From assembly GCA_040755995.1 (NCBI GenBank), contig JBFMAF010000027.1, positions 1-64,000 of the forward strand: DNA of 64,000 nucleotides, written 5' to 3'. Every line of letters begins with the position of its first letter. Within the stretch, counting starts at the first letter, position 1. Under the pieces are notes generated by a model. The model saw nothing but the letters and a program-made list of their open reading frames with translations. It did no database searches and had not been told where the DNA came from. The DNA comes from Acidobacteriota bacterium (lineage in GTDB: Bacteria > Acidobacteriota > CAIWXX01). The position numbers and the translations under genes were made by a program. Below are positions 1-64,000 of this stretch, piece by piece.

Positions 1-326
1 CGCGCCACAGCGCTGCTCACCGCCGGTTCAGTACACAATACAATCCGACAATCAGGCCGCAATTCTCACTTTCAGCCCCGCTCTTGATCGTGAAAAGCAA
101 GCCCTAGCACAGCGCGACCGCTGACAAAAGTAGCAGCGCCGAAATTGTGGTCCAGGCTACCTTGGGATGCATAGTTTCCTCCTTCGTTGGTAGAATGCTT
201 CTCCAAAACTCCCAATCGGCTTAGGGTCCAGGTTGCGGCAGTCCCGCCCGTCATCGCATGAATGAAGGCATCCGTCCGCCTGTTTCTCGAACGTGACCTG
301 TACCTGCCTGCTTCTGTTGCTGTGAT

Positions 327-3300
327 TCATATCCAGTCACCGACGAGTTGGAACGCGGCCCAGTGGTAGGGATGTGAAGCAAACCTGGCCCTGGATTGGA
401 TCATGTCCACCTGGGCTTTCCTCAGGGCCTCGTCCTTGCTGCTTCCCGCCCTGAGATACTCGTAGAATCTCCCCATCAGCTCAGCGCTCGTCGCGTCGGA
501 GACATTCCAGAGCGATGCCACCACAGACCTGGCACCGGCATACTGGAATGCCCGCGTCAGCCCGATCAGACCTTCTCCACCGAGCTCCTTTCCCATGCCG
601 CTCTTGCAGGCCGACAGGGTCACCAGGTCCGTGTCTATCCGCACCTTCTCGATGATCTCCCAGGCCTGCAGCAGGCCATTGTCTTGTCCCTCCCGCGGGT
701 GGTCTGGAATGGTGAGCACAAGCGAGGAGTCCAGCGGGAAACGCTCGTCGTACATCCCGTGACATGCGTAGTGCAGGTAGCGCACGTCGCCGCCGATCGT
801 CTTGGCCTTCTCCTCGCTGGCTTCTTCGCCGAGGTACGTCAGCGCCCGGCCTGGGAAGACAGCGGCTATTCTCTCAACCTCTCTCCTGGTTGCCGGGAGC
901 GGTCGCAGGTCGAGGCCCCGGGTCAGGGAGTATTCCATTTCGGCATCCGGCCCGCCCTTCTCTGTGCGGGTCACGCGGGAGGGATAGAGTGGATCGCCAA
1001 ATGCAACGAGATCCACTGCTGCAGGCTTCTCGTGCTGGTCAGCCCGCATCCCGCGGAGCTCGGCGTATACCGTAGCTGAGATAACTTCGTGCAGTGGTTT
1101 CCACTCGGCGAAGTAGTGCCAGGGCCTGGAGGGGGATGGTCTCAAGCCGACTCTCGCAGCGGTTTCGGAAGCCAATGGCAAAGCGGAAAACGGTAACAGA
1201 TGCAACGGGCCGTCGGGACAGAGCAGGATCCGGGTGGCTGAGCCGATGAGGGGTTCCGCCGGTCGGAGCAGTTCCCTGTAAAGTGTCTTGCCGGGTCCGA
1301 TCAAAGCCGCCTCATCTGCGATTCCCTTCTCGGCCTGGCTGATCGCAGCCAGGAAGTCGCCGACCTGTCCCCGTAGGGTTTCGGAGTCGATCGGCAATGT
1401 GAACACTACCAGCCCGTGTGGAGGCATCCCGGGTTCGGAGGAACCCCTGACCTGGGGGGTCACGGCGAACAGGTAGGCTCTCTCGCCGGTGAGGCAGTAA
1501 GCCAGCAGAAGCGTGCCAGGGTCCAGAATGGTCCGCACTTGAGACAATGTCAACGGTCTGGGGCTGTGCAGTGAAGCCGAACGGGGGCACTTCTCCAGAA
1601 TTCTCCGGGCAACCTCCTCGCGTCTTGCGTTGGACTCCCGCATGTGATCCAGCAGGCTCTCGATCTTCGCCGAGTCTCCACTCGGATCGAGCTCTCGGAT
1701 CCGGGCTTGAGTCCGCTCATAGTCGGCGTCCAGCCTCTTCTGCTCCGAAATCAGTTCTCTGGGGACGTCGGCCAAAACCAGATCGCGTTGAGCGAGCATG
1801 GCGAGGAAGCCGGCAGCGCGAGACCTCTCGAGGGTGTGAAATGCCTCTGCCTCCCGATGGATTTCGATCGATTGCGCGATCGAATCTTTGTAGTAGTCGA
1901 TATGCCGTGCCGTGAAGGCGGCAGGGGCATCGCTAGTGCCACCGAGTCTTCCGATCTGGGACTCCAGAGCATCGATCGCTCTCGCGAAGTACTCCGCCGC
2001 GAGAGCCGGGCGCCTTGTGCTCCTGTAGACCATCGCCAGATCGTGCAGTGACTCGGCGTGCTCCGCACTCCTCGGCGCCAACCGCTCCCGAATGCCAAGC
2101 GCCTCGTTGTAGTAAGTCTCGGCAGCAACGTAGTGCCCGTGCAGGTACGAGATCAGACCGAGATCGTGCAGTGACACGGCGACGTCGAGACTGCGGGGGG
2201 CAAGCCGCTGCCTGATCGCCATCGCCTGCATCTCATAGGCTTCGGCGGTTCTCAGATCACCCTTCTTGATAGACACTTCGCCCAGGGCGCTCTTCACTCC
2301 CGCAACGGCCAGGCTGCCGGGGGCCAGCTTCTCACGGATGGCCAACGAGCGCTTCCAGTAGGCCTCCGCGGCCCTGACGTCTCCGTCTTCCATGGCAGCA
2401 ATGCCCAGCAACCTCAGGGCAAGGGCCACGTGCAGACTGCCGGGGGCGAGTCTTTCCCGAATGGCGAGGGACCGCTTCAGATAGTGCTCCGCCATCTGAC
2501 GAGAACCTCGGCGACTTGCGATCTCACCAAGACACTGCAGGATGCCGGCCACATCCAGGGTTTCAAGCGCCTGCTTCTCGTTGAGTAACAGGGCCCGTCT
2601 GAGGAGCTTCTCCCCAGTGGCGAGGTCGCCACGGTCGATCGCTGTCTGACCCAGATTGATGAGCGTGGGTGTGAGCTCGACGCTGTCCGGTGGCAGCAGC
2701 TCTTCGTACATCCACAGTGCGCGTCTGTGGTACTGTTCCGCCGATTCGAGATCTCCCTGCTCGGCGATAACCGTTCCCAGGTTCACAAGGTAGTCTGCCA
2801 GTTCCTTGGAGCCGGGTCTCAGTCCGCCCACCATTTCGACAACTCTCTTCAGGAGTGCCTCGGCTCTGGGCAGGTCGCCCCGATCTCGGGCCAGCAGCCC
2901 CAGCGTATTCAGCGATAGGGCCACGTCGAAGCTTACAGGATCCAGCTTCTCCTTTATCTCCAGAGACCGTGACCAAAGCCGGTCGGCCAGTGGGAAGTCA
3001 CCGCGCTTGTAGGCCACGGCGCCGAGGTTGCTAATGGTCCTCGCCAGCTCGACGGCCTCAGGAGCAAGCTTCTCGAGGATCGCGATGGCAGCCAGGAAGT
3101 TGCGTTCGGCGTTGTCCAGATCGTCTTTGCCATATGATATGCCGCCCGCGCTCATGTGCGAGTAACTCAGCTCGACGCTGCCCGGCGCGAGCCTCATCCG
3201 AATCCCAAGCGCCTGCTGGTGGAGCTTCTCGGCCTCCCGGAGCTCGCCCAGCTTGAACAGGTGGTTGCCCAGCTCGGCAAGGCGCCCAGCCAGAAGAAGG

Positions 3301-4301
3301 CTGTCCGGTGAAGCCCTCTGGACGACTTCCAAAGCGGTCTCGTACAGTTGCCTTGCCCTTATCAGCTCGTTTTGGCTCACCGCGGCCTCGGCCTGGCTCT
3401 TGAGTATCATGGCTTGGGCCGAGGTCACTTGGCTGCCCCTTGCTTGTCTCAGAGCCGTCTGGCACGCCCTCTCGGCCTCAGCCCAGCATCCCTGGCTGAT
3501 CCATGCCTTCGCAATCCTGAAGTTGATCCAGCACGCAAGTGACCCATCCCCTGCTTCTTCAGCCCTCTCCGCTATTCCTGACCAGAACGCTGTTCCCCTG
3601 TCGAGGTCTCCCGAACGGATCGCTGCTTTCCCGTCCTCGTATTCTCCCTGGGTTTCCCCCGAAAGCACCGACCGGACCTCGAACTTCCAGACTCCCATCG
3701 GGATATCTGCATCGAACGGCACACCTCCGCGTTTCCCCTGGACCCTGACAATGCCTCTTGGACTCTGCTCTACCCGGACCAGTTCCCAGTCCCAGGGCGA
3801 CTGCAGCACGCCCTCTGCGGAGTCCGGGTTAGCCGGCGGATTGGCGCAACGGTGCCATCTGAGCAGGATATCTTCGGGCTCGATACCGGCCCTCTCACCC
3901 GCGGTGGCCTTCCCCACCTCCTCGACTACCACCCCCACCCGGTCGGACTCCCACTGTCTGTCTTGCTCGTCAGCCCTCGCCGTCAGCAGTGCGCACACCG
4001 AAGCGACAGACGCCAAAGCGAAAGCGACAGCACCTCTCAACTCCTCCCCCCTTTGATTCCCCCTCAAAAAGCCGCGCTTGCCCGGACGGGGCCAGGCACC
4101 TCCTTCTCCAACCAAGGAAACGGGTGAGAGGCCGAGATTTCTGAAAGCCATGGTACCTGCCGGGCCGCATCGTCGAGCCTGGTCTCCGTAACAGGCTCCG
4201 CCAGCACCCCCTGTTTCAGAAAACCACCGGACCCACACGTCTGTCTCGGTGAGGACGGATGGAGATTTCAAACCACACTCACTACTGGGGAGATTGGGCA
4301 T
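327..4301 (-). CDS. PDZ-like + TPR-repeat + CHAT (caspase-like) domain protein, probably exported; true start likely downstream (e.g. ATG 4151)
   Basis: Hydrophobic segment AVAFALASVASVCALLTARA; PDZ-like GVVVEEVGKATAGERAGIEPEDILL; many TPR_12-like repeats; CHAT motifs ILLCPDGPLHLLPF, YLHYACHG (His), LVTLSACKSG (Cys), HPYHWAAF. Confidence 0.92.
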   Translation of the reverse strand: MPNLPSSECGLKSPSVLTETDVWVRWFSETGGAGGACYGDQARRCGPAGTMAFRNLGLSPVSLVGEGGAWPRPGKRGFLRGNQRGEELRGAVAFALASVASVCALLTARADEQDRQWESDRVGVVVEEVGKATAGERAGIEPEDILLRWHRCANPPANPDSAEGVLQSPWDWELVRVEQSPRGIVRVQGKRGGVPFDADIPMGVWKFEVRSVLSGETQGEYEDGKAAIRSGDLDRGTAFWSGIAERAEEAGDGSLACWINFRIAKAWISQGCWAEAERACQTALRQARGSQVTSAQAMILKSQAEAAVSQNELIRARQLYETALEVVQRASPDSLLLAGRLAELGNHLFKLGELREAEKLHQQALGIRMRLAPGSVELSYSHMSAGGISYGKDDLDNAERNFLAAIAILEKLAPEAVELARTISNLGAVAYKRGDFPLADRLWSRSLEIKEKLDPVSFDVALSLNTLGLLARDRGDLPRAEALLKRVVEMVGGLRPGSKELADYLVNLGTVIAEQGDLESAEQYHRRALWMYEELLPPDSVELTPTLINLGQTAIDRGDLATGEKLLRRALLLNEKQALETLDVAGILQCLGEIASRRGSRQMAEHYLKRSLAIRERLAPGSLHVALALRLLGIAAMEDGDVRAAEAYWKRSLAIREKLAPGSLAVAGVKSALGEVSIKKGDLRTAEAYEMQAMAIRQRLAPRSLDVAVSLHDLGLISYLHGHYVAAETYYNEALGIRERLAPRSAEHAESLHDLAMVYRSTRRPALAAEYFARAIDALESQIGRLGGTSDAPAAFTARHIDYYKDSIAQSIEIHREAEAFHTLERSRAAGFLAMLAQRDLVLADVPRELISEQKRLDADYERTQARIRELDPSGDSAKIESLLDHMRESNARREEVARRILEKCPRSASLHSPRPLTLSQVRTILDPGTLLLAYCLTGERAYLFAVTPQVRGSSEPGMPPHGLVVFTLPIDSETLRGQVGDFLAAISQAEKGIADEAALIGPGKTLYRELLRPAEPLIGSATRILLCPDGPLHLLPFSALPLASETAARVGLRPSPSRPWHYFAEWKPLHEVISATVYAELRGMRADQHEKPAAVDLVAFGDPLYPSRVTRTEKGGPDAEMEYSLTRGLDLRPLPATRREVERIAAVFPGRALTYLGEEASEEKAKTIGGDVRYLHYACHGMYDERFPLDSSLVLTIPDHPREGQDNGLLQAWEIIEKVRIDTDLVTLSACKSGMGKELGGEGLIGLTRAFQYAGARSVVASLWNVSDATSAELMGRFYEYLRAGSSKDEALRKAQVDMIQSRARFASHPYHWAAFQLVGDWI

Positions 4302-4881
4302 GCAAGCACATCATCTATGGAATCCAGATATCGAAGAAGGGCGGGCGCCGATCGTGCGACCGGCGCTGTCGCCGACTGAACAGCCACCTGCTTGTGCAGC
4401 GCCTGGGTTGACCGCGAAGAAGGTCTTTCGCCATCCGGTACGGCGCTGCGCCCCAGCGACGGAACCGAGCCGCCGGCGAATCCTGGTCGTCGACGACCAG
4501 GATACGATCCTGAGCCTGCTGAGTGACTACCTGTCGCTGAAGGGCTTCGACGTGCGAGCTGCGCAGACGACCCCGGAGGCCCTGGCGTGCATTGAATCAT
4601 GGTCACCGGACCTCATTCTGACCGATGTGCAAATGCCATGTGGAGGCGCGGCGAAGATCCTGGACTATCTCGATGGCAGAACGGCACGCCCGTTCGTGCT
4701 GCTGATGACCGGAGCCGAGCTGGGATGGGCGCAGCAGGTCGTGCGCGAGGGCCGGGCAGAGGCTGCTCTGCAGAAACCTCTCCAGCTCAAGGTGATTTCA
4801 GACACAGTGACTCACATCAGAACCTGGACTTCTCACTGGGCGCGAGGCTTCGACAGTCGTGAACCCAAATGGACCGGCTGA
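4300..4881 (+). CDS. Single-domain response regulator (CheY-like receiver); start uncertain
   Basis: ILVVDD, DLILTDVQMP (phosphoacceptor Asp), LMTG and LQKP motifs. Confidence 0.8.
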   Translation: MQAHHLWNPDIEEGRAPIVRPALSPTEQPPACAAPGLTAKKVFRHPVRRCAPATEPSRRRILVVDDQDTILSLLSDYLSLKGFDVRAAQTTPEALACIESWSPDLILTDVQMPCGGAAKILDYLDGRTARPFVLLMTGAELGWAQQVVREGRAEAALQKPLQLKVISDTVTHIRTWTSHWARGFDSREPKWTG

Positions 4882-4958
4882 AGCATGACTCGATGGCCGT
4901 CGCGAGTCGGTGGGGAGTGGCTGGTTCGATTGGATCAAATGAATAGGAGGCATATCTC

Positions 4959-7900
4959 ATGAAATCGATCGCACGCATGGCCACGGCACTCGTGGTCTCA
5001 CTGGGGCTGACTGGCGCTCACTGGGCCGCTCCGCCGGGCCGCAAGACCGAGGACATCGGCAAGCCGCAGAAGATCCTGGTGAGATTCAAGTCGGGTGTGG
5101 AGTTGGAGTCGGCACGGGGTATCACGAGCGGCGTGGGCGCTCGCATTCTCAAGAGCTTCGAGATCGTCGACAACCTCCACGTTCTGGAAGTGCCCGCAGG
5201 CGCCAGAACGGAGTCGGTCCTGGCGGAGCTCAGGAAGAGCGCGGATGTACTCTACGCCGAGCCGGACCGGGCGAGAGTGGCGTACGCTGTACCCAATGAC
5301 CCACGGTTCAACGAACTCTGGGGGATAACCAAGATCCAGGCGCCGGAGGCGTGGGACACGATCCAAGGAAGCGATCAGGTGGTCGTGGCCGTGATCGACA
5401 CCGGGATCGACTACGATCACGAAGACCTGGCCGCCAACATGTGGACGAACCCCGGTGAGGTTCCGGGGGATGGGATTGACAATGATGGCAACGGGTACGT
5501 CGATGACATCCACGGGATCGACCCAGTGGACAATGACTCGGACCCGATGGACACCAGCCAGTGCGAGCACGGCACTCATGTATCCGGGACGATCGGGGCT
5601 GTCGGGAACAACGGCATCGGGGTAGTGGGGGTCAACTGGGTTGTGCGACTGATGGCCCTCAGGGCAGGCCACTACTCTTCCGCAGACCAGAACTGTGTGC
5701 TGGAGGACTCCGACGTGATCGAGTGCTTCCAGTATGTCGCAGCGATGAAGGATCGCGGCGTGAACCTCGTGGCCGTGAATGCCAGTTTTGGAGGAATTGG
5801 CTACAGCCAATCGTACTATGATGCAATCGAGCAGAGTCTCACTCGCAAGGGAATCCTCCTGGTGGCCGCAGCCGGCAATGACATACCTGGATGGCCTGAT
5901 GTCATGGACAACGATATCCAGCCGAGCTACCCCGCCAGCTACTATCTTCCGAACGTCATTTCGGTCATGGCGACGACTTCTGGCGACGCAAGACCATCCT
6001 GGTCCTACGTCGGCGCTCACAGCGTGCACGTCGGTGGCTGCGGCGGGAGTGAGACGCTCAGCACCGTCCCGGGCAACGGGTACGAAAAGCGACACTGGAT
6101 CGGCACATCGATGGCCGCTCCGCATGTTGCAGGTCTGGTGGCACTCCTCAAGGCCCAGGACTCCAGCAGAGACTGGAAGGCGCTGAAGGCTTTGGTCATG
6201 TCAGGGGGCGACCGGGTTTCCGGGACTCAGTCGAATTCGATCTCCGGGAATCGGATCAATGCTAACGGCTCGGTGAACTGCAGCGGCCGGACTGTCCTGA
6301 ACCGGCTCCTCCCGCGAACCGACCTGTTCCTCGGCACGCAGGAAGCCACACGGTTATCCGCAGTGAGCGTCATCTGTGACCAGCCGAATCCGGGCGCGGG
6401 CATGGCAGTGACCACCCCGGAGGGGCAGGTCCACCTGGCCGACAACGGGAACGCCGGCGACATGGCAGCGGCAGACGGGATTTTCACTGGAAGCTATGCG
6501 GCTCCACGATTTCCGGGTACCTACGCGCTCGGCTTCCCAGGCAATGACCCGGTGATGCTGTATGCGCTCGACGGGTACGACTACTCCGTCGTCCCATACC
6601 AATACGAATCAACCTCGGGCGGCACTGCATACCTGGCAGGAGCGGACGAAGCGAGTCGAACACTGACCACCCCCTTCCCCATAGTGTTCGGCGGCGTGCG
6701 TTTCACGCAGCTCACGGTGACACCGAACGGTGTAATCGTGTTGGGACAGTATCGGCTCGTGGACGCCTATCCGCTGCCGATTCCTCCTCCGGTGGACGAA
6801 GACGTCGATGGATGGGATGCGGTAATAGCTCCCTTCTGGGACGACCTGGAATTCGCACGCACCAATTCCGCCGTATACGCCGCAACAGCCGGGGCGGCCC
6901 CGAGCAGGAAGTACATCATCGAATGGCGCAACGTCCATCCCTGGACTCCGGCCAACGAATGCACGAGCGAGACCCTCACGTTCCAGGTCGTCTTCACCGA
7001 AGGATCCAATGACGTTCTCTTCAACTATCAAGATGCCAGCGTTGCGGGTGCCTGCGCCGATCATGATCGCGGCGGACTTGCGAGCGTGGGCATCCTCGTG
7101 GGGCGCCACACGGGCACTCAGTTCAGCTATCAGTCGCCGGACCTCTCAGACGGTATGTCGATTTTGTGGCGAGGCAACTGCGCGGCGGTGTCGGTCTCCC
7201 CTGAGGAATTGCCTGCGGCGACGGCAGGACAGGCCTACAGTCAGGTGATCACGGCGCAAGGAGGTACGCCGCCGTACACCTTCTCGCTGGCCGCCGGTTC
7301 TCTCCCTCCTGGCATGACACTGAGTGCGCGGTCTGGCGCGCTCGCAGGGACGCCTGCTAACTCGGGCCAGTACGAATTCACCGTGTCGGCCCAGGATGCC
7401 ACCGGATGTTCCGGCTGGCGGGACTACACCCTGAGCGTCGGTTGTACGCCCATCGCGGTCCTGCCGCAATTGTTGCCTGCCCCCAGCTTGGGACGGGCTT
7501 ACAGTCAGCAGATCACCGCGCAAGGCGGTACACCGCCCTACGCTTTTTCGCTCACAGCCGGTTCACTGCCTGCCGGCATCACACTGAATACGCAATCAGG
7601 CGAGCTCTCCGGCACTCCGCGCAACCCGGGTGCATCCCATTTCACGGTGTCAGTCCAAGATGCCATGTCATGCTCCGGCCACCGGGACTACGTTCTTGCC
7701 GTCAGCGAAGGCTGCTCGACCACGGTTAGCCCACCGGTGCTGCCACCGGGGACCGTAGGGGTCGCGTACGAACAGACGATTGTGGGGAGCGGCAACACGC
7801 CTCCATACTACTACCTCGTGCCTCCCGAGACACCGCTGCCTCCGGGCCTCAACCTTGATCCGATGTCGGGCGCGCTCGCCGGCGTTCCGACTGCCGAGGG

Positions 7901-9950
7901 GAGCTACACCTTCTGCGTTCAGGTGATGGATGGACGGTTCTGCTCGGTGTATCAGCCCTACATCCTGGAGATCGGCCAGCCCTGCGTCGCGCTGAGTTTG
8001 ATGCCGGAAACACTGCCCGCCGGTGCCGTCGGCCTCGCCTATTCGCAGATCGTATCTGCCGTCAACGGCACAGCCCCGTACACTTACGCCGTCACGTCCG
8101 GGGCATTACCCGACGCGCTGGCGTTGTCTCCGGGCACTGGCGAAATCTACGGCACTCCCACCGCCGAGGGGACCTTCTCATTCACAGTTACGGCTACTGA
8201 TTCCCTGTCGTGCGCCGGCAGTCGCCAGTACACGATAGAAGTGGCGTCGTGTCCTACAATTGTAGTAAATCCGCAGACACTTCCGGATGGCGCCGTCGGC
8301 ATCGAGTACAGTCAGACGATTGCTGCATCCGGCGGGACACCGCCGTATGCCTATCTGGTATCCGGAGGCGGTCTGCCGCCCGGCCTGGCACTTGACGCGG
8401 TCGGCGGCACTATCGCGGGCAGACCTGCGGCCGAGGGGACGTACTCGTTCACGGTCGCCGTCTACGACAACAGGATCTGTTCGGCCACCCATGACTATGC
8501 GATCAAGATCGATCCACCACCGTGCCCCCAGATCGTGGTCGGTCCTACGACCCTGCCGGCGGGTACCGTCGGCACGGTCTATTCGCAGACCATCTCCGCC
8601 GGTGGTGGCACGGCCCCATATGTCTACGCCATCACGGGAGGTGCCTTGCCTCCGGGGCTTGAGCTCGACCAGACCACCGGTGTCGAGTCGGGCACGCCCA
8701 CGATCGAGGGCCACTTCACCGCCGAGATCACGGCTACTGACGCCGCTCTGTGCACGGGAGAGCACGCCTATGCCATCGACATCAACACGGCGCCTTGCCC
8801 GGCGATCATAGTTGGGCCTCTTACGCTCGCTCCGGCGATTCTGAACCAGGGCTACGCTCAGGCCATATCCGCAGAGGGCGGCACGGCGCCCTATCACCAC
8901 GCCGTGACCGCCGGTGCGTTGCCGTCATGGCTGACCCTCGACGCTGACAGCGGGCTTTTGTCCGGGACCCCGACCGCCTTGGGAAGCTCCGCGTTCACCA
9001 TCACGGCCACCGATTCGAAGAGCTGCTCAGGCAGCCAGACCTACACGTTAGACGTGCGCTGTCCCGCGCTGGGCGTGCTCCCTGACGCCTTGCCGGCCGG
9101 GACCGTGGGTCTGCTCTATGATCAGCAGCTCACGGTCAATGGCGGGGCCGGGCCCTATGTCTTCGCCGTCAGCGCGAGTGCTGTTCCGCCCGGCCTCTCT
9201 TTCTCGCCGGCGGGACGCATCTGGGGCAGTCCCGCGACTGTGGGGAGATTCACGTTCATTGTTACGGCGACGGACAGAGACTCCTGCACTGGAACCAAGA
9301 CGTACTCGCTCGACGTCAACGACGTGCCATGTCCGCCGATAGCAGTGTTGCCGGGGATTCTGTCCGACGGAAAGGCCGGAGTGCCTTACAACCATCAACT
9401 CTCGGCATCCGGGGGTACGGCGCCATACGCGTTCGCATTATCTTCAGGGGCGATGCCGGCCGGACTGGTGCTCGATCCGAACGGCGCTCTCACTGGCACG
9501 CCCACCACCGCAGGCGTCTTCGCCTTCGTCATCACGGCGACGGACGCAGCCGGATGCCGCGGCTCCCAGGCTTATACGGTCACGATCGCGACCGGCGTGG
9601 CTATGCCTGACCTCACCACTCTGGCCGGTGCCAGAGCCAGGCTATCGGCAGATGGCAAGGATGTCTCGGTCAGATTCAAGGGCATCAATCAGGGCAATGC
9701 AAGGGCCGGCAGGTTCGCGGTCAGTGTCTACCTGTCCAGGGGCCCAACTCTCGGTAGCAAGTCCAAGCTGGTCTACACCAAGACGGTGAGCCGACTGGGA
9801 GCTGGGGGCAGCACGAAAGTGATGCGATGCGGCTACACCGGCGGGAGCTCGCTCGCCGGGATGTACATCATCATTCGGTTTGACCCAACGAACTCGGTCG
9901 CCGAGAGCGACGAGTCCAACAACACGTTGTCACTCCAACTATCCCACTAG
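4959..9950 (+). CDS. Secreted S8 subtilase with prodomain, nine Ig-like (He_PIG-type) repeats and a C-terminal CARDB-like domain
   Basis: AGGAGG RBS; signal peptide; triad VAVIDTG / EHGTHVSG / GTSMAAP; LADNG..GD..AADGIFTG motif; nine LPxxxxGxxYxQ...GGTxPY...LPxGL repeats; VAESDESNN. Confidence 0.93.
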   Translation: MKSIARMATALVVSLGLTGAHWAAPPGRKTEDIGKPQKILVRFKSGVELESARGITSGVGARILKSFEIVDNLHVLEVPAGARTESVLAELRKSADVLYAEPDRARVAYAVPNDPRFNELWGITKIQAPEAWDTIQGSDQVVVAVIDTGIDYDHEDLAANMWTNPGEVPGDGIDNDGNGYVDDIHGIDPVDNDSDPMDTSQCEHGTHVSGTIGAVGNNGIGVVGVNWVVRLMALRAGHYSSADQNCVLEDSDVIECFQYVAAMKDRGVNLVAVNASFGGIGYSQSYYDAIEQSLTRKGILLVAAAGNDIPGWPDVMDNDIQPSYPASYYLPNVISVMATTSGDARPSWSYVGAHSVHVGGCGGSETLSTVPGNGYEKRHWIGTSMAAPHVAGLVALLKAQDSSRDWKALKALVMSGGDRVSGTQSNSISGNRINANGSVNCSGRTVLNRLLPRTDLFLGTQEATRLSAVSVICDQPNPGAGMAVTTPEGQVHLADNGNAGDMAAADGIFTGSYAAPRFPGTYALGFPGNDPVMLYALDGYDYSVVPYQYESTSGGTAYLAGADEASRTLTTPFPIVFGGVRFTQLTVTPNGVIVLGQYRLVDAYPLPIPPPVDEDVDGWDAVIAPFWDDLEFARTNSAVYAATAGAAPSRKYIIEWRNVHPWTPANECTSETLTFQVVFTEGSNDVLFNYQDASVAGACADHDRGGLASVGILVGRHTGTQFSYQSPDLSDGMSILWRGNCAAVSVSPEELPAATAGQAYSQVITAQGGTPPYTFSLAAGSLPPGMTLSARSGALAGTPANSGQYEFTVSAQDATGCSGWRDYTLSVGCTPIAVLPQLLPAPSLGRAYSQQITAQGGTPPYAFSLTAGSLPAGITLNTQSGELSGTPRNPGASHFTVSVQDAMSCSGHRDYVLAVSEGCSTTVSPPVLPPGTVGVAYEQTIVGSGNTPPYYYLVPPETPLPPGLNLDPMSGALAGVPTAEGSYTFCVQVMDGRFCSVYQPYILEIGQPCVALSLMPETLPAGAVGLAYSQIVSAVNGTAPYTYAVTSGALPDALALSPGTGEIYGTPTAEGTFSFTVTATDSLSCAGSRQYTIEVASCPTIVVNPQTLPDGAVGIEYSQTIAASGGTPPYAYLVSGGGLPPGLALDAVGGTIAGRPAAEGTYSFTVAVYDNRICSATHDYAIKIDPPPCPQIVVGPTTLPAGTVGTVYSQTISAGGGTAPYVYAITGGALPPGLELDQTTGVESGTPTIEGHFTAEITATDAALCTGEHAYAIDINTAPCPAIIVGPLTLAPAILNQGYAQAISAEGGTAPYHHAVTAGALPSWLTLDADSGLLSGTPTALGSSAFTITATDSKSCSGSQTYTLDVRCPALGVLPDALPAGTVGLLYDQQLTVNGGAGPYVFAVSASAVPPGLSFSPAGRIWGSPATVGRFTFIVTATDRDSCTGTKTYSLDVNDVPCPPIAVLPGILSDGKAGVPYNHQLSASGGTAPYAFALSSGAMPAGLVLDPNGALTGTPTTAGVFAFVITATDAAGCRGSQAYTVTIATGVAMPDLTTLAGARARLSADGKDVSVRFKGINQGNARAGRFAVSVYLSRGPTLGSKSKLVYTKTVSRLGAGGSTKVMRCGYTGGSSLAGMYIIIRFDPTNSVAESDESNNTLSLQLSH

Positions 9951-9965
9951 GCGTCGCCGCTCAGA

Positions 9966-10011
9966 GGCCCGGGTCGCGGACACCACCCCCCCTTCAACCG
10001 CGACCCGGGCC
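9966..10011 (+). terminator. Hairpin after the S8 gene (terminator or stabilising stem)
   Basis: Perfect 14-bp inverted repeat GGCCCGGGTCGCGG / CCGCGACCCGGGCC with 18-nt loop, 15 nt after the stop; no strong U-tract. Confidence 0.55.
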
Positions 10012-10051
10012 GTTCTCGCACGAATAGCGATAAGGAGGTCTTGAAGGAGTC

Positions 10052-10495
10052 ATGTTGCGCAGGCGTGTAGGTCGGTCAACGCGGTGGCATCGTATCGTCC
10101 CTTTGTTCCGTTTGGGAACCTCGCGGGCTCAGGGTGCACCGCTGGAGGGTTCTCACTCGGGTCAGGAGTTCTCAATCCGGCCCGGAACTGCCTGGGCATC
10201 CAGTTGGCCTGGTAGTGCCGGGCGCGCAGGAGTGCAGTGCGGGACGAGCCTCTCGCCCACGCTGCCGTTGCTCCTGATCCTCTGCGCCAATGCCGCCGCT
10301 CAGGCGCCGGCACCCATGCACAGGTTCTGCATGCAACCGGCATTCGTCCAGACTACAGTCCAACCCAACATACTGATGATTGTGGACAACTCCGGTTCCA
10401 TGTTCCAATTCGCATACGACAATGCATTCATGCCGCCTCCATATTCGCCGATTCCCGCGCGACTAGCCTCGGGTGCGTCACGTCGAACTGGTTAA
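10052..10495 (+). pseudogene. Truncated N-terminus of a PilY1-like type IV pilus adhesin
   Basis: Signal-like LPLLLILCANAAA followed by MHRFCMQPAFVQTTVQPNILMIVDNSGSMFQFAY, resembling the PilY1 vWA start; ORF ends shortly after. Confidence 0.55.
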
Positions 10496-10559
10496 CGATG
10501 ACACGGACGCGGTTGGGGTGCTGCTGGCATCCAGGCCGCCTCGGGCGCACCGAAGTCAG

Positions 10560-13500
10560 TTACTTCCAGTCGCCAATCAGCTGGAAGGCGGCCCAATGAT
10601 AGGGATGGGATACGAACCTGGTGGGTGAATGAATCAGCGCGAGCTGTGCTTGTCTGAGCGCCTCGTCCTTCTGCAGGCCCGATTTCAACCCTTCATATAG
10701 GGCAGTCATCAGCAGAGCCGTTGATTGGTCAGGGACGCCCCAGAGCGAGGCGAGAACAGTGCGGGCCCCTGCATACTGGAATGCCCGCGTCAATCCGATG
10801 AGTCCCTCCCCGCCCATCTCCGTCCCGAGCCCGCTCTTGCACGCGGATAGGACCACGAGATCTGCGTCGACTCTGACGCTTTGCATTATCTCCCATGCCT
10901 GAAGGAGTCCGTTGTTATCCCCTGGGGTGGTACTGGGAGGCTCCGAGAGTGCGAGCGCGGAGTCAAGCGGTAGCTTCTCATGGTAGATGCCATGACAGGC
11001 GAAATGTATGTAGCGGTAGTCTGTCCCGAGAGACTTGGCCCGCTGTTCGGACGCGTCGCTTCCCATGTAGAGAACAGCCTCCCCTGGGAAGACCGCCGCA
11101 ATCTGTTCGACCTCGCGTCTGGAACCCGGGAGGGGCTTCAGGGTGAGCCCGCGACCGGAGAGAGATTCGATCTCCGGATCCGTCCCGATCCCTGTCGCAC
11201 CTGTGGGCCCAGCCGGATACGCGGGGTCACCAAATGCGACAAGCTCCGAGCCACGCCTCTTGTTCTCCGCCCCTCGCTCTTCCCGCAGCTCGGCATAGAC
11301 GGTAGCAGAGACGACGGTGTGAACAGGCTTCCATTCGACGAAGTACTGCCACCGGCGGCTGGCACCGGAGCCGGTCGACCGAATGAGAGCTGCGAACGGA
11401 AGGGAACGCAGGAAACCGTCGGGGCATATCAACACGCGGGTGGATGATTCGATCATGGATTCCGCAGGTCTCAGTAGAGCATCGTACAGGGACATCCCCA
11501 GTCGAACCACAGATGTCTGGTCAGCGTTCCCCTTTTGGGCTTGCAGCACGCCTTCTTCGAATTCAGCCGTTAGCCCCCGAAGTTGGGCGGAGTCCTTGGG
11601 AAGCTCGTAGAGCGAGAACCACTCCGCGGCCGGTGTCCCGACGCTATCCCGATGCTCAACGGCTCGTACGGCAAAGAGATAGCTCTTCTTCTCAGATATC
11701 CAGTATGAGAGCAGGAGAGTGCCCGGATCCATGGCCTCCTGCACCTGATCGAGGGTGAGAGGTCGTGGATACTCCAGGGATGCCAGGCGTGGGCATCTCT
11801 CGCGCATCCGCGCACTCACTTCGTCCCTCTGCACCCGCAGTTCCTGGAGGCGGTTCAGAAGCAGCTTGATCTCAGGGTCGTCCTTCGTGCTGCTCAAGTT
11901 CCGGAGCTGGGCCTGGACGGTGTCGTACTCGCGTGCCACCCTTCCCTGCCACCTAAGCAGGTCTTCCGGCGCGTCGGAATGGATGACGTCTCGTTCCGTC
12001 ATCATCGCGAGCAGTACGCGGGCACGCATCTGCTCTACGACGTGAAAAGCATCTCCAGCATTTCCCAGGCGCAGCAGGTGGTCCACGTAGTTCTCGTATA
12101 TCTCGACATTCTCGGCGCCAAATGCCGCTCGCGATTCGAGTGCACCACCGAGCTTCCCGACCTGGCCCTCGATCGCTTCAATCGATTTCGCGAAGTAATC
12201 AGACGCCGTAGCGAGCTGGTTCTTCTGCTCGCACAGCTTGCCCAGAGCGCTGAGCGTCCTGGCGTGCTCGAGCGTGTCGGGTGCGAGCTTCTCCTGAATA
12301 GCAAGTGCGTGCCGCCAGTGAGACTCAGCCGCATCAAGGTCTCCCTTGGCCCACGCAACTCTGCCCAAGCCGTAAAGCGTTGAGGCCGACGGAAGGCCCT
12401 CCGCGGCGATCCTCTGGCTGATCGCGAGCGAGCGATCGAAGTAGGCCCTGGCCGTGTCGAGCCTCTTGGAGTCCATCGCGAGCATACCCAGGTCGTGGAG
12501 AGAGGTTGCCACATCCGGACTTTCAGGGGCGGCCTTCTCCTGCAGGCGCAGAGCGCCGCTCATGAGGCTATGCGCCTGCTCGTACCGGCCACGACGGGCT
12601 TCGATCTGCCCCAGGTTTGCAAACAGGCCCGCGGTGTCCAGGCCCTCCGGTTCGATTCGTTCGTAGATCCGCAGCGAACGCCTCCAGTATGATTCCGCGG
12701 CAGTCAAATCGCCTCGCTGAGAAGCGACTGCACCCAATCCATACAGAGCCCCGGCCGTCTCGAAACCGTGTGGCACGGTCTTCTCCACCAGATCCAGGGC
12801 CCGTCTGAAGTAGTGATCAGCCACCGCCAGCTCTCCTCGTTCGAAAGCGACCCATGCCACATTGAGCAGCGATTCGGCCATGTCGGGACTGCCCGGTGCG
12901 ACTCTCTCCCGGATTGCCAGGGTCCGTTTGTGGTATTTCTCTGCTTCCGCGTAGTCTCCGAGGTCACAGGAATTCACACCCAGGTTGTTGAGCGTTCCGG
13001 CCAGGTCCAGGCTGTCTGGGACTAACCTCTCCTTGATCGCCTGAGCGCGTTTGTAGTACGCGTCGGCAGCGGGATAGTCTCCGCTCTCGTTCGCCACTAC
13101 GCCCAGCCCCATCAGGCAATACGCACCCATCAAGCCGTCGGAATCCGCACGCTCTGCGACCGCGAGGGCCCGCTGATAGGACGCGGATGCTGCGGCGAAA
13201 TCACCGCGCAGTTTCGCAACATGACCCAGGTTCAGAACTGTGCGAGCCACATCGATCCCATCGGGGGCTTCCTTCTCCTGTATTGCCAAGGCACGAGTCC
13301 ATCGATCCTCTGCCGAGGACAACTCTCCCATCGCGAACGCCACTGTGCCGGAGTTGTTCAAGGATCGTGCGTGCTGGAGGCTGCCAGGAGCCATCTGCTG
13401 GTAGATCTCCAGGGCGCGGTCGTACGCAATCCGCGCCAGCTTCATCTTGCCCTCTTTTCGCAATACCTGCCCGAGTGAGCTCAATAGACGGCCAACACCC

Positions 13501-14240
13501 AGGCCCTGCCCCCAGAGCGCTTCCTGCAGACCGATCGCGTCACGGTACGCTTGCGCGGCCTCACCGAGCCGGCCCTCAGCCTCGTACGTCCTCCCCTCTT
13601 CCTCCAAGACGAAACTCTCGGCCGCCGGGCTGTTGCCGCTCTTGGCGAGTCTCAGCGCAGTCTCCAGACTCGACTCAGCCTCTGCCCAGCATCTATTCGC
13701 GGCATAAGCTCTTCCAAGCTCCAGGTACACCCAGCTTGCGGGCAGGAGCTCGCCTTCGGACTCAGCTCTTCCCTCCATAGAGCCCCAGAAACGAGCGCAG
13801 CTATCAATATCGTCTGATTCGAGTGCAGCCTTTCCTGACAAGTAGTCGCTCAAGGCTGGGCCGGCGAACGCCGGCCGGACCTTCGCACTCCATTCGCCTG
13901 GCGGCATCAGGAGCTCCACCGGCCGGCCACCCTCCTCGCCGCTCAGGAGAACTCCACCGCGGGGCGCCTGTTCGATTCTGACATACGCCCAGTCGAATAT
14001 CGAGCTCAGCGGCCCGCCCGGCGAGTCTGTGTTACTGGGTGGACCCGGTAACCTCTCCCAGCGCGACAGGAGTTGGCCAGGCACCAATCCTGCCGTCTCC
14101 TCCGCGCTCCCCTTCACCACCGTCTCCACGACAATCCTTGAGGCGAACACGGGACCCGCACAGGACATCGCGAAGGCGATGAGCCAGCCAGCAGGGCGAC
14201 GTGGGTGCGTAGCGCCGTCAGCCAAGTTCGCCATGTCCAC
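10560..14240 (-). CDS. Second PDZ-like + TPR + CHAT protein, paralog of 327..4301, with signal peptide
   Basis: RRPAGWLIAFAMSCAGPVFA signal; IVVETVVKGSAEETAGLVPGQLL; TPR array; YIHFACHG, LVVLSACKSG, HPYHWAAFQLIGDW. Confidence 0.93.
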   Translation of the reverse strand: MDMANLADGATHPRRPAGWLIAFAMSCAGPVFASRIVVETVVKGSAEETAGLVPGQLLSRWERLPGPPSNTDSPGGPLSSIFDWAYVRIEQAPRGGVLLSGEEGGRPVELLMPPGEWSAKVRPAFAGPALSDYLSGKAALESDDIDSCARFWGSMEGRAESEGELLPASWVYLELGRAYAANRCWAEAESSLETALRLAKSGNSPAAESFVLEEEGRTYEAEGRLGEAAQAYRDAIGLQEALWGQGLGVGRLLSSLGQVLRKEGKMKLARIAYDRALEIYQQMAPGSLQHARSLNNSGTVAFAMGELSSAEDRWTRALAIQEKEAPDGIDVARTVLNLGHVAKLRGDFAAASASYQRALAVAERADSDGLMGAYCLMGLGVVANESGDYPAADAYYKRAQAIKERLVPDSLDLAGTLNNLGVNSCDLGDYAEAEKYHKRTLAIRERVAPGSPDMAESLLNVAWVAFERGELAVADHYFRRALDLVEKTVPHGFETAGALYGLGAVASQRGDLTAAESYWRRSLRIYERIEPEGLDTAGLFANLGQIEARRGRYEQAHSLMSGALRLQEKAAPESPDVATSLHDLGMLAMDSKRLDTARAYFDRSLAISQRIAAEGLPSASTLYGLGRVAWAKGDLDAAESHWRHALAIQEKLAPDTLEHARTLSALGKLCEQKNQLATASDYFAKSIEAIEGQVGKLGGALESRAAFGAENVEIYENYVDHLLRLGNAGDAFHVVEQMRARVLLAMMTERDVIHSDAPEDLLRWQGRVAREYDTVQAQLRNLSSTKDDPEIKLLLNRLQELRVQRDEVSARMRERCPRLASLEYPRPLTLDQVQEAMDPGTLLLSYWISEKKSYLFAVRAVEHRDSVGTPAAEWFSLYELPKDSAQLRGLTAEFEEGVLQAQKGNADQTSVVRLGMSLYDALLRPAESMIESSTRVLICPDGFLRSLPFAALIRSTGSGASRRWQYFVEWKPVHTVVSATVYAELREERGAENKRRGSELVAFGDPAYPAGPTGATGIGTDPEIESLSGRGLTLKPLPGSRREVEQIAAVFPGEAVLYMGSDASEQRAKSLGTDYRYIHFACHGIYHEKLPLDSALALSEPPSTTPGDNNGLLQAWEIMQSVRVDADLVVLSACKSGLGTEMGGEGLIGLTRAFQYAGARTVLASLWGVPDQSTALLMTALYEGLKSGLQKDEALRQAQLALIHSPTRFVSHPYHWAAFQLIGDWK

Positions 14241-14517
14241 CTCCTGCCTCTACCCTCCGGCGCGAGTACCCCTCCGCCGGGCAGCGGAGCGCCGGATCCA
14301 CGGCTCCTTCTCCTGCAATCGTCGGGATTATGCCAGACCTTGGCACAGGAATCCAACTTGAGGCACAGGCACTACGCGGGCATACAGCAAATCGGCCGGT
14401 CGGCGGCGGGTGACCGGACGCACATGCTCCACAGGCATGCGGTGTCCCGTAGCGCCCCTCTACCCTGCTGTTCTATGCGCCCGACAGAGGCCGACCAGCA
14501 CGCTTGTGGGTCTCGAT

Positions 14518-15357
14518 CTACCGGACTACGAGGAACTCGTACTCCTCGCGGAGGAGCTCGGCGCCAGCCTTGCTTCCGATCAAGATCGCCTCGTGTCTCC
14601 CTTCCGACAGAGTTGCTCCGGGAATGGCCACCAAGAACGCGCCTGTGCCGTGGCTGGGCTGCAGCGACTCGAGCTTCCACTGCACTCGCCCTGACTCGTC
14701 TTCCACCTCCACTCGGAACCTATCCAGCTGTTGCAGATCTGCGAGCGTGCTGATCTGCAGGACAACCAATCTATGTGTCAACCTGACTTCAGGAAGCTGC
14801 TGCTCGGATCGGATGCCTCCGAAAAGCGTGAGAACTTCCAGGTCGGCGAACGGACGATTGGAGTTAGCCAGCTGGTCCCGGAGGTCCCGGTACTGGTGAA
14901 CATGCCGCCACACGGGGTACACTGCCATCAGTAAGACTGCGGCGACCGGCACCAGAGACCACCTGGGCAGGGAGAAGCGTGTTCTGAGCCATGCCGCCGC
15001 CGTGTTGTCCGGCTGAGTGGTGGTGAGGTGCGAAAAAACGCGTTTCCTGAGCCTGCCGGGGATGGCAGGTAGATCCTGCTGTGGAATGGCGGAGACCTCC
15101 CTCTTGATACCAGACGCTTTTTGGTGAAGGAGCAGACTCGCATTGCACTCGCCGCACAGGTCCAGGTGTCGCACGATGCTCGCAGCCGCATCCGGAGCCA
15201 GCTCACCACGCCCGAATGCCAACAGGCTCGACTCCTCGGGGCACGAGTCCGACTCCTCCGACATCCGCCGCCTCAGCCAGTGCTCGAAGCCCCTTATATC
15301 CTCGTCTTCGTCTTCTTTCATCGCTCGCCTCTCATTTTCGGTGGGAGAACCTGGCAC
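14518..15357 (-). CDS. Zinc-finger (zf-HC2) transmembrane anti-sigma factor with extracytoplasmic beta domain
   Basis: CP...HLDLCGEC (HxxxCxxC); TM segment WSLVPVAAVLLMAVYPVW; overlaps the upstream sigma gene. Confidence 0.85.
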   Translation of the reverse strand: MPGSPTENERRAMKEDEDEDIRGFEHWLRRRMSEESDSCPEESSLLAFGRGELAPDAAASIVRHLDLCGECNASLLLHQKASGIKREVSAIPQQDLPAIPGRLRKRVFSHLTTTQPDNTAAAWLRTRFSLPRWSLVPVAAVLLMAVYPVWRHVHQYRDLRDQLANSNRPFADLEVLTLFGGIRSEQQLPEVRLTHRLVVLQISTLADLQQLDRFRVEVEDESGRVQWKLESLQPSHGTGAFLVAIPGATLSEGRHEAILIGSKAGAELLREEYEFLVVR

Positions 15358-15916
15358 GGAGGGCGTACATGGCGTTCTGGATGGAGTTCTTCAGCTGTCT
15401 TTGATCGACACCCATCAGCTCGCAGATCTCCTGGTATGAATGACCCGCCAACTTGAGCAGGAGGCAGGTCCGTTGATCCGACGGCATTGCTGCTATTAGC
15501 GAGTGTATCTGCTGCCAAGAGGCGCCAAGCTCCTGTTCCGAGGTCCCGTGGGCTCCCGGGTCCCAACTGGATCCCGGGTAGTACCTGCTTCTAACATCCT
15601 CTTCATAGAGCCGCCTCGTCCTCTCCTTACGCTTCGTGTCTCTGAACGCGTTCACACATATCGTGCAGAGCCAGGGGAACATGTCCCCCTCGGGCTCGCT
15701 GCCTCTCTTGATCGCCGAAAACGTCCTCAACATAGTCTCCGAAAATAGATCCTCGGCCTCGTTCTTCCGACCCGCCAGTCGCAAGGCGAATGCGTAAACG
15801 CGCTGACCGTAGGCATCATAGACTCGCGCGAACCTTTCTTGATCGTCGCCCGCTTCGCCTTCGATCGGCCGTCCTTCTCGACCCGTGCTCCCGCTATGCA
15901 TAACGCGCGGCCCCAT
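15332..15916 (-). CDS. ECF (sigma-70 group 4) RNA polymerase sigma factor
   Basis: Region 2 AEDLFSETMLR...WLCTICVNAFRD; region 4 MPSDQRTCLLLKLAGHSYQEICELMG. Confidence 0.9.
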   Translation of the reverse strand: MGPRVMHSGSTGREGRPIEGEAGDDQERFARVYDAYGQRVYAFALRLAGRKNEAEDLFSETMLRTFSAIKRGSEPEGDMFPWLCTICVNAFRDTKRKERTRRLYEEDVRSRYYPGSSWDPGAHGTSEQELGASWQQIHSLIAAMPSDQRTCLLLKLAGHSYQEICELMGVDQRQLKNSIQNAMYALRARFSHRK

Positions 15917-16169
15917 CCTTTTCCTGAGCCGATCTTATATTTCGACCGGTGTCGGGTGTCAAACTCGGCTCCGGGTCCGTCGCCGAATCCCCATCTCGTC
16001 TGCGAGCCTCTAAAGCGACACCACACCGCGTCTCCGTGCGCGTCGCGCGAGGCACGGGGTTCATCCGGCCGCGAAAGGAGGAAGGAGGAGCTCGTCACCA
16101 CCACCGGACACCGCGACCGCTTGTGACCGGCCACTCCATGCCTGGTTCGCCAGAAGAAGAGAGGCGCGC

Positions 16170-16198
16170 TTGACATCAAGGCACGCCAGTCCTACCCT
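16170..16198 (+). promoter_or_regulatory. Candidate sigma70 promoter for the 16392 operon
   Basis: TTGACA-17 nt-TACCCT. Confidence 0.45.
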
Positions 16199-16391
16199 TT
16201 AGCCATGATCTACCCCCGATCGCCGCAGGCTCGTGGTCAAACGGGCCGATCATCGATGAAGGTGGACGGAAGACGGATCTCGCTGCCTCTGTCTACGCGC
16301 AGGAGTTACTACTTCCGTAGTATCCTCGCTATCCTGTCGAAACAGCAAGTTCGTATTGCCATCTCGCTACTGACACTATGAGGAGTATTCG

Positions 16392-17804
16392 ATGAATGAG
16401 GAACCTGATCAGAGAAGGCTCACGCTTCCCGGCATTCTTGGTTTCGCTGACAGGCCGGTTATCTGGCCGCGAGCGATAGCTTTTCTAATCGCTTATGTGC
16501 TCGCGAGTGTGGTACCTCTGATCTGGGACTTGCTTACCATGCCACAGGATTTCCCGGCGGATCTCCGCACGTGGATCCTGATGCAGCGTTGTGTGGTGCC
16601 ATTCGTACTGGTCGCGGCGGCGGTGGCTGGATACCGCTTCATCCGGAATCAGTGGATCGCAGCGGCCGTTTCAGGCCTGGTCTACCTGGTCGTGATGACG
16701 CCCGTGCGTTATTCCCTCAATCCCTACTTCCGCTTCGACCTCAGAATACTCTACAGCTGGCTATGGGTCTTCCTGACCTTGATAGGCATCGGTTTGGCAC
16801 TGCGTGTTTGCAGGTCCTTGGTCCTGGCCGTCTTCCTGGGCTACTATCTGGCGTCGTTGTTGGACTCGATTGTCATAAATGTCATATACCTCGTCACCGA
16901 CCACGAATCGCACCTGGATCTTGTGAGCGAGCTCACCTATCAGGGAGTCGAGATCGTCTTCTCCGGCGTCTTCGCACTCTCCTTCTGGGCCGCGTTGCGC
17001 GTCCGTTTGTGCAAACCGGAGCTGCTTGGCACCGAGGCGGCGGCCACCGTCGCGGGGACCCTGCCGGCATCGGGTGAGGCGGGGAACCTGCAGGCGATAT
17101 TTGATTTCCAAACACTGAGGAGCCATCTGCGCGCCGCAGGGATCGGCAGTATCTTATTTGGCGTCATCGCCGTTCTGCTAGGGGGTTCCAGTCTCGGTGA
17201 AGTGCCCATCAATGCCATCCTGCTGGTTCTGGGTTTCCTGCTGATCGGCGAGGGTATCTGGGTATTGGTGGCGCCCAGCCCCGCCGGGATGATCTTCGAC
17301 GGCATCGTACTGATCCTGGTGGGGCTTTGGAATCTGGTCGTCACAGCGTACAGCGCGCAAGCGCCGGGATCCGGTCCCGCCGGTTTCGCCGTCCTGGGGG
17401 TGATGCAGGTCGTCTGGGGCTTCCAGAGCATGCTCAGGTACAGGCGCTATGCGCACCTGGGCGGCCAGAGACTCTCGGCCGAGGATCTGGCGCAGGGGCA
17501 GACGCAGATCGAGGCCATCTGGCGGGCAGACCTCAGCGGGACGCCCGACATCATCGAGTTCAAGACACGCGGATTTCTCAGTCAGCTGGTCTGGCGCGGG
17601 AAGTTGCTGACGGGATCGCTGGCTACGCTGCGCAGTGGTAAGCCGTTCATGGTTGTGCCAAAGGGAGAAGCGGAATTGACGATTCCGGAGGCCCAACTCC
17701 ATCAAGACCCGATGAAGGGCAAGCTGCGTCTGGAGAAGTTGACGCTGGGCGTCGCGCTCTCCCGCGATGCATACGCGCGTTTCCAACAGTGGAAGACGAC
17801 ATGA
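16392..17804 (+). CDS. Polytopic membrane protein of unknown function
   Basis: About 10 hydrophobic segments; GAGGAG RBS; stop overlaps next ATG (ATGA). Confidence 0.8.
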   Translation: MNEEPDQRRLTLPGILGFADRPVIWPRAIAFLIAYVLASVVPLIWDLLTMPQDFPADLRTWILMQRCVVPFVLVAAAVAGYRFIRNQWIAAAVSGLVYLVVMTPVRYSLNPYFRFDLRILYSWLWVFLTLIGIGLALRVCRSLVLAVFLGYYLASLLDSIVINVIYLVTDHESHLDLVSELTYQGVEIVFSGVFALSFWAALRVRLCKPELLGTEAAATVAGTLPASGEAGNLQAIFDFQTLRSHLRAAGIGSILFGVIAVLLGGSSLGEVPINAILLVLGFLLIGEGIWVLVAPSPAGMIFDGIVLILVGLWNLVVTAYSAQAPGSGPAGFAVLGVMQVVWGFQSMLRYRRYAHLGGQRLSAEDLAQGQTQIEAIWRADLSGTPDIIEFKTRGFLSQLVWRGKLLTGSLATLRSGKPFMVVPKGEAELTIPEAQLHQDPMKGKLRLEKLTLGVALSRDAYARFQQWKTT

Positions 17805-19036
17805 GAACGCCGAGCGAAGCGCCGGATAGCCGGATAGTGTGGGATCATGGCCCGTCGACGGCAGGCCGATGCCGCACGCCAGTGCTCTGCCTGATGGCAC
17901 TGCTGCTGCCCTGCGGGGCGTTCGGCGCGGAAGCCACATCGACAACTATCAAACCGCCGCCCGCCGGCAAGCTGTATCACGGCGTCTATCCGGGCGGTCA
18001 GACCGGCGAGGAAGACGACCTCACACCGGCCGACCTGGCCTCCTACGAACAGACCGTCCAGAAGACGGCGGCGTGGGTCTACTTCTCCAACAACTGGTAC
18101 GCCGATCGACGCTTCCCGCTGGCGACAGCGAGATGGATTCGCGACGCCGGCAGCGTCCCTTTCATTCGTCTCATGCTGCGCGACAGCCCGGAGCAGAATC
18201 GGCCGAATCGCATCTTCACGCTGGAACGGATCCTCCAGGGCAAGTTCGACAAGAACCTTCGGGCGTGGGGCAGGGCCGCCCGCGATTTCGGCACGCCGCT
18301 TCTTGTGGAGTACGGCACCGAGGTCAACGGCGAATGGTTCCCGTGGAACGGCAAGTGGAACGGCGGCGGCAAGACCGGAGCGTACGGAGATCCGAAGTAC
18401 CCGGACGGGCCCGAGCGCTTCCGCGACGCTTACCGCCACATCATCGATGTCGTGCGGCGCCAGGGCGCTACGAACATCACGTGGGTGTTTCACGTGAACG
18501 GCGACGACTGGCCGCAGACGCGGTGGAACCGCTTCGAGAACTACTACCCGGGCGACAGCTATGTCGACTGGCTCGGTGTCAGCGCCTATGGCGCGCAGAC
18601 TCCGACGGACGACTGGTGCGACGCCTTTGCCGCAATGCTGGATGCCGCCTACCCGCGCCTCGCCGCTTTGTCAGCCACAAAGCCGATCGCGGTCCTCGAG
18701 TTCGGTGTGACGGCGCGCAACCCGATCTGCGGCCAGGCCGCCTGGGCCGAGGCCGCGCTGACCAACCTCGTCGGCCTCCGCTGGCCCCGCGTCATCGCCT
18801 TCTCGTGGTGGAACGAGTATTGGCAGAACGACGACAACCCTGCCCACGACACCAACATGCGAGTGCAGGACAATCCAGCCCTCGCCGGCGTCTTCCAAAG
18901 ACTGGTCGGCGCGAACGACGACGTACTGGGCAGGTTGATCCTGACCTGCAAGCCCGGTGGGTTGCGGCTCGGCAGGCAGCCATTCTGGACGGGATGGAGC
19001 ACCACCATGTGGTCTTCACGGTGCCCCGTGTTCTGA
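17801..19036 (+). CDS. Glycoside hydrolase family 26-like (beta-mannanase-like), exported
   Basis: YGTEVNGEWFPW (acid/base), YYPGDSYVDWLGVSAY, KPIAVLEFG (nucleophile). Confidence 0.88.
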   Translation: MRTPSEAPDSRIVWDHGPSTAGRCRTPVLCLMALLLPCGAFGAEATSTTIKPPPAGKLYHGVYPGGQTGEEDDLTPADLASYEQTVQKTAAWVYFSNNWYADRRFPLATARWIRDAGSVPFIRLMLRDSPEQNRPNRIFTLERILQGKFDKNLRAWGRAARDFGTPLLVEYGTEVNGEWFPWNGKWNGGGKTGAYGDPKYPDGPERFRDAYRHIIDVVRRQGATNITWVFHVNGDDWPQTRWNRFENYYPGDSYVDWLGVSAYGAQTPTDDWCDAFAAMLDAAYPRLAALSATKPIAVLEFGVTARNPICGQAAWAEAALTNLVGLRWPRVIAFSWWNEYWQNDDNPAHDTNMRVQDNPALAGVFQRLVGANDDVLGRLILTCKPGGLRLGRQPFWTGWSTTMWSSRCPVF

Positions 19037-19171
19037 ACACTGTTTCCCGGAAAATCGGAGGGTCGCCGCCTAAGACCTCCTCTTGTGGCCGTCTCTGAGA
19101 CACTTCGCCAGGTGGGTGCGGCCTCTGAGGCACCTCGGAGCCGCCGTTGGTTTCACAGCCGACGGGCCATC

Positions 19172-19187
19172 TGTGTCATATTACGCA
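19172..19187. promoter_or_regulatory. Candidate enhancer-binding-protein site
   Basis: TGTG-TCATATTA-CGCA, one mismatch to the TGCG-N8-CGCA dyad, about 60 nt upstream of a sigma54 promoter. Confidence 0.4.
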
Positions 19188-19249
19188 CCGACAGCGTCAG
19201 CCGACCTCCCTGACGCTAGGCGCGCGCCTGGCACGGGAGGACTTATGGT

Positions 19250-19265
19250 TGGCACGCAATTTGCA
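19250..19265 (+). promoter_or_regulatory. sigma54 (-24/-12) promoter
   Basis: TGGCACGCAATTTGCA, a perfect TGGCACG-N4-TTGC match, 50 nt before the decaheme gene. Confidence 0.85.
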
Positions 19266-19314
19266 AAACATTGCGGAGTAGCTTATTTCGTTTCGCTGGA
19301 CGGAGAAGGGACAA

Positions 19315-20427
19315 ATGGACATGGCAGATTACAGACTAATCACCGGCATCACGATGGCGTCCGTCTCCCTCGCGACCGTGCTCATCGCGGGCACCACTGA
19401 GCGCACCCCGGCAGGCACCACTGAGCGCACCCCGGCATCTAGGCCCGGCTCCGGCAACCTCGGACCGTTGCCCCAAGCAGAGGCGGCTTTCACATCGCAC
19501 GCTCCCTATGAGACCGGCGACTGCGGACTCTGCCACAAGCAATCGGATCCGCGTGCCTCGGGAGCTCTCGCCCGCCCCGTGGCCGAGCTGTGCCTGGGCT
19601 GTCACGAAGACTTCAAACAGGTGTTGAGCAGGAGGTTCGCGCATGCGGCGGCCGAAGACAGCTGCGTGAACTGTCACAACCCGCACAATTCGAAACAGCC
19701 GAAGCTGCTCCTCGCAGACCCGAAGGGCCTCTGCCTAGGCTGCCACGACTCCATCAAAGATCTGGCGTTGCGCTCGAAGGTCGTGCACGGTGCGCTGTCT
19801 ACCGGCGGCAAGTGCGCGGGCTGCCACGACCCCCACGGGTCCGAGATTGAGCATCTCTTGCTCCGGCTCCCCTTCGACCTCTGCGTGAAGTGTCATGCCC
19901 AGGACGGTCTTCTCGACACGCAGGGGAAGGCTCTTACGAACATGAGGAAGCTGCTGGACGAGAACTCCGTCTGGCACGGACCGGTGAGCAACAAAGATTG
20001 TACTTCATGCCATGACCCGCACGCCGGATCGCTGTTCCGGATGCTCGCCGCGGAGTATCCGCCGGAGTTCTACGCGCCGTACGATCCGAAGCTCTATGCG
20101 CTCTGTTTCACCTGTCACAACGAGCAGATGCTGGCGACCCCGGAAACCACCACACTCACCCAGTTTCGCGACGGCGCGCAGAATCTGCACTACCTGCACG
20201 TGCGCCGATCGGAGCGAGGGAGGACGTGCCGGGCCTGCCATGAGGTGCACGCGTCGAAGCAGCCTCATCAGATTCGCGACGGCGTGCCCTACGGATCAGG
20301 TGGATGGATTCTGAAGACCAACTACCGAGAGACACCGGAGGGCGGGGTCTGCGAGAAGACGTGTCACGCGACCAAGACCTACGTCAACACGGCGCCTTCA
20401 CCTGGGACTCGGCCATCGACGGAGTGA
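19315..20427 (+). CDS. Decaheme c-type cytochrome (doubled-CxxCH, DmsE/MtrA-like relay type)
   Basis: 9 CxxCH plus C-terminal CEKTCH (Cx3CH); CxxCHxPH repeats; N-terminal hydrophobic segment. Confidence 0.9.
   Translation: MDMADYRLITGITMASVSLATVLIAGTTERTPAGTTERTPASRPGSGNLGPLPQAEAAFTSHAPYETGDCGLCHKQSDPRASGALARPVAELCLGCHEDFKQVLSRRFAHAAAEDSCVNCHNPHNSKQPKLLLADPKGLCLGCHDSIKDLALRSKVVHGALSTGGKCAGCHDPHGSEIEHLLLRLPFDLCVKCHAQDGLLDTQGKALTNMRKLLDENSVWHGPVSNKDCTSCHDPHAGSLFRMLAAEYPPEFYAPYDPKLYALCFTCHNEQMLATPETTTLTQFRDGAQNLHYLHVRRSERGRTCRACHEVHASKQPHQIRDGVPYGSGGWILKTNYRETPEGGVCEKTCHATKTYVNTAPSPGTRPSTE
19390..19437 (+). repeat. Perfect 24-bp tandem duplication (GTTERTPA x2)
   Basis: GGCACCACTGAGCGCACCCCGGCA occurs twice, at 19390-19413 and 19414-19437. 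Confidence 0.95.
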
Positions 20428-20429
20428 TC

Positions 20430-21290
20430 ATGGAGCCAAGACTGGCTCGAATCGGCGCCCGGGCTGGGATCCTGCTCTGGTCGTGTTCGACTATCCACCC
20501 AACGTGTGCTTCCTCGTTTGCGAACATGCCGGTAGGAACGATCATCGAGGATGTGGAGCTTCGCGGCCCGGACGGGGCAGAGCGCCACTTGCTGGAGGCG
20601 GACAGCATCAATGTGTTCATGTTCGTGAACCCGGAGCAAGAGCATTCCCTGTCAGCGGTGCGCGCGATGGCAGAGCTTCGAGAAGAATTCGCAGGGAAGC
20701 CGGTACATTGGGGCGTAATCGTCACTGACAGAGCGCCGCAGGCTGCGGTGGAATCGATGACAGGGCGCGGCAACGCGTCAATACCCGTGCTCTTGGACAA
20801 AGGGGATGTGCTCTACGGACGGTTTGGCGTCGCGCTCTTCCCGGTCGCCGGCATTACCGACCGGTCTTCCAGACTCGCCTTCTACGAGCCTTTTTCGAAA
20901 GTGCACTACCCGACCGTGATCCGGGCAAGGATCAGGTACCTGCTTGGCGAGATCGATCAAGCGGAGATGATGCGGGCTGTTGCGCCTCCAGCCGAGGCGG
21001 AGGTCGCTGATGCTGACGTGGCCCGGCGATTCCTCAAGCTTGCCGAGATGCTGTACCAGTCTGGAAAGTACGAGAAGGCAGCCGAGTCAGTCCGTCACAG
21101 CATCGAGAAAGACGAGACCCTTGTCGCGTCGCATGTGCTACTCGGTAGGGTCCTCGCCGCCCTGGGCAGATGCGAGGAGGCGATCGAGGCATTTGAGCGG
21201 GCGAAGCAGCTGGACCCGGGGGATCCCGGAGCAACCGGCCCACGCCCGGATTGTACCCAGTCGACGGGCGGCGGTCGTCTCACGCCCTGA
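20430..21290 (+). CDS. Thioredoxin-like fold (no CxxC) + TPR protein
   Basis: ATG 2 nt after the cytochrome stop; IPVLLDKGDVLYGRFGVALFP resembles AhpC/TSA; C-terminal TPRs (SHVLLGRVLAALGRCEEAIEAFERA). Confidence 0.7.
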   Translation: MEPRLARIGARAGILLWSCSTIHPTCASSFANMPVGTIIEDVELRGPDGAERHLLEADSINVFMFVNPEQEHSLSAVRAMAELREEFAGKPVHWGVIVTDRAPQAAVESMTGRGNASIPVLLDKGDVLYGRFGVALFPVAGITDRSSRLAFYEPFSKVHYPTVIRARIRYLLGEIDQAEMMRAVAPPAEAEVADADVARRFLKLAEMLYQSGKYEKAAESVRHSIEKDETLVASHVLLGRVLAALGRCEEAIEAFERAKQLDPGDPGATGPRPDCTQSTGGGRLTP

Positions 21291-21478
21291 CGCCGAACTG
21301 AAGAACGCGCGGCGATATCTGCGCGGCGAGGAGCTGTTCCCGCACCCCGGCGCAGAGTACTATGATTAACGCGGCGCTCAGGCGCTCACGGGAGCTGGAT
21401 GGTCACGAGGCCAACTGCGACCTTGCAAGGAGCGTGACAGGGCAGCGGCACAACTGGCCGCAGGTCCGCCCGCGCAAG

Positions 21479-22237
21479 TCACTTGAGGTGACAGGTGTTG
21501 CACAATGCGCTGTTCTGATTCGGCTTCCTGAGGAAGGGGAAAACGTCGGGATCGTGCACATTGTGACAGGAAGGGCATTCGATCTTCCCTCCGTACAGCT
21601 TCACATCGTATGACGAGCTGCCGCCCCACCCCGTCATGGGGTTATCGGGCGCAGTGAAATCGGGATCCAATGCAGGAGTCGGGTAGATCATTCCTATGGG
21701 ATGGTCATTCCGGAGGTCAGTTCCCAAGTATGACATCAGTGCGTCGTGTCCCCAGGTTCCGTCGTGGCACATACTGCAGGTCGCGCCAGAAGCGGGATCA
21801 GGGTCCATCCTCCAGTGGGCAGGCGCTGCCGGAATGCCGTACCACGGACCACCCAGGTTGGCGCCGCTGCCGGGGGCGTTCAGTACCTCATCGACAGCGA
21901 TCGTTCCATCGTGGCACGACAGGCATGCGAGAGAGTATCCACCGGGCTGACCGGGGGTTGAATCCATAGTCGGGCTCGAATACAAGGTATACGACTGGCT
22001 GGGCGTCCTATGATTCCACAGCGGCGCATCGATCAGGGTAGTCGCGCCGTGCGGCGTATGGCAGTACACGCAGACCTCCCCGTAGTTGTTCATCGTGTTG
22101 GGATGGATGAGGTTGGCCGGTATGACATGCGTCAGGTCATGCTTGGTACCGACTACTGTTCCGGAGAAAATCGGCACAGCGGCCACAGCCGCAACCGCCG
22201 AGACCACCAGCCACAGACGCATCCGGTTGGCTCTCAT
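21479..22237 (-). CDS. OmcE-family extracellular cytochrome, 5-heme variant (paralog A)
   Basis: Signal MRLWLVVSAVAAVAAVPIFS; GTKHDL, EVCVYCHTPH, PLWN, SLACLSCHDG, extra CSMCH, LGTDLRNDHP, IECPSCHNVH, PFLRK, SALCNTCHLK. Confidence 0.88.
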   Translation of the reverse strand: MRANRMRLWLVVSAVAAVAAVPIFSGTVVGTKHDLTHVIPANLIHPNTMNNYGEVCVYCHTPHGATTLIDAPLWNHRTPSQSYTLYSSPTMDSTPGQPGGYSLACLSCHDGTIAVDEVLNAPGSGANLGGPWYGIPAAPAHWRMDPDPASGATCSMCHDGTWGHDALMSYLGTDLRNDHPIGMIYPTPALDPDFTAPDNPMTGWGGSSSYDVKLYGGKIECPSCHNVHDPDVFPFLRKPNQNSALCNTCHLK

Positions 22238-22280
22238 CGTACACGACGCCCTGTGCATATACCACGCACATCGCGTATCA

Positions 22281-22296
22281 AGCAAATTCTGTGCCG
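22281..22296 (-). promoter_or_regulatory. sigma54 promoter for the 22237 cytochrome
   Basis: Minus strand CGGCACAGAATTTGCT (GG-N10-GC). Confidence 0.75.
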
Positions 22297-22403
22297 GGAG
22301 AATGCATTCCCCGCAGGGGGTGCACACAACTGCGATTTCAACGAGATATCGGCAGTCACTCCGTTCCCAAACCAGCGGTGGCGTGTTCGGAGTATTTCGG
22401 GAC

Positions 22404-22440
22404 TGCGCGAAATCACGCTCAAAGTGGGTGAAAATGCACA
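22404..22440. promoter_or_regulatory. Tandem candidate enhancer-binding-protein sites
   Basis: TGCG-CGAAATCA-CGCT (22404-22419) and TGGG-TGAAAATG-CACA (22425-22440), 21 bp apart. Confidence 0.5.
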
Positions 22441-22734
22441 GAAGGCACCGGGCAGAGCCGGGGATGCCTGGGTTGCCACCGGTTGACCGCTCTGCGGGCA
22501 CCAGGCGCGATTCCGCAGACGTGTTGGAGGATCGGGGATCATGCCGTTTGAATCGCAGTGAATCCAAGCAGTCCGATGAGGACGGCCCATGATCAGGGCA
22601 TCGAGGGCGGAGGGTATGCCGAGATGTTGCGGCATCGTGCTTGCATACCTGAAGGTGTATGCTGGTCAGGTGGTCGTCGCCCAACGGGGCAATGCATTTG
22701 TCAACACGGAGTTGACTACACTGAGCCGACTCGA

Positions 22735-25005
22735 ATGACTTGCGCCGTGAACCGGTCCAGACGCCTCGCCACTGGCGGACTTCCGCTCGTCGGTCTCACC
22801 CTGATGATCGCGTGGCTTTCGTTTCCAAGAAGACCCAGCGTGTTCCCGCTGGACGATGCGTATATCCACCTATCATACGTCAAGAACCTAGCGGAAACGG
22901 GGGCACTGTGTTTCAATCCGGGTGAACCAAGCATCGGCACATCGAGTCCTCTGTGGGTAGCATTCCTGGTCCCATTCTACCTGGCCGGACTCGACATGTA
23001 CTGGACCGTGCAGCTCACAAACCTCTTCCTTCTTGGTCTACTGAGCTATCTGGCGATGGACATCACGAGGACCATCGCCGTTTCGTTCTTCCAGACTGAG
23101 GGCGAGGCCATGCCCTGGTCGTTCCTCGGCGGTCTCCTGCTTGTTCTGAACGGGAACGTCCTCTGGTTCGCTCTGAGCGGCATGGAAACGATGCTCTACC
23201 TCTGCACCTGTCTTCTCGCGATCAAGCTCTACCTCCTGCGAGGATTCGATTACATCACCGGCTTGACATGCGGTCTCGTGTTTCTGGCTCGTGAGACTGG
23301 AGTGGTACTGGGACTGGTCTTCCTAGTGGCCGACTCTTCGAGCAGGCGATTCTTGCGGCTCTTCAGAGGAGCAATGGCAATGCTGCTTGTCATATCTCCT
23401 TATCTTTGGCTGACGGTGCGGGTTACAGGCGGATGGTTTCCCTCGACGGCGAGAGGCAAGCTGGCCTCCTATGTCGACGGAGGGCTCGATTGGCAACGGA
23501 TACCCAGGACCGATCTACATGATGACCTCGCAATCCGAAACCTGATCGAGAAGCGGGTATTCGAGGAAGACCCAACGTCTCGCGATTATGTGCTCTTTTG
23601 CAGAGACGTGAAGACTGAGTCCGACCTGAGCCAGCGTCTGCGGGCCGCGGGTATCTCCGAAAGTGAGGAGTTCCTGGCTGAGTGGCGCCTCACGCATCGG
23701 AATCACATATACTGGTATTTGAAGACGGTTCTTCTCTACCAGAAGTACCAGCCGCAGAACCTGCTGCTGATGGCAGTTCTGTGTGCCTGGCTCATTCATC
23801 TCATCTACACTTCCTCGCGGCGATGGCGAGAGACAAAGAAGCTCCTCACCGGTCGACTCGTGGGTTGTTCCGTGTTGATTGCATGGGGATTTCTGCATCT
23901 CTCGCTTCACGCGGTCGGCTTTCGCACTCTGCTTCATCACACCCGATACCTTGCTGACGAGTACCTCATCCTCGCCATCGCCGGATCGCTGGGTTTCATC
24001 TGGCTTCACAGACGATACACGCGCTCCGCGGCGCTCCTCGCCGGTGTCGCCCTCTTCACGAGTGCAGGCGGACTCTTCTACTGGCGGGACGTATATGCTC
24101 ACGACATCAAGCATATGGATGACGTGTATGTTCGGATGGGAGACTGGATAGAGAGAAATACACCGGACGATGCCAGGATCGCAGCCTTCGACATCGGGGT
24201 ACTCCGCTATGTCGGGAATCGTTATACGATAGATCTGGGCGGACTAGTCGATGCAAACGTCGTTCCGTATCTTGCCAGGAGGGAGTGCGGGGAATATGTC
24301 CGCCAAAGAAGAGCCGACTACATTCTCTATTCTCGTAACCTCGAAGTTGACTACTTCACCGGCCTCTATCTGGCAGAGTACGAGGGAAGGAGACTGCTCA
24401 AGCAAGCACCAGTCGTTCATTTCGATACGTCACAATACAGTGCCCCCACTCTTACTCATTCTTTTCGATTGGATTTGACCCGGATCGCTGGGTGGCTCGA
24501 CCCAACGATCGACGGGATTCAGCGGGCTTTTTGCTATGATGGACGTCCATACCAGGTGATCAACGAAACCGTCGATAATAGACTCGAGTTCGTTGGATAC
24601 TCCGTGGACCAGCGGGCGATCGAGCTCATTCCTTACTATCCCTACGGAACAAACGTGGTCTTCTTCTTCAGAGCTCGCCAGCGCCTGAGCCACCTCTACT
24701 GGGTGCACCTGGCCCTGTTTGATTCCGAAGGCCGCGTCTTCTATCTGTTCAGTCACATACCCACCCACAACTTGCTCCCCTATGACCAGTGGCCGGTAGG
24801 TCAGCTAGTTCAGGAGCACCACATACTGTTCGCTCCGACCCCAATGCCGAGAGCGAGGTTCCACATCAGGGTGACTGTCAACAGGACCCCTTTCCTCGAT
24901 AGATCTCGCCTCGGTGAGCTTGCCTGGTACGAACTCGGAACTTACGAGAATCTCGGGAACGCACTTCATCCAATGGACCATCAAGAACTGATGTGCTTTC
25001 CCTGA
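22735..25005 (+). CDS. GT-C fold membrane glycosyltransferase
   Basis: LDDAYIH after the first TM; FNPGEPSIGTSSPLW; SGMET; LARE; multiple TMs; IAAFDIG...IDLGGLVD C-terminal domain. Confidence 0.8.
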   Translation: MTCAVNRSRRLATGGLPLVGLTLMIAWLSFPRRPSVFPLDDAYIHLSYVKNLAETGALCFNPGEPSIGTSSPLWVAFLVPFYLAGLDMYWTVQLTNLFLLGLLSYLAMDITRTIAVSFFQTEGEAMPWSFLGGLLLVLNGNVLWFALSGMETMLYLCTCLLAIKLYLLRGFDYITGLTCGLVFLARETGVVLGLVFLVADSSSRRFLRLFRGAMAMLLVISPYLWLTVRVTGGWFPSTARGKLASYVDGGLDWQRIPRTDLHDDLAIRNLIEKRVFEEDPTSRDYVLFCRDVKTESDLSQRLRAAGISESEEFLAEWRLTHRNHIYWYLKTVLLYQKYQPQNLLLMAVLCAWLIHLIYTSSRRWRETKKLLTGRLVGCSVLIAWGFLHLSLHAVGFRTLLHHTRYLADEYLILAIAGSLGFIWLHRRYTRSAALLAGVALFTSAGGLFYWRDVYAHDIKHMDDVYVRMGDWIERNTPDDARIAAFDIGVLRYVGNRYTIDLGGLVDANVVPYLARRECGEYVRQRRADYILYSRNLEVDYFTGLYLAEYEGRRLLKQAPVVHFDTSQYSAPTLTHSFRLDLTRIAGWLDPTIDGIQRAFCYDGRPYQVINETVDNRLEFVGYSVDQRAIELIPYYPYGTNVVFFFRARQRLSHLYWVHLALFDSEGRVFYLFSHIPTHNLLPYDQWPVGQLVQEHHILFAPTPMPRARFHIRVTVNRTPFLDRSRLGELAWYELGTYENLGNALHPMDHQELMCFP

Positions 25006-25015
25006 AGCGACCCCA

Positions 25016-26365
25016 ATGAAGAAACTCAGGATCGTCGCTGCCGCGCTTTGTTGGCTTGGCTCCACCGGTTCGGCTCCGTTGCACTGTGCCGCACACCCCA
25101 ATGTCGTGCTGATAATCATCGATACCTTACGCGCGGATAAGCTCGGGTGCTACGGGTCCAGGGAAGACACTTCTCCGGAACTGGACGGATTGGCAGAAAT
25201 GGGAATTCAGTTCACCAAGATCTATGCTCAGTGCAGCTGGACCCGTCCTTCAGTGGGTTCCCTGCTCACATCGCTCTACCCTCGGTCAATCGGCCTGTAT
25301 GGTGGTCATCCTGGGGAGAAGCTGCATGACTGCTACTCGACTCTACCCGAGATCCTCAAGGCCCGTGGGTACTACACCCTCGGCATTACTGCGAACCCGA
25401 CCATCAACACCATCTTCAATCTTGATCAGGGGTTCGATGAGTACATCGACAGCGATGTGGTCTGGGATTGCATGCTGGGGCTGGAAAAGGGCAAGAAGGA
25501 GTACAAACCGGATGTTGTCCCGCTCCCGAATTCAGAGCGTATCTTCAGGACAGTCCTGGATAGGGCCAGGGCCATCTCGAAGAGGCCCGTTTACCTACAG
25601 ATCAACGTCATGGAGGTTCACGAAGGTTGGCGCTTGATCAGGCCGGAGTTCAAGAACATCTTTGCGAACCGCCCATTCCACTGGTACCTTGAGGCCGTCA
25701 GACAGACATCGCTTGACGTGCACCGCTTCGTCACGGAATGGCTGTCCATCCCCGGGTTTCAGGACACCTTGTTTGTGATCACGAGCGATCATGGGCAGGG
25801 ACTGGATGACCACCCACATGTTGCGAACTCACAGGATCACGGGTATCTCTTGTATGAATCCCAGCTTTCGGTGCCCCTCATTCTCTACCATCCCTCCGGT
25901 GCGTGGGAGCGGGGGAAGAAGATTGACCGACCTGCGAGGTTGATGGATCTCATGCCCACGATCCTGGACTACCTTGATATCCCCTGCCCTGATAATATCC
26001 AGGGGATTTCCTTGCTGGAGTTGATATCGCATGGGAGCTCGTCTGTGAGCTTGCCGGAGTACTTCGTGTCTGAGACGTATTTTGACGGGAGTGAGAAGCT
26101 CGCTGTCTACTCCGGACGATGGAAGTATATTGAGAATCGAGATTCTCAAGAAGGCGTGAACAAGGTTGAATTGCAGCCGATCGGAGTCAAAGAGGACGGT
26201 GCACTGACCGACCAGATTCGCGAGAACGACGGAATCCGCCGGGCGATGCGGGCATTTCTTGAATCATGGGAGTTGTCTTTCCCCAGGGCGGAGGGTACTC
26301 CCGCCGATGGGAAGTTCAGGGAGGAGGAGATTCAACAGCTGAAGTCTTTGGGCTACCTGGACTAG
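25016..26365 (+). CDS. Exported alkaline-phosphatase-superfamily (sulfatase-like) enzyme
   Basis: PNVVLIIIDTLRAD, SWTRPS, ITSDHG, HG..LYE...VPLI, DLMPTILD, QLKSLGY. Confidence 0.88.
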   Translation: MKKLRIVAAALCWLGSTGSAPLHCAAHPNVVLIIIDTLRADKLGCYGSREDTSPELDGLAEMGIQFTKIYAQCSWTRPSVGSLLTSLYPRSIGLYGGHPGEKLHDCYSTLPEILKARGYYTLGITANPTINTIFNLDQGFDEYIDSDVVWDCMLGLEKGKKEYKPDVVPLPNSERIFRTVLDRARAISKRPVYLQINVMEVHEGWRLIRPEFKNIFANRPFHWYLEAVRQTSLDVHRFVTEWLSIPGFQDTLFVITSDHGQGLDDHPHVANSQDHGYLLYESQLSVPLILYHPSGAWERGKKIDRPARLMDLMPTILDYLDIPCPDNIQGISLLELISHGSSSVSLPEYFVSETYFDGSEKLAVYSGRWKYIENRDSQEGVNKVELQPIGVKEDGALTDQIRENDGIRRAMRAFLESWELSFPRAEGTPADGKFREEEIQQLKSLGYLD

Positions 26366-26458
26366 GAACTCCCAGATGGCTGAATCCTGAGAAGGCGTGG
26401 TGAGCATGATCGTGCGGCTCTTGCAGAGGGGGCGACGCGATCCCGTCGAGCCGCCTGG

Positions 26459-28219
26459 GTGGCGCACCAGCCGAGTCGCGACTGTAGGTGGGGAGTCGTC
26501 AGTCCCGTGGTGAATCGCAAACCCGTTGCCGGGAGCACGAATCGCATAACCCACGTCCAGCGCAACGTTTCCATATTGTGGGTTGTCATGCTGTCAATTG
26601 GAGCGTACTACCCTGGTCTCCGCGGTGGGTTTGTCTGGGATGATTGGACTCTGATTGTCGAAAACGATTCTGTCAGATCGTGGAGCACGCTGAGAGAGAA
26701 CCTCACCTCAGACTTCTTCTACTTCGGCCAGTCGCCTTTGCTGAGCCAGAAGCGGGGTTACTATCGCCCCCTGATAACGCTTTCCTACATGGCGGACTAC
26801 GCTCTGTGGAAGCTCGACCCACGCGGCTTTCATTTCACGAACATGGTGCTACACGCCGCGGCCTCGGCCTCGCTCCTCCTGGTGCTGATCCGACTGCTTT
26901 CTGGACAACCGTGGATCGCGGTTCTGGCTGCTGCGCTCTTCAGCGTACATCCGATCCACACCGAATCGGTCAGCTGGATCTCCGGGCGAACCGACGTCAT
27001 GGCGGGCCTGTTCTTCTTCGCTGCGCTCTACTCCTACCTCCGCGCGCACCCACCGGACCGATGCGGCGCTCAGAAAGCGCCCGGATTATGGACCGGCTGC
27101 GCCGTGCTCTCTTTCGTAATGGCAGTCCTTAGCAAGGAGACCGCGATCGTGCTGCCCGCCGTCCTCGCGACATACGAGTACTGTCTGGGCCCATTCGATC
27201 TTGAGAGGGGATGGCGAGCCTCATTGAGAAGGCTGAGCCCGTACGCTATTGTGGGCATCGCCTATCTGATCGTGCGCTTCATCGTGCTCGGTGTGAGGGC
27301 GCCAACTAACGAGTGGGTGGCGGCCCAAGGCACATGGGCGATCTCCGTGACTTCGCTCAAAGCCATCGGAATCTACGCATCAAAGCTGGCTGTTCCGTGG
27401 CCGCTGTGCGCCTACTATCAGGCGCCGATAACGCGTGACCTGCTTCAAGTCGGTGTCTTGATCCCCTTGGTCGTCCTTGTGGGCCTGGGTATCTTCTTCT
27501 GGCAGCGCGGAAGAGGGCGCGGATTGCTTCCCCTTTCGTTCCTATACTTTCTCCTGACGCTGCTTCCAGTCTCGAACATTGTTCCGATTGGCGCCCCCAA
27601 GGACATGGGCTTCCTGATCGCAGAGCGGTTTCTGTACGTTCCCTCGGCAGCGTTCTGCGTTCTCGCTGCATGGGCGCTGAGCCGGGCGGCCGGCGTTCTG
27701 CCACGAGGGCCCTGGGCGCCGCATCTGGCGGGCGCTGCTTTTGCAGTCCCTGTGCTGGCCGCCTATCTCGTGCTCACGATTGCTAGAAGTTCGGTGTGGC
27801 ACGATGAGATTACATTCTACACGGAGACGTTGCGGCACGCCCCCGATGCCGGTCTGCTCCACTATGTCCTCGGAATTGCCTACTGGGAGGCCGGCGAAAA
27901 GGTGCGTGGCAAGGCCGAGATGGAGGAGGCATTGCGGTGCAATCCGGCGGCATCGTGGGCTCACAACAACTTGGGAAACATGTTGTTCGAAGATGGGAAC
28001 GTTGCCGGGGCGGTTCAGCAATGGGGGGCCGCAGTGCGAACCGATCCGTCGAACTGCCAGGCGTGGTTCAACCTGGCCAGAGCGCTGGACCGGTGGGGAC
28101 TATCTTCACAGGCCGCCGTTGCATACCGATCTTTTCTCAAGAGCGCCCCGACCTCGCTGGGCGTCTACATCGCGATGGCAAAGTCCCGCCTGAGAGCGCT
28201 CGGCCAGGACACTCGCTGA
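26459..28219 (+). CDS. TMTC-like GT-C protein O-glycosyltransferase with C-terminal TPRs; start uncertain
   Basis: GGFVWDD, YYRPL, HPIHTESVSWISGRTD, LSKE, AERFLYVPS, VWHD, then TPRs. Confidence 0.88.
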   Translation: MAHQPSRDCRWGVVSPVVNRKPVAGSTNRITHVQRNVSILWVVMLSIGAYYPGLRGGFVWDDWTLIVENDSVRSWSTLRENLTSDFFYFGQSPLLSQKRGYYRPLITLSYMADYALWKLDPRGFHFTNMVLHAAASASLLLVLIRLLSGQPWIAVLAAALFSVHPIHTESVSWISGRTDVMAGLFFFAALYSYLRAHPPDRCGAQKAPGLWTGCAVLSFVMAVLSKETAIVLPAVLATYEYCLGPFDLERGWRASLRRLSPYAIVGIAYLIVRFIVLGVRAPTNEWVAAQGTWAISVTSLKAIGIYASKLAVPWPLCAYYQAPITRDLLQVGVLIPLVVLVGLGIFFWQRGRGRGLLPLSFLYFLLTLLPVSNIVPIGAPKDMGFLIAERFLYVPSAAFCVLAAWALSRAAGVLPRGPWAPHLAGAAFAVPVLAAYLVLTIARSSVWHDEITFYTETLRHAPDAGLLHYVLGIAYWEAGEKVRGKAEMEEALRCNPAASWAHNNLGNMLFEDGNVAGAVQQWGAAVRTDPSNCQAWFNLARALDRWGLSSQAAVAYRSFLKSAPTSLGVYIAMAKSRLRALGQDTR

Positions 28220-28259
28220 TGGCAACGCCAACATACTGGCCCCGGCTGCGCGCCGATGG

Positions 28260-28275
28260 TGCGTGAAAAGACCCA
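28260..28275. promoter_or_regulatory. Candidate enhancer-binding-protein site
   Basis: TGCG-TGAAAAGA-CCCA, about 105 nt upstream of the sigma54 promoter. Confidence 0.45.
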
Positions 28276-28378
28276 CGTCTGGGACCAGGCGACGCTCGCT
28301 GCATTCCCATGGAGTGCGGCTGCGGGCATTATCAACTAGATACGGCTGCGAAGTCGACGCGAATCGGTGACTGGACCG

Positions 28379-28394
28379 TGGCATCCGATTTGCA
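28379..28394 (+). promoter_or_regulatory. sigma54 promoter for the 28421 cytochrome
   Basis: TGGCATCCGATTTGCA (GG-N10-GC). Confidence 0.8.
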
Positions 28395-28420
28395 TAGATG
28401 AGGGTGTAGGGGAGGTATAG

Positions 28421-29095
28421 CTGGTCCGTCGAATCGCCTTCTTTCTCGCGGCTCTCTTGGTCGCCGTCGCGCAAGGCCCGTCCACCAGGGCGGACAGCGT
28501 CGTGGGATCCAAGCATGATCTGAGCACCGCCTGGACACCCGAGCCCTGTGCATTCTGCCATACTCCGCACTTCGCCAATACGAGCATCGACGCCCCGCTG
28601 TGGAACCGGACCATCGGGAGCGTCACGTTCACGCCGTACCAGAGCCCCACGATGGACACGGTGTGCCCGAGCGTGCCCAATGGGCGGTCGCTCGCATGTC
28701 TAGGTTGCCACGACGGAGTCCTTGCCAATAACGACAAGCATGATCTGGTGAATGCCCCCGGGCCCGGCGGCATGCCCGACACGTCATCGTGGCCCAATTG
28801 TTACAGCTGCCACCCGGACATCTACGGCGATCCGGCGATCACCTGGATCGGCACCGATCTACGAGATGATCATCCCATCTCGATGACATATCCGACCCCC
28901 GCTCAGGATCCGTTCTTCAATACTCCGCCTGATCCGATCATGGGATGGGGAGGCGCCGGCGCAGGGGACGTAAAGCTGTACGATGGCAAGATCGAGTGCG
29001 CATCGTGCCACAATGTGCACGATCCCGCCTATGTGCCATTTCTGCGCAAGCCCAATAGCAACAGCGCGCTCTGCCTGACCTGCCACATCAAGTAG
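28421..29095 (+). CDS. OmcE-family extracellular cytochrome, 5-heme variant (paralog B); probable CTG start
   Basis: GGAGGT RBS then CTG gives signal (M)VRRIAFFLAALLVAVAQGPSTRA; GSKHDL, CAFCHTPH, CLGCHDG, extra CYSCH, IGTDLRDDHP, CASCHNVH, SALCLTCHIK. Confidence 0.88.
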   Translation: MVRRIAFFLAALLVAVAQGPSTRADSVVGSKHDLSTAWTPEPCAFCHTPHFANTSIDAPLWNRTIGSVTFTPYQSPTMDTVCPSVPNGRSLACLGCHDGVLANNDKHDLVNAPGPGGMPDTSSWPNCYSCHPDIYGDPAITWIGTDLRDDHPISMTYPTPAQDPFFNTPPDPIMGWGGAGAGDVKLYDGKIECASCHNVHDPAYVPFLRKPNSNSALCLTCHIK

Positions 29096-29098
29096 CTA

Positions 29099-29148
29099 CC
29101 TCGGCACGCTCGGGTGAAGGCCCCACAGTCTCGAATCGAGTGCCGAGG
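29099..29148. terminator. Hairpin between convergent cytochrome genes
   Basis: CCTCGGCAC...GTGCCGAGG 9-bp stem, extendable past a bulge. Confidence 0.45.
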
Positions 29149-29150
29149 CA

Positions 29151-30974
29151 TCAGCGCTCGGCAGTGGTGCGGATGCCGCCTCGGGCTGCTCCGTAGCTCT
29201 TGGGGTCGTGGTCCTGGTCGTGGCAGGTCAGGTAGCACCTCCCCGTCCTGTCGCCAATGTCTTCGAACCGCAAGATGCCAGTCCGGCTGGGAGTCACGAA
29301 TCGGAGGTCGAAGTTGATGAGGTTGCTGTTGTTGGTCGGATTGCCCTGTGCCGAACTGATGCCGTGCGGATCGTGGCAGATCGAACACGGAGTGCGCTCA
29401 TCCACGATGTGCATCCGATGTTCGGCGAAGGACGTATCGGCAAGTACGCTTGTCCGGCTGTGGCAGCGGTAGCACAGGGCGTACACTGTGCTTGATTCCA
29501 CCTGGTACTCGCCGTCCATCTCGTATCGGCTCTGGAGCAGGTGCTTGTAGATGGACCCGTGAGGGCCGCGAGGTCCCGTGCCCCCCGCGCCACGGCTGTT
29601 GTCGTTGTCGTGACAGTCGCTACAGTACATGATGCTGTCGGTAGTCCAGGGAGGCACGAGACTCGGGACTGTCCTGTTCGCGCCGCGAGCTTCGACCGGA
29701 TGGTACGCAGGGTTGGAGGGATCGAACAAGAGCCGCATGTTGAACTGCGGCTGCTGCCGCGCAGGATACGGGGGCCATGGAGACCCCCCCGGTTGAGGCT
29801 TGTTGGCCGAGTCCCCGTGGCACTTGAAGCAGATCTCGTACTCATTGACAGAGGGTGGCAGGCCGGCCGGCGGCACCAGAGTGCCGCTGTGATTGATGCC
29901 CCAGACGCCCGCGAGAGCGCCTGAGCCCTTCGGAGCCGATGACGAGTAGTCGTAGGCGGCGTGTGGATTGTGACAGTCTGGGCACTCCGCATGCCTTGGC
30001 GCCGTTGCGGAGAGCTCGGGCATTCGGTAAATGGGATTCATGGGCGACTCGGATTCGTCATGAGACGAAGGGGTCAGCCGGTAGGTCGGGTGAGTGTACG
30101 CCTTGTTGAACTCCGTCGCGATATCATAGTCGGCCACGTTGCTGCCGCCGTGGCACTGCAGCCCTGCGCTCGTTCCGCACGTCGCCTCCTCCTGCCCCTT
30201 CAGCACCCGTTGACCCGTGGTGGCCGAGTGCGGCTTGTGGCAACTCTCGCATCCGTTCGTATCGACCGCTGTGTAGCCGGTATGAGCCCCCTGCAGAGCC
30301 GAGTAGAGTTTGGGACTGTTCTGATGACTGCTCGGATTCTGAGCCCAATACTCCTTCTGATGACAGGTCACGCAGAGCGCAGAAAACCGGTTCTCCTTGA
30401 CGAGGAATTTCTTCATCGTCGTGTCGTTGTCCTGCTCATGCGGATCGTGGCAGCTCCGGCACTGGAGGTTTCCGTTCGCATCCAATTTCACCTTGTCGCC
30501 CGCGGGTGGATCGACAGTCTCTCCACCCGTCACCGGGATGAAGGAAAACGGATGATCGTTGCTGACGTCCGTGCCAAGAACCGACGCACCAGTGAGGCGT
30601 CCCTGTGGATCGGTGCCGCTGAGAGTGATGCTGCCGTTGTTGACGGTGCTCCCCAGCGCCACCGTGCCGTCGTGACAGCTCAGGCAGAGCTTCGAGGACC
30701 CATTCGGCTGCCCGACCACGGCCTTCATCGTCGTACTCCCGTAAGCGCTGTACGTCACACCTGATGACATCGCGTGGTTCCAGAGAGGAACAACGGGGTT
30801 GGCCGTATGTGGCGTGTGGCAGAAGATGCAGATCTCATCTTCGGCGATCGCACGCACCGGTCCGGGGCCGGCGATTGAGAGGTTATGCTTGTTGGCAGGA
30901 TCCGAGACCCCTACGCCCCAGAGAACCAGGCTTCCTGGCAGGAGGAGGAGTGGCACGAGGAGCATCCGCCTCAT
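29151..30974 (-). CDS. 12-heme cytochrome c: OmcE-like N-terminal tetraheme module plus 8-heme extension
   Basis: Signal peptide; 10 CxxCH plus CGTSAGLQCH (Cx7CH) and CYLTCH (Cx3CH); KHNLS, EICIFCHTPH, LGTDVSNDHP, SALCVTCH. Confidence 0.9.
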   Translation of the reverse strand: MRRMLLVPLLLLPGSLVLWGVGVSDPANKHNLSIAGPGPVRAIAEDEICIFCHTPHTANPVVPLWNHAMSSGVTYSAYGSTTMKAVVGQPNGSSKLCLSCHDGTVALGSTVNNGSITLSGTDPQGRLTGASVLGTDVSNDHPFSFIPVTGGETVDPPAGDKVKLDANGNLQCRSCHDPHEQDNDTTMKKFLVKENRFSALCVTCHQKEYWAQNPSSHQNSPKLYSALQGAHTGYTAVDTNGCESCHKPHSATTGQRVLKGQEEATCGTSAGLQCHGGSNVADYDIATEFNKAYTHPTYRLTPSSHDESESPMNPIYRMPELSATAPRHAECPDCHNPHAAYDYSSSAPKGSGALAGVWGINHSGTLVPPAGLPPSVNEYEICFKCHGDSANKPQPGGSPWPPYPARQQPQFNMRLLFDPSNPAYHPVEARGANRTVPSLVPPWTTDSIMYCSDCHDNDNSRGAGGTGPRGPHGSIYKHLLQSRYEMDGEYQVESSTVYALCYRCHSRTSVLADTSFAEHRMHIVDERTPCSICHDPHGISSAQGNPTNNSNLINFDLRFVTPSRTGILRFEDIGDRTGRCYLTCHDQDHDPKSYGAARGGIRTTAER

Positions 30975-31969
30975 CGGCTCTCCTTCAGGTACTCATATAC
31001 CTGAATCCTTCTGTTGGCCGAGTCGGCGACGCAGATCCGGTCGTCTTGAATCGCGATTCCGGTTGGCAGCCAGAGATCCCCCTCTCCTGAACCAGAACCG
31101 CCGAAGAAGAGCAGGAGCCTCCCCGATTCATCGAAAATCTGTACGACGTCGTGCAGCCCCTCGACAACGTAGATGTTCCCGTCGCTATCGACGGCGATTC
31201 CCTTGGGGCGGTTGAAGTCGCCTGAACTGTCGCCCAGCTTTCCGAACGACGATATGTACCGGTTCTGCGCGTCGAAGATCTGCACGCGGAAATTCATGCT
31301 GTCGCAAACGTAGAGCCGCCCGCCCGGTCCCGTCGCGATATTGGTCGGGAAGTTGAATTCGCCCGGCCCTTTGCCGTGGGCACCGAACTGCCCTACTATC
31401 TTCCCGTCCCTGGTGACCGACACGATCTTGTTGGCCAATGTGTCTACCACGCGAAGCTGATCTCCCACCACGGCGAGACCCGTGGGTCGCCGGAAGCCGG
31501 CCTCGGCCCCTATTGTCCACAGTTCCCGGCCTTTGGGGTTGAGACATACGAGCCGCCTCCGGGCCGAATCGGTGACGTACAACCGGTCGCTTCCAGCTGC
31601 CACACCGATGAGCGAATCACCATCGATGCGCATGTTGGAGTAAGCGTTCTTCGGGAGGTCGTAGACGTGCAGGCATCGTCCGAACGTGTCGGCGACAAAG
31701 AGCCGGCCGCCCGGTCCCAGACAGACGCCGTAAGGCTGAGTCATCACGTACTGCTTCTTTTCACCTGATATCAGTCCCCACAGCTTGCTCAGAAAGGAAG
31801 GCTTGCCTCCCGCTTCGGCCGGTGTGATAGAGCGGACGAACCGAATGCGCGGGTGTTCGGGTGGTTCGGGCCAGACCGTCTCCGCGGCGACGCTTCGTGC
31901 GAGGATGAGCGCCATTAGTACGGGCAGCCGGCGGCAGCCGGCCATCCTCTTGCGGCTCATGGCGCTCAT
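30971..31969 (-). CDS. NHL-repeat six-bladed beta-propeller, exported
   Basis: VWPEPPEHPRIRF; repeated FNxPxGIAV...IYVxDxxNxRVQIF units. Confidence 0.92.
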   Translation of the reverse strand: MSAMSRKRMAGCRRLPVLMALILARSVAAETVWPEPPEHPRIRFVRSITPAEAGGKPSFLSKLWGLISGEKKQYVMTQPYGVCLGPGGRLFVADTFGRCLHVYDLPKNAYSNMRIDGDSLIGVAAGSDRLYVTDSARRRLVCLNPKGRELWTIGAEAGFRRPTGLAVVGDQLRVVDTLANKIVSVTRDGKIVGQFGAHGKGPGEFNFPTNIATGPGGRLYVCDSMNFRVQIFDAQNRYISSFGKLGDSSGDFNRPKGIAVDSDGNIYVVEGLHDVVQIFDESGRLLLFFGGSGSGEGDLWLPTGIAIQDDRICVADSANRRIQVYEYLKESR

Positions 31970-34017
31970 ATGAGGAATCCGAACCTGCGAGTAACCCGAA
32001 AGAGTATCTGATTGCCGACGAAGCCTGTGCTGGTCTGTTTCTCTGTGACGATCTGGTCCAGAGTCGAGTAGCGATGTTCGACGCCGAATGTGAAGAGTCG
32101 CAACTGGTAGTCCAGCTTGGTGTAGATCCGGAACCCCTGCTGGTCCAGATACCCTGGCAGTGCGATCGCTTCGCGCCGCGCGGAAACCGACGTCCGAAGA
32201 CCGCCGAAGAAGATCCCCGCGAATTCGAGGCCGAGGTACCGGTTGCGATCGATCCCCGCGTCCGTCCGGTTTCGGAAGGCGCCGGCGGAGACGGCCAGCG
32301 TGCAGAGCCGGCCAACGTTGACCTGAACGTCGGCGTTCAAAGCACGGGCCTCGTAGTCAGTCAGAGTGTCGCCCTGGCCGCGCGTCGTCTCCGACCGCTC
32401 CCAGCTCACCTGAAGGGTCGTCTTCCAGAACGTCTGGCTTCGCGCCGAAGCTCTGACTCGCTCGAGATCGTAGTTGCCTAGACTGAGCAGCTCATCGGTC
32501 GCTTTGCCGCGTTCGTAGCTCGCGTTCACATTCATGATCTTGAGCGCGCCTGTGGACATGTTGGCTCTTCCGTTCCACGATGTGCTCACCCCATCCCTGC
32601 CGCTGACGTCGCGGTTCCAACCTCTTCCTACATCATACCCCACAACCGCCTGGATAGAACGGAGTGGCAGGTTGTAGGTAACACCGGCTCCAACGGTGCG
32701 CATGTCCACGCTGGAGTCCCCCGTGTCGGTCTTCTGGTTGCGGCGGCCATACCCGGCGCGGGCATTGAGACCCAAACCACGGACCGGGAAGTAGGTGTTC
32801 GTTGTCGACACGAACACCGCCCCAGTATCAGCCGTTGCCGACCTTCCCAGTTCCAGGCTCGTCGCGACACTCGTCTGCAACTTCTCGGCCGTCTGATAGG
32901 ACAGGTTGGCTGTCGCGTAGTAGAGCCTGTACCCGCCTGGAGTTTCTGGCTGGAGCCCCCCGTCACCGGTCTCAGTCATATGCGGCGGGATGTCAAAGAG
33001 CGAGTAGGTATCGAGGTATCCGGCCTTGACCTGGCCCCTCGTTCTCGGATTGAGCGTTGCGAGCAGCTCATAGCTGAGGTCATTGTACCTCGTCCTGAAC
33101 GCAGTGCTGAGCTCATTGTCATAGGCCTGCCTGTGGAATCTGAATGTGCTCCGCGTCCGCTTCGTCTCTTGTGTGGCTGTAAGATCGAGATTTGTACCCC
33201 GTTGAAGGACCTTGTCGGAACCAGCTTCCTCCGTATCCGAGTCCCTGCGATAGGCCAGGTGTATCATGGGCAACTTCTCCTCGTCCAAGTGCCAGTTGAC
33301 GCCGTAGGATGACAGCCGGATCTTCACGTCGGGGTACGTGGCCCCGGGCGGGAGCGGGATTCCGCCTCGAATGGGGCTGGACGTTGGGTAGTTGCCCGTC
33401 TCGGTCCCGAACGTGCGCCGCGCGAAAATCGAAAGGGGAAAAGGCCGAGAAGGGAAGAAGTTACCGTTGAGTTTGAATCCAACATCGGATGCGCCGCTGT
33501 CATCGCCGGCAAGCGACAGGCCTGTCTTCCTGAAAATAACGCCCGCGGTGTACTGGAGGAAGCGGGGATCCCAGGCGACCGATCCGTAGTTCAAGTCGTA
33601 GCTCTGGACGAAGGATCGATTCACAGATCGGGTCCCATCAGTGTCGAAGACCGAGTGCCCGAAGCTCCAATCGGCACTGCCATTCAGGTACTGAGCATCG
33701 AGCCGGCGGGGCCAGCCCACGAGAGCGATGACGACGGCAACCAAGAGCCAGGCGTGCAACCACTCAAGAGCACGGCACAGTCGCGTGACCGCGGCCGGAG
33801 GAGGAGCGCAGACGCGAGCTACAGTCAGCCCACCGCCCGGCACACGTGAGGCATCCTCCGGCAACGAATCCGAGCGAGAACGCTTGAGGCTGAGAAGAGG
33901 TTGCCATCGGGAGCGGTGCGTCATTGGCCCCGAATTCCCACGGTTTTCACTCCCGACCTTCGACCGTGGACTCTCGACGCGAGGCTGCGCCGCGCCCGCA
34001 CCAACCGCGGCCTGCAT
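31966..34017 (-). CDS. Large outer-membrane beta-barrel (porin/secretion channel); true start probably downstream
   Basis: Signal-like WLLVAVVIALVGWPRRLDA; alternating aromatic/Gly beta-strand pattern throughout; C-terminal ILFRVTRRF. Confidence 0.75.
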   Translation of the reverse strand: MQAAVGAGAAQPRVESPRSKVGSENRGNSGPMTHRSRWQPLLSLKRSRSDSLPEDASRVPGGGLTVARVCAPPPAAVTRLCRALEWLHAWLLVAVVIALVGWPRRLDAQYLNGSADWSFGHSVFDTDGTRSVNRSFVQSYDLNYGSVAWDPRFLQYTAGVIFRKTGLSLAGDDSGASDVGFKLNGNFFPSRPFPLSIFARRTFGTETGNYPTSSPIRGGIPLPPGATYPDVKIRLSSYGVNWHLDEEKLPMIHLAYRRDSDTEEAGSDKVLQRGTNLDLTATQETKRTRSTFRFHRQAYDNELSTAFRTRYNDLSYELLATLNPRTRGQVKAGYLDTYSLFDIPPHMTETGDGGLQPETPGGYRLYYATANLSYQTAEKLQTSVATSLELGRSATADTGAVFVSTTNTYFPVRGLGLNARAGYGRRNQKTDTGDSSVDMRTVGAGVTYNLPLRSIQAVVGYDVGRGWNRDVSGRDGVSTSWNGRANMSTGALKIMNVNASYERGKATDELLSLGNYDLERVRASARSQTFWKTTLQVSWERSETTRGQGDTLTDYEARALNADVQVNVGRLCTLAVSAGAFRNRTDAGIDRNRYLGLEFAGIFFGGLRTSVSARREAIALPGYLDQQGFRIYTKLDYQLRLFTFGVEHRYSTLDQIVTEKQTSTGFVGNQILFRVTRRFGFLI

Positions 34018-34040
34018 CGAGGGACTGAGGTGCAGCCTCG

Positions 34041-35024
34041 CTAGTGACTCTTCGCGAGGGCCGGGACAGCGGGGCTCTCCTTGACATCATAGACTTCGAT
34101 GCGCGCGGCGGAGCGCAGTCGCCGAGTCCACGCGTCGTTCATCTCCGAGCAGCGCTTCGACGTGAGATCGGTCTTGAGCTTCTCCTTGACTTCGTCGAAG
34201 GTCTTCTGCTGGGCCGGGCGGATCTCGGCCAGCCGGAACAAGTGGAAGCCATAGATGCTCTCGACTACATCGCTCAGGTCCCCGGGCCTCATTTGGGCAA
34301 ACACCTTTTCGAACTCCTCCGCCATGCTCCCGCGATGAATGAACCCCATATCACCGCCCTTGTCCTTGCTGGGATCGGTCGAGTACTTCCGCGCGAGATC
34401 CTCGAAGGAGACCCCGGAACGGATCTGCTTCAGCAGATCCGCTGCTTTCGTGCGAGCCTTCTCCCAGTCAGCCCTCGGCGCTGCAGGAGCTACTGAGATC
34501 GTGATGGCGAAGAGATGCAGCTGCTCTGGGGTGACAAATCGTTGAGGATTCGACTTGTAGAACTGGGCCGTCTCTTCATCGGTCACAGCGCACTTGAGAC
34601 CCACCGCAATGTCGTAGGCCCTCTTCACCAAGAGGACCCGCTCGATGTTACGCCGGAGATCATCAAGCTTCGCCCCGGATTCCTTCATGGCTTTTTCGAA
34701 TGCCTGCTTGCTGCCGTAGTGGGCAACGAGCCGGTCGATCCCGCGACTGACCTCCTCTTTCGGCACCTTCAGGCGCTGCCTTACCGCATCCTGATACTGC
34801 AGCTCCTCGTCGATCACGTTCTGGAGCGCCTTGCTCCGGATCTCAGCGAGCTTCTCCACACTCACGTTGCGGTGAAAAGAGGCGATCGGCATCAACGCGT
34901 TCATGGCCGAAGTAAGCCTGTCCAGGGCGATGGGCGCACCGTTCACACGTGCGACCACGACGGGAGGTGTCGCCTCTCCCGAGGACGGCAGCGCCGTCAA
35001 CAACAAGAGAGCAATGAAACGCAC
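34041..35024 (-). CDS. SurA/PrsA-like chaperone with PpiC peptidyl-prolyl isomerase domain
   Basis: Probable GTG start and signal; VVARVNG; SFEDLARKYSTDPSKDKGGDMG; VVESIYGFHLF. Confidence 0.92.
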   Translation of the reverse strand: MRFIALLLLTALPSSGEATPPVVVARVNGAPIALDRLTSAMNALMPIASFHRNVSVEKLAEIRSKALQNVIDEELQYQDAVRQRLKVPKEEVSRGIDRLVAHYGSKQAFEKAMKESGAKLDDLRRNIERVLLVKRAYDIAVGLKCAVTDEETAQFYKSNPQRFVTPEQLHLFAITISVAPAAPRADWEKARTKAADLLKQIRSGVSFEDLARKYSTDPSKDKGGDMGFIHRGSMAEEFEKVFAQMRPGDLSDVVESIYGFHLFRLAEIRPAQQKTFDEVKEKLKTDLTSKRCSEMNDAWTRRLRSAARIEVYDVKESPAVPALAKSH

Positions 35025-35050
35025 AGCACTAATATGCCACAAAACAGACA

Positions 35051-35075
35051 GGGAGTGAACTGTCAGTTCACTCCC
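35051..35075 (-). terminator. Intrinsic terminator/attenuator between the omcE-like gene and the chaperone
   Basis: 11-bp stem GGGAGTGAACT / AGTTCACTCCC followed on the minus strand by TGTCTGTTTT. Confidence 0.7.
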
Positions 35076-35095
35076 CTCCTGGACCCCGATCAGAA

Positions 35096-35839
35096 CTACT
35101 TGATGTGGCAGGTAGTGCAGATCGCACTTGTGGCGTTGGATTTGCGAAGGAACGACCCCTGCGTGTTGTTGTGAGGATTGTGGCAGCTTCCGCACTCGAC
35201 CGTTGCCGATGCCGCCGCCGCCCCGTAGAGGGGCAGATCGCCGGTGCCGGACGCCACGTAAATCTTGGACCCGACCTGAGTCTCGGTGACGAACTCAGTC
35301 GGCGTGGCGAGTCGCGCCGTCTGGTAGATGATCGTTATAGGGTGGTCGTTGCGAAGATCGGTCCCCATCGCGGGGATGCCACCGGTCATCAGGTTGTTGG
35401 ACCCTGGAGCGACGTTCCCATAGGTGGCCTTCGCCGCCCCCTGTACCGTGAATGCAACGGCCGGGCCGAAGGCGGCGCCGTTGAGGTTGACAAGAACGTC
35501 AACCGCGATGCTCCCGTCGTGGCAACTCATACAGGCTCCCGAAACACTGCCGGCGATCTGCGCGGAACTCGGCGCGGCAGCGTCCATGGTCGAGCTGCTG
35601 TAGACCTGATAAGTCGATGTCACGTTGTTCCGGTTCCAGAGTGGAGCCGTCGAGTTCAGGTTGGCACCGTGCGGCGTGTGACAGAAGACGCACGTCTGCC
35701 CGTTGATGGATGCGTTGCCGTTTCTGAGTGCCGAACCGGCGCTGAGATCATGAGGCCCCGTGGCGATCGTTGCCTGTGCGAACCCCGTCGCGGCCGCCAA
35801 CAGCAGTGCAGCGGCAACCGTTAGAATCTGTCTCCTCAT
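35096..35839 (-). CDS. omcE: OmcE-like tetraheme cytochrome (candidate nanowire subunit)
   Basis: GAGGAGG RBS; signal MRRQILTVAAALLLAAATGFA; PHDLS, QTCVFCHTPH, PLWNR, YSSSTM, CMSCHDG, GTDLRNDHP, LPLY, TVECGSCHNPH, FLRK, CTTCHIK, the motif order I recall for Geobacter OmcE. Confidence 0.85.
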   Translation of the reverse strand: MRRQILTVAAALLLAAATGFAQATIATGPHDLSAGSALRNGNASINGQTCVFCHTPHGANLNSTAPLWNRNNVTSTYQVYSSSTMDAAAPSSAQIAGSVSGACMSCHDGSIAVDVLVNLNGAAFGPAVAFTVQGAAKATYGNVAPGSNNLMTGGIPAMGTDLRNDHPITIIYQTARLATPTEFVTETQVGSKIYVASGTGDLPLYGAAAASATVECGSCHNPHNNTQGSFLRKSNATSAICTTCHIK

Positions 35840-35916
35840 TATTAGTCCTCCTCTCATGGCGGGCTTACAGCACCACGAGCCACACGTGCCTGGAAGCCGC
35901 CTTCGCCCAGTATCCA

Positions 35917-35932
35917 TGCATTTTCAATGCCA
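35917..35932 (-). promoter_or_regulatory. sigma54 promoter for the omcE-like operon
   Basis: Minus strand TGGCATTGAAAATGCA (GG-N10-GC). Confidence 0.75.
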
Positions 35933-36023
35933 CGATTGGAGGCAGATCATCCTGGCGTAACAGCAATCACCTCAAGCACTTACGTATGAGTCGGACAGGG
36001 AGGAAGGGTTGGCACCGAGGATC

Positions 36024-36061
36024 TGCGTGATTTTGCGCAGCTTTCTGCGCGAATTTCCGCA
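36024..36061. promoter_or_regulatory. Two dyad enhancer-like sites TGCG-N8-CGCA
   Basis: TGCG-TGATTTTG-CGCA (36024-36039) and TGCG-CGAATTTC-CGCA (36046-36061), 22 bp apart, about 90-130 nt upstream of the sigma54 promoter. Confidence 0.6.
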
Positions 36062-36087
36062 GGGCTCGCCTGAGCCGCTATCCGAGC

Positions 36088-37170
36088 TCAGTGGCCCAAG
36101 GACTCAGCCGCCGATTCCCGAATGTACTGAAAAACCTGCACCCGGGAATTGCCCTGGTCCGCGACATAGATGCGGTCCTGATCGTCCACGAAGAGCCCGG
36201 CCGGCAGGATGAACTGTCCGGGTCCGCGCCCTGGCAAGCCTACAAAGAGGAGAATCGCCCCCTGGGAGTCGAATATCTGGAAGTTGTTGAAGGATGCGTC
36301 CGCGACGTAAATGTGGCCTTCGCTGTCCACGCCTACTCCCTTCGGCCGGTTCAGACATCCGGGAGTATCGCCCTGCTTGCCGACCTCACGGATGAAATCG
36401 CCCTCGGGACCAAACACCTGTATTCTGAAGTTGAGCGTGTCGGCAACGTAGAGCTGGCTGTGACGGTCGACGAAGATGTTGGTAGGGAAGTTGAACTTGC
36501 CTGGGTCGACACCGCGCTCACCGATGGTCCTGATGAAGCTCCCGTCAGCGCTCGAGTAGCACAGCACGATGTGCTTCTTCGAGTCGGCAACGTAGAGCCG
36601 CTTGAGCTGCCTGTCGATGGCCATTCCAGACGGGTTTTCGAGCTCGCCTTCACGCCCGATAGCGATGGCGAGACCCCCATCGGGTCCATAGCCGAACACC
36701 CGGTTTAGAGTCGCATCAGCCACGAAGACCATGCCTTCATCATCCACCGCCACTCCGATCGGCTTGGCAAGCCTCCCTTGCCCTTCCTCGCCCACGAAGT
36801 CCACGTCTCGTGCGACAGGATCGAATCGAAAGACCCGGCGCGCCGCCGTGTCCGTCACGTACACGCGTCCAGTGACGTCGGCTGCCACGCCATACGGCTT
36901 CACGAGCACTTCGATCGCGCGTGGCTGCTCAGGGCCAAGCAGCATGGACTTCCACCTGGACTGTTTCTGGCCGAAATCGCCCACGCCGCGATACGTTGTG
37001 AGGTACTTGATACGCGGGCGTTCGGGGGGCAGCGGCCATACCAGGTCTGTGGGTTTGGCCGAGGGCTGCTTGGGCTTCGCGGGACCGCAGACATCCAGCA
37101 GGCACAACCACGCAGTCACCACAACCAGAAGCCCGACAGCACGCCCAGCTCGGTCACTCATGGTGCCCAT
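36088..37170 (-). CDS. Second NHL-repeat beta-propeller, possibly a lipoprotein
   Basis: LVWPLPPERPRIKY; NHL repeats (GKFNFPTNI, LNRPKGVGVDSEGHIYVAD); hydrophobic N-terminus with Cys. Confidence 0.92.
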   Translation of the reverse strand: MGTMSDRAGRAVGLLVVVTAWLCLLDVCGPAKPKQPSAKPTDLVWPLPPERPRIKYLTTYRGVGDFGQKQSRWKSMLLGPEQPRAIEVLVKPYGVAADVTGRVYVTDTAARRVFRFDPVARDVDFVGEEGQGRLAKPIGVAVDDEGMVFVADATLNRVFGYGPDGGLAIAIGREGELENPSGMAIDRQLKRLYVADSKKHIVLCYSSADGSFIRTIGERGVDPGKFNFPTNIFVDRHSQLYVADTLNFRIQVFGPEGDFIREVGKQGDTPGCLNRPKGVGVDSEGHIYVADASFNNFQIFDSQGAILLFVGLPGRGPGQFILPAGLFVDDQDRIYVADQGNSRVQVFQYIRESAAESLGH

Positions 37171-37182
37171 CGGACATCACCC

Positions 37183-38253
37183 CTACATCTTGTGGCACTT
37201 CTGGCAAACGCCCTCCCCCGGCGCGATTGGGAACGCCAGCAGTTTGGGCGAGGCAGTTCCATGGGGCACATGGCAGCTCAGGCAGTCCAGCGCCTTTCCG
37301 TTTTCGGATGGATGGATCGGGCCCGAGACCGGATGGCCGAAAATCGGGTGCCCTGTGCCGTTCTTGTCAAGGTTGATCTGATGAACCTTCCGCAAGTAAG
37401 ACCCCGGCACAGAGACGCCGGGCATGATCTCGATCGAGACTGCGGGCAGCGACCCCGCCGCCGCCGGCGACTGGTGACAAGCAAGGCACACGGCGTTCAC
37501 ATCGCCGCGCAGGCGCGCGGCGGAGTTGGACGCATGCGGATCATGACAGGCCTGGCACCCCGGGTCTCGTGCCGCTGCATGACTGGACGCCATTTTCAGT
37601 TCCGCTGCAACATCCTCGTGGCAATTCAGGCAGAGTGCGGTCTCAGGCTCAAGCAGGTGCGCTGGGTATCGAGATGCGTGTGGGCTGTGGCAGGACACAC
37701 AGCCTTCCGACTCTATCACCGGGTGGACGACCTTCGCGCCGGCGAAACGCTTCAGCAGATCCTCGTGGCATGCAGCACAGATGTCCTGAACATTCTCCGC
37801 CACGAGCTTGACCTTCCCGTTCTCGGGGGGCGCGTGACAGGAATCGCATTGACCTCCCGCCATCGGCGCGTGCGTGTATTCGAGCAACAGCGCATCGTTT
37901 TTCGATCCGTGTGGCGCGTGACACGTTGTGCAGGAAGCCGCTGCGATCGGTTGCGAACCATGTTTCGTCGCCAACTCCTTGTCGTTGAGGTCGTGGCAGG
38001 CTCCGCACAGCTCGACGAAGGTGCCGGCAAGGTACGGTGGATTCCTTCCTTTCGTCAGATCATGGCAGACCGTACAGCCCTCTTCGGTGGCCGCATGCGG
38101 ACCGGCGGCGATCTCGGCCGCGACGGTGTCATGACAGCTCAGGCAGAGTTCCTTGGTCAGTTTTTCCCCCTCAAGGTCAGGGTGCTCCGCAGTCAGACCC
38201 CGCACTGGCATCGAACAGAGGGCGGTTGTGGCAATCAGGACAGCGAGCCGCAT
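37183..38253 (-). CDS. 12-heme c-type cytochrome (doubled-CxxCH relay type)
   Basis: 12 CxxCH; signal MRLAVLIATTALCSMPVRG; start may lie upstream (ORF extends to 38352). Confidence 0.9.
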   Translation of the reverse strand: MRLAVLIATTALCSMPVRGLTAEHPDLEGEKLTKELCLSCHDTVAAEIAAGPHAATEEGCTVCHDLTKGRNPPYLAGTFVELCGACHDLNDKELATKHGSQPIAAASCTTCHAPHGSKNDALLLEYTHAPMAGGQCDSCHAPPENGKVKLVAENVQDICAACHEDLLKRFAGAKVVHPVIESEGCVSCHSPHASRYPAHLLEPETALCLNCHEDVAAELKMASSHAAARDPGCQACHDPHASNSAARLRGDVNAVCLACHQSPAAAGSLPAVSIEIMPGVSVPGSYLRKVHQINLDKNGTGHPIFGHPVSGPIHPSENGKALDCLSCHVPHGTASPKLLAFPIAPGEGVCQKCHKM

Positions 38254-38379
38254 CCGGTTCCAGCTATCCGGCCCGGCCCCCGGTAGGCCGCGCGGCCCCA
38301 TCCTCCGCGAGCCAGTCGATGGGCACGTCATCTCAGCCACCACCGGGTCCATCCTGAGTGCGCCATCGACCCATTATAC

Positions 38380-38395
38380 TGCAAGAAGGCTGCCA
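38380..38395 (-). promoter_or_regulatory. sigma54 promoter at the head of the minus-strand cytochrome operon
   Basis: Minus strand TGGCAGCCTTCTTGCA (GG-N10-GC). Confidence 0.75.
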
Positions 38396-38785
38396 GAGAG
38401 AGTCGGCGCAGACCAGAACCAGAAGGTGCTCGGCCGATTGGCGGCACCTTCGGGGCATACGATGTCGCGTCGGATCCAGCGCGGCCTCTATGTGCCACTG
38501 CCAAAGATCCGATCGCCATTCGCTTACTCCGCTGGCTCTGTCCACGACACCCGAGTCTTCCACCTGGATCACCCTCAATTCTCGTTCGCACCACCTGTGC
38601 CCGGCATCGGTTGCACGACTACCTACGCGCCTCCCTATCAGGCTGTCGTGGGCGACGTGGCAATGCCTCCGGACATCGTGAGAGTGTCGGCCGGCGGGCG
38701 CGAGGAGTACTACTCGATGGCGCGCAACTGAGAGGTCCCGGCCCCAAGGACGGGGGCGGGAACGGCCCTTCGGCTCCGGGAGGGA

Positions 38786-39043
38786 ATGGCAATCGGGGCC
38801 GACATGAAGCTCAGGTACTCAGATTTCTTTGTCGGTACGGAACCCCCAGGCTATCAAGTGGATCAATTCGTGGGGCGCGGCAGGGACGACGTCCTCTATC
38901 AGGCCGACCACACTGTGCACTTGCAGCCCAAGCTCGTAGCCCGGCCGAACGATACGACCACGTGGATCACGGTCACCGTGAACTGGCTTTCCATCACCTA
39001 CGAGATAGTCAGGAGCGATCAGATGGGCACGGGCATTCGTTGA
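38786..39043 (+). CDS. Small hypothetical protein or gene remnant
   Basis: Protein-like composition and GGGAGGG RBS; no recognisable family. Confidence 0.3.
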   Translation: MAIGADMKLRYSDFFVGTEPPGYQVDQFVGRGRDDVLYQADHTVHLQPKLVARPNDTTTWITVTVNWLSITYEIVRSDQMGTGIR

Positions 39044-39073
39044 TCATGAGGAACCTGCACACAGGTGACCCGG

Positions 39074-41479
39074 TCATTCAGCAGGATGCGTGGCCCCGCA
39101 AGCGAGCAGGTCCAGGATCTCGCCTGAGAGGTACGAATCGTAATTGAAAACTGTGAAACCGCCTGTCCCCTGCTGCCGCGTCTCCAGGATCTGCACTATT
39201 ACCTGGTCGGCGGTGAGGTGTGGCGCGCACGCGCCAATCCCGGGGTAGACCGGAATCGCCCCGTTCACGAACCGCATCTGCTTCGACAGCAGCTCGGAGA
39301 ACTCATCCGCCTCCGGCGTGTAGTCCATCGGGTGAACCGTGTCGAGATATCCCTTGCGGATCCAGTCGAGCCAATCCTGGCCGACCGTCTTGCGACATGA
39401 CGGGTAGTCGCTGAAAACCGCTGCGGAGATCCTGATCTGAGGCTTGAGGGCCTTCGCCCTGTCGTGCACTTCGCGGACAAGTGCAGTGATCTGCTTCGCA
39501 CGCCAGTCGCGATACTCCTTCCGCAGCGAGCCGCTGTAGCTGTCCTGCGGCCAGTGCGCCACTGGAGATCCCCGCTCCGTCTCGAATCGCGACCGGCAGC
39601 CGTCGCAATAGCACGTGGTCTCATCGGGGTATCGGATGTAGTCGAAATGAATGCCGTCCACGCCATAGCGCGATGCCACCTCGAGCATCGAGTCCGCCTC
39701 GAGCTTCCGGTTCAGCGGGTGCGACGGGCACAGCCATCTGACCTCCTCGCCCCACACGTCGACCTGCGTCCTATTCTCGGACTTCATCTTCTCGTAGAAC
39801 CATTCCGGAGCGGAGTAGAGATTCCAGTTCACCTTCCAGACGTGGACCTCGATCCCGAGCGGCTTGCAAGCGGCGAGGCACTGTGCGATCTGGTCGCCGT
39901 ATTCGCGGAACGTAGCTGAGCGTGGCAGGAGCGCCGACGGATAGTGAGCTGAGCCTGCATCCAGCATGTTGGGGATGACTGCATTGAACCCAGAATCGGC
40001 CAGCTGGCGCGCCGACCGCGCCCAGTCTCCGGGCCAGACGCCCGTGCCCGTGTGGTTCCAGACGGCGCGGAGCTCGGAAGAGGCGGGGCGCTGGCAGAGC
40101 GCGTACGCGCTGATCAGGGCGCGGCGCGCGTTGAACGCCGGGGCGATCACTTGCGGGTACGCGGATTTCTGATAGGCGCTCCACGCGGCGGCGTGCCGCG
40201 CCTTCGCCGCAGCAAGCTCCGCCAAGACTGCCTCGGGGTCGAGACTTGACGGCGCCTTCGCCTCGATGTCTCGACACGCCTCATCGAATCCGGCGTACCT
40301 GCCGACCTCGCCGTCGTGAGCAATGGCGTCGCCGGCGATCGTCTTCCTGAGAGCCGGCACGTGGTGGGCGATGAGAGCCAGGAGCATCTGCGACTTCCCG
40401 AGCGGGTCATCTCCGAGCAGCACATGCGAGAAGTACACGCCGGCGGGGCCATCGAAGAGAGCTGGGTCGGAAGCGGCAGCCCCCTCGCACGCTTCCCATC
40501 GAGCGATGATTCGAGTGGCGGCGGAGGCACTGGAGGCGACCATGTGTCCCCAGGATTCCTGGAGCACCTGCTCGGGAAGGCCCGTCATTCGCGGATTTGA
40601 GAATCGAATCGAACAGGCCTCGCGGTCGCTCCATGATGTCTCCCTGATCCCCAGCAGCTTCTCCAGCCGATCGTCCACATCGCAGCAGGCGAAGAGCTTT
40701 CCCCCTCGACCGACGTACTCCTCGATCCGATCGAGCTCTGAGTCCGACATCACGGGGTTGTACGGAAAGATGGCAATCCTAGAGCCATCGAGCATGCCGG
40801 ACTCCACATCCTCGTCGGTGAGCAGGGTTGGGCGCAGATCATACTCCCGCAGTCGGTCCAGGAATGGCGCGCAGTACTCATCGACGTCCTCTCCCCACTC
40901 AGCGGACGTCTTCGTTCCCTTGACCACCATGACATCGGCCGTGTAGGCCCAGAGACGATCGGCATAGAGGCTGGTGTCGCGGGACTTCCCGCGCCAGGGC
41001 GAGAGCCGGATGCCGTCGACGCGATCCCAGCCTGCCGGCGACCCCTCGATGCTGAAGTCCGGCTTGTCGAACACCAGCGTGTTCCATCCGGGCTCATCCA
41101 GCGAAGCGCCCCCGGCATACCATCCGTCGCCGCTTCGGAAATAGAGAGTGAACCAGCCGGCGGCCTGGGGGTCGGCGCAGTAGACGAGGAGCGCGAATGA
41201 ATGGAAGCGCGAAAGATTCAGGGAGACGTCCCGGTCCCAGTAGCACCGCTCGCGCCCGGGCTGCGTGAAATCGCACGGAAAGACCGCGAAGGGCCCGGCC
41301 GAGTCGAGCTTGTCCATGCGCGCGAGCGGCGATTGAGCCTGGGCGACCCATGCAGCTCTGACGGCCGCGTTGTCACTGTAGGAGAAGGTGTCGATGTCGA
41401 GTTGTGTGGCGGCCTGCGCCCGTGACGCGAGGACGACGAGCACCAGCACAAGCAATCTGCACGGACGGTTCGCATTCAT
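39074..41479 (-). CDS. Exported GHL10 (YddW/UPF0748-like) glycoside hydrolase with N-terminal carbohydrate-binding-like domain
   Basis: Signal peptide; ELRAVW, GFNAVIP, GIEVHVW, WLCPSHP, YGVDGIHFDYIRYP, QDWLDW, PMDY. Confidence 0.88.
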   Translation of the reverse strand: MNANRPCRLLVLVLVVLASRAQAATQLDIDTFSYSDNAAVRAAWVAQAQSPLARMDKLDSAGPFAVFPCDFTQPGRERCYWDRDVSLNLSRFHSFALLVYCADPQAAGWFTLYFRSGDGWYAGGASLDEPGWNTLVFDKPDFSIEGSPAGWDRVDGIRLSPWRGKSRDTSLYADRLWAYTADVMVVKGTKTSAEWGEDVDEYCAPFLDRLREYDLRPTLLTDEDVESGMLDGSRIAIFPYNPVMSDSELDRIEEYVGRGGKLFACCDVDDRLEKLLGIRETSWSDREACSIRFSNPRMTGLPEQVLQESWGHMVASSASAATRIIARWEACEGAAASDPALFDGPAGVYFSHVLLGDDPLGKSQMLLALIAHHVPALRKTIAGDAIAHDGEVGRYAGFDEACRDIEAKAPSSLDPEAVLAELAAAKARHAAAWSAYQKSAYPQVIAPAFNARRALISAYALCQRPASSELRAVWNHTGTGVWPGDWARSARQLADSGFNAVIPNMLDAGSAHYPSALLPRSATFREYGDQIAQCLAACKPLGIEVHVWKVNWNLYSAPEWFYEKMKSENRTQVDVWGEEVRWLCPSHPLNRKLEADSMLEVASRYGVDGIHFDYIRYPDETTCYCDGCRSRFETERGSPVAHWPQDSYSGSLRKEYRDWRAKQITALVREVHDRAKALKPQIRISAAVFSDYPSCRKTVGQDWLDWIRKGYLDTVHPMDYTPEADEFSELLSKQMRFVNGAIPVYPGIGACAPHLTADQVIVQILETRQQGTGGFTVFNYDSYLSGEILDLLACGATHPAE

Positions 41480-41491
41480 GATGGCCTCCGG

Positions 41492-42159
41492 CTATCGTTT
41501 TCTCCGCTTCTCCAGCATTTCCCGCATCATCCGCTCGGCTTCTTCGTCTCCGTACTGCCGCCGCAGGTCGGTCTGGATCGAATAGGGCGGGAGCGAGTCG
41601 GCGACGGCATCTGCCTCCTTGGTGCGGCCCATCGCGCGCAGCAGGTTCTCGTAGGCCCACACAGCATCATAGAGATCCGGATGCCTGTCATCCAGATACC
41701 TGCGGCGGATGGCGATGGCACGTTGATAATAGGGCTCGGCCTCCGCGTATTGCTTCAGTTCGTGGTACACGCTCGCCAGCCCAAGCGCTGTCTGCGACAG
41801 CTGCAGCGTCTCCTCTTTCGATGTCTTCTCTTCGATCATGAGCGCTCTCAGCAGACACGCTTCAGCGTCCGCGTAGCGTTTCTGGTTGCACATCACGGCT
41901 GCTGGCGAGTTGAGCGCGTCGGCGATCCTCGGATCTTCGTTGCCCTGCTTTGTCTCGATAAGCTGGATGATGCGCCGGTACTTCTCCTCGATGATTCGGT
42001 CCCTCGCCTGCCCATGTTGCAGTGGATGGAAGCTGTGTTCTGAACGGAGCAACCTTCTGATCTCATCTCGCGCGAATCCTCCGGTCGCAGCCTCGTCCCG
42101 CAAGCCAGGCAGTACGAGTACTTGCCGTCAATCTCGACCCCGCACGTCGGACAGCTCAC
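41492..42159 (-). pseudogene. Zinc-ribbon + TPR protein split by an apparent frameshift near 42000
   Basis: AGGAG RBS and GTG 42159 give CPTCG...CLACG and ASIHCNMGR in one frame; TPR_12 repeats (EEKYRRII..., LASVYHELKQYAEAEPYYQRA) lie in another frame. Confidence 0.55.
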
Positions 42160-42321
42160 GGCAGCTCCTGCCTTATCCGCGATACTACCATCAGCAGCTG
42201 CGATGGTACATGGGGGAGCCTGATCCCGCCACACGGTCCTTGCAGTCGTGGACTGGCCAATCTGCCCCCCGTTGTCACAATAACTCGATCGTCCAGACGT
42301 TAGTCAGGGTAGCTGATCAGG

Positions 42322-42915
42322 GTGATAGGATTGAGCCAGGTGGCGCTCTTGGAGATGGATGCCGATCTTGTGGCGGCGTATCGGCAGGGAGACGCGCGGG
42401 CGTTCGAGCAGCTGGTGCAGCGGTACGAGCGGCCGTTGTTCACATACATATTGCGGATGCTCGGCAACCGGGAGGACGCTGAGGATGTTTTCCAGGATAC
42501 GGTGCGGCGAATTCTGGAACACATGGAATCGTATGAAGAACGAGGCAAGTTTGGATCCTGGCTGTTCCGGATCGCGCATCGTCTCTGCGCCGACAGGGCT
42601 CGAAGAAGCGCACGATGGCGGCCCCTGTTGTCGAGGAAGATCCGCGCGGAGGACTCTGATCGGGCTCGTGAGTGGGCCGATCCGTCACCCGGACCAGACG
42701 AAGTCCTGGAGGAGAAAGAGCTGATGGACCTGATCGCTTGCGCCTTGCGACGGCTTCCGCCGCGACAGCGGGAGGTGTTCCTGCTGCGCGAACATTCCGG
42801 GCTGAGGTTTCGCGAAATATCCGAGATCGTTGGGAGGCCGTTGAATACAGTCCTGGGCCAGATGCGGCTGGCCACGCTCGCCGTCCGCGCGGCGCTGGGG
42901 GAGAGAACGCGATGA
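42322..42915 (+). CDS. ECF sigma factor (start possibly ATG 42355)
   Basis: GDARAFEQLVQRY, AEDVFQD, FGSWLFRIA, LPPRQREVFLLRE...EISEIVG. Confidence 0.93.
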   Translation: MIGLSQVALLEMDADLVAAYRQGDARAFEQLVQRYERPLFTYILRMLGNREDAEDVFQDTVRRILEHMESYEERGKFGSWLFRIAHRLCADRARRSARWRPLLSRKIRAEDSDRAREWADPSPGPDEVLEEKELMDLIACALRRLPPRQREVFLLREHSGLRFREISEIVGRPLNTVLGQMRLATLAVRAALGERTR

Positions 42916-43469
42916 AGAGCGCTTGCGACCGGAACATGCTGGCTCTGTTTCTGTATGAGGAGCTGGGCCGGGAGGAGCGGCGCGCGTTGCAAGGACATCT
43001 GGATGAGTGCGGGGACTGCACGCAGGAGCTGGCGCGCCTCGACGAGGCGTTGCATGTCTACAGACAGCTGCCCGACGAGATCCCGCCGCGACGAGCGGTA
43101 CTGTCGAGCGTGACTGCGGGCGGTGCTCCCGTGCGAGCCGGCCTTGCTCTGTGGCTGCGGAGGTGGACCGTGGCACTGGCGGCGGTCTGCGGAATTCTGC
43201 TGGTGGCGGGGCTGTCGATCCTGTCAATGCGGCTCTCCCTGCCGAGTACCACTCCGGGCGGCGGGATATCGGCCTGGACGACCGCTGAGAGCGAATCGCT
43301 GGACTCGCTCTCACGGCAACTCGCGTCCTATCGCAAGACTCAGGTTCCCGTTCGCAACCCGTCCGATGCTCTGAGCCGCGTTTCGATGCCGACGCTGGAT
43401 GAACAGATCTCCAGCTTGCGGCAGCAGATAGACACCCTTTCGAAATCAGTCTCGACGGAGACATTCTAG
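42912..43469 (+). CDS. zf-HC2 transmembrane anti-sigma factor
   Basis: ATGA overlap with the sigma gene; HLDECGDC; single TM. Confidence 0.85.
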   Translation: MKSACDRNMLALFLYEELGREERRALQGHLDECGDCTQELARLDEALHVYRQLPDEIPPRRAVLSSVTAGGAPVRAGLALWLRRWTVALAAVCGILLVAGLSILSMRLSLPSTTPGGGISAWTTAESESLDSLSRQLASYRKTQVPVRNPSDALSRVSMPTLDEQISSLRQQIDTLSKSVSTETF

Positions 43470-43481
43470 TAGGAGGAGACC

Positions 43482-44057
43482 ATGCTACGCATTCTGCTCA
43501 GTGCACTGGCATCGTTGTCGATGCTGCTTGTATCGGCCTCGTGGATTGTCGCTCAACCGCAGCCGCCCGGCCCGCCTGCTCCTCCTGAGCCGAGGATGGA
43601 AGAGGCGGCGCTCAAATTCGTTCAGACCTACCACCCCAGCCGAGCGGAAGATCTCAAGCGCATGAGGGCGCAGCGCCCGGAAGAGTACAACAGAGTCATC
43701 ACGGACATCTGGCACAGGACGCAGGGACTGGCCGCCCTGCAGAGAGATGATCCCGCACGCTACGACCTCGAGATCCGGCAAGAGACCCTTGAGGAGAAAT
43801 CGTTCGTCCTCGCTCAGAAGTACCGGGCCGCGAAGGATGAAAGGGAGAAACAGGACATCAGGAAGCAGGTCGAGGCCGCGGTGAACGAACAGTTCGAAGT
43901 TCGGGAGCAGATGAAGGAGGCGGATGTCAAGCGAATGGAGGCGGAGCTCCAGCAGGTGAAGGAGAAGCTGAAGCAGCGGCGCGCCAACCAGAGCGAGATA
44001 GTGAAACGGCGCGTGGACCAACTGCTCAGCATGGGCGAAGGCCTCGAATGGGATTGA
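43482..44057 (+). CDS. Exported helical protein (Spy/CpxP-like partner of the ECF pair)
   Basis: AGGAGG RBS; signal peptide; Pro-rich linker; charged coiled coil. Confidence 0.75.
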   Translation: MLRILLSALASLSMLLVSASWIVAQPQPPGPPAPPEPRMEEAALKFVQTYHPSRAEDLKRMRAQRPEEYNRVITDIWHRTQGLAALQRDDPARYDLEIRQETLEEKSFVLAQKYRAAKDEREKQDIRKQVEAAVNEQFEVREQMKEADVKRMEAELQQVKEKLKQRRANQSEIVKRRVDQLLSMGEGLEWD

Positions 44058-44071
44058 CCCAGACGCCGCGC

Positions 44072-47000
44072 CTAGTCCACGCGTTCGAGCGTGATCCGGA
44101 AGCCCTGTCCCGGGAACTCGCACGTCCCCGACAGGCTGCGCGCGCCGGGGTCAGGCATCGGTACGCGACAAGTGGTGCTGTCGGAGGGACGGCCGTCCTG
44201 GATGAACTCGAGAATGAGCACCCCGCCTGAGTAACGCCATCGGGTAGTCTCGCCCGGGTTCTTCTGCCACGGTCCCTGGGCGGAGCTCCAGTTCCTCCCG
44301 ACCTCCCCCGTGGACTGCAGGCACATGTAGGTTGTGGTCTTGGGGCTCTGGAAGCGCCAGACTGAGCCGTCGAGCGACGCGGTGGGAGTCGCAGGTCTTT
44401 CGCCGGCAGGAGGAGCGACGCTTGTAGGCGGCTGTGCCGGCGTCGCGCGCGCCTCCATGCGAGAGCGCAGCAGGTCGGCTATTGCGAGCTTCTGCGCACG
44501 CACGTCCTCGGACTCGTTCGCATCATGGATCTGCGTCTGTTCGAGCGCAGTGAGCTCGTAGCGGCCGCGGAGCGCGGGATCTGCGCCGCTTTCGAGGAGC
44601 AGATCCGCCATCGCACGCATGCCGTACCTGGAGGCCCAGGTGAGAGGCGTATCGCCGACGACGTTGCGCTGGTTGGGATCTGCGCCGTTTTCGAGCAGCA
44701 GGCGCGCCAGGTCAACGTTGCCGTCGAATACGGCACAAAACAGCGGTTCGCCAAGGTGGGGAGAGACGCGAGCATTGGCGCCGAGAGCGATGAGCCGGCG
44801 TGCCATGGCCAACTGGTCCGAGCGCGACCATCGGGCGACAGTCGCGGTGTTCGCACACACGACCTCCCAGAGCGGTGTCCTGCGGCTGCTCGATACGTAT
44901 CCGGCATTGGCCCCGTGCTGCAGGAGGAGCTCGGCGATGGCAGACTGTCCCTGGCCGAGCGCCCACATGAGCATAGTGTCATCACCCTGGAAGATCTGCT
45001 CGGCGCGAGCGCCACGGGACAGCGCAACGCGGGCCACATCCGCATCGCCGGCGTACCCGTTTGCTCCCAAGTTCGCTTCGAGGGCACGCTTCAGCACCTC
45101 GTCAGGCGGCAGAGTGTATTCCTCTCGGAAGCCCAGATCATCGAACGGCAGGCCATGGGATTGTGCAATGGCAAGTGCCTCTGGACAGATCGAATCCCAA
45201 CTCTCGAAGCGGAAAGGCTCAACCACGGCCCCACGATCGAGGAAGAGCGACACGAGCTGTGGCCGGCAGTTGCGCAAGGCGCAGCGGATCGTCGATTGTG
45301 TGATCCGTGCGCCGCGGTCGAGGAGAAGTGCAGCGACTTGCAGGTTGCCTGCCCTGCATGCCGCTTCCAGCGGCGAAAGGCACTCGGCCCCGTCCGCGCG
45401 AGCGTTGGGGTTGGCACCGTGGTCCAAGAGCGCGGGCACGAGGTCCGGGTTCTCGGGGATGGCCTCGGAAAGCACCGCACACCTGCCCTCGGCCGGCAAG
45501 TTCGGATCGGCGCCATGATCGAGGAGCAGCCTCACCATCTCGGGGTGATGATAGCGCAACGCCGCGTGAAGCAGTGTGTGGCCGTATTCGTCGCGGCCCG
45601 CGAGGTCAGCCCCGGCCTCGATGAGAGCCGTCGCTCGGACGGCCTGGTTCGCCTCGACCGCGACGAACAACCGCTCGGTGTAATACGCTCGTCGGCGCTC
45701 CTGCGTGTCCACGCGCCGGAGGACCTCGGCGGTCTCCTGACAAGCCTCCCGCCGCTCCCGTGCGGTGCTGCGCAACGTCGGGTCGAGCGCGCTCCTCCCG
45801 CTCGGATCGGCCAGGTCCGGCCGAGCGCCCCAGTCAAGCAGCATCCTAGCCAGGTCCGCTTTGCACCCACCCACGGCGTACATCAGCGGCGTCCAACCGA
45901 GCACGTCGCGCGCGTTGACCTGCGCCCCGGCCTTGAGCAGGGGTTCAACGATCATGGCTGCCATGCCTTCGTCCCATCCGCCGGCGCCGGCCGCGTGATG
46001 CACGGCCGTCCGGCCTTTGAGGTCCTGCGCGTGAGGATCGGCTCCCAGTTCCAGGAGCACCGCAAGGACCTCGCCATAGTATGATGGGGCGCCCATGAGC
46101 GGCGTACGACCCGCCTGGTCGCGGGCGTTCACGTTTGCTCCACGGGTCACGAGAACCCGCGCAAGCTCCTTGTTGACGTCGTAGACGAAGAACAGCGGAG
46201 TGCGTCCTTCACGATCCGTTGCCGCGGCATTCGCGCCGCGATCGAGCATGAGCGTGGCGAGCTCTACCGGCGCCCCGCTCCTCGCCGCGACAAGCAGCGC
46301 CGTGCCGCCGTCCGGCGTGCGGGCGTCGAGCTTTGCGCCTTTGTCGACCAGGGCTCTTGCTGCGTCCCACTGCTCATTCTTCAGCGCGTCCCACAGCCGG
46401 CGGGTTGTCTCATCAGCCGGCGGCTCCACCGGTCTCGCACAGGCGGCTCGGGTTTCCACCTCGATCGCGAGCAGGGCTCGCCGGATGAAGGCCTGCTGCA
46501 TCGCGAGCAAGTCGCGATTGGTGACAATGGCCCTAGCGCACGCTTCCTCCACGTCGGGGCCGCCGAGCAGCGCCTGCGCCCCCTGCCAGAGCACGCCGGA
46601 GATCGTCACCTTGCGGTTGCGATACTCGTCGAGGTAGCGATCGAGGAGCTCCTCCCGCATCCGGATCGATGAAGGCACGAGCAGTGTGAGTGCGAGTACA
46701 TCGTCCGCCGTGGCTGTGCCGGCGGAGGCCCGCCTATAGATCCCTGCGATCATCGAAGCATAGACAAAGGCGGCGCGGTTCAGGAGCGCGAACTCGGCGG
46801 AGTTGGCTGCCACTTCGCCCGTATTCTCCAGGCGCGAAAATAGCGACCAGCCAAGCGCGCCGGCCTGGGCCTTGATGTTCTTGTTGACGCCTGCCAGAGC
46901 GCCTTTGATCTGTGTGCGGCGCGCGAAGTTGGTCTCGGCGGCCAGGGCCTTTGTGAGGTCGGAGCGCTGCGCCAGAAGTGAGGACATAGCCGCGGCCGAC

Positions 47001-47848
47001 TGCTCCGCCTCGCTGAGCGACTTGACGTCTCCCAGTGTCTCGCGAACCAGGCCCCGGCGGTACTGGTGAAGCTCGTTGCGAAGCGACTCGGGGTCGGTGA
47101 GCGGAGCCTCCCCGGAGTAGAGAGAGAAGATCCGCGCCGTGCTCTCATAGAGCGTGGCCGCGAAGTCCAGGTCGAAGAAGGAGGCCGGCGTGGCACCGGG
47201 GGCGATAGTTCGGCTGAAGACCTCGTCTGCCACGTCGAGGATTGTTGCATCGCGGCTGATCGCCCGGAAGCTCTCGCCATCGGCGCGGTAGCGCTGTGCC
47301 CGCTCCTGGTACTCTCGCGCTTGCGCGAGCAAGGCGTCGGGCGCAAGGCCGTCGAGGAGCAGAAAGGCTGTGAACAACTCCTCCGTGAGCGCCGGGTCGG
47401 CAACCGGTTGGCCGTCGGCGCGGCGCAGCCACACATGGCGCACCGTGGTCCCGCCGGCCTCGCATCGTACAGGCACGTAGCTCTCTCCCCTCCATGCGAG
47501 CTCGACCCCTGTGCGCTCCCACCCAACGATCGTGTTCCTGAATTCCCCTCTGCGTTCGCTCTCACCCTGTCCGCACGCCGCAGCAAGTGCTCCCGAGCAG
47601 AGCAACGTGACGACGGGGAGGGCAAGCCAGGATGCCCGGCTGCGGCTGTCAGGTAGACGGCACGCCTGGCCTGCGGACGCCGAAACAGCCATCCCGGCCT
47701 GCCTGTGCGCGAGCGATGGCAGCCCACGCGTGTGAGATCTGGAACAAGTGATGCTCGGCATGTTCATGCTCAAGCTTCCGACAGGATAATCCCAGACCCA
47801 TAGCGGAAGCAAGTCGTCACTCGATGGATGAGTCCTCAAGCCTGGCAT
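44072..47848 (-). CDS. Large ankyrin-repeat protein, probable lipoprotein (start likely near 47692)
   Basis: Lipobox-like LAAAC; many GxTPL...LL..GAD.N ankyrin repeats; unassigned helical N-terminal domain. Confidence 0.88.
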   Translation of the reverse strand: MPGLRTHPSSDDLLPLWVWDYPVGSLSMNMPSITCSRSHTRGLPSLAHRQAGMAVSASAGQACRLPDSRSRASWLALPVVTLLCSGALAAACGQGESERRGEFRNTIVGWERTGVELAWRGESYVPVRCEAGGTTVRHVWLRRADGQPVADPALTEELFTAFLLLDGLAPDALLAQAREYQERAQRYRADGESFRAISRDATILDVADEVFSRTIAPGATPASFFDLDFAATLYESTARIFSLYSGEAPLTDPESLRNELHQYRRGLVRETLGDVKSLSEAEQSAAAMSSLLAQRSDLTKALAAETNFARRTQIKGALAGVNKNIKAQAGALGWSLFSRLENTGEVAANSAEFALLNRAAFVYASMIAGIYRRASAGTATADDVLALTLLVPSSIRMREELLDRYLDEYRNRKVTISGVLWQGAQALLGGPDVEEACARAIVTNRDLLAMQQAFIRRALLAIEVETRAACARPVEPPADETTRRLWDALKNEQWDAARALVDKGAKLDARTPDGGTALLVAARSGAPVELATLMLDRGANAAATDREGRTPLFFVYDVNKELARVLVTRGANVNARDQAGRTPLMGAPSYYGEVLAVLLELGADPHAQDLKGRTAVHHAAGAGGWDEGMAAMIVEPLLKAGAQVNARDVLGWTPLMYAVGGCKADLARMLLDWGARPDLADPSGRSALDPTLRSTARERREACQETAEVLRRVDTQERRRAYYTERLFVAVEANQAVRATALIEAGADLAGRDEYGHTLLHAALRYHHPEMVRLLLDHGADPNLPAEGRCAVLSEAIPENPDLVPALLDHGANPNARADGAECLSPLEAACRAGNLQVAALLLDRGARITQSTIRCALRNCRPQLVSLFLDRGAVVEPFRFESWDSICPEALAIAQSHGLPFDDLGFREEYTLPPDEVLKRALEANLGANGYAGDADVARVALSRGARAEQIFQGDDTMLMWALGQGQSAIAELLLQHGANAGYVSSSRRTPLWEVVCANTATVARWSRSDQLAMARRLIALGANARVSPHLGEPLFCAVFDGNVDLARLLLENGADPNQRNVVGDTPLTWASRYGMRAMADLLLESGADPALRGRYELTALEQTQIHDANESEDVRAQKLAIADLLRSRMEARATPAQPPTSVAPPAGERPATPTASLDGSVWRFQSPKTTTYMCLQSTGEVGRNWSSAQGPWQKNPGETTRWRYSGGVLILEFIQDGRPSDSTTCRVPMPDPGARSLSGTCEFPGQGFRITLERVD

Positions 47849-47970
47849 CGGGTCCCGTGGCCCTGACGCCCATCAGTGATCGAGAGAATCACCACCGAAG
47901 CCCGACAATCCAGATGAGATCGGCACAGGTCGTCGCAGTGCGCGTGCAACTGCCATAGACAGGCTATGAT

Positions 47971-50589
47971 ATGCTCCCGCTGAGTGCGAATGGACAAAGG
48001 GCACTGATGGGTCTCCAGCGACGGGCTCGGCGAGCGGCTCTGACTGTCGCGGCAGTCGTCTTCGCGGCGGCGGCGATTCTCTACGGCCTTCTCTGGATGG
48101 TCGATGCCCACCGCGTGCCCGCGGTGGAGCTCGGGTTCGAAGACACCTACGCGGACGCCGAACGTGTAGTTGTCGTGACGCTTGTCCACGAGGGCAGCCC
48201 TGCGGAGGCGTCCGGAATGCTGCCCGGCGATCGTATCTTCGCAATCAACGGCCGGCGAATCGAAGATGAGAGCTCGCTGAGGAAAGTGTGGATGCGGCAC
48301 GAGCCCGGCGACACGGTCGAGCTCACGGTGGAGCGAAAGGGGCAATCATCGCCGGTGCTCCTGACCGCGGTGTTCCGCGCGCGCCTCGCCGGCCGGCTGG
48401 CCGAGCATTTCGCCGAGGAGGTGCGCGACATGTATCCCGTGCCGTTCCTCATCGTGGGCCTGACCGTGCTCTTCCTTCGTCTCGAAGACCGGAACGCGTG
48501 GCTCCTGGCGCTCCTCTTCGCGAGCTTCACGGCGGCTCCCGACTATTCAAACGAGTGGGAGGCCCTGGTTCCGGCCCTGCGCCCATTCACCATGGCATAT
48601 CGTGCGCTTTTTCTGAGCGTGCTGGGCGCGTTGTTCTATAACTTCTTCGCCGTCTTTCCGGCTCGGTCGCCTATCGACCGTCGGCTCCCGTGGTTGAGGT
48701 GGGCGGCCGTCGTCATCGGACTGTCCCTGGGGCTCCCCGGGCTCCGCTCCGGGCAGATGCAACTGCCACCTCCACTGCCCGCGTTGCTGGGAGAGAATGC
48801 GCGAGAGAGGGTCGCGCTGTGCTACACGATCGGCTTCGCCATTCTGGGGCTGGCCTCGATCGCTGTGAACTACCTCCGAACGCAGGAACCCGAAGCACTC
48901 CGGAAGATCCGAGTGATCTTCTGGGGGACAGCGGCCGGCGTCACACCGGCCCTGGCTCAGGCGGCCGCCGAGACCTTGTTCCGCGTTGAAGTCCCCAATT
49001 GGCTGCGAACGGTGGTCGTCGCGCTTCTATTCCTCCTGCCGGTGTCCTTCGCCTACGCCGTCGTGAAACACCGCGTGCTCGAGATCCCCGTGCTGCTCAA
49101 GCGCAGCGCCCGGTACTTGCTAGTACAGCGGGGGTTCACCATTCTCCTGTCGCTCCTCAGCATCGGCTTCACGCTCCTTTTCGCATTCTCGTACGCCCAC
49201 TACCTGCGCCCCATCATCGAATTCGCCCAACCATCGGGGATCGCGATCGGTGCGGCCTTTGGGACAGTGCTGTTCTGGGGTGGGTCGCATATCCACAGGC
49301 GGGTGAGCGGCGAGATCGACCGCGCCTTCTTCCGCGGCGCCTATGACGCGCGGATGATTCTTGAAGATCTGGCGGAGAGAACTCCCACGGCCAAGGACAT
49401 CGGAGCGCTTGCAGATATGCTCGACCGGCATCTCCGAGAGGCGCTGCACCCGAGCTCGCTTGCGATCTATTTCCGGAGCAGCCCTGATCTCCTGCGAGGG
49501 GTATCCGGAGGTGTCCCGCCTGATCTCTCCGCAATCTCCACGAATCTGCCTGCGCTTGCCGAGATGGCGAAGCGCGGGCAACCGCTGGAGCTCACGCCGT
49601 CTGCCTACGATGCATCGGATGGAACATCTGCGTTGGCGCAGCTCAAGCCGGACTGTCTCGTCCCGATCATGGGGCGCAATCGACAGCTTGCCGGTCTGAT
49701 CGTTCTTGGCCAGCGGCTTTCCGAGGAGCCGTACTCGGGCGAGGACAGGCGCCTTCTGGCAAGCGTCGCCAGCCAGGCCGGTAGCGCTCTCGACAACATC
49801 CGCCTCGCCGAAGAGATCGCCGAGCGAATGGAGAACGAGCGCCGTGCAGCGCGCGAGATGGAAATCGCCAGGCAGGTGCAGACCAGGCTTCTCCCGCAGG
49901 CGCCGCCGCCCTTGAAGACGCTCGAATGCGCCGCTCAGTGTATCCAGGCGCGTTCGGTCGGAGGCGACTACTATGACTTCCTGGATCTCGGCCCGGGCCA
50001 CGCCGGATTTGTGCTTGCCGACGTCTCGGGAAAGGGGGTCCATGCTGCGCTGCTGATGGCGAATCTGCAGGCGCATCTGCGGAGCCAGAGCGCCATTGCG
50101 CCGCTCGATCCGGTGAGCGTTCTGACGAAGGTCAATCGCATGCTCTACGGATCCACTGCCGGCCAACACTTCGCCACGCTGTTCTACGGAGTCTATGACG
50201 ACGCCACCTGCACGCTGCTCTATGCCAACTGCGGCCACAATCCGCCGGTATTGTTGCGATCCGATGGAACCGTCGCAAGGCTGGCGGGAACCGCGACAAT
50301 CGTAGGGATTTTCGATGAATGGGAGTGCGCTGTCGAGAGCATCCAGCTCGCCTCCGGCGATCTCCTGGCGGTTTACAGCGACGGTGTCACGGAAGCCACG
50401 CGCGACGAGGAGGAGTTTGGCGAGGAGCGACTGATCGATGCGCTGCTGGCACACCGGGATCGCCCGGTGAGTGACATCACGACTGCCGTGCTGGCCGGCG
50501 TGCAACAGTTCAGCGCCGGAACTCAGTCCGACGACCTGACCCTGCTGGTCGCGCGTGTGACCAGGCCGGCCGGTGGAACGGATGCCTGA
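47971..50589 (+). CDS. Membrane sensor phosphatase: PDZ + multi-TM + GAF + SpoIIE/PP2C
   Basis: GSPAEASGMLPGDRIFAING; TM bundle; GQRLSEEPYSGED; VGGDYYD, ADVSGKG, YSDGVTE, SDDLT. Confidence 0.93.
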   Translation: MLPLSANGQRALMGLQRRARRAALTVAAVVFAAAAILYGLLWMVDAHRVPAVELGFEDTYADAERVVVVTLVHEGSPAEASGMLPGDRIFAINGRRIEDESSLRKVWMRHEPGDTVELTVERKGQSSPVLLTAVFRARLAGRLAEHFAEEVRDMYPVPFLIVGLTVLFLRLEDRNAWLLALLFASFTAAPDYSNEWEALVPALRPFTMAYRALFLSVLGALFYNFFAVFPARSPIDRRLPWLRWAAVVIGLSLGLPGLRSGQMQLPPPLPALLGENARERVALCYTIGFAILGLASIAVNYLRTQEPEALRKIRVIFWGTAAGVTPALAQAAAETLFRVEVPNWLRTVVVALLFLLPVSFAYAVVKHRVLEIPVLLKRSARYLLVQRGFTILLSLLSIGFTLLFAFSYAHYLRPIIEFAQPSGIAIGAAFGTVLFWGGSHIHRRVSGEIDRAFFRGAYDARMILEDLAERTPTAKDIGALADMLDRHLREALHPSSLAIYFRSSPDLLRGVSGGVPPDLSAISTNLPALAEMAKRGQPLELTPSAYDASDGTSALAQLKPDCLVPIMGRNRQLAGLIVLGQRLSEEPYSGEDRRLLASVASQAGSALDNIRLAEEIAERMENERRAAREMEIARQVQTRLLPQAPPPLKTLECAAQCIQARSVGGDYYDFLDLGPGHAGFVLADVSGKGVHAALLMANLQAHLRSQSAIAPLDPVSVLTKVNRMLYGSTAGQHFATLFYGVYDDATCTLLYANCGHNPPVLLRSDGTVARLAGTATIVGIFDEWECAVESIQLASGDLLAVYSDGVTEATRDEEEFGEERLIDALLAHRDRPVSDITTAVLAGVQQFSAGTQSDDLTLLVARVTRPAGGTDA

Positions 50590-50765
50590 GCGCCAGGTCG
50601 ATGGCGGCGCTCCTCCGCCGTCTTGAGTATCCCTGTCAGCGCCGTGTGGCAATACCAGGGAATCTGTGCAAGAGTCTCACGACGCGCTATCCAGGTCGGT
50701 GCTCGCGGTCTTGACGGGGTCATGGAAACCGACTCGGAGCGACGTTTGGATCGCTGAAGATGGCA

Positions 50766-50793
50766 TTGACGACCGACCATTTTCGTAGATAAT
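50766..50793 (+). promoter_or_regulatory. Candidate sigma70 promoter, possibly giving a leaderless mRNA starting at ATG 50801
   Basis: TTGACG-16 nt-GATAAT, 7 nt before ATG 50801; no RBS. Confidence 0.4.
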
Positions 50794-52009
50794 GGTCATC
50801 ATGATTGAAAGAAATCTGGGGCCAGAACTCCTGAGCTCGATCGGTCGAAAGCAGTCTCTCTTCCTCTTTGGGCCGAGGCAGACAGGGAAGTCCACTCTGC
50901 TGGGTGAAGTCAGCAGCCAGTATCGGAACACCATCGAGTACTCGATGCTCAAGGTGTCATTGCGGCAGCGGCTGGAGCGGACGCCGGAGATCCTCAGGCA
51001 AGAAGTGGCCTCGGCCCGGCCTGACCTTGTGATACTCGACGAGGTGCAGAGGGTGCCGGAGCTGCTGGACGAAGTGCAGTGGATCATCGACAATGAAGAG
51101 ACGACGTTCGCGATCACGGGGTCGTCTGCCCGGAAGCTGCGCAGGCGCGGGGTGAATATGTTGGCGGGCCGGGCTCTGACGTTCCGTCTGGATCCATTCG
51201 ATTTGAGGGAGCGGCGCAGAATCCCCGGGACGTCTCCCTTGGACGGCGCCCTCCAGACCATACTCACGTACGGTGACTTGCCGAGAATTGGCTTGATGGT
51301 TGGACGCAACGAGTTGCGAGGAGCGAGAGGCCTGCTGCGATCTTACGCGGAAACGTTCATCGAAGAAGAGATAAGGATGGAAAGCCAGGTGCGCAAGATC
51401 GGCGTCTTCGGATCATTCCTCAAGATGGCGGCGGAGGACTCGGGGAAGATCGTAAACCTGCGAGAACTGGCCCAGGATGTCGGTGCATCACACCAGACGA
51501 TCTCATCATTCTACCAAGTGCTTCAGGACTGCCTGATCGTCGAGGAGTTCCCGTCGCTCGTGCCCGCGTCCACGCGCAGGCGTCTTTCCAGAGCCTCCAA
51601 GTACGTCTTCTTCGACCTCGGGGTTCGCAACGCCTGTGCCGGCGCGCTCAGGTCCGAAGGAGTCCAGTCCGAGGAATGGGGAAGCCGGTTCGAGCAGTGG
51701 GTGGGCCTGTCGATTCTCCGGCACTACAGGAGTATCGACGAGGACGCACGGATCTACTACTGGCGGGATCACAGCGGACCTGAGGTTGATTGGGTGATCG
51801 AGCGAAGTGGCCGTTGGACGCCTGTAGAGGCGAAGCTGACCGACAATCCCCAGGCACGTCACATTCGCCACCTCGCGGTGTTCCTCGATGAGTACCCCGA
51901 CAGGACAGACCAGGCGATCCTGGTATACGCGGGCGAAAGGGAACGGAAGTTGGCCGACCGCGTCACCGCAGTGCCGTGGCATCAGCTGGACGAGATTTTG
52001 CCAGCATAG
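50792..52009 (+). CDS. AAA+ ATPase (AAA_14) with DUF4143
   Basis: GPRQTGKST, ILDEVQ, ITGSS, LAGR, KYVFFDLG, YWRD...EVDWV...VEAK. Confidence 0.92.
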   Translation: MVIMIERNLGPELLSSIGRKQSLFLFGPRQTGKSTLLGEVSSQYRNTIEYSMLKVSLRQRLERTPEILRQEVASARPDLVILDEVQRVPELLDEVQWIIDNEETTFAITGSSARKLRRRGVNMLAGRALTFRLDPFDLRERRRIPGTSPLDGALQTILTYGDLPRIGLMVGRNELRGARGLLRSYAETFIEEEIRMESQVRKIGVFGSFLKMAAEDSGKIVNLRELAQDVGASHQTISSFYQVLQDCLIVEEFPSLVPASTRRRLSRASKYVFFDLGVRNACAGALRSEGVQSEEWGSRFEQWVGLSILRHYRSIDEDARIYYWRDHSGPEVDWVIERSGRWTPVEAKLTDNPQARHIRHLAVFLDEYPDRTDQAILVYAGERERKLADRVTAVPWHQLDEILPA

Positions 52010-52204
52010 CCCCGTGATCTGCAAGGGACTTCTGCGAGCGTTCGACCTTGCCCGTCCATAGCTGGAGCATCGCCTTCTTCTTGCTGGCCGGCATCAATCA
52101 GCGAAGCGACTCGCAGTCGGGGGCATCATCCCTCACGAAGCAGATGGCCCGCCAGTCAGGAGGCAGAGGTCGGGCGGGAAGCCACGTATCAGCGAGACAA
52201 GGCG

Positions 52205-54970
52205 CTACGTCGAACACGCGGGCTGAGGTGATCCACCAGGCGGGGCATCGCGCGTGTCGCGGTGCGTCATTGCACGGAGGACCTTCTCGGCGGTGATCGG
52301 GAGGCTCTTGATTCGCACGCCTACGGCGTCGTCAATGGCGTTTGCGATTGCGCCCATCACCGGCAGAATCGTCCCCTCGCCCACCTCCTTCGCTCCAAAC
52401 GGGCCGTTCGGATCGCGGATCGGAACCGATGCCGAGACGATCGGGAACGAATCCGCGATCGTCGGGATCAGGTAGTCGTGGAACGTCGGGTTCACCAGAC
52501 GGCCTTCCGAGTGCAGGACCTCTTCCATCAGGGCCTCGCCCATCCCCATCACGAGCGACCCTTCGACCTGGCCTCTGAACGTGAGCGGGTTGATCACTGT
52601 GCCTGAGTCGTGCACGGCGCACATGCGATCTACGGTGACCCTCCCGGTGCCGGTGTCGACGCGCACCTCGGCCACTACCGCACAGAAGCTGTAGGCCGGT
52701 GACGTGCCCACCGCAGCGCCCTTGAACGAGCCTCCGAGCTTCGGCGGCGAATAGCAGCCGGTTGCCACTATCCCGCCCTTCTTCGCGAATCGCCTGGCAG
52801 CGATCTCTGCAAAGGGCATCGCCGTCTGACCGTCCGAGACGTTTCCACGCCTGAAGACGAGCGGCCCAGCGGGCTTGCCCACCGACTCAGCCCAGAACTC
52901 CTCGATCGTCGCCTTCACCTTCCTGGCCGCATCGACCGTGGCGTTGCCTGCCATGAACGTGATCCGCGATGCATAGGCGCCCAGGTCCTTCGGCGTCACG
53001 GCCGAGTCGGACGAGATAATGGAGACGCGTTCGTACTCGATTCCGAGCTCCTCCGCCGCGATCTGGCACAGCACCGTGTCCGAGCCCTGGCCGATTTCCG
53101 GCGCTCCCGTGTACAGAAACACCCGCTCGCCGTCGTCGGCGACTCGAATCGTGCAGGCCGAATGCGGCAGGTCGCCGCGGATGATCGGATATCCCGCGCC
53201 GGAAATGAAGCAGCCCAGCCCGATGCCGATGCCGCGCCCGTACGGCAGTTTGCCGTACTTGTCGTCGAACGCCGAGAGCTTGACGGCTTCATCGAGGCAC
53301 TCCTTGATGCCGCAGCTCGTGATCTGCAGGTCGTTGACGGTCTTGTAGCCGGCAGGCATCAGGTTTTTCATTCTGACGGCGATCGGGTCGAGCCCGAGAT
53401 CGCGCGCAGCGAGATCGAGCTGCGACTCGAAGGCGAACCGTGGCTGAGGCGTTCCGTTGCCCCGCTGCGCTCCGCACGTCGGCAGATTCGTGCAGATGCG
53501 ATCGGCTTCGAAGTGGAAATGCGGCAGCTTGTACGGTGTGGTCAGGAGGCACCCGGAGTAGTACGACGTGATGATGCCGTACCCGGTGTAGGCGCCTCCG
53601 TCGAGTTTCACTTCGATGCTGCTGCCGAGCAGCGTGCCGTCCTTGTCGAAAGCCGTCTTCAAAGTGATCGTCTGCGCGTGGCGGCCTCGCCCGTGCTGGA
53701 ACACCTGGCGCCGGTCCATCGTCATCAGAACTGGTCGCTGGAGCCGCTGCGCGGCGATGACCGACAGGAAATCCAGCTTCGTCACCTCGGCTTTGCCGCC
53801 GAACCCGCCGCCCATCGCCGGCCTGATGACGCGAAGCTTGCTCATCGGAATCCCGAGGACCCTCGACAGGTGGTACTGCGTGTAGTGCGGGGCCTGGCTG
53901 GCCGTCCAGACATTGATGAGGTCGCCTTCGAGCATCGCCAGCGATGCCTGCGGCTCCAGGAACGCCTGGTGCGTGCGCTGCCCCTGGAAGACGTCTTCGC
54001 GTACATGGGCAGCATCGACGGCGCTCTGCTCGAAGTTGCCGAAATCCTGCAGGATGTGCGTGTTGATATTGCGTGGATACGCCTCATGCAGCGCAGGCGC
54101 CGCCGCCTCCGTCGCCTTCCCAACGTTGAACACGGGCTCCAGCGGTTTGTACTCGACGCGCACCAGGCTCGCGGCGTGCTCCGCCTTTCTGCGATCTACA
54201 GCGAACACCGCCGCCACAGGCTCGCCCACGTGACGCACCACGCCGAGAGGCAGGATGGTCTCGTCATAGCGTGCAGGCGACACGCCGTAGGTCGTGGACG
54301 GCACCTCGGCCGCCGTCAACACCAGCACGACGCCGTCCGCCGCCTGTGCCTGGGACGCGTCGATCCCGAGCACGCGAGCGTGCGGATGCGGGCTTGTGAC
54401 CAGCGCTCCGTAGACCATGCCCGGGAAGTAGTGATCAGCGGTGAACATGGCGCGGCCTGTCACCTTGTCCCACGTGTCTTTGCGTGGAACAGGCTTCCCG
54501 ACGACGTCGAATTCCGATTTCTCACCGGTGTCCGGGCTCTCGCCCTTGAGTGCACGGAGGATGCCGAGGTATCCGGTGCAGCGGCACAGGTGCCCGGAGA
54601 GCGCCGTCTTGATTTCGCCCTCACCGGGACGCGCGTTGCGATCGAGGAGCGCCGAGGAGCTGACGACGACTCCCGGAGCGCAGTAGCCGCACTGGAAGGC
54701 CGAGTGCTTCACGAACTCTTCCTGCACGGGATGGCGGACCCCTTCGATGGTCGTGATCGAAGACCCGTCAGCCTCGGCCGTGAGCATGAGGCAGGCGTTG
54801 ATGGGCGCGCCGTCCAGCAGCACGGTGCACGCGCCGCAGTCTCCGGTGTCGCAGCCCCGCTTGCTCCCCGTGAGATGCAGGCGATCCCGCAGCGTGTCGA
54901 GTAGGGTCTCGTTGGAATCGACGATCAGACGATGGGTGGAACCGTTGATGAGGAGGCTTACATCAGGCAT
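52205..54970 (-). CDS. hcrA: Fused [2Fe-2S] + molybdopterin subunit, 4-hydroxybenzoyl-CoA reductase-like (HcrC-HcrA fusion)
   Basis: GCDTGDCGAC, QCGYC and CRC at the N-terminus; GGGFGGK, DLGAYASRITFMAGNA, FKGAAVGTSPAYSF, GAKEVGEG; benzoyl-CoA pathway context. Confidence 0.75.
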   Translation of the reverse strand: MPDVSLLINGSTHRLIVDSNETLLDTLRDRLHLTGSKRGCDTGDCGACTVLLDGAPINACLMLTAEADGSSITTIEGVRHPVQEEFVKHSAFQCGYCAPGVVVSSSALLDRNARPGEGEIKTALSGHLCRCTGYLGILRALKGESPDTGEKSEFDVVGKPVPRKDTWDKVTGRAMFTADHYFPGMVYGALVTSPHPHARVLGIDASQAQAADGVVLVLTAAEVPSTTYGVSPARYDETILPLGVVRHVGEPVAAVFAVDRRKAEHAASLVRVEYKPLEPVFNVGKATEAAAPALHEAYPRNINTHILQDFGNFEQSAVDAAHVREDVFQGQRTHQAFLEPQASLAMLEGDLINVWTASQAPHYTQYHLSRVLGIPMSKLRVIRPAMGGGFGGKAEVTKLDFLSVIAAQRLQRPVLMTMDRRQVFQHGRGRHAQTITLKTAFDKDGTLLGSSIEVKLDGGAYTGYGIITSYYSGCLLTTPYKLPHFHFEADRICTNLPTCGAQRGNGTPQPRFAFESQLDLAARDLGLDPIAVRMKNLMPAGYKTVNDLQITSCGIKECLDEAVKLSAFDDKYGKLPYGRGIGIGLGCFISGAGYPIIRGDLPHSACTIRVADDGERVFLYTGAPEIGQGSDTVLCQIAAEELGIEYERVSIISSDSAVTPKDLGAYASRITFMAGNATVDAARKVKATIEEFWAESVGKPAGPLVFRRGNVSDGQTAMPFAEIAARRFAKKGGIVATGCYSPPKLGGSFKGAAVGTSPAYSFCAVVAEVRVDTGTGRVTVDRMCAVHDSGTVINPLTFRGQVEGSLVMGMGEALMEEVLHSEGRLVNPTFHDYLIPTIADSFPIVSASVPIRDPNGPFGAKEVGEGTILPVMGAIANAIDDAVGVRIKSLPITAEKVLRAMTHRDTRDAPPGGSPQPACST

Positions 54971-55835
54971 GCGCGGCCTCCTCCCATCGTTCGTAGGCCT
55001 TCTGAAGCACGCGAATCGTGGCTACCTTAGCGAGATGCAGCCGGTACTCGGCGCTTCCTCGAAGATCCGAGATCGGCGTGAGCGAGCTGGAGACGACGTC
55101 GGCGACCCGTTCCCACGTGGCCTTCTCCGGCCTCTGGCCCGCCGACACATCGCGGACGCCGGGCACCAGCAGCGGTACCGGGTGCGCGGCAGTCACAGCC
55201 ACGCGAAGGTCCGTGATGAGCCCGCCGCTGACCTGGACTGCCCCTGCCACTCCGACGATCGCGATATTGACGGCCTCTCGCACGCCGAATTTCACGTAAG
55301 CCGAGCCCGGGTTGTGCTTCTTGAACGTGATCGACATGAGCAGCTCGTCCGGCCGCCTGGCGGTCTTTCGAGGCCCTTCGAAGAAGCTGTTCAACGGCAC
55401 ATCGCGCGCGCCTCCGGCGCTCTGAAGCCTCACCGCCGCGTCGTTGACGAGCAGCACCGGCGGGAAGTCAGCGCAGGCAGCCGCCGTGCAGAGGTTCCCG
55501 CCGATTGTCGCGCGGTTCCTGATCGGCGGAGTAGCCATCTGTGGAATGATGTCGCCGAATGCGGGGTTCGAGGCCGGCACGGCCGAATTGGAGACGGCCG
55601 TGACGGTGTTGCCTGCCCCGACCGTGCAACGGTCGCCGCCGGTCTCCATCACCCTGAGCTCCGCAAGATCGCGCAACGAGAGCAGCGCCGGCGGCAGAAG
55701 CCTGCCTTCCTTCATCAGCACGATCAGATCGGTGCCCCCGGCGAGCGGCCGCACGGCCTCCCGCTTCTCCGCGAGCAGCTCCAGGGCCTCTTTGGTCGTG
55801 CCGGGGCGGAAGTACTCGAACGGAGGCAGAATCAT
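54963..55835 (-). CDS. FAD-binding subunit of a xanthine-oxidase-family enzyme (HcrB/CoxM-like)
   Basis: MILPPFEY, LAGGTDL, IRNRATIGGNL, PISDLRGSAEYR. Confidence 0.9.
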   Translation of the reverse strand: MILPPFEYFRPGTTKEALELLAEKREAVRPLAGGTDLIVLMKEGRLLPPALLSLRDLAELRVMETGGDRCTVGAGNTVTAVSNSAVPASNPAFGDIIPQMATPPIRNRATIGGNLCTAAACADFPPVLLVNDAAVRLQSAGGARDVPLNSFFEGPRKTARRPDELLMSITFKKHNPGSAYVKFGVREAVNIAIVGVAGAVQVSGGLITDLRVAVTAAHPVPLLVPGVRDVSAGQRPEKATWERVADVVSSSLTPISDLRGSAEYRLHLAKVATIRVLQKAYERWEEAAHA

Positions 55836-56854
55836 GGCATCACGATCAGGTTGCGGATGACAGGCTTTCCCTCTCGCAGATCGTTCATGGCGGTGTTGAT
55901 GTCTTCGATCTTGTAGCGATTGGTCACCAGCGGCTCCAGCGCCACTTTCCCGCGCGCCACCAGATTCACGATTCGATGATAGTCCAGCGGCCTGCAGCCC
56001 AGCGAGCCGCGGATCTCCATCTCCCTGAACATGATCCTGGACGCCGGAAGCGGCAGGTCCTCGGCGCTGTAACCCACCATCACGAACCGGCCGCCGGTCT
56101 TGAGGACCGACATCGCCTGCAGCATGACGGCCGGCTTTCCGATTGCTTCGAACGCAACGTCGCAGGCACCCGCCCTCTTGCGGATCGTCTTGACCAGGTT
56201 CTGGTCCTTCGCGTCGAAGACGTCGTGGGCGCCGAGCTTCTTCGCGAGCGCCAGCTTTTCCTCGCTGATGTCCACGGCCAGGACCTGCGCGCCGGCGAGC
56301 ACCGCGAACTGCACGACGTTGATCCCGACGCCTCCGCATCCGAAGACGATCGCGACCTGCCCCGGCCGGACCTCGCCTCTGTTCACCACGGCATGGAACG
56401 GAGTCGAGAGCGCATCGGCGATGATCGCCGAGCTGTCGAGCGGCAGCTGTGCCGGCAGCGGGATCAGGTCCTTCGGCGGCACCGCCACGTACTCCGCGTA
56501 CCCGCCGTGGACATGGTTGCCGAGCATCACCATTTTTTCACAGATGTTCTCTCTGCCCTGTCGGCACGCCTCGCACTTGCCGCAGGTCAGCACGGCGGGG
56601 ATGATCACGCGATCGCCCTCTTTCCAGCCGGTGACGTTGGGTCCCAGCTTGCTGATCGTCCCGCTGATTTCGTGACCGAGAATCACGGGCGGCTCCTTGA
56701 AGGTCGGAGTGCCGTGATCCAGGTAGTGCAGATCGGTGTGGCACACGCCGCACGCCGCGACCTTCACCAGCACCTCGCCCTCGCGCGGCTCCGGCGCCGC
56801 CACGTCCTCCACGCGCATGTTCTTCTCGCCCTTGTAGTAAAAAGCCGCTTTCAT
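55832..56854 (-). CDS. had: Zn-dependent alcohol dehydrogenase, likely 6-hydroxycyclohex-1-ene-1-carbonyl-CoA dehydrogenase
   Basis: CGVCHTD, LGHEISG, CGKCEAC..C, GCGGVG; clustered with dch and oah. Confidence 0.65.
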   Translation of the reverse strand: MKAAFYYKGEKNMRVEDVAAPEPREGEVLVKVAACGVCHTDLHYLDHGTPTFKEPPVILGHEISGTISKLGPNVTGWKEGDRVIIPAVLTCGKCEACRQGRENICEKMVMLGNHVHGGYAEYVAVPPKDLIPLPAQLPLDSSAIIADALSTPFHAVVNRGEVRPGQVAIVFGCGGVGINVVQFAVLAGAQVLAVDISEEKLALAKKLGAHDVFDAKDQNLVKTIRKRAGACDVAFEAIGKPAVMLQAMSVLKTGGRFVMVGYSAEDLPLPASRIMFREMEIRGSLGCRPLDYHRIVNLVARGKVALEPLVTNRYKIEDINTAMNDLREGKPVIRNLIVMP

Positions 56855-57648
56855 GAATTCCTCCCTTTGAGATGTCTGAAGATGGCTTCCATGACGCCAC
56901 CAGCCACTGCATTCGCCTTGTCCGAAACAGTGAAGCAGTATTCTCTCCTGTCTCGGGGGTCGATGTCACCGACTTTCCGGCCGGCGTCCACTACTGTTCC
57001 CGGATGGAGCATCCCGCGGACGACTCCCGATATCGATGCACAGATCTTCGATCCGCTCACTTCGGCGACGAGCGCTCCATACTCCACGTGTTCGCCGATC
57101 GTGACCAGCGGCACGAACGTGCCCGAAGCCGGTGCGCGCAGAACCCGCTCGGCGCCGTACCCGCAGACCTGCTCTGGGATGCTGGTGTCTTCCTGTGCGG
57201 AGCCCTTCCAGATTACCCTGCCGAGATCGTGCCCGCGTTGCGTCTCGATTACTGCGTGGCAGTCCGCACCCGCCTGGAAGCCTGGGCCGACGCCGATGAC
57301 AAGCCGGGCCAGGCTGATGTTGCTCTCACCTGCCGGCCGCTTGAGCATCCGAGCGTCCACGAGCACGTCCGGATGCCAGCTTCGGACGGTAGCTCCCGTC
57401 TCGTCGACGATGACCGGTATGAAGGCCTGTGGGCACTCGGGGCACGCGTCGCACCGCCTCCCCATCACTCCCTCCACCTCCACCTCGCCCTCATGAACCG
57501 CCGTCGCGAACGACACCGTCCTGCGAATGGCCGTGGGATACGGACTCTCCAGTATCGCGACGAACATGCCTGAGAGATGCAGCCGGCGGGCAATCCCAGA
57601 CGCGAGATCTCCACCGCCTCGCACCAGCACCTTTGTCGGCGTACTCAC
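56851..57648 (-). CDS. yqeB: YqeB-family selenium-dependent molybdenum hydroxylase accessory protein
   Basis: VRGGGDLASG, AIRRTVSF, IETQRGHDLG, ERVLRAP, KVGDIDPR, SDKANAVAGGVMEA. Confidence 0.9.
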   Translation of the reverse strand: MSTPTKVLVRGGGDLASGIARRLHLSGMFVAILESPYPTAIRRTVSFATAVHEGEVEVEGVMGRRCDACPECPQAFIPVIVDETGATVRSWHPDVLVDARMLKRPAGESNISLARLVIGVGPGFQAGADCHAVIETQRGHDLGRVIWKGSAQEDTSIPEQVCGYGAERVLRAPASGTFVPLVTIGEHVEYGALVAEVSGSKICASISGVVRGMLHPGTVVDAGRKVGDIDPRDRREYCFTVSDKANAVAGGVMEAIFRHLKGRNS

Positions 57649-57748
57649 GGCTTTTCAGGACTCGCCGCGCCATTGCATCCGCGTACGAAACGGCGAATCG
57701 GAGAAACGGCGAAACGAAGATCGCCACCGCACCACGCCACCCACGAGC

Positions 57749-58483
57749 CTATCCATTCTTCTCCCGGATCAGCTCGGCTGCGATGCTGATCGCGATCTCC
57801 CTGGGCGTGACGGCGTGAATCGGGAGACCCACCGGGACGTGGAGGTTCAGCCCCGCGGCATCGATGCCGCGTTTCGCCAGTTCCTCGACGAGCTTCTCGC
57901 CCTTCCGTTTCGACCCGATGACCCCCACGTAGCGCGGCCGGGTCTCCGCGAGCCGCACCAGGATCTTCATGTCGGTCTCGTGGTTCATGGTGAGCACGAG
58001 AACGAAGTCCGAGCGGCCGATTTCTGGGAACGGGCTCAGCGTGTCCCACGAGATCTTCTGCACGTCGAGCCCGGCGATGTCCTGGTCATGGGCGATCACG
58101 CATCGGAAGCCCGCGCTCGCAACGAGCTGCGACACTTCGCGACCGACGTGCCCGTAGCCGAAGATCCACACGGTCGCGGGTGGAAGGTACGGCTCGAAGA
58201 ACACGGTGACCTCTCCGCCACACCACATCCCTGTTCCGCTCTCGGTGAGCTTGTACGAACGTAGAGCAGGCTTCCCCGAGGCGAGGCACTCGCGCGCGTC
58301 CGCCACCACATTCTGCTCCAGTCCGCCGCCACCAGCCGAGCCGACTGTGGCGCCGCCGGCCGGCACCAGGATCTTGAAGCCGGGCTTCGCCGGTGAGGAG
58401 CCGCGCACGTCGACCACCGTGGCCAAGACCATCGGCTCGGCGGGTTTCAGCAGACTCTGGAGGATCTCTACCTGTGCTTCCAT
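57749..58483 (-). CDS. xdhC: XdhC/CoxF molybdenum cofactor insertion chaperone
   Basis: GSSP, GSAGGGGLE, GMWCGG, FGYGHVG, YVGVIGS, PVGL, TPREIAISIAAEL. Confidence 0.9.
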   Translation of the reverse strand: MEAQVEILQSLLKPAEPMVLATVVDVRGSSPAKPGFKILVPAGGATVGSAGGGGLEQNVVADARECLASGKPALRSYKLTESGTGMWCGGEVTVFFEPYLPPATVWIFGYGHVGREVSQLVASAGFRCVIAHDQDIAGLDVQKISWDTLSPFPEIGRSDFVLVLTMNHETDMKILVRLAETRPRYVGVIGSKRKGEKLVEELAKRGIDAAGLNLHVPVGLPIHAVTPREIAISIAAELIREKNG

Positions 58484-59211
58484 TCGGGCTTTCTCTTCTC
58501 CTTGAAGCTCGCCATCCCCTCCTTCACGTCCTCGATCTGGTAGAGCTCCTGAAGGAACATGCGGCGAAGGGTTTCGGTCGTACCTGCGCTCGGAGGTTCG
58601 ACTGCACCTCTGAATGCCCGCTTCGCCAGCCTCAGGACCGGAATGCTCAGCCCGTTCATCCGTTCTTCGACACTCTTCCATTCGTCCCTGGTCGCAAGCT
58701 TCTGGACCAGGCCCATCGCATGGGCTCTGTCGGCCGTGATGGTCTCGCCAGTCAGGATCAAGTGCGCAGCGTTCTGTCGCGAGGTGAGCCGCGGAAGGTG
58801 GGCACAGGCCAGGGGCGGGAAGAAGGCAAGAGAGATCTCCGGGACGCCGAGGGTGGCTCCCGGGTCGGCGACGACGAAATCGCAGAAGTGGACCAGCTCG
58901 AGGGCCCCTCCGAGGCATGCCCCGTGGATCATTGCAACGGACACCGCGGGCAGCCGGTCGAGCGCGTCGCAGGCATCCAGAAGCGCCCCGATCATGTCTC
59001 CGGCCATCTCCTGCCGGTGCTCCTCCACCGAGGCGCCGGCCGAGAAGCACTTCCCGTTCCCAGAGAGCAGCACCGCCGCGAGGCTCTCGTCAATGGCGGC
59101 GCTCCTGAGCTGCTGAGCCAGCTCCTTCAGCAGCGCCGCCGTCAGGATGTTGACTGGCGGGTTGCTCAGCGCCAGGTGAAGTACTCGATCTTTCTTCTCT
59201 ACGACGATCAT
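58468..59211 (-). CDS. dch: Cyclohexa-1,5-diene-1-carbonyl-CoA hydratase (crotonase family)
   Basis: PPVNIL, FSAGASVEEH, CLGGALEL, LGVPEI..FFPP; next to oah. Confidence 0.8.
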   Translation of the reverse strand: MIVVEKKDRVLHLALSNPPVNILTAALLKELAQQLRSAAIDESLAAVLLSGNGKCFSAGASVEEHRQEMAGDMIGALLDACDALDRLPAVSVAMIHGACLGGALELVHFCDFVVADPGATLGVPEISLAFFPPLACAHLPRLTSRQNAAHLILTGETITADRAHAMGLVQKLATRDEWKSVEERMNGLSIPVLRLAKRAFRGAVEPPSAGTTETLRRMFLQELYQIEDVKEGMASFKEKRKPEWKHR

Positions 59212-59293
59212 TGAAACCTCCGGTTGCAGGACGCGCCAGGCCGACTGGCTGCCACCGGCCTGCGCACCCGGACGGGCCCGCAGGCCGGGCGCG

Positions 59294-60337
59294 CTAGCCG
59301 ATTCTCGCTCCGCACATGCCACAGAACCCGAAATGCTCGGGGATGCCCTTGGCGCCGCAGGCCGTGCAGTTCTTCGTGTAGGCACCGAACAGGAACTCGC
59401 TGCTCTTGTCGTCGCGAGCCCTCTCTCTCAGGCCGACATAGCGCGCCTTCCGCTTTTCGACGAAAGCGCTCATGCCTTCCCACGGCTCCAGTGCGCAGTA
59501 GTGGATGGACAGCCAATCCCGCGCATGACCCACGGTCTGGTACCAGGAAAGGTTCTTCCAGAAATTCGCCTGCTCCTTCGTGTACCTCGTGCACTCCGCG
59601 AACTTTTCCACGATCTGCTGGGCCATCTTGTTGACCTCTTCGTCCAGCGCGGAGAGATCGATAGTGTAGCCGTCCTGATCCTTCTGAGCCTTGTCGATCT
59701 GCTCCTTGCTCGCGCGCTGTACAAAGGCACCGTCCTTCTTCACCGACGGCACGACGCGGTTGACCAGCCCCCAGTCGAGCGCCTGGTAGGCGTTGATCCG
59801 CGGATTCAGATAGAGCATCTCCCTGGCCCGCTTGTCGCCGACGACCATCGGGAGCCACTGCGTGGCGCCTCCGCAGGCCACCGATCCGACGCTGGTCCCG
59901 ACCTGCCCCACGTAAGCGTGCTCGGCCATCACCGTGAGGTCGCAGGCGAGCTGGCTCTCGTTGCCGCCGCCCACGGCCATGCCGTTGAGCCGCGCGATCG
60001 TGGGCTTGCCGCAGTTCAGGATGCTTTCGATGTACTCCTTGAAGAGACCCATGTACTTCCAGTAGTCCCTGGGTCGCGACGTGTACTCGGCCTGGTATTC
60101 TTTCACGTCCCCGCCGGTGCAGAACGCGCTCTTGCCCGCGCCCGTGTAGACGACCACGGCCACCGAATCGTCGAATGCCGCGTCGCGGAATGCCGTCGCC
60201 AGCTCGATCAGCGCCGGAGTCGAGTAAGCGTTATAACGCTCCGGCCGATTGATCGTGATCCTGGCGATCCAGTCCTTCTTCTCGTACAGCACCTCTTTGA
60301 ATGCCAACGCTTCTGGCGATTTCCCTGTCAAAGGCAT
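59294..60337 (-). CDS. oah: 6-oxocyclohex-1-ene-1-carbonyl-CoA hydrolase-like protein with C-terminal zinc ribbon
   Basis: YNAYST, AFCTGGDVKEY..Y...P.DY..YM.LF, GGAT, VVPSVKKDGAF; ends CTACG...FCGMCG. Confidence 0.75.
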   Translation of the reverse strand: MPLTGKSPEALAFKEVLYEKKDWIARITINRPERYNAYSTPALIELATAFRDAAFDDSVAVVVYTGAGKSAFCTGGDVKEYQAEYTSRPRDYWKYMGLFKEYIESILNCGKPTIARLNGMAVGGGNESQLACDLTVMAEHAYVGQVGTSVGSVACGGATQWLPMVVGDKRAREMLYLNPRINAYQALDWGLVNRVVPSVKKDGAFVQRASKEQIDKAQKDQDGYTIDLSALDEEVNKMAQQIVEKFAECTRYTKEQANFWKNLSWYQTVGHARDWLSIHYCALEPWEGMSAFVEKRKARYVGLRERARDDKSSEFLFGAYTKNCTACGAKGIPEHFGFCGMCGARIG

Positions 60338-60368
60338 GCTCGTGGCCTCCTGGTTGAATATGATTGAG

Positions 60369-61667
60369 TTATCTGTCCGCCCGGCCGGACGCGGAGCACC
60401 CAGCCGGTGTTGAAAAAACTCCGTTCGATTGCGGGGCGTCGTCCACTCGCCGCGCCTGGGGCGTGCCCGTTGTGCGCGCGTCGAGCTGCTCCTTGATCAC
60501 CTGCGCCAGCCGCCCCACTCCTTCGCTGATGCGCTCCGGCGAGCAGTTCGAGAAGTTCAGCCGCATGGTGTTGTGCTGGCCACCAACCAGGGCAAAAGCC
60601 GACCCGGGGATGTAGGCCGTCTGCCGTGCCAACGCGGCCTCGAACATCTTCATGGTGTCGATCGACTCGGGGAGCCTGAGCCATAGGAACAGGCCGCCCT
60701 GAGGCACAGTCCACGTGGCCATGCCGCGGAGGTGGCGATCGAGCGCAGCCAACATCGTGTTCCGTCTCTCCCGGTTCGCCTCCCTGAGCTGCGCCAGGTA
60801 AGGCTCCAGGTGGCCCCGCGACATGAATTCGGCCACAACGCGCTGAATGAGCTGCGACGACTCCAGGTCGATCGCCTCGCGCAACGGGATGAATCGCTTG
60901 AGGATCTCCGGCGATGCGACGATCCAGCCGAGCCGCATCGCGGGTGCCATGATCTTGGAGAAAGACCCGACGTAGACGACCGCCCCCACCGCATCGTACG
61001 CCTTGATCGGTGCGGCCGCCGGGCCCTCGAAGCGCGACATCGAGTACGGATCATCCTCCACTATCGGCACTCCGTGGGTCGCCGCCATTTCAGCAATCCG
61101 CATCCGCTTCGCCACGGGCAGGCTCGCACCGAGCGGATTGTGAAAGTCGGGGACCACGATTCCGAAGCGCGGTCGAGGCTCACGCGCGAGCGCCTCCTCC
61201 AACGCGTCGACATCCACTCCTGTTTCTTCGTCCACCGGCACGGCACGTGCGGATGCCTCGTGCACCTGAGCGAGCTGTATGATTCCGGTGAAAGTGATCG
61301 ATTCCAGCGCGATGACGTCGTTTGGATCCAGCAGCAACCGGGCGAGGATCTCCATGGCCTGCTGGGCGCCGCTCGTGATGAAGACGTTCTCGGCGCTGCA
61401 GGCAACCCCGCGGCTTCTCATATGGGCTGCGATGAGATCCAGCAGCGGCGTGTATGGCGGCCCGTACTGCAACGCACGCGCCCCGTCGCGCGTCAAGACG
61501 GCGTCGAAGCAGCTGTGGAGCTCCGCGACCGGCAGCCGATCGGTTGCCGGCAGCCCGCCGGCGAACGAGATGATGTCAGGGCGCACAGTCAGCGCGATCA
61601 GGTCGCGCATCACGCTTCGCCTCAGCGCGGTGGAGGCACGGGAGAACGAATAGGGAACGACATCCAT
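60369..61667 (-). CDS. PLP-dependent class I aminotransferase (LysN/2-aminoadipate type)
   Basis: ISFAGGLP, ITSGAQQA, PDFHNPLG, EDDPY, GSFSKIMAPAMRLGW, PQGGLFLW. Confidence 0.92.
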   Translation of the reverse strand: MDVVPYSFSRASTALRRSVMRDLIALTVRPDIISFAGGLPATDRLPVAELHSCFDAVLTRDGARALQYGPPYTPLLDLIAAHMRSRGVACSAENVFITSGAQQAMEILARLLLDPNDVIALESITFTGIIQLAQVHEASARAVPVDEETGVDVDALEEALAREPRPRFGIVVPDFHNPLGASLPVAKRMRIAEMAATHGVPIVEDDPYSMSRFEGPAAAPIKAYDAVGAVVYVGSFSKIMAPAMRLGWIVASPEILKRFIPLREAIDLESSQLIQRVVAEFMSRGHLEPYLAQLREANRERRNTMLAALDRHLRGMATWTVPQGGLFLWLRLPESIDTMKMFEAALARQTAYIPGSAFALVGGQHNTMRLNFSNCSPERISEGVGRLAQVIKEQLDARTTGTPQARRVDDAPQSNGVFSTPAGCSASGRADR

Positions 61668-61856
61668 GGCCGGGCGCAATTATAGATGCAGCTGTGATCG
61701 CAGGCAAGGATAAGTTGGGACGACGGGTCGAGCCCGACGGAATCGCCGCGGAGCATCGAGGCCGCGATCGATGCCCTGTTGGTTGCCCGTCACGATGCCG
61801 CGGCTCGGGCACCCCGCCGGTCCCAATCCGGCGCTAACGGCGCAAACCGCTGAGGG

Positions 61857-61983
61857 CCCTGGCCCGCGATAAGGCCGCAGGTGCAAGGCGCCGAGGAGCG
61901 AGGAGCGCAGCGTCCACCCTGGTACGTGAGCACCGCAGCGACGAAGGCAACGCAGCAGATGCGGCCTTAGCGCGGGATCAGGG
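61857..61983. repeat. 127-bp palindromic MITE/REP-like element
   Basis: Imperfect terminal inverted repeats CCCTGG-CCCGCGATAAGGCCGCA / TGCGGCCTTAGCGCGGGATCAGGG around a GCAAGGCG...GTACG...CAACGCAGCAGATG core. Confidence 0.65.
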
Positions 61984-62052
61984 CGGTCGCCCCTACTTGA
62001 TCAGCGGCCTCAAAGCTGCTAGAAACACACGGCGGTAGAGGGAAGGAGAGCG

Positions 62053-63738
62053 ATGAAGAGCAGCGATCAGCGGCAGGCGAGCCTGGATTTCGGCGAGCCG
62101 GAGCCGCAGGCCCCATCAGCGGCCTCGAAGCCGGCGCCGCCGGCACCGGGATCCACGCGTCTGCCGCCGGCGCCCGTACGCGGGCATGCCCGTCGCGCTA
62201 CGGCCGAGTCGATGGCCGAGCGCCAGCGGGACATCTCGGTCTCGGAGTTCTTCAGCAAGAACCGTCACCTGCTCGGGTTCGACAATCCTCAGAAGGCCCT
62301 CCTGACGGCAGTCAAGGAGGCGGTCGACAACTCTCTGGATGCCTGCGAGGAAGCCGGAATCCTTCCGGATCTGCTGATCGAGATCAGGCAGCTCTCCGAG
62401 ACCCGCTTCGTGATGGGCGTCGAAGACAACGGGCCTGGGATCGTGAAGGCGCAGATCCCGAAGATCTTTGGAAAGCTGCTCTACGGTTCCAAGTTCCATA
62501 CGCTCAAGCAGTCTCGCGGCCAGCAGGGGATCGGGATATCTGCGGCAGGCATGTACGGGCAGTTGACATCCGGCAAGCCCACGCGCATCTGGTCTCGGAC
62601 GGGGCCTGACAAGCCGGCCCACCACTACGAGATCCGCATCGACACCCGGAAGAACGCTCCTGCCGTGGTGAGGGACGAGAAGGTGGACTGGGCCAGGCCT
62701 CATGGGACTCGAGTGGAGATCGAGATGGAGGGGACGTTCAAGAAGGGCCGCCGGTCAGTGGATGACTACGTGCAGCAGACGGCGCTCGCCAACCCGCACG
62801 CCTCGATCCGTTACACCAACCCGGCGGGCGAGGAGGTCGTGTACGAGCGCGCGGCGTTGGAGCTTCCGGTCGAGCCCAGGGAGATCCGGCCGCATCCGTA
62901 CGGTGTGGAGCTCGGCATGCTGCACCGCATCATCCACGAGAGCAGCGCCGGCAGCCTTCGGTCTGCGCTGCAGCGCGAGTTCTCACGGGTCTCCGAGAAA
63001 GTTTCGACCGAGATCCTCGGCAAGGCCGGCCTCTCGGGCGAGCTGCGCCCGCGCAATGTGTCGATGGTGGATGCCGAGGGGCTGATGCGCGCCGTTCAGC
63101 AGGTCAAGATCATGGCGCCGCCGACCACCTGCCTCTCGCCGATCGGCGAGGAGCTGATTCTCAGCGGCATGCGGGCGCGTCTCAAGGCGGACTTCTACAC
63201 ATCCACGTCGCGGCCGCCGGCGGTCTACCGCGGGAATCCGTTCCAGATCGAGGTCGGGCTTGCGTACGGTGGGGAGCTGCCGGCGGAGGAGCCGATGGAG
63301 CTGTTCCGGGTGGCCAACCGGGCGCCGCTGCAGTACCAGCAGTCGGCGTGTGCAATCTTCCGGGCGGCCCTGACCACCGACTGGCGCAACTACGGGCTCC
63401 AGCAGCCCAAAGGATCGCTGCCCGTCGGCCCCGTCGCGCTCTTCGTTCACATGGCGTCGGTGTGGGTGCCGTTTACATCCGAGAGCAAGGAGGCCATTGC
63501 GCACTATCCCGAGATCATCCGGGAGATGCGGCTGGGCATCCAGGAATGTGCGCGGCGCCTGGCCTCGCACGTGAGGCATCGGAGGCGGCAGGTGGAGGAG
63601 TCCAAGAAGCGGTCCTACATCGAGAAGTTCATCCCGCACATCGGGGTCGCCCTGCAGGAGATACTCGCGCTCACCGATCGGCAGCAGCGGGAGGTCGTCG
63701 TGGTGCTGACCGACACGCTCCAGCGGTCACGAGGCTAG
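62053..63738 (+). CDS. top6B: DNA topoisomerase VI subunit B
   Basis: [67 protein letters not shown]. Confidence 0.96.
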
Positions 63739-64000
63739 GCCGGAGAGCCGGAGCAGCGCGTAGGCCGCGGCCGCGATGGCGGCGGATCCCGGGATCGTGA
63801 GGACCCACGCCCAGACGATCCGTCCCGCTACCCCCCACCGCACCGCCGAGAGCCGGTGAGTCGCGCCGACGCCGACGATGGAGCCGGTGATGGTGTGCGT
63901 TGTAGATACGGGGATGCCGAGGCCCGTGGCGAGGAAGAGTGTCGCGGCGCCGGAGGTTTCTGCGCAGAAGCCGCCGATCGGCTTGAGGCGGGTCATGCGC
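63727..64000 (-). CDS. PiT-family inorganic phosphate transporter, C-terminal part (runs off the window)
   Basis: [37 protein letters not shown]. Confidence 0.9.

Follow-up and report, generated by a model that had tools for sequence, protein, structure and literature searches.

What anchors a cytochrome nanowire, what terminates it, and how is it charged? These questions are stated as open (PMC13712944, PMC12307469), and they are raised by a heme-rich locus of an Acidobacteriota bacterium. The window that we analysed spans 64,000 nucleotides (contig JBFMAF010000027.1 of assembly GCA_040755995.1); the locus occupies positions 19172-38395. An earlier note had read it as an OmcE-type nanowire locus outside Geobacter, equipped with folding, export and glycosylation genes of its own, and the genome indeed groups with Acidobacteriota. 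OmcE-type clusters outside Geobacter are already published (PMC13712944; bioRxiv 10.64898/2026.05.27.727921) and the core cluster is not new. What we add are statistics on a hairpin behind the tetraheme gene, and the surplus of conserved histidines in a 12-heme OmcE fusion. In our reading, to which we assign a probability of about 0.5, the operon of this acidobacterium is related to the omcE cluster and likely produces an OmcE-type heme filament seated on a large barrel; the fusion is predicted to close one end.

Gene order and heme content

Seven minus-strand genes run from 38253 down to 29151 in exactly the order that had been proposed. A 12-heme cytochrome (37183..38253; start inferred from a signal-like N-terminus), the predicted periplasmic relay, is followed by an NHL beta-propeller (36088..37170) directly upstream of the OmcE-like tetraheme E4 (35096..35839). 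Then come a SurA-N/PpiC-type prolyl isomerase (34041..35024; start inferred, frame open to 35195), a predicted outer-membrane beta-barrel (31966..33843), and a second NHL propeller (30971..31969) directly upstream of the 12-heme fusion (29151..30974), which joins an N-terminal OmcE domain to an 8-heme module with one CX7CH and one CX3CH. The remainder of the region holds the two 5-heme OmcE-like paralogs and the decaheme cytochrome that had been described, so that four proteins carry an OmcE domain.

Counted gene by gene (10+5+5+11+4+12), there are 47 CX2-4CH motifs. The CX7CH of the fusion (C266/C274/H275), kept in 37/37 homologs, raises the total to the claimed 48. In a six-frame count the region contains 49 CxxCH, compared to a mean of 0.7 and a maximum of 3 in 30 shuffles; the remaining 44.8 kb of the window contain 4.

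The tetraheme is an OmcE homolog

A single-sequence search of the PDB with E4 returns two matches only, OmcE 7TFS (E=2.3e-36) and 9YUQ (E=2.4e-33). The E4 profile finds the same structures (E=5.4e-64 and 5.3e-48), the next match lying at 4.5e-4, and does not match OmcS at E<=1. An alignment of 62 sequences has exactly eight conserved histidine columns, each occupied in 61-62 of them, and no other histidine column reaches 20%. All eight heme histidines are present, in support of the proposed homology to OmcE: the four CxxCH motifs and the four distal histidines (free His30, 57, 166 and 223) align to both 7TFS and 9YUQ, and the tetraheme is balanced, with four conserved free histidines for four hemes. 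The AF2 monomer model is uninformative (pLDDT 37.7). Cytochrome homology, the literature warns, does not identify wire formers (PMC12977616), and there is dispute over what OmcE wires contribute to electron transfer (PMC13194489).

Immediately 3' of the E4 stop, on the same minus strand, lies a hairpin of 12 pairs with a U-rich tail (35050..35076), likely a partial terminator or mRNA stabiliser. Among loci chosen by OmcE similarity, related ones not being independent, a hairpin with z<=-2 follows the tetraheme gene in 37/55, compared to 5/35 control spacers (intergenic, after NHL). This is as expected of a major subunit, the role predicted for E4. OmcE-like tetrahemes also occur outside such clusters (loci L078 and L155).

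Which known system does the operon resemble? The omcE cluster of G. sulfurreducens (7TFS) and Desulfuromonas soudanensis (9YUQ) shares with it the OmcE-homologous tetraheme with eight conserved histidines, two beta-propeller genes, a large beta-barrel and multiheme cytochromes (PMC13712944). The order here, cytochrome-NHL-omcE-PPIase-barrel-NHL-fusion, differs, and resB/ccsB linkage is absent from this operon. In three Geobacteraceae loci of the omcE type, for which filaments are proven, the fetched stretches contain neither the PPIase nor an OmcE-domain fusion, indicating that both are dispensable there. Published omcE clusters come from five phyla, Acidobacteriota not among them (PMC13712944). 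In peat Acidobacteriota, the 'porin-scaffold-cytochrome' cluster EET1 has phylum, porin and multiheme cytochromes in common with our locus; it is read there as an Mtr-like conduit, its figure legend places OmcE-like models among cytochromes of 8-13 hemes, and the words 'nanowire', 'isomerase' and 'propeller' are absent from the main text (bioRxiv 10.64898/2026.05.27.727921).

The locus had also been called an osc-like machine, which we can retain as an analogy only; the omcE cluster is the right comparator. The osc (omcS-companion) cluster, reportedly described by Shen et al. in 2025, is said to have, next to its wire subunit, genes for a chaperone of the prolyl-isomerase type, a propeller and putative channels. 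Compared by description, it thus shares chaperone, propeller and barrel or channel genes with our operon, whose subunit is OmcE-type rather than hexaheme OmcS and which has one barrel only. By heme motif count per gene, the locus contains no hexaheme OmcS-like gene.

A 12-heme fusion with surplus histidines

Residues 20-207 of the fusion match 7TFS at 7.2e-23. Eleven of its free histidines (30, 56, 141, 179, 249, 338, 425, 472, 519, 522 and 537) are present in 37/37 homologs and two more (217 and 295) in 36/37, leaving 13 near-invariant free histidines for 12 hemes. H305 (32/37), H328 (33/37) and H589 (31/37) are also well kept, and the surplus is therefore one to four. Such counting is fragile, as the 12-heme relay too shares 13 free histidines with its closest ortholog, the extra one recurring in 1/19 wider homologs. 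The surplus histidines of the fusion could instead form part of a metal or catalytic site.

All 50 fusion N-domains fall within one clade of 55 (support 0.934), whose other five members are split or edge-cut forms. Of 49 fusions, 46 come after an NHL gene and 27 show the arrangement barrel-NHL-fusion. Its heme number varies little (12 in 34 of 43 complete fusions, 11 in eight and 10 in one); the upstream cytochrome, which occupies the slot of the 12-heme relay, carries 3-38 hemes across 21 loci. Within 121 genomes of the phylum, a tetraheme match lies within about 8 kb of 11/12 full-length fusions, and the twelfth (L030) has a weak one. Seven loci carry split versions of the fusion (4+8), divided where the subunit boundary is predicted. 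The separate 8-heme part then begins with a signal-like peptide and H...CxxCHxxH, the donor position being His in 6/7 and Met in 1/7.

Petersen et al. 2026 predict an anchor with one extra histidine and found no candidate inside omcE operons (PMC13712944). Judged by its sequence, the 12-heme fusion is a candidate end-cap or anchor of an OmcE-type wire and would fit this prediction from within the operon.

Barrel, propellers, chaperone and accompanying cytochromes

The 575-residue barrel protein is modelled by AF2 as 28 strands without a plug (pLDDT 90.8), which supports the claim of an outer-membrane barrel. Its Foldseek matches are outer-membrane barrels, with MtrB (6R2Q_B) the best. MtrB itself has 26 strands. 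Being MtrB-like in size and free of a plug, the modelled barrel may serve as the sheath of a cytochrome in addition to exporting one. The barrels of Geobacteraceae omcE clusters are longer (750-800 residues) and resemble it weakly (hhalign probability 15.8%, E=0.0016, 68 N-terminal columns).

Both propellers match PF01436 (E=2.8e-33 for the one upstream of the tetraheme, a place it also holds by synteny), and in neither does a simple pattern detect the lipobox expected of lipoprotein propellers such as those of omcE clusters. At family level, the notion of a prolyl isomerase directly behind the subunit gene is well founded: the protein matches PF00639 (E=1e-21) and, as SurA_N, PF13624 (E=3.9e-10), and in 23/24 PPIase-bearing loci, one with a weak match, the gene directly follows the tetraheme.

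The decaheme cytochrome (19315..20427, plus strand; 10 conserved free histidines for 10 hemes) shares 31-34% identity with the cytochrome that comes first in Geobacteraceae omcE clusters; taken together, the decaheme and 12-heme proteins match the two upstream cytochromes there, a 10-heme and an 8-heme gene, at 27-34% identity. Here the decaheme lies outside the seven-gene operon, next to a redoxin-like/TPR gene (20430..21290, plus strand; Redoxin E=0.017, below cut-off), and the same two genes adjoin fusion clusters in L074 and L105. The genome also encodes two CcmC/CcmF-family proteins, cytochrome b/c modules and a cytochrome b561 fusion with 19 hemes.

Five-heme paralogs and the question of glycosylation

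The paralogs E5a (21479..22237, minus strand) and E5b (28421..29095, plus strand; probably starting at a CTG that follows GGAGG) consist of an OmcE core in which a fifth CxxCH separates hemes 2 and 3 and one further histidine is conserved. The 5-heme proteins are histidine-balanced, E5a having five conserved free histidines for five hemes. A 5-heme OmcE-like family was already predicted, with the OmcE core and a fifth CxxCH at similar length (PMC13712944). In our window a full operon has two of them no more than 14 kb away. Across the loci surveyed, most 5-heme genes lie away from the operon.

Between the paralogs, on the plus strand, are two multi-TM proteins that had been named GT-C glycosyltransferases. 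They have 6-7 predicted TM segments; a Pfam glycosyltransferase match was found for neither. The first (22735..25005; start uncertain), a probable GT-C fold, has Atlas similarity of 0.97 to clusters in which 22% of members carry PMT_2, its sole support for that fold. The second (26459..28219), a possible GT-C protein, combines about seven predicted TM segments with a C-terminal TPR. A sulfatase-family gene (25016..26365, plus strand; PF00884, E=3.9e-35) lies between them; like the redoxin-like/TPR gene, it sits inside the region and had been missing from the earlier list of genes.

Are these genes dedicated to the wire? In a genome of the same family (G001) the E5a-GT-sulfatase-GT block is kept at 71-82% identity, on a different contig from the core operon, and GT-C-like neighbours are labelled in 3/104 loci, so the link to glycosylation is weak.

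A proposed model for the assembly and closure of a wire

In OmcE one heme is ligated by the next subunit (PMC13712944, PMC9473688), and in OmcS it is the penultimate heme that is ligated across subunits (PMC6584659). We infer the histidine crossing the OmcE interface from the OmcS/STC pattern rather than from an OmcE structure. On the observed homology, gene order, conserved histidines, barrel model and hairpin we build the following scheme. All cytochromes would reach the periplasm by export and receive their hemes from the Ccm system of the genome, with the PPIase and the two propellers, one per OmcE-domain protein, as putative folding or delivery factors. The tetraheme would be made in excess through the hairpin behind its gene. 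One histidine of each tetraheme, probably the H57 that follows heme 1, is proposed to ligate the penultimate heme in the adjoining subunit, allowing unlimited extension. The fusion would keep the donor histidine (H56), ligate its heme 3 in cis through H249 and end in a self-closing HxxH pair; it could then dock on a filament end and accept no further subunit. Most likely it forms the base, its fixed-length 8-heme module staying in the barrel and being supplied with electrons by the periplasmic 12-heme protein, which varies in length, and by quinol oxidases encoded elsewhere. The 5-heme paralogs may be minor or tip subunits, or form alternative wires; omcE operons are reported to encode no tip candidate (PMC13712944).

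Could the same genes form a porin-cytochrome conduit without any long filament? The barrel would then sheathe a multiheme rod as in MtrB/MtrA, and the tetraheme and 5-heme proteins would be surface terminal reductases, single or in short stacks. MtrAB (6R2Q) does share the large plug-less barrel and has the closest geometry among PDB barrels, and we regard a conduit as possible, if somewhat unlikely. Identity to MtrB is only 8-9%, the operon encodes an OmcE-type subunit, and 47 scanned barrels yield no match to the MtrB family (Porin_4 twice, OMP_b-brl twice and one spurious hit being all that was found). The multihemes score 121.7 and 81.6 bits against DmsE/MtrA TIGR03508, under the cut-off of 192.2. 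The tetraheme, moreover, retains the exact open histidine pattern of both solved OmcE filaments, and the hairpin points to unequal stoichiometry.

If a filament is built, the polarity might be reversed, with the fusion leaving first as distal tip and its eight extra hemes and spare histidines touching mineral or a partner cell. Histidine counts do not distinguish base from tip, and a reactive end would be well served by the extra conserved His 305, 328 and 589 and by the hemes bound at CX7CH and CX3CH. Yet this arrangement, which we judge unlikely, needs an acceptor-only base protein, and none is evident, given the 10/10 balance of the decaheme and the two histidines that precede the last heme pair at the end of both relays. 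The fusion is also tied to the barrel gene in the 27 barrel-NHL-fusion cases. The idea of the earlier note, an osc-like export machine for glycosylated mixed or alternative wires from four interchangeable subunits, appears quite improbable to us. It can draw on the position of the PPIase, the balanced 5-heme proteins, the block retained in G001 and the densities read as glycans on G. sulfurreducens OmcE (PMC13712944). Against it stand the rarity of GT-like neighbours, the missing Pfam matches, the distance of most 5-heme genes from the operon, and histidine counts and tree, which separate the OmcE-fold proteins into the balanced tetraheme, the 5-heme variants, also balanced, and the fusion with its histidine surplus. 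Fusion and tetraheme are not interchangeable, and equivalence of all four is unsupported.

Distribution and implications

The preferred reading, a filament closed at one end by the fusion, supplies a conserved anchor candidate inside the operon, for which a specific residue (H56) can be named and split forms exist in nature, so that a single structure or point mutant would put the anchor question to the test. More tentatively, and with considerable doubt, omcE operons may come in a second, widespread type, seen here in Acidobacteriota and in records named to >10 other groups, that encodes everything needed for a pilus-like nanowire. It would comprise a self-complementing major subunit, a dedicated propeller per OmcE-domain protein, a barrel that exports the subunits first and later sheathes the anchor, a surplus-histidine 12-heme terminator connecting the filament to the periplasm, and 5-heme 'leaky' tips. 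Were this true, histidine bookkeeping would predict subunit roles in any cytochrome filament, in parallel to the donor-strand logic of chaperone-usher pili. A match was found in 21/121 Acidobacteriota genomes, adding facultative, soil- and groundwater-type members of the phylum to the likely wire makers.

Gene content of the cytochrome region

The gene layout proposed in the earlier note was confirmed. Seven minus-strand genes encode a 12-heme relay, an NHL propeller, an OmcE-like tetraheme, a SurA/PpiC isomerase (PPIase), a barrel, a second NHL propeller and a 12-heme fusion of an N-terminal OmcE domain with an 8-heme module (29151..30974). Both 5-heme OmcE-like paralogs, E5a (21479..22237, minus strand) and E5b (28421..29095, plus strand), and the decaheme (19315..20427, plus strand) also lie where claimed. 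The 48 heme motifs reported over these genes comprise 47 CX2-4CH and one CX7CH; the latter belongs to the fusion, and all three of its residues are kept in 37/37 homologs. A six-frame count gave 49 CxxCH, vs a chance mean of 0.7 and a maximum of 3 in 30 shuffles. Pfam recovered both NHL propellers, the SurA/PpiC isomerase, a sulfatase (25016..26365, plus strand) and TPR domains, and returned no diagnostic family match for the barrel. The same scan gave none for either putative GT-C glycosyltransferase (22735..25005 and 26459..28219, plus strand). This region holds every OmcE-like gene of the 7.7-Mb genome, four in all.

At E5b, GGAGG stands five bases 5' of an in-frame CTG (window 28411-28423), and a CTG start would restore the full signal peptide; the homolog in locus L076 starts with ATG. 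Glycoside hydrolase genes (GH26, GHL10) occur on both sides of the cytochrome region (window 17789-19036, 39074-41479). Window 327-15916 encodes a pair of caspase-like CHAT/TPR proteins, one subtilase bearing Ig repeats, and an ECF sigma factor accompanied by a zinc-finger anti-sigma-like gene, as far as seen unconnected with the nanowire finding.

The tetraheme as probable filament subunit

The proposed OmcE homology stands: the 247-aa tetraheme matches the two solved OmcE filaments only. A profile of 62 sequences hits them at E=5.4e-64 and 5.3e-48, the next match being at 4.5e-4. Exactly eight His columns are conserved, with four free His for four hemes, and at least 2649 of 8000 database proteins scored match at E<=1e-10. 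The AF2 model was uninformative. Directly 3' of the tetraheme stop lies a 12-pair hairpin with a U-tail. Hairpins (z<=-2 vs dinucleotide shuffles) follow the tetraheme in 37/55 loci vs 5/35 intergenic spacers after an NHL gene, counts that include related, non-independent loci. This pattern suits a tetraheme made in excess as a subunit. We infer, with a probability of about 0.65, that its product forms a filament.

Conservation of the operon

We annotated 104 loci. Fifteen were hand-picked from the same phylum, 78 were the best among 602 confirmed matches and 11 came from Geobacteraceae; five duplicate or overlapping loci were left out of counts. The window's gene order recurs in G001, a genome of the same family (L021), and in L036, L037, L038, L040 and L046. 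The PPIase is present in 24/99 loci, directly behind the tetraheme in 23, and GT-C-like neighbours were labelled in 3/104. The E5a-GT-sulfatase-GT block is conserved in G001, but on another contig, and the decaheme with its redoxin/TPR partner adjoins fusion clusters in L074 and L105. The fusion profile matched 21 of 121 phylum genomes, each at least 90% complete.

Three Geobacteraceae omcE-type loci show a different order, resB-ccsB-10 heme-8 heme-NHL-omcE-NHL-barrel-further genes, and show neither PPIase nor fusion; in other members of this family a fusion-type cluster does occur (L151-L154). The gene names in the omcE-type loci were assigned from sequence and from PMC13712944.

The search for OmcE-like proteins gave ten matches in G001, at least six being 5-heme genes spread over several contigs, and none in G002, the third family member. 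One operon variant, proteobacterial and from Nitrospirota, has several small 3-4-heme genes inserted between barrel and second propeller (L042, L050, L052, L055, L061, L073, L085, L087, L091, L109, L112). A contig in a record named as an archaeon (L049) holds NHL-omcE-barrel-NHL-fusion complete, with a barrel of outer-membrane type; its presence there is probably a binning error. Relays beside OmcE-like genes reach 38 (L027, L029) and 42 hemes (L110).

A fusion with a surplus histidine

Could the fusion end or anchor the filament? All 50 N-terminal OmcE domains of fusions fall in one clade of 55 (support 0.934), and an NHL gene precedes the fusion in 46/49 cases. Complete fusions carry 12 (34 copies), 11 (8) or 10 hemes (1); the cytochrome upstream of the tetraheme ranges from 3 to 38. 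At least 36/37 fusion homologs retain each of 13 free His, one above the need of the hemes; three more are retained by 31-33 of 37. The same count gives five for five in the 5-heme proteins and ten for ten in the decaheme. In seven loci the gene is split 4+8 at the predicted boundary, and both a signal-like peptide and the donor motif stand at the start of the 8-heme part.

Taking the His directly behind heme 1 as the probable inter-subunit donor, we assigned the histidines of the fusion by the way ligands pair in small tetraheme cytochromes. On this scheme H56 would be a free donor, H249 would fill heme 3 in cis, and H519/H522 would close the far end. In OmcS, the available text of PMC6584659 states, a neighbouring subunit provides the ligand of the penultimate heme. 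In the accessible part of PMC13712944, Petersen et al. describe an ideal anchor with nine His for four hemes, one anchor candidate, outside the cluster, and omcE operons without a tip candidate. The fusion would be the equivalent of that anchor inside the operon. Against this, proven OmcE makers appear to have no fusion in their operon, the surplus His could serve some other site, a two-sequence comparison gave the 12-heme relay a spurious His surplus, and the fusion may sit at the tip of the filament instead of its base.

No proposal of the fusion as cap or anchor was found in the literature searched, although subscription papers and supplements may hold one. That such an operon occurs outside Geobacter is no longer remarkable. 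The accessible part of PMC13712944 reports the omcE cluster in five phyla and a 5-heme family, and contains neither "Acidobacteri" nor "isomerase"; the portion available of bioRxiv 10.64898/2026.05.27.727921 describes expressed porin-cytochrome clusters with OmcE-like models in peat Acidobacteriota. The testable addition is a division of labour among OmcE-domain proteins, foremost the surplus-histidine fusion.

The host and its other redox genes

In a FastTree phylogeny built on 1090 columns from seven ribosomal proteins in 30 genomes, the host lies within a clade of ten Acidobacteriota-labelled tips, itself counted (support 0.983), as sister to three records labelled Vicinamibacterales or uncultured Acidobacteriota (0.995). 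One more acidobacterial label, placed among Proteobacteria, was disregarded. A barrel homolog with 50% identity is labelled Acidobacteria bacterium.

The genome carries two CcmC/CcmF-family genes, a 19-heme cytochrome b561 fusion, cytochrome b/c modules, six NrfD-type genes, one heme-copper oxidase and seven secretins. It is therefore equipped for heme maturation, with plausible quinol outlets and further possible export routes.

Elsewhere in the host, a gene on contig C32 (L156:7375-11796) encodes a 1473-aa protein with 60 CxxCH in c7-like triheme repeats and a signal-like N-terminus; it stands alone, its neighbours being genes for an MFS transporter and a small barrel. On contig C43 (L157:5827-13554), an MtrA-like decaheme, a 439-aa familyless protein (possible porin) and the 19-heme cytochrome b561 fusion form a second candidate trans-envelope electron path. 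Further large multihemes (L161:5575-8544 on contig C35, L158, L159, L160) include one of 989 aa with 19 hemes, cytochrome b/c fusions carrying NrfD modules, a NapC-like protein with 14 hemes and a class III protein with 16.

Follow-up and report, generated by a model that had tools for sequence, protein, structure and literature searches.

Two OmcE-like cytochromes with a fifth CxxCH motif beside a tetraheme OmcE gene cluster in an Acidobacteriota bacterium

Three OmcE-like genes and their neighbourhood

Does the additional CxxCH motif of two OmcE-like cytochromes from an Acidobacteriota bacterium bind a fifth heme, and what might such a heme do in a cytochrome wire? The question arises from a stretch of 64,000 nucleotides (GCA_040755995.1 JBFMAF010000027.1:1-64000; hereafter the window), in which a six-frame scan returned two frames with five CxxCH motifs, P0001 and P0002, and a four-motif paralog, P0003. 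The genome encodes only these three paralogs of OmcE length, in addition to the OmcE-like start of a 607-aa cytochrome. P0001 (21479..22237, minus strand; 252 aa with a signal peptide and 14 His) starts at an ATG at 22237 and has the motif order KHDL, CVYCH-TPH, CLSCH, CSMCH, GTDL-DHP, CPSCH-NVH and CNTCH-LK. The order in P0002 (28421..29095, plus strand; 224 aa) is KHDL, CAFCH-TPH, CLGCH, CYSCH, GTDL-DHP, CASCH-NVH and CLTCH-IK. No in-frame ATG was found upstream of its first motif, and a CTG at 28421, 5 nt 3' of GGAGG, yields a normal signal peptide; the Atlas record of this protein begins at residue 28, without the signal peptide. The N-termini of both proteins are hydrophobic and align with those of the OmcE proteins 7TFS and 9YUQ, the signal peptide being read from the sequence. 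P0003 (35096..35839, minus strand) is a tetraheme OmcE with 8 His, holds the main operon slot and is the likely major subunit.

The first-pass annotation had placed in both five-motif proteins the four OmcE-type heme motifs, the N-terminal KHDL His, the DHP His and the CHxK end, and all of these lie in OmcE register in the sequence alignment. The extra motifs that it saw between motif 2 and GTDL are likewise there (CSMCH, C154-H158, at 21764..21778 on the minus strand in P0001; CYSCH, C127-H131, at 28799..28813 on the plus strand in P0002), and the loop at this position in P0003 has no Cys and no His, in keeping with the heme-free loop claimed for it. This account of the loops was sound for the motif and overlooked the extra His that accompanies it. 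The term "inserted" fits a real motif but not a simple insertion: the loop measures 68 aa in P0001, 57 aa in the heme-free P0003 and only 52 aa in P0002, so the heme appears to have been built into an existing loop. The similar C-terminal halves and differing loops that had been described were recovered as 58 identical residues of 81 from GTDL on (47% identity overall) and as two loop subfamilies. That the C-terminal halves were duplicated recently or homogenised by gene conversion is ruled out by the divergence of DNA and codons: the DNA is 68% identical and 30 of 56 common residues are coded differently, so the likeness reflects conservation between old paralogs and not a recent copy.

The tetraheme gene belongs to a cluster on the minus strand with the order dodecaheme paired-CXXCH cytochrome (37183..38373), NHL beta-propeller protein (36088..37176), P0003, SurA-like PPIase (open frame at 34041..35195, the true start probably lying downstream), probable large outer-membrane beta-barrel (open frame at 31966..34017), second NHL beta-propeller protein (30971..31969) and the 607-aa cytochrome, which has 10 CxxCH and an N-terminal OmcE-like domain and converges on P0002 (29151..30974). 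With its two NHL beta-propellers and its 12- and 10-CxxCH cytochromes, 29151-38373 is of the cluster type described for OmcE (PMC13712944). The barrel frame had no Pfam match at 0.001 (OMP_b-brl, E 0.68), and its Atlas look-alikes included outer-membrane and porin clusters (0.98, 0.94), a recognition below the tool's trust line. A 12-pair hairpin with a T-rich tail lies directly 3' of the tetraheme gene (35050..35076, minus strand); among the terminator-like sites listed, a strong hairpin follows the stop of P0003 and of no other OmcE gene. P0003, with four motifs, thus sits in the NHL-OmcE-PPIase/barrel slot, and P0001 and P0002, with five, lie outside it. Between them, also outside the operon, are genes for a membrane protein, a sulfatase and a TPR membrane protein (22558-28219, plus strand), which we presume to resemble membrane glycosyltransferases. 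The 815-aa membrane protein had no Pfam match. The same trio also follows a type A ortholog (see below) in locus L118. OmcE clusters are accompanied by glycosylation genes (PMC13712944). A nine-CxxCH paired-CXXCH cytochrome is encoded at 19315..20427 (plus strand).

The extra motif and its histidine in relatives

A database survey of the fifth motif, as the first-pass annotation had suggested, found it widespread among the listed relatives, in two loop subfamilies. All of the best 120 of 2461 matches to P0002 have five CxxCH. With P0001, 6313 of 8000 scored candidates matched; 99 relatives were newly listed and a further 20 listed were already P0002 matches. P0001 and the 99 comprise 91 proteins with five CxxCH, eight whose loop has a CX3CH besides four CxxCH in the protein, and one fragment. 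The nearest named relatives among the matches listed have 80% identity and carry the NCBI label Acidobacteria. By sequence, the P0001 and P0002 loops represent two widespread subfamilies, which we call types A and B. In type B, a second KHDL-like word stands about 20 residues upstream of the motif; its His (His107 of P0002, 28739..28741, plus strand) and the motif at the CYSCH position are each present in 121/121 aligned proteins. For type A, 78 sequences were chosen by eye from 100; C154, C157 and H158 are found in all 78, and a His in the column of His141 (21815..21817, minus strand) in 75, located after an N-x-PG word and mostly 8-17 residues before the motif. A further His after the fifth motif of P0001, its eleventh (His164, 21746..21748, minus strand), is partly conserved (42/78 in its column, 60/78 when counted alignment-free).

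The same picture emerged from a pooled set of 397 distinct proteins and locus translations, from which 4 unclassified ones were dropped. A His ahead of the extra motif occurs in 98/100 type A, 150/150 type B and 22/22 third-branch proteins (270/272 in total), and the loops of tetrahemes contain any His in 15/111 cases and Cys in 2/111. P0001 and P0002 also retain all four OmcE distal His in the alignment, and the His count of P0002 is exactly 10 for five hemes. With a conserved His of its own and ten His in P0002, the fifth motif very probably represents a real bis-His heme in both proteins, for which His141 and His107 are the candidate distal ligands. The heme count is read from sequence, which leaves room for a motif without heme (a disulfide, a zinc site or chance); we regard this as highly improbable, given that the two Cys and the His are invariant and joined by a dedicated His in hundreds of relatives and that Cys is so rare in tetraheme loops.

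The two subfamilies differ in the spare His after the motif, which is present in 66/100 type A proteins (P0001 included) and in 9/150 of type B. Placed six residues past the motif in P0001 and in many type A proteins, it might act as a swappable ligand (His164 in P0001), so that the exposed fifth heme would be a catalytic, sensing or metal/mineral-binding site and not an electron exit; the CX3CH variants in the loop of 9/100 type A proteins would fit such a role as well. The invariant distal His of type B, the scarcity of the spare His there and the lack of any catalytic motif seen make this a very unlikely explanation.

The fifth motif is also found elsewhere in the protein, namely after DHP (L016:7487-8248, L047:372-1181, L145:6050-6724) or right after motif 3 (L028:10889-11638, L089:565-1302). 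These five sequences nest in a supported tetraheme clade, which implies repeated gain of a fifth heme. As to the loop heme itself, two independent gains in types A and B found no support: trees built on 135 core columns left the two types mostly without resolution, and a single A+B clade was not rejected (p-AU 0.84), the constrained tree being better by 60 log units.

Fold and probable position of the extra heme

In a PDB sequence search with P0001 and P0002, the only matches were 7TFS (OmcE of Geobacter sulfurreducens) and 9YUQ (OmcE of Desulfuromonas soudanensis WTL), at E 3e-25 to 1e-18. Four CxxCH and four distal His are in register with these proteins, which share the fold and the same kind of gene cluster; P0001 and P0002 differ from them in adding a fifth CxxCH and a His, in the loop that makes the bundle contacts of 9YUQ, and in having their genes outside the operon slot, which the tetraheme holds. 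An apo AlphaFold2 model of P0002 from the type B alignment reached a pLDDT of 88.5 (71-93 in the loop) and a pTM of 0.80. It matched 7TFS with a Foldseek E of 1.6e-10 and, in a structural alignment, with Z 13.0 and an rmsd of 3.0 A over 169 residues. Among 48,161 chains, the second-best had Z 3.2. On the evidence of this model the OmcE fold is kept in P0002. The P0001 model was weak (pLDDT 62.9), and its sole fold match was again 7TFS (E 7.4e-5).

When P0002 is aligned to 9YUQ, the fifth motif falls in the loop just before D138. The inter-filament contacts of 9YUQ are made by T128-A131 and N134-A137, in loops that rotate out of the subunit (PMC13712944); residue counting in our alignment reproduces T128, A131, N134 and A137, and the fifth motif aligns just before these residues. 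Its place beside the contact loops would put the heme on an outward loop, and an off-axis branch heme there is, indirectly, well supported. The position of the motif between the two paired-CXXCH halves of the sequence could also suggest a heme that follows heme 2 and precedes heme 3 along the wire axis and lengthens the subunit instead of branching it. Residues 31 to 223 of the P0002 model, however, align to 7TFS as a single body, the tetraheme has a longer loop than P0002, and published models retain the four-heme core (PMC13712944); an in-line heme is thus quite improbable.

The first-pass annotation had likened the branch heme to the exposed heme of OmcZ and knew of no described five-heme OmcE filament. 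The conserved His, the retained OmcE fold, the correspondence of the loop with the bundling loop on the outside of 9YUQ and a published AlphaFold3 prediction all favour the branch heme. The implied novelty is not supported. Petersen et al. (mBio 2026, PMC13712944) noted many OmcE-like proteins with an extra CxxCH, uncharacterised and possibly a new family of OmcE nanowires, and their AlphaFold3 models of the five-heme class have a conserved core and an extra heme that is more solvent-exposed, as in OmcZ; the same statements appear in a 2025 preprint (bioRxiv 10.1101/2025.10.22.684050), and pentaheme OmcE homologs are mentioned in PMC11492766. Their class and our proteins have in common the OmcE-like sequence, a similar length and five CxxCH; the hosts of theirs are mostly uncultured, and their main text makes no mention of Acidobacteria. 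The five-heme class is therefore known in print as a prediction; the loop subfamilies, distal His, mapping to the contact loop, operon position, pairing with the tetraheme and promoter motifs are added here, with the proviso that the figures or supplement of that paper may list these proteins or loop types. In our literature search, which covered few subscription journals, an experimental study of a five-heme OmcE was not found, nor were the points on slot, promoter and bundle loop. The likeness to OmcZ of G. sulfurreducens (exposed heme 6; PMC9473688) is one of proposed principle only, a single off-chain heme per subunit: OmcZ has eight hemes and no inter-subunit His ligation, matches P0001 and P0002 in neither sequence nor fold, and was absent from the matches of all fold searches with the two models.

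Operon slot, promoters and a possible role in the wire

To what extent pentaheme genes stand outside the operon slot was tallied for the distinct OmcE-like proteins of loci L001-L188, leaving out proteins already under a protein id. Barrels were recognised in this tally by BLAST with the barrel of the window as query, a search that more distant ones escape, and a good number of the contigs were short. On this basis a PPIase or barrel gene directly follows 34/111 tetrahemes but 1/65 pentahemes; an NHL gene before and a PPIase or barrel gene after were found for 18/111 and 0/65, respectively. We also surveyed stretches from 58 partly related genomes that had been selected among pentaheme-profile matches (25 from the same phylum, 32 of the 43 matched genomes around a gammaproteobacterial locus, and 1 of 2 Desulfobacterota). 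In these stretches, 38 of 40 pentaheme genomes also have a tetraheme; of the two exceptions, G514 has a tetraheme candidate cut by a contig end and in G668 none was found. A genome of the same family (G001) has two tetrahemes and seven pentahemes. Its pentaheme paralogs are dispersed (L115-L121), most with a sigma-54-type motif upstream. A sample at the level of Desulfobacterota gave matches in 2/401 genomes at E 1e-45, with 6 candidates scored per genome, and a contig scan with a single-protein query gave 4 loci only.

Sigma-54-type (-24/-12) motifs were called with what we take to be the sigma-54 consensus, in a pattern composed after viewing the upstream DNA. Six matches to this pattern occur in the window, where 1.5 would be expected; 1/100 shuffles reached six. 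Five of the six matches have coding-strand orientation and stand immediately upstream of the nine-heme gene (19250..19265, plus strand), P0001 (22281..22296, minus strand), the membrane protein gene (22630..22645, plus strand), P0002 (28379..28394, plus strand, 26 nt before the CTG) and P0003 (35917..35932, minus strand), which suggests that these genes may form one regulon; RpoN is encoded in the genome. The match at 22630 falls within the frame annotated at 22558-25005, for which it indicates a later start, near 22735. Across the loci, the motif lies upstream of 9/45 pentahemes (the window's two included), 24/128 tetrahemes and 0/27 TPH-less genes, compared with 0.3, 1.0 and 0.1 in shuffles. 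A sigma-70 scan returned 3 sites against 4.7 by chance, Rfam had no match in 15000-42000, and a single 21-nt match, between orthologs, came out of BLASTN with the upstream regions.

The position outside the slot, together with the pairing with a tetraheme, leads us to read the pentahemes as secondary subunits beside a tetraheme wire, and we consider the following scheme rather probable. P0001 and P0002, secreted and with the four-heme OmcE core intact, would receive their hemes from the cell's cytochrome c machinery (two PF01578 proteins, of cytochrome c maturation, are encoded in the genome) and would be exported and assembled by the neighbouring barrel/NHL/PPIase machine. The main wire subunit would be P0003; the pentahemes would be switched separately and would stack head-to-tail through their OmcE core, by themselves or together with P0003. 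Ligated by H141 or H107 and carried outward by the loop that links motif 2 to GTDL-DHP, the fifth bis-His heme might then serve as a side exit from an insulated wire to minerals, electrodes or a neighbouring filament. One point against the secondary-subunit reading is that it does not account for His164 of type A. This spare His accords better with proteins that do not build the shaft but occupy only a wire end, as tip or anchor, or serve as shuttles, either free or bound to the surface. In an anchor, one His would be expected beyond twice the number of hemes, in a tip more exposed hemes, and an exposed-heme tip candidate is not encoded in OmcE operons (PMC13712944). The out-of-slot genes, their near-constant pairing with a tetraheme, the spare His of 66/100 type A proteins including P0001 and a gammaproteobacterial branch described below would be in line with an end piece or shuttle. 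Both window proteins, however, keep the four distal His and thus show no bar to polymerisation, P0002 has no spare His, and the seven paralogs of G001 are many for a single cap, so that we hold this alternative to be unlikely for the two proteins of the window.

Insulated wires (OmcS, OmcE) and leaky ones (OmcZ) have been defined (PMC9473688, PMC12954529), and a five-heme OmcE would unite both types on one scaffold. More tentatively, the pentahemes might even be the missing minor subunits of OmcE/Uet wires, with sigma-54 promoters of their own and co-assembly with the tetraheme, in which a heme on the filament-joining loop could bridge the gap of at least 25 A that blocks transfer between bundled wires, the TPH-less branch providing a dedicated end piece; we advance this with considerable reserve. 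If it were true, the ratio of subunits could tune a wire from insulated to leaky. Within 20 kb the locus brings together a tetraheme, pentahemes of the two main loop types and the likely export machinery, and so offers a compact case for testing. It bears on questions raised in PMC13712944, i.e., how wires are tipped or ended, how electrons pass sideways in bundles and whether five-heme proteins polymerise, the surprise being limited by the prior publication of the class as a prediction. As for the Uet cluster (Tenderiales, Gallionella; UetA tetraheme, UetB PPIase, UetC barrel, UetHI NHL, UetJ undecaheme), the cluster of the window fits its gene order but lacks triheme genes, and the likeness concerns gene order only, not the UetA sequence. 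The gene order of gammaproteobacterial loci L170-L184 fits the published Uet list as well. At L169-L184 and L211-L230 the order tetraheme, PPIase, gap, trihemes, NHL, NHL and 11-heme is that of Uet, which would imply, from gene order only, that UetA is an OmcE homolog.

In the gammaproteobacterial branch of type A, 22/22 proteins lack the TPH His (three residues after motif 1) and 22/22 have retained the spare His, which stands six residues past the fifth motif. If the repeats of paired-CXXCH proteins are a guide, the next subunit would most likely borrow the TPH His; a TPH-less protein would in that case form a chain end, and the branch is a candidate wire end piece. TPH-less pentahemes were seen at loci L002, L057, L077, L151-L152, L154-L156, L158-L163, L165-L167, L174, L180, L182, L183 and L185; most genes of the branch have an NHL gene behind them and are oriented away from triheme genes. 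Some tetraheme OmcE-like genes are without the TPH His too (L033:6148-6753, L050:3163-3768, L028:11764-12432) and lie in OmcE clusters beside a normal tetraheme. A type A pentaheme at L168:9514-10482 has lost the His of its fourth motif and is possibly decaying.

Other features were observed in passing. A frame of 1550 aa elsewhere in the same genome (C32:52143-56795) contains 60 CxxCH, and one of 2754 aa with 63 motifs adjoins a tetraheme OmcE in G1169 (L187:10476 onward). In the window itself, a 1667-aa subtilase with Ig repeats has a CHAT-TPR protein on either side (327-14249), and an ECF sigma factor and a probable anti-sigma factor are encoded downstream of this region (14518-15916).
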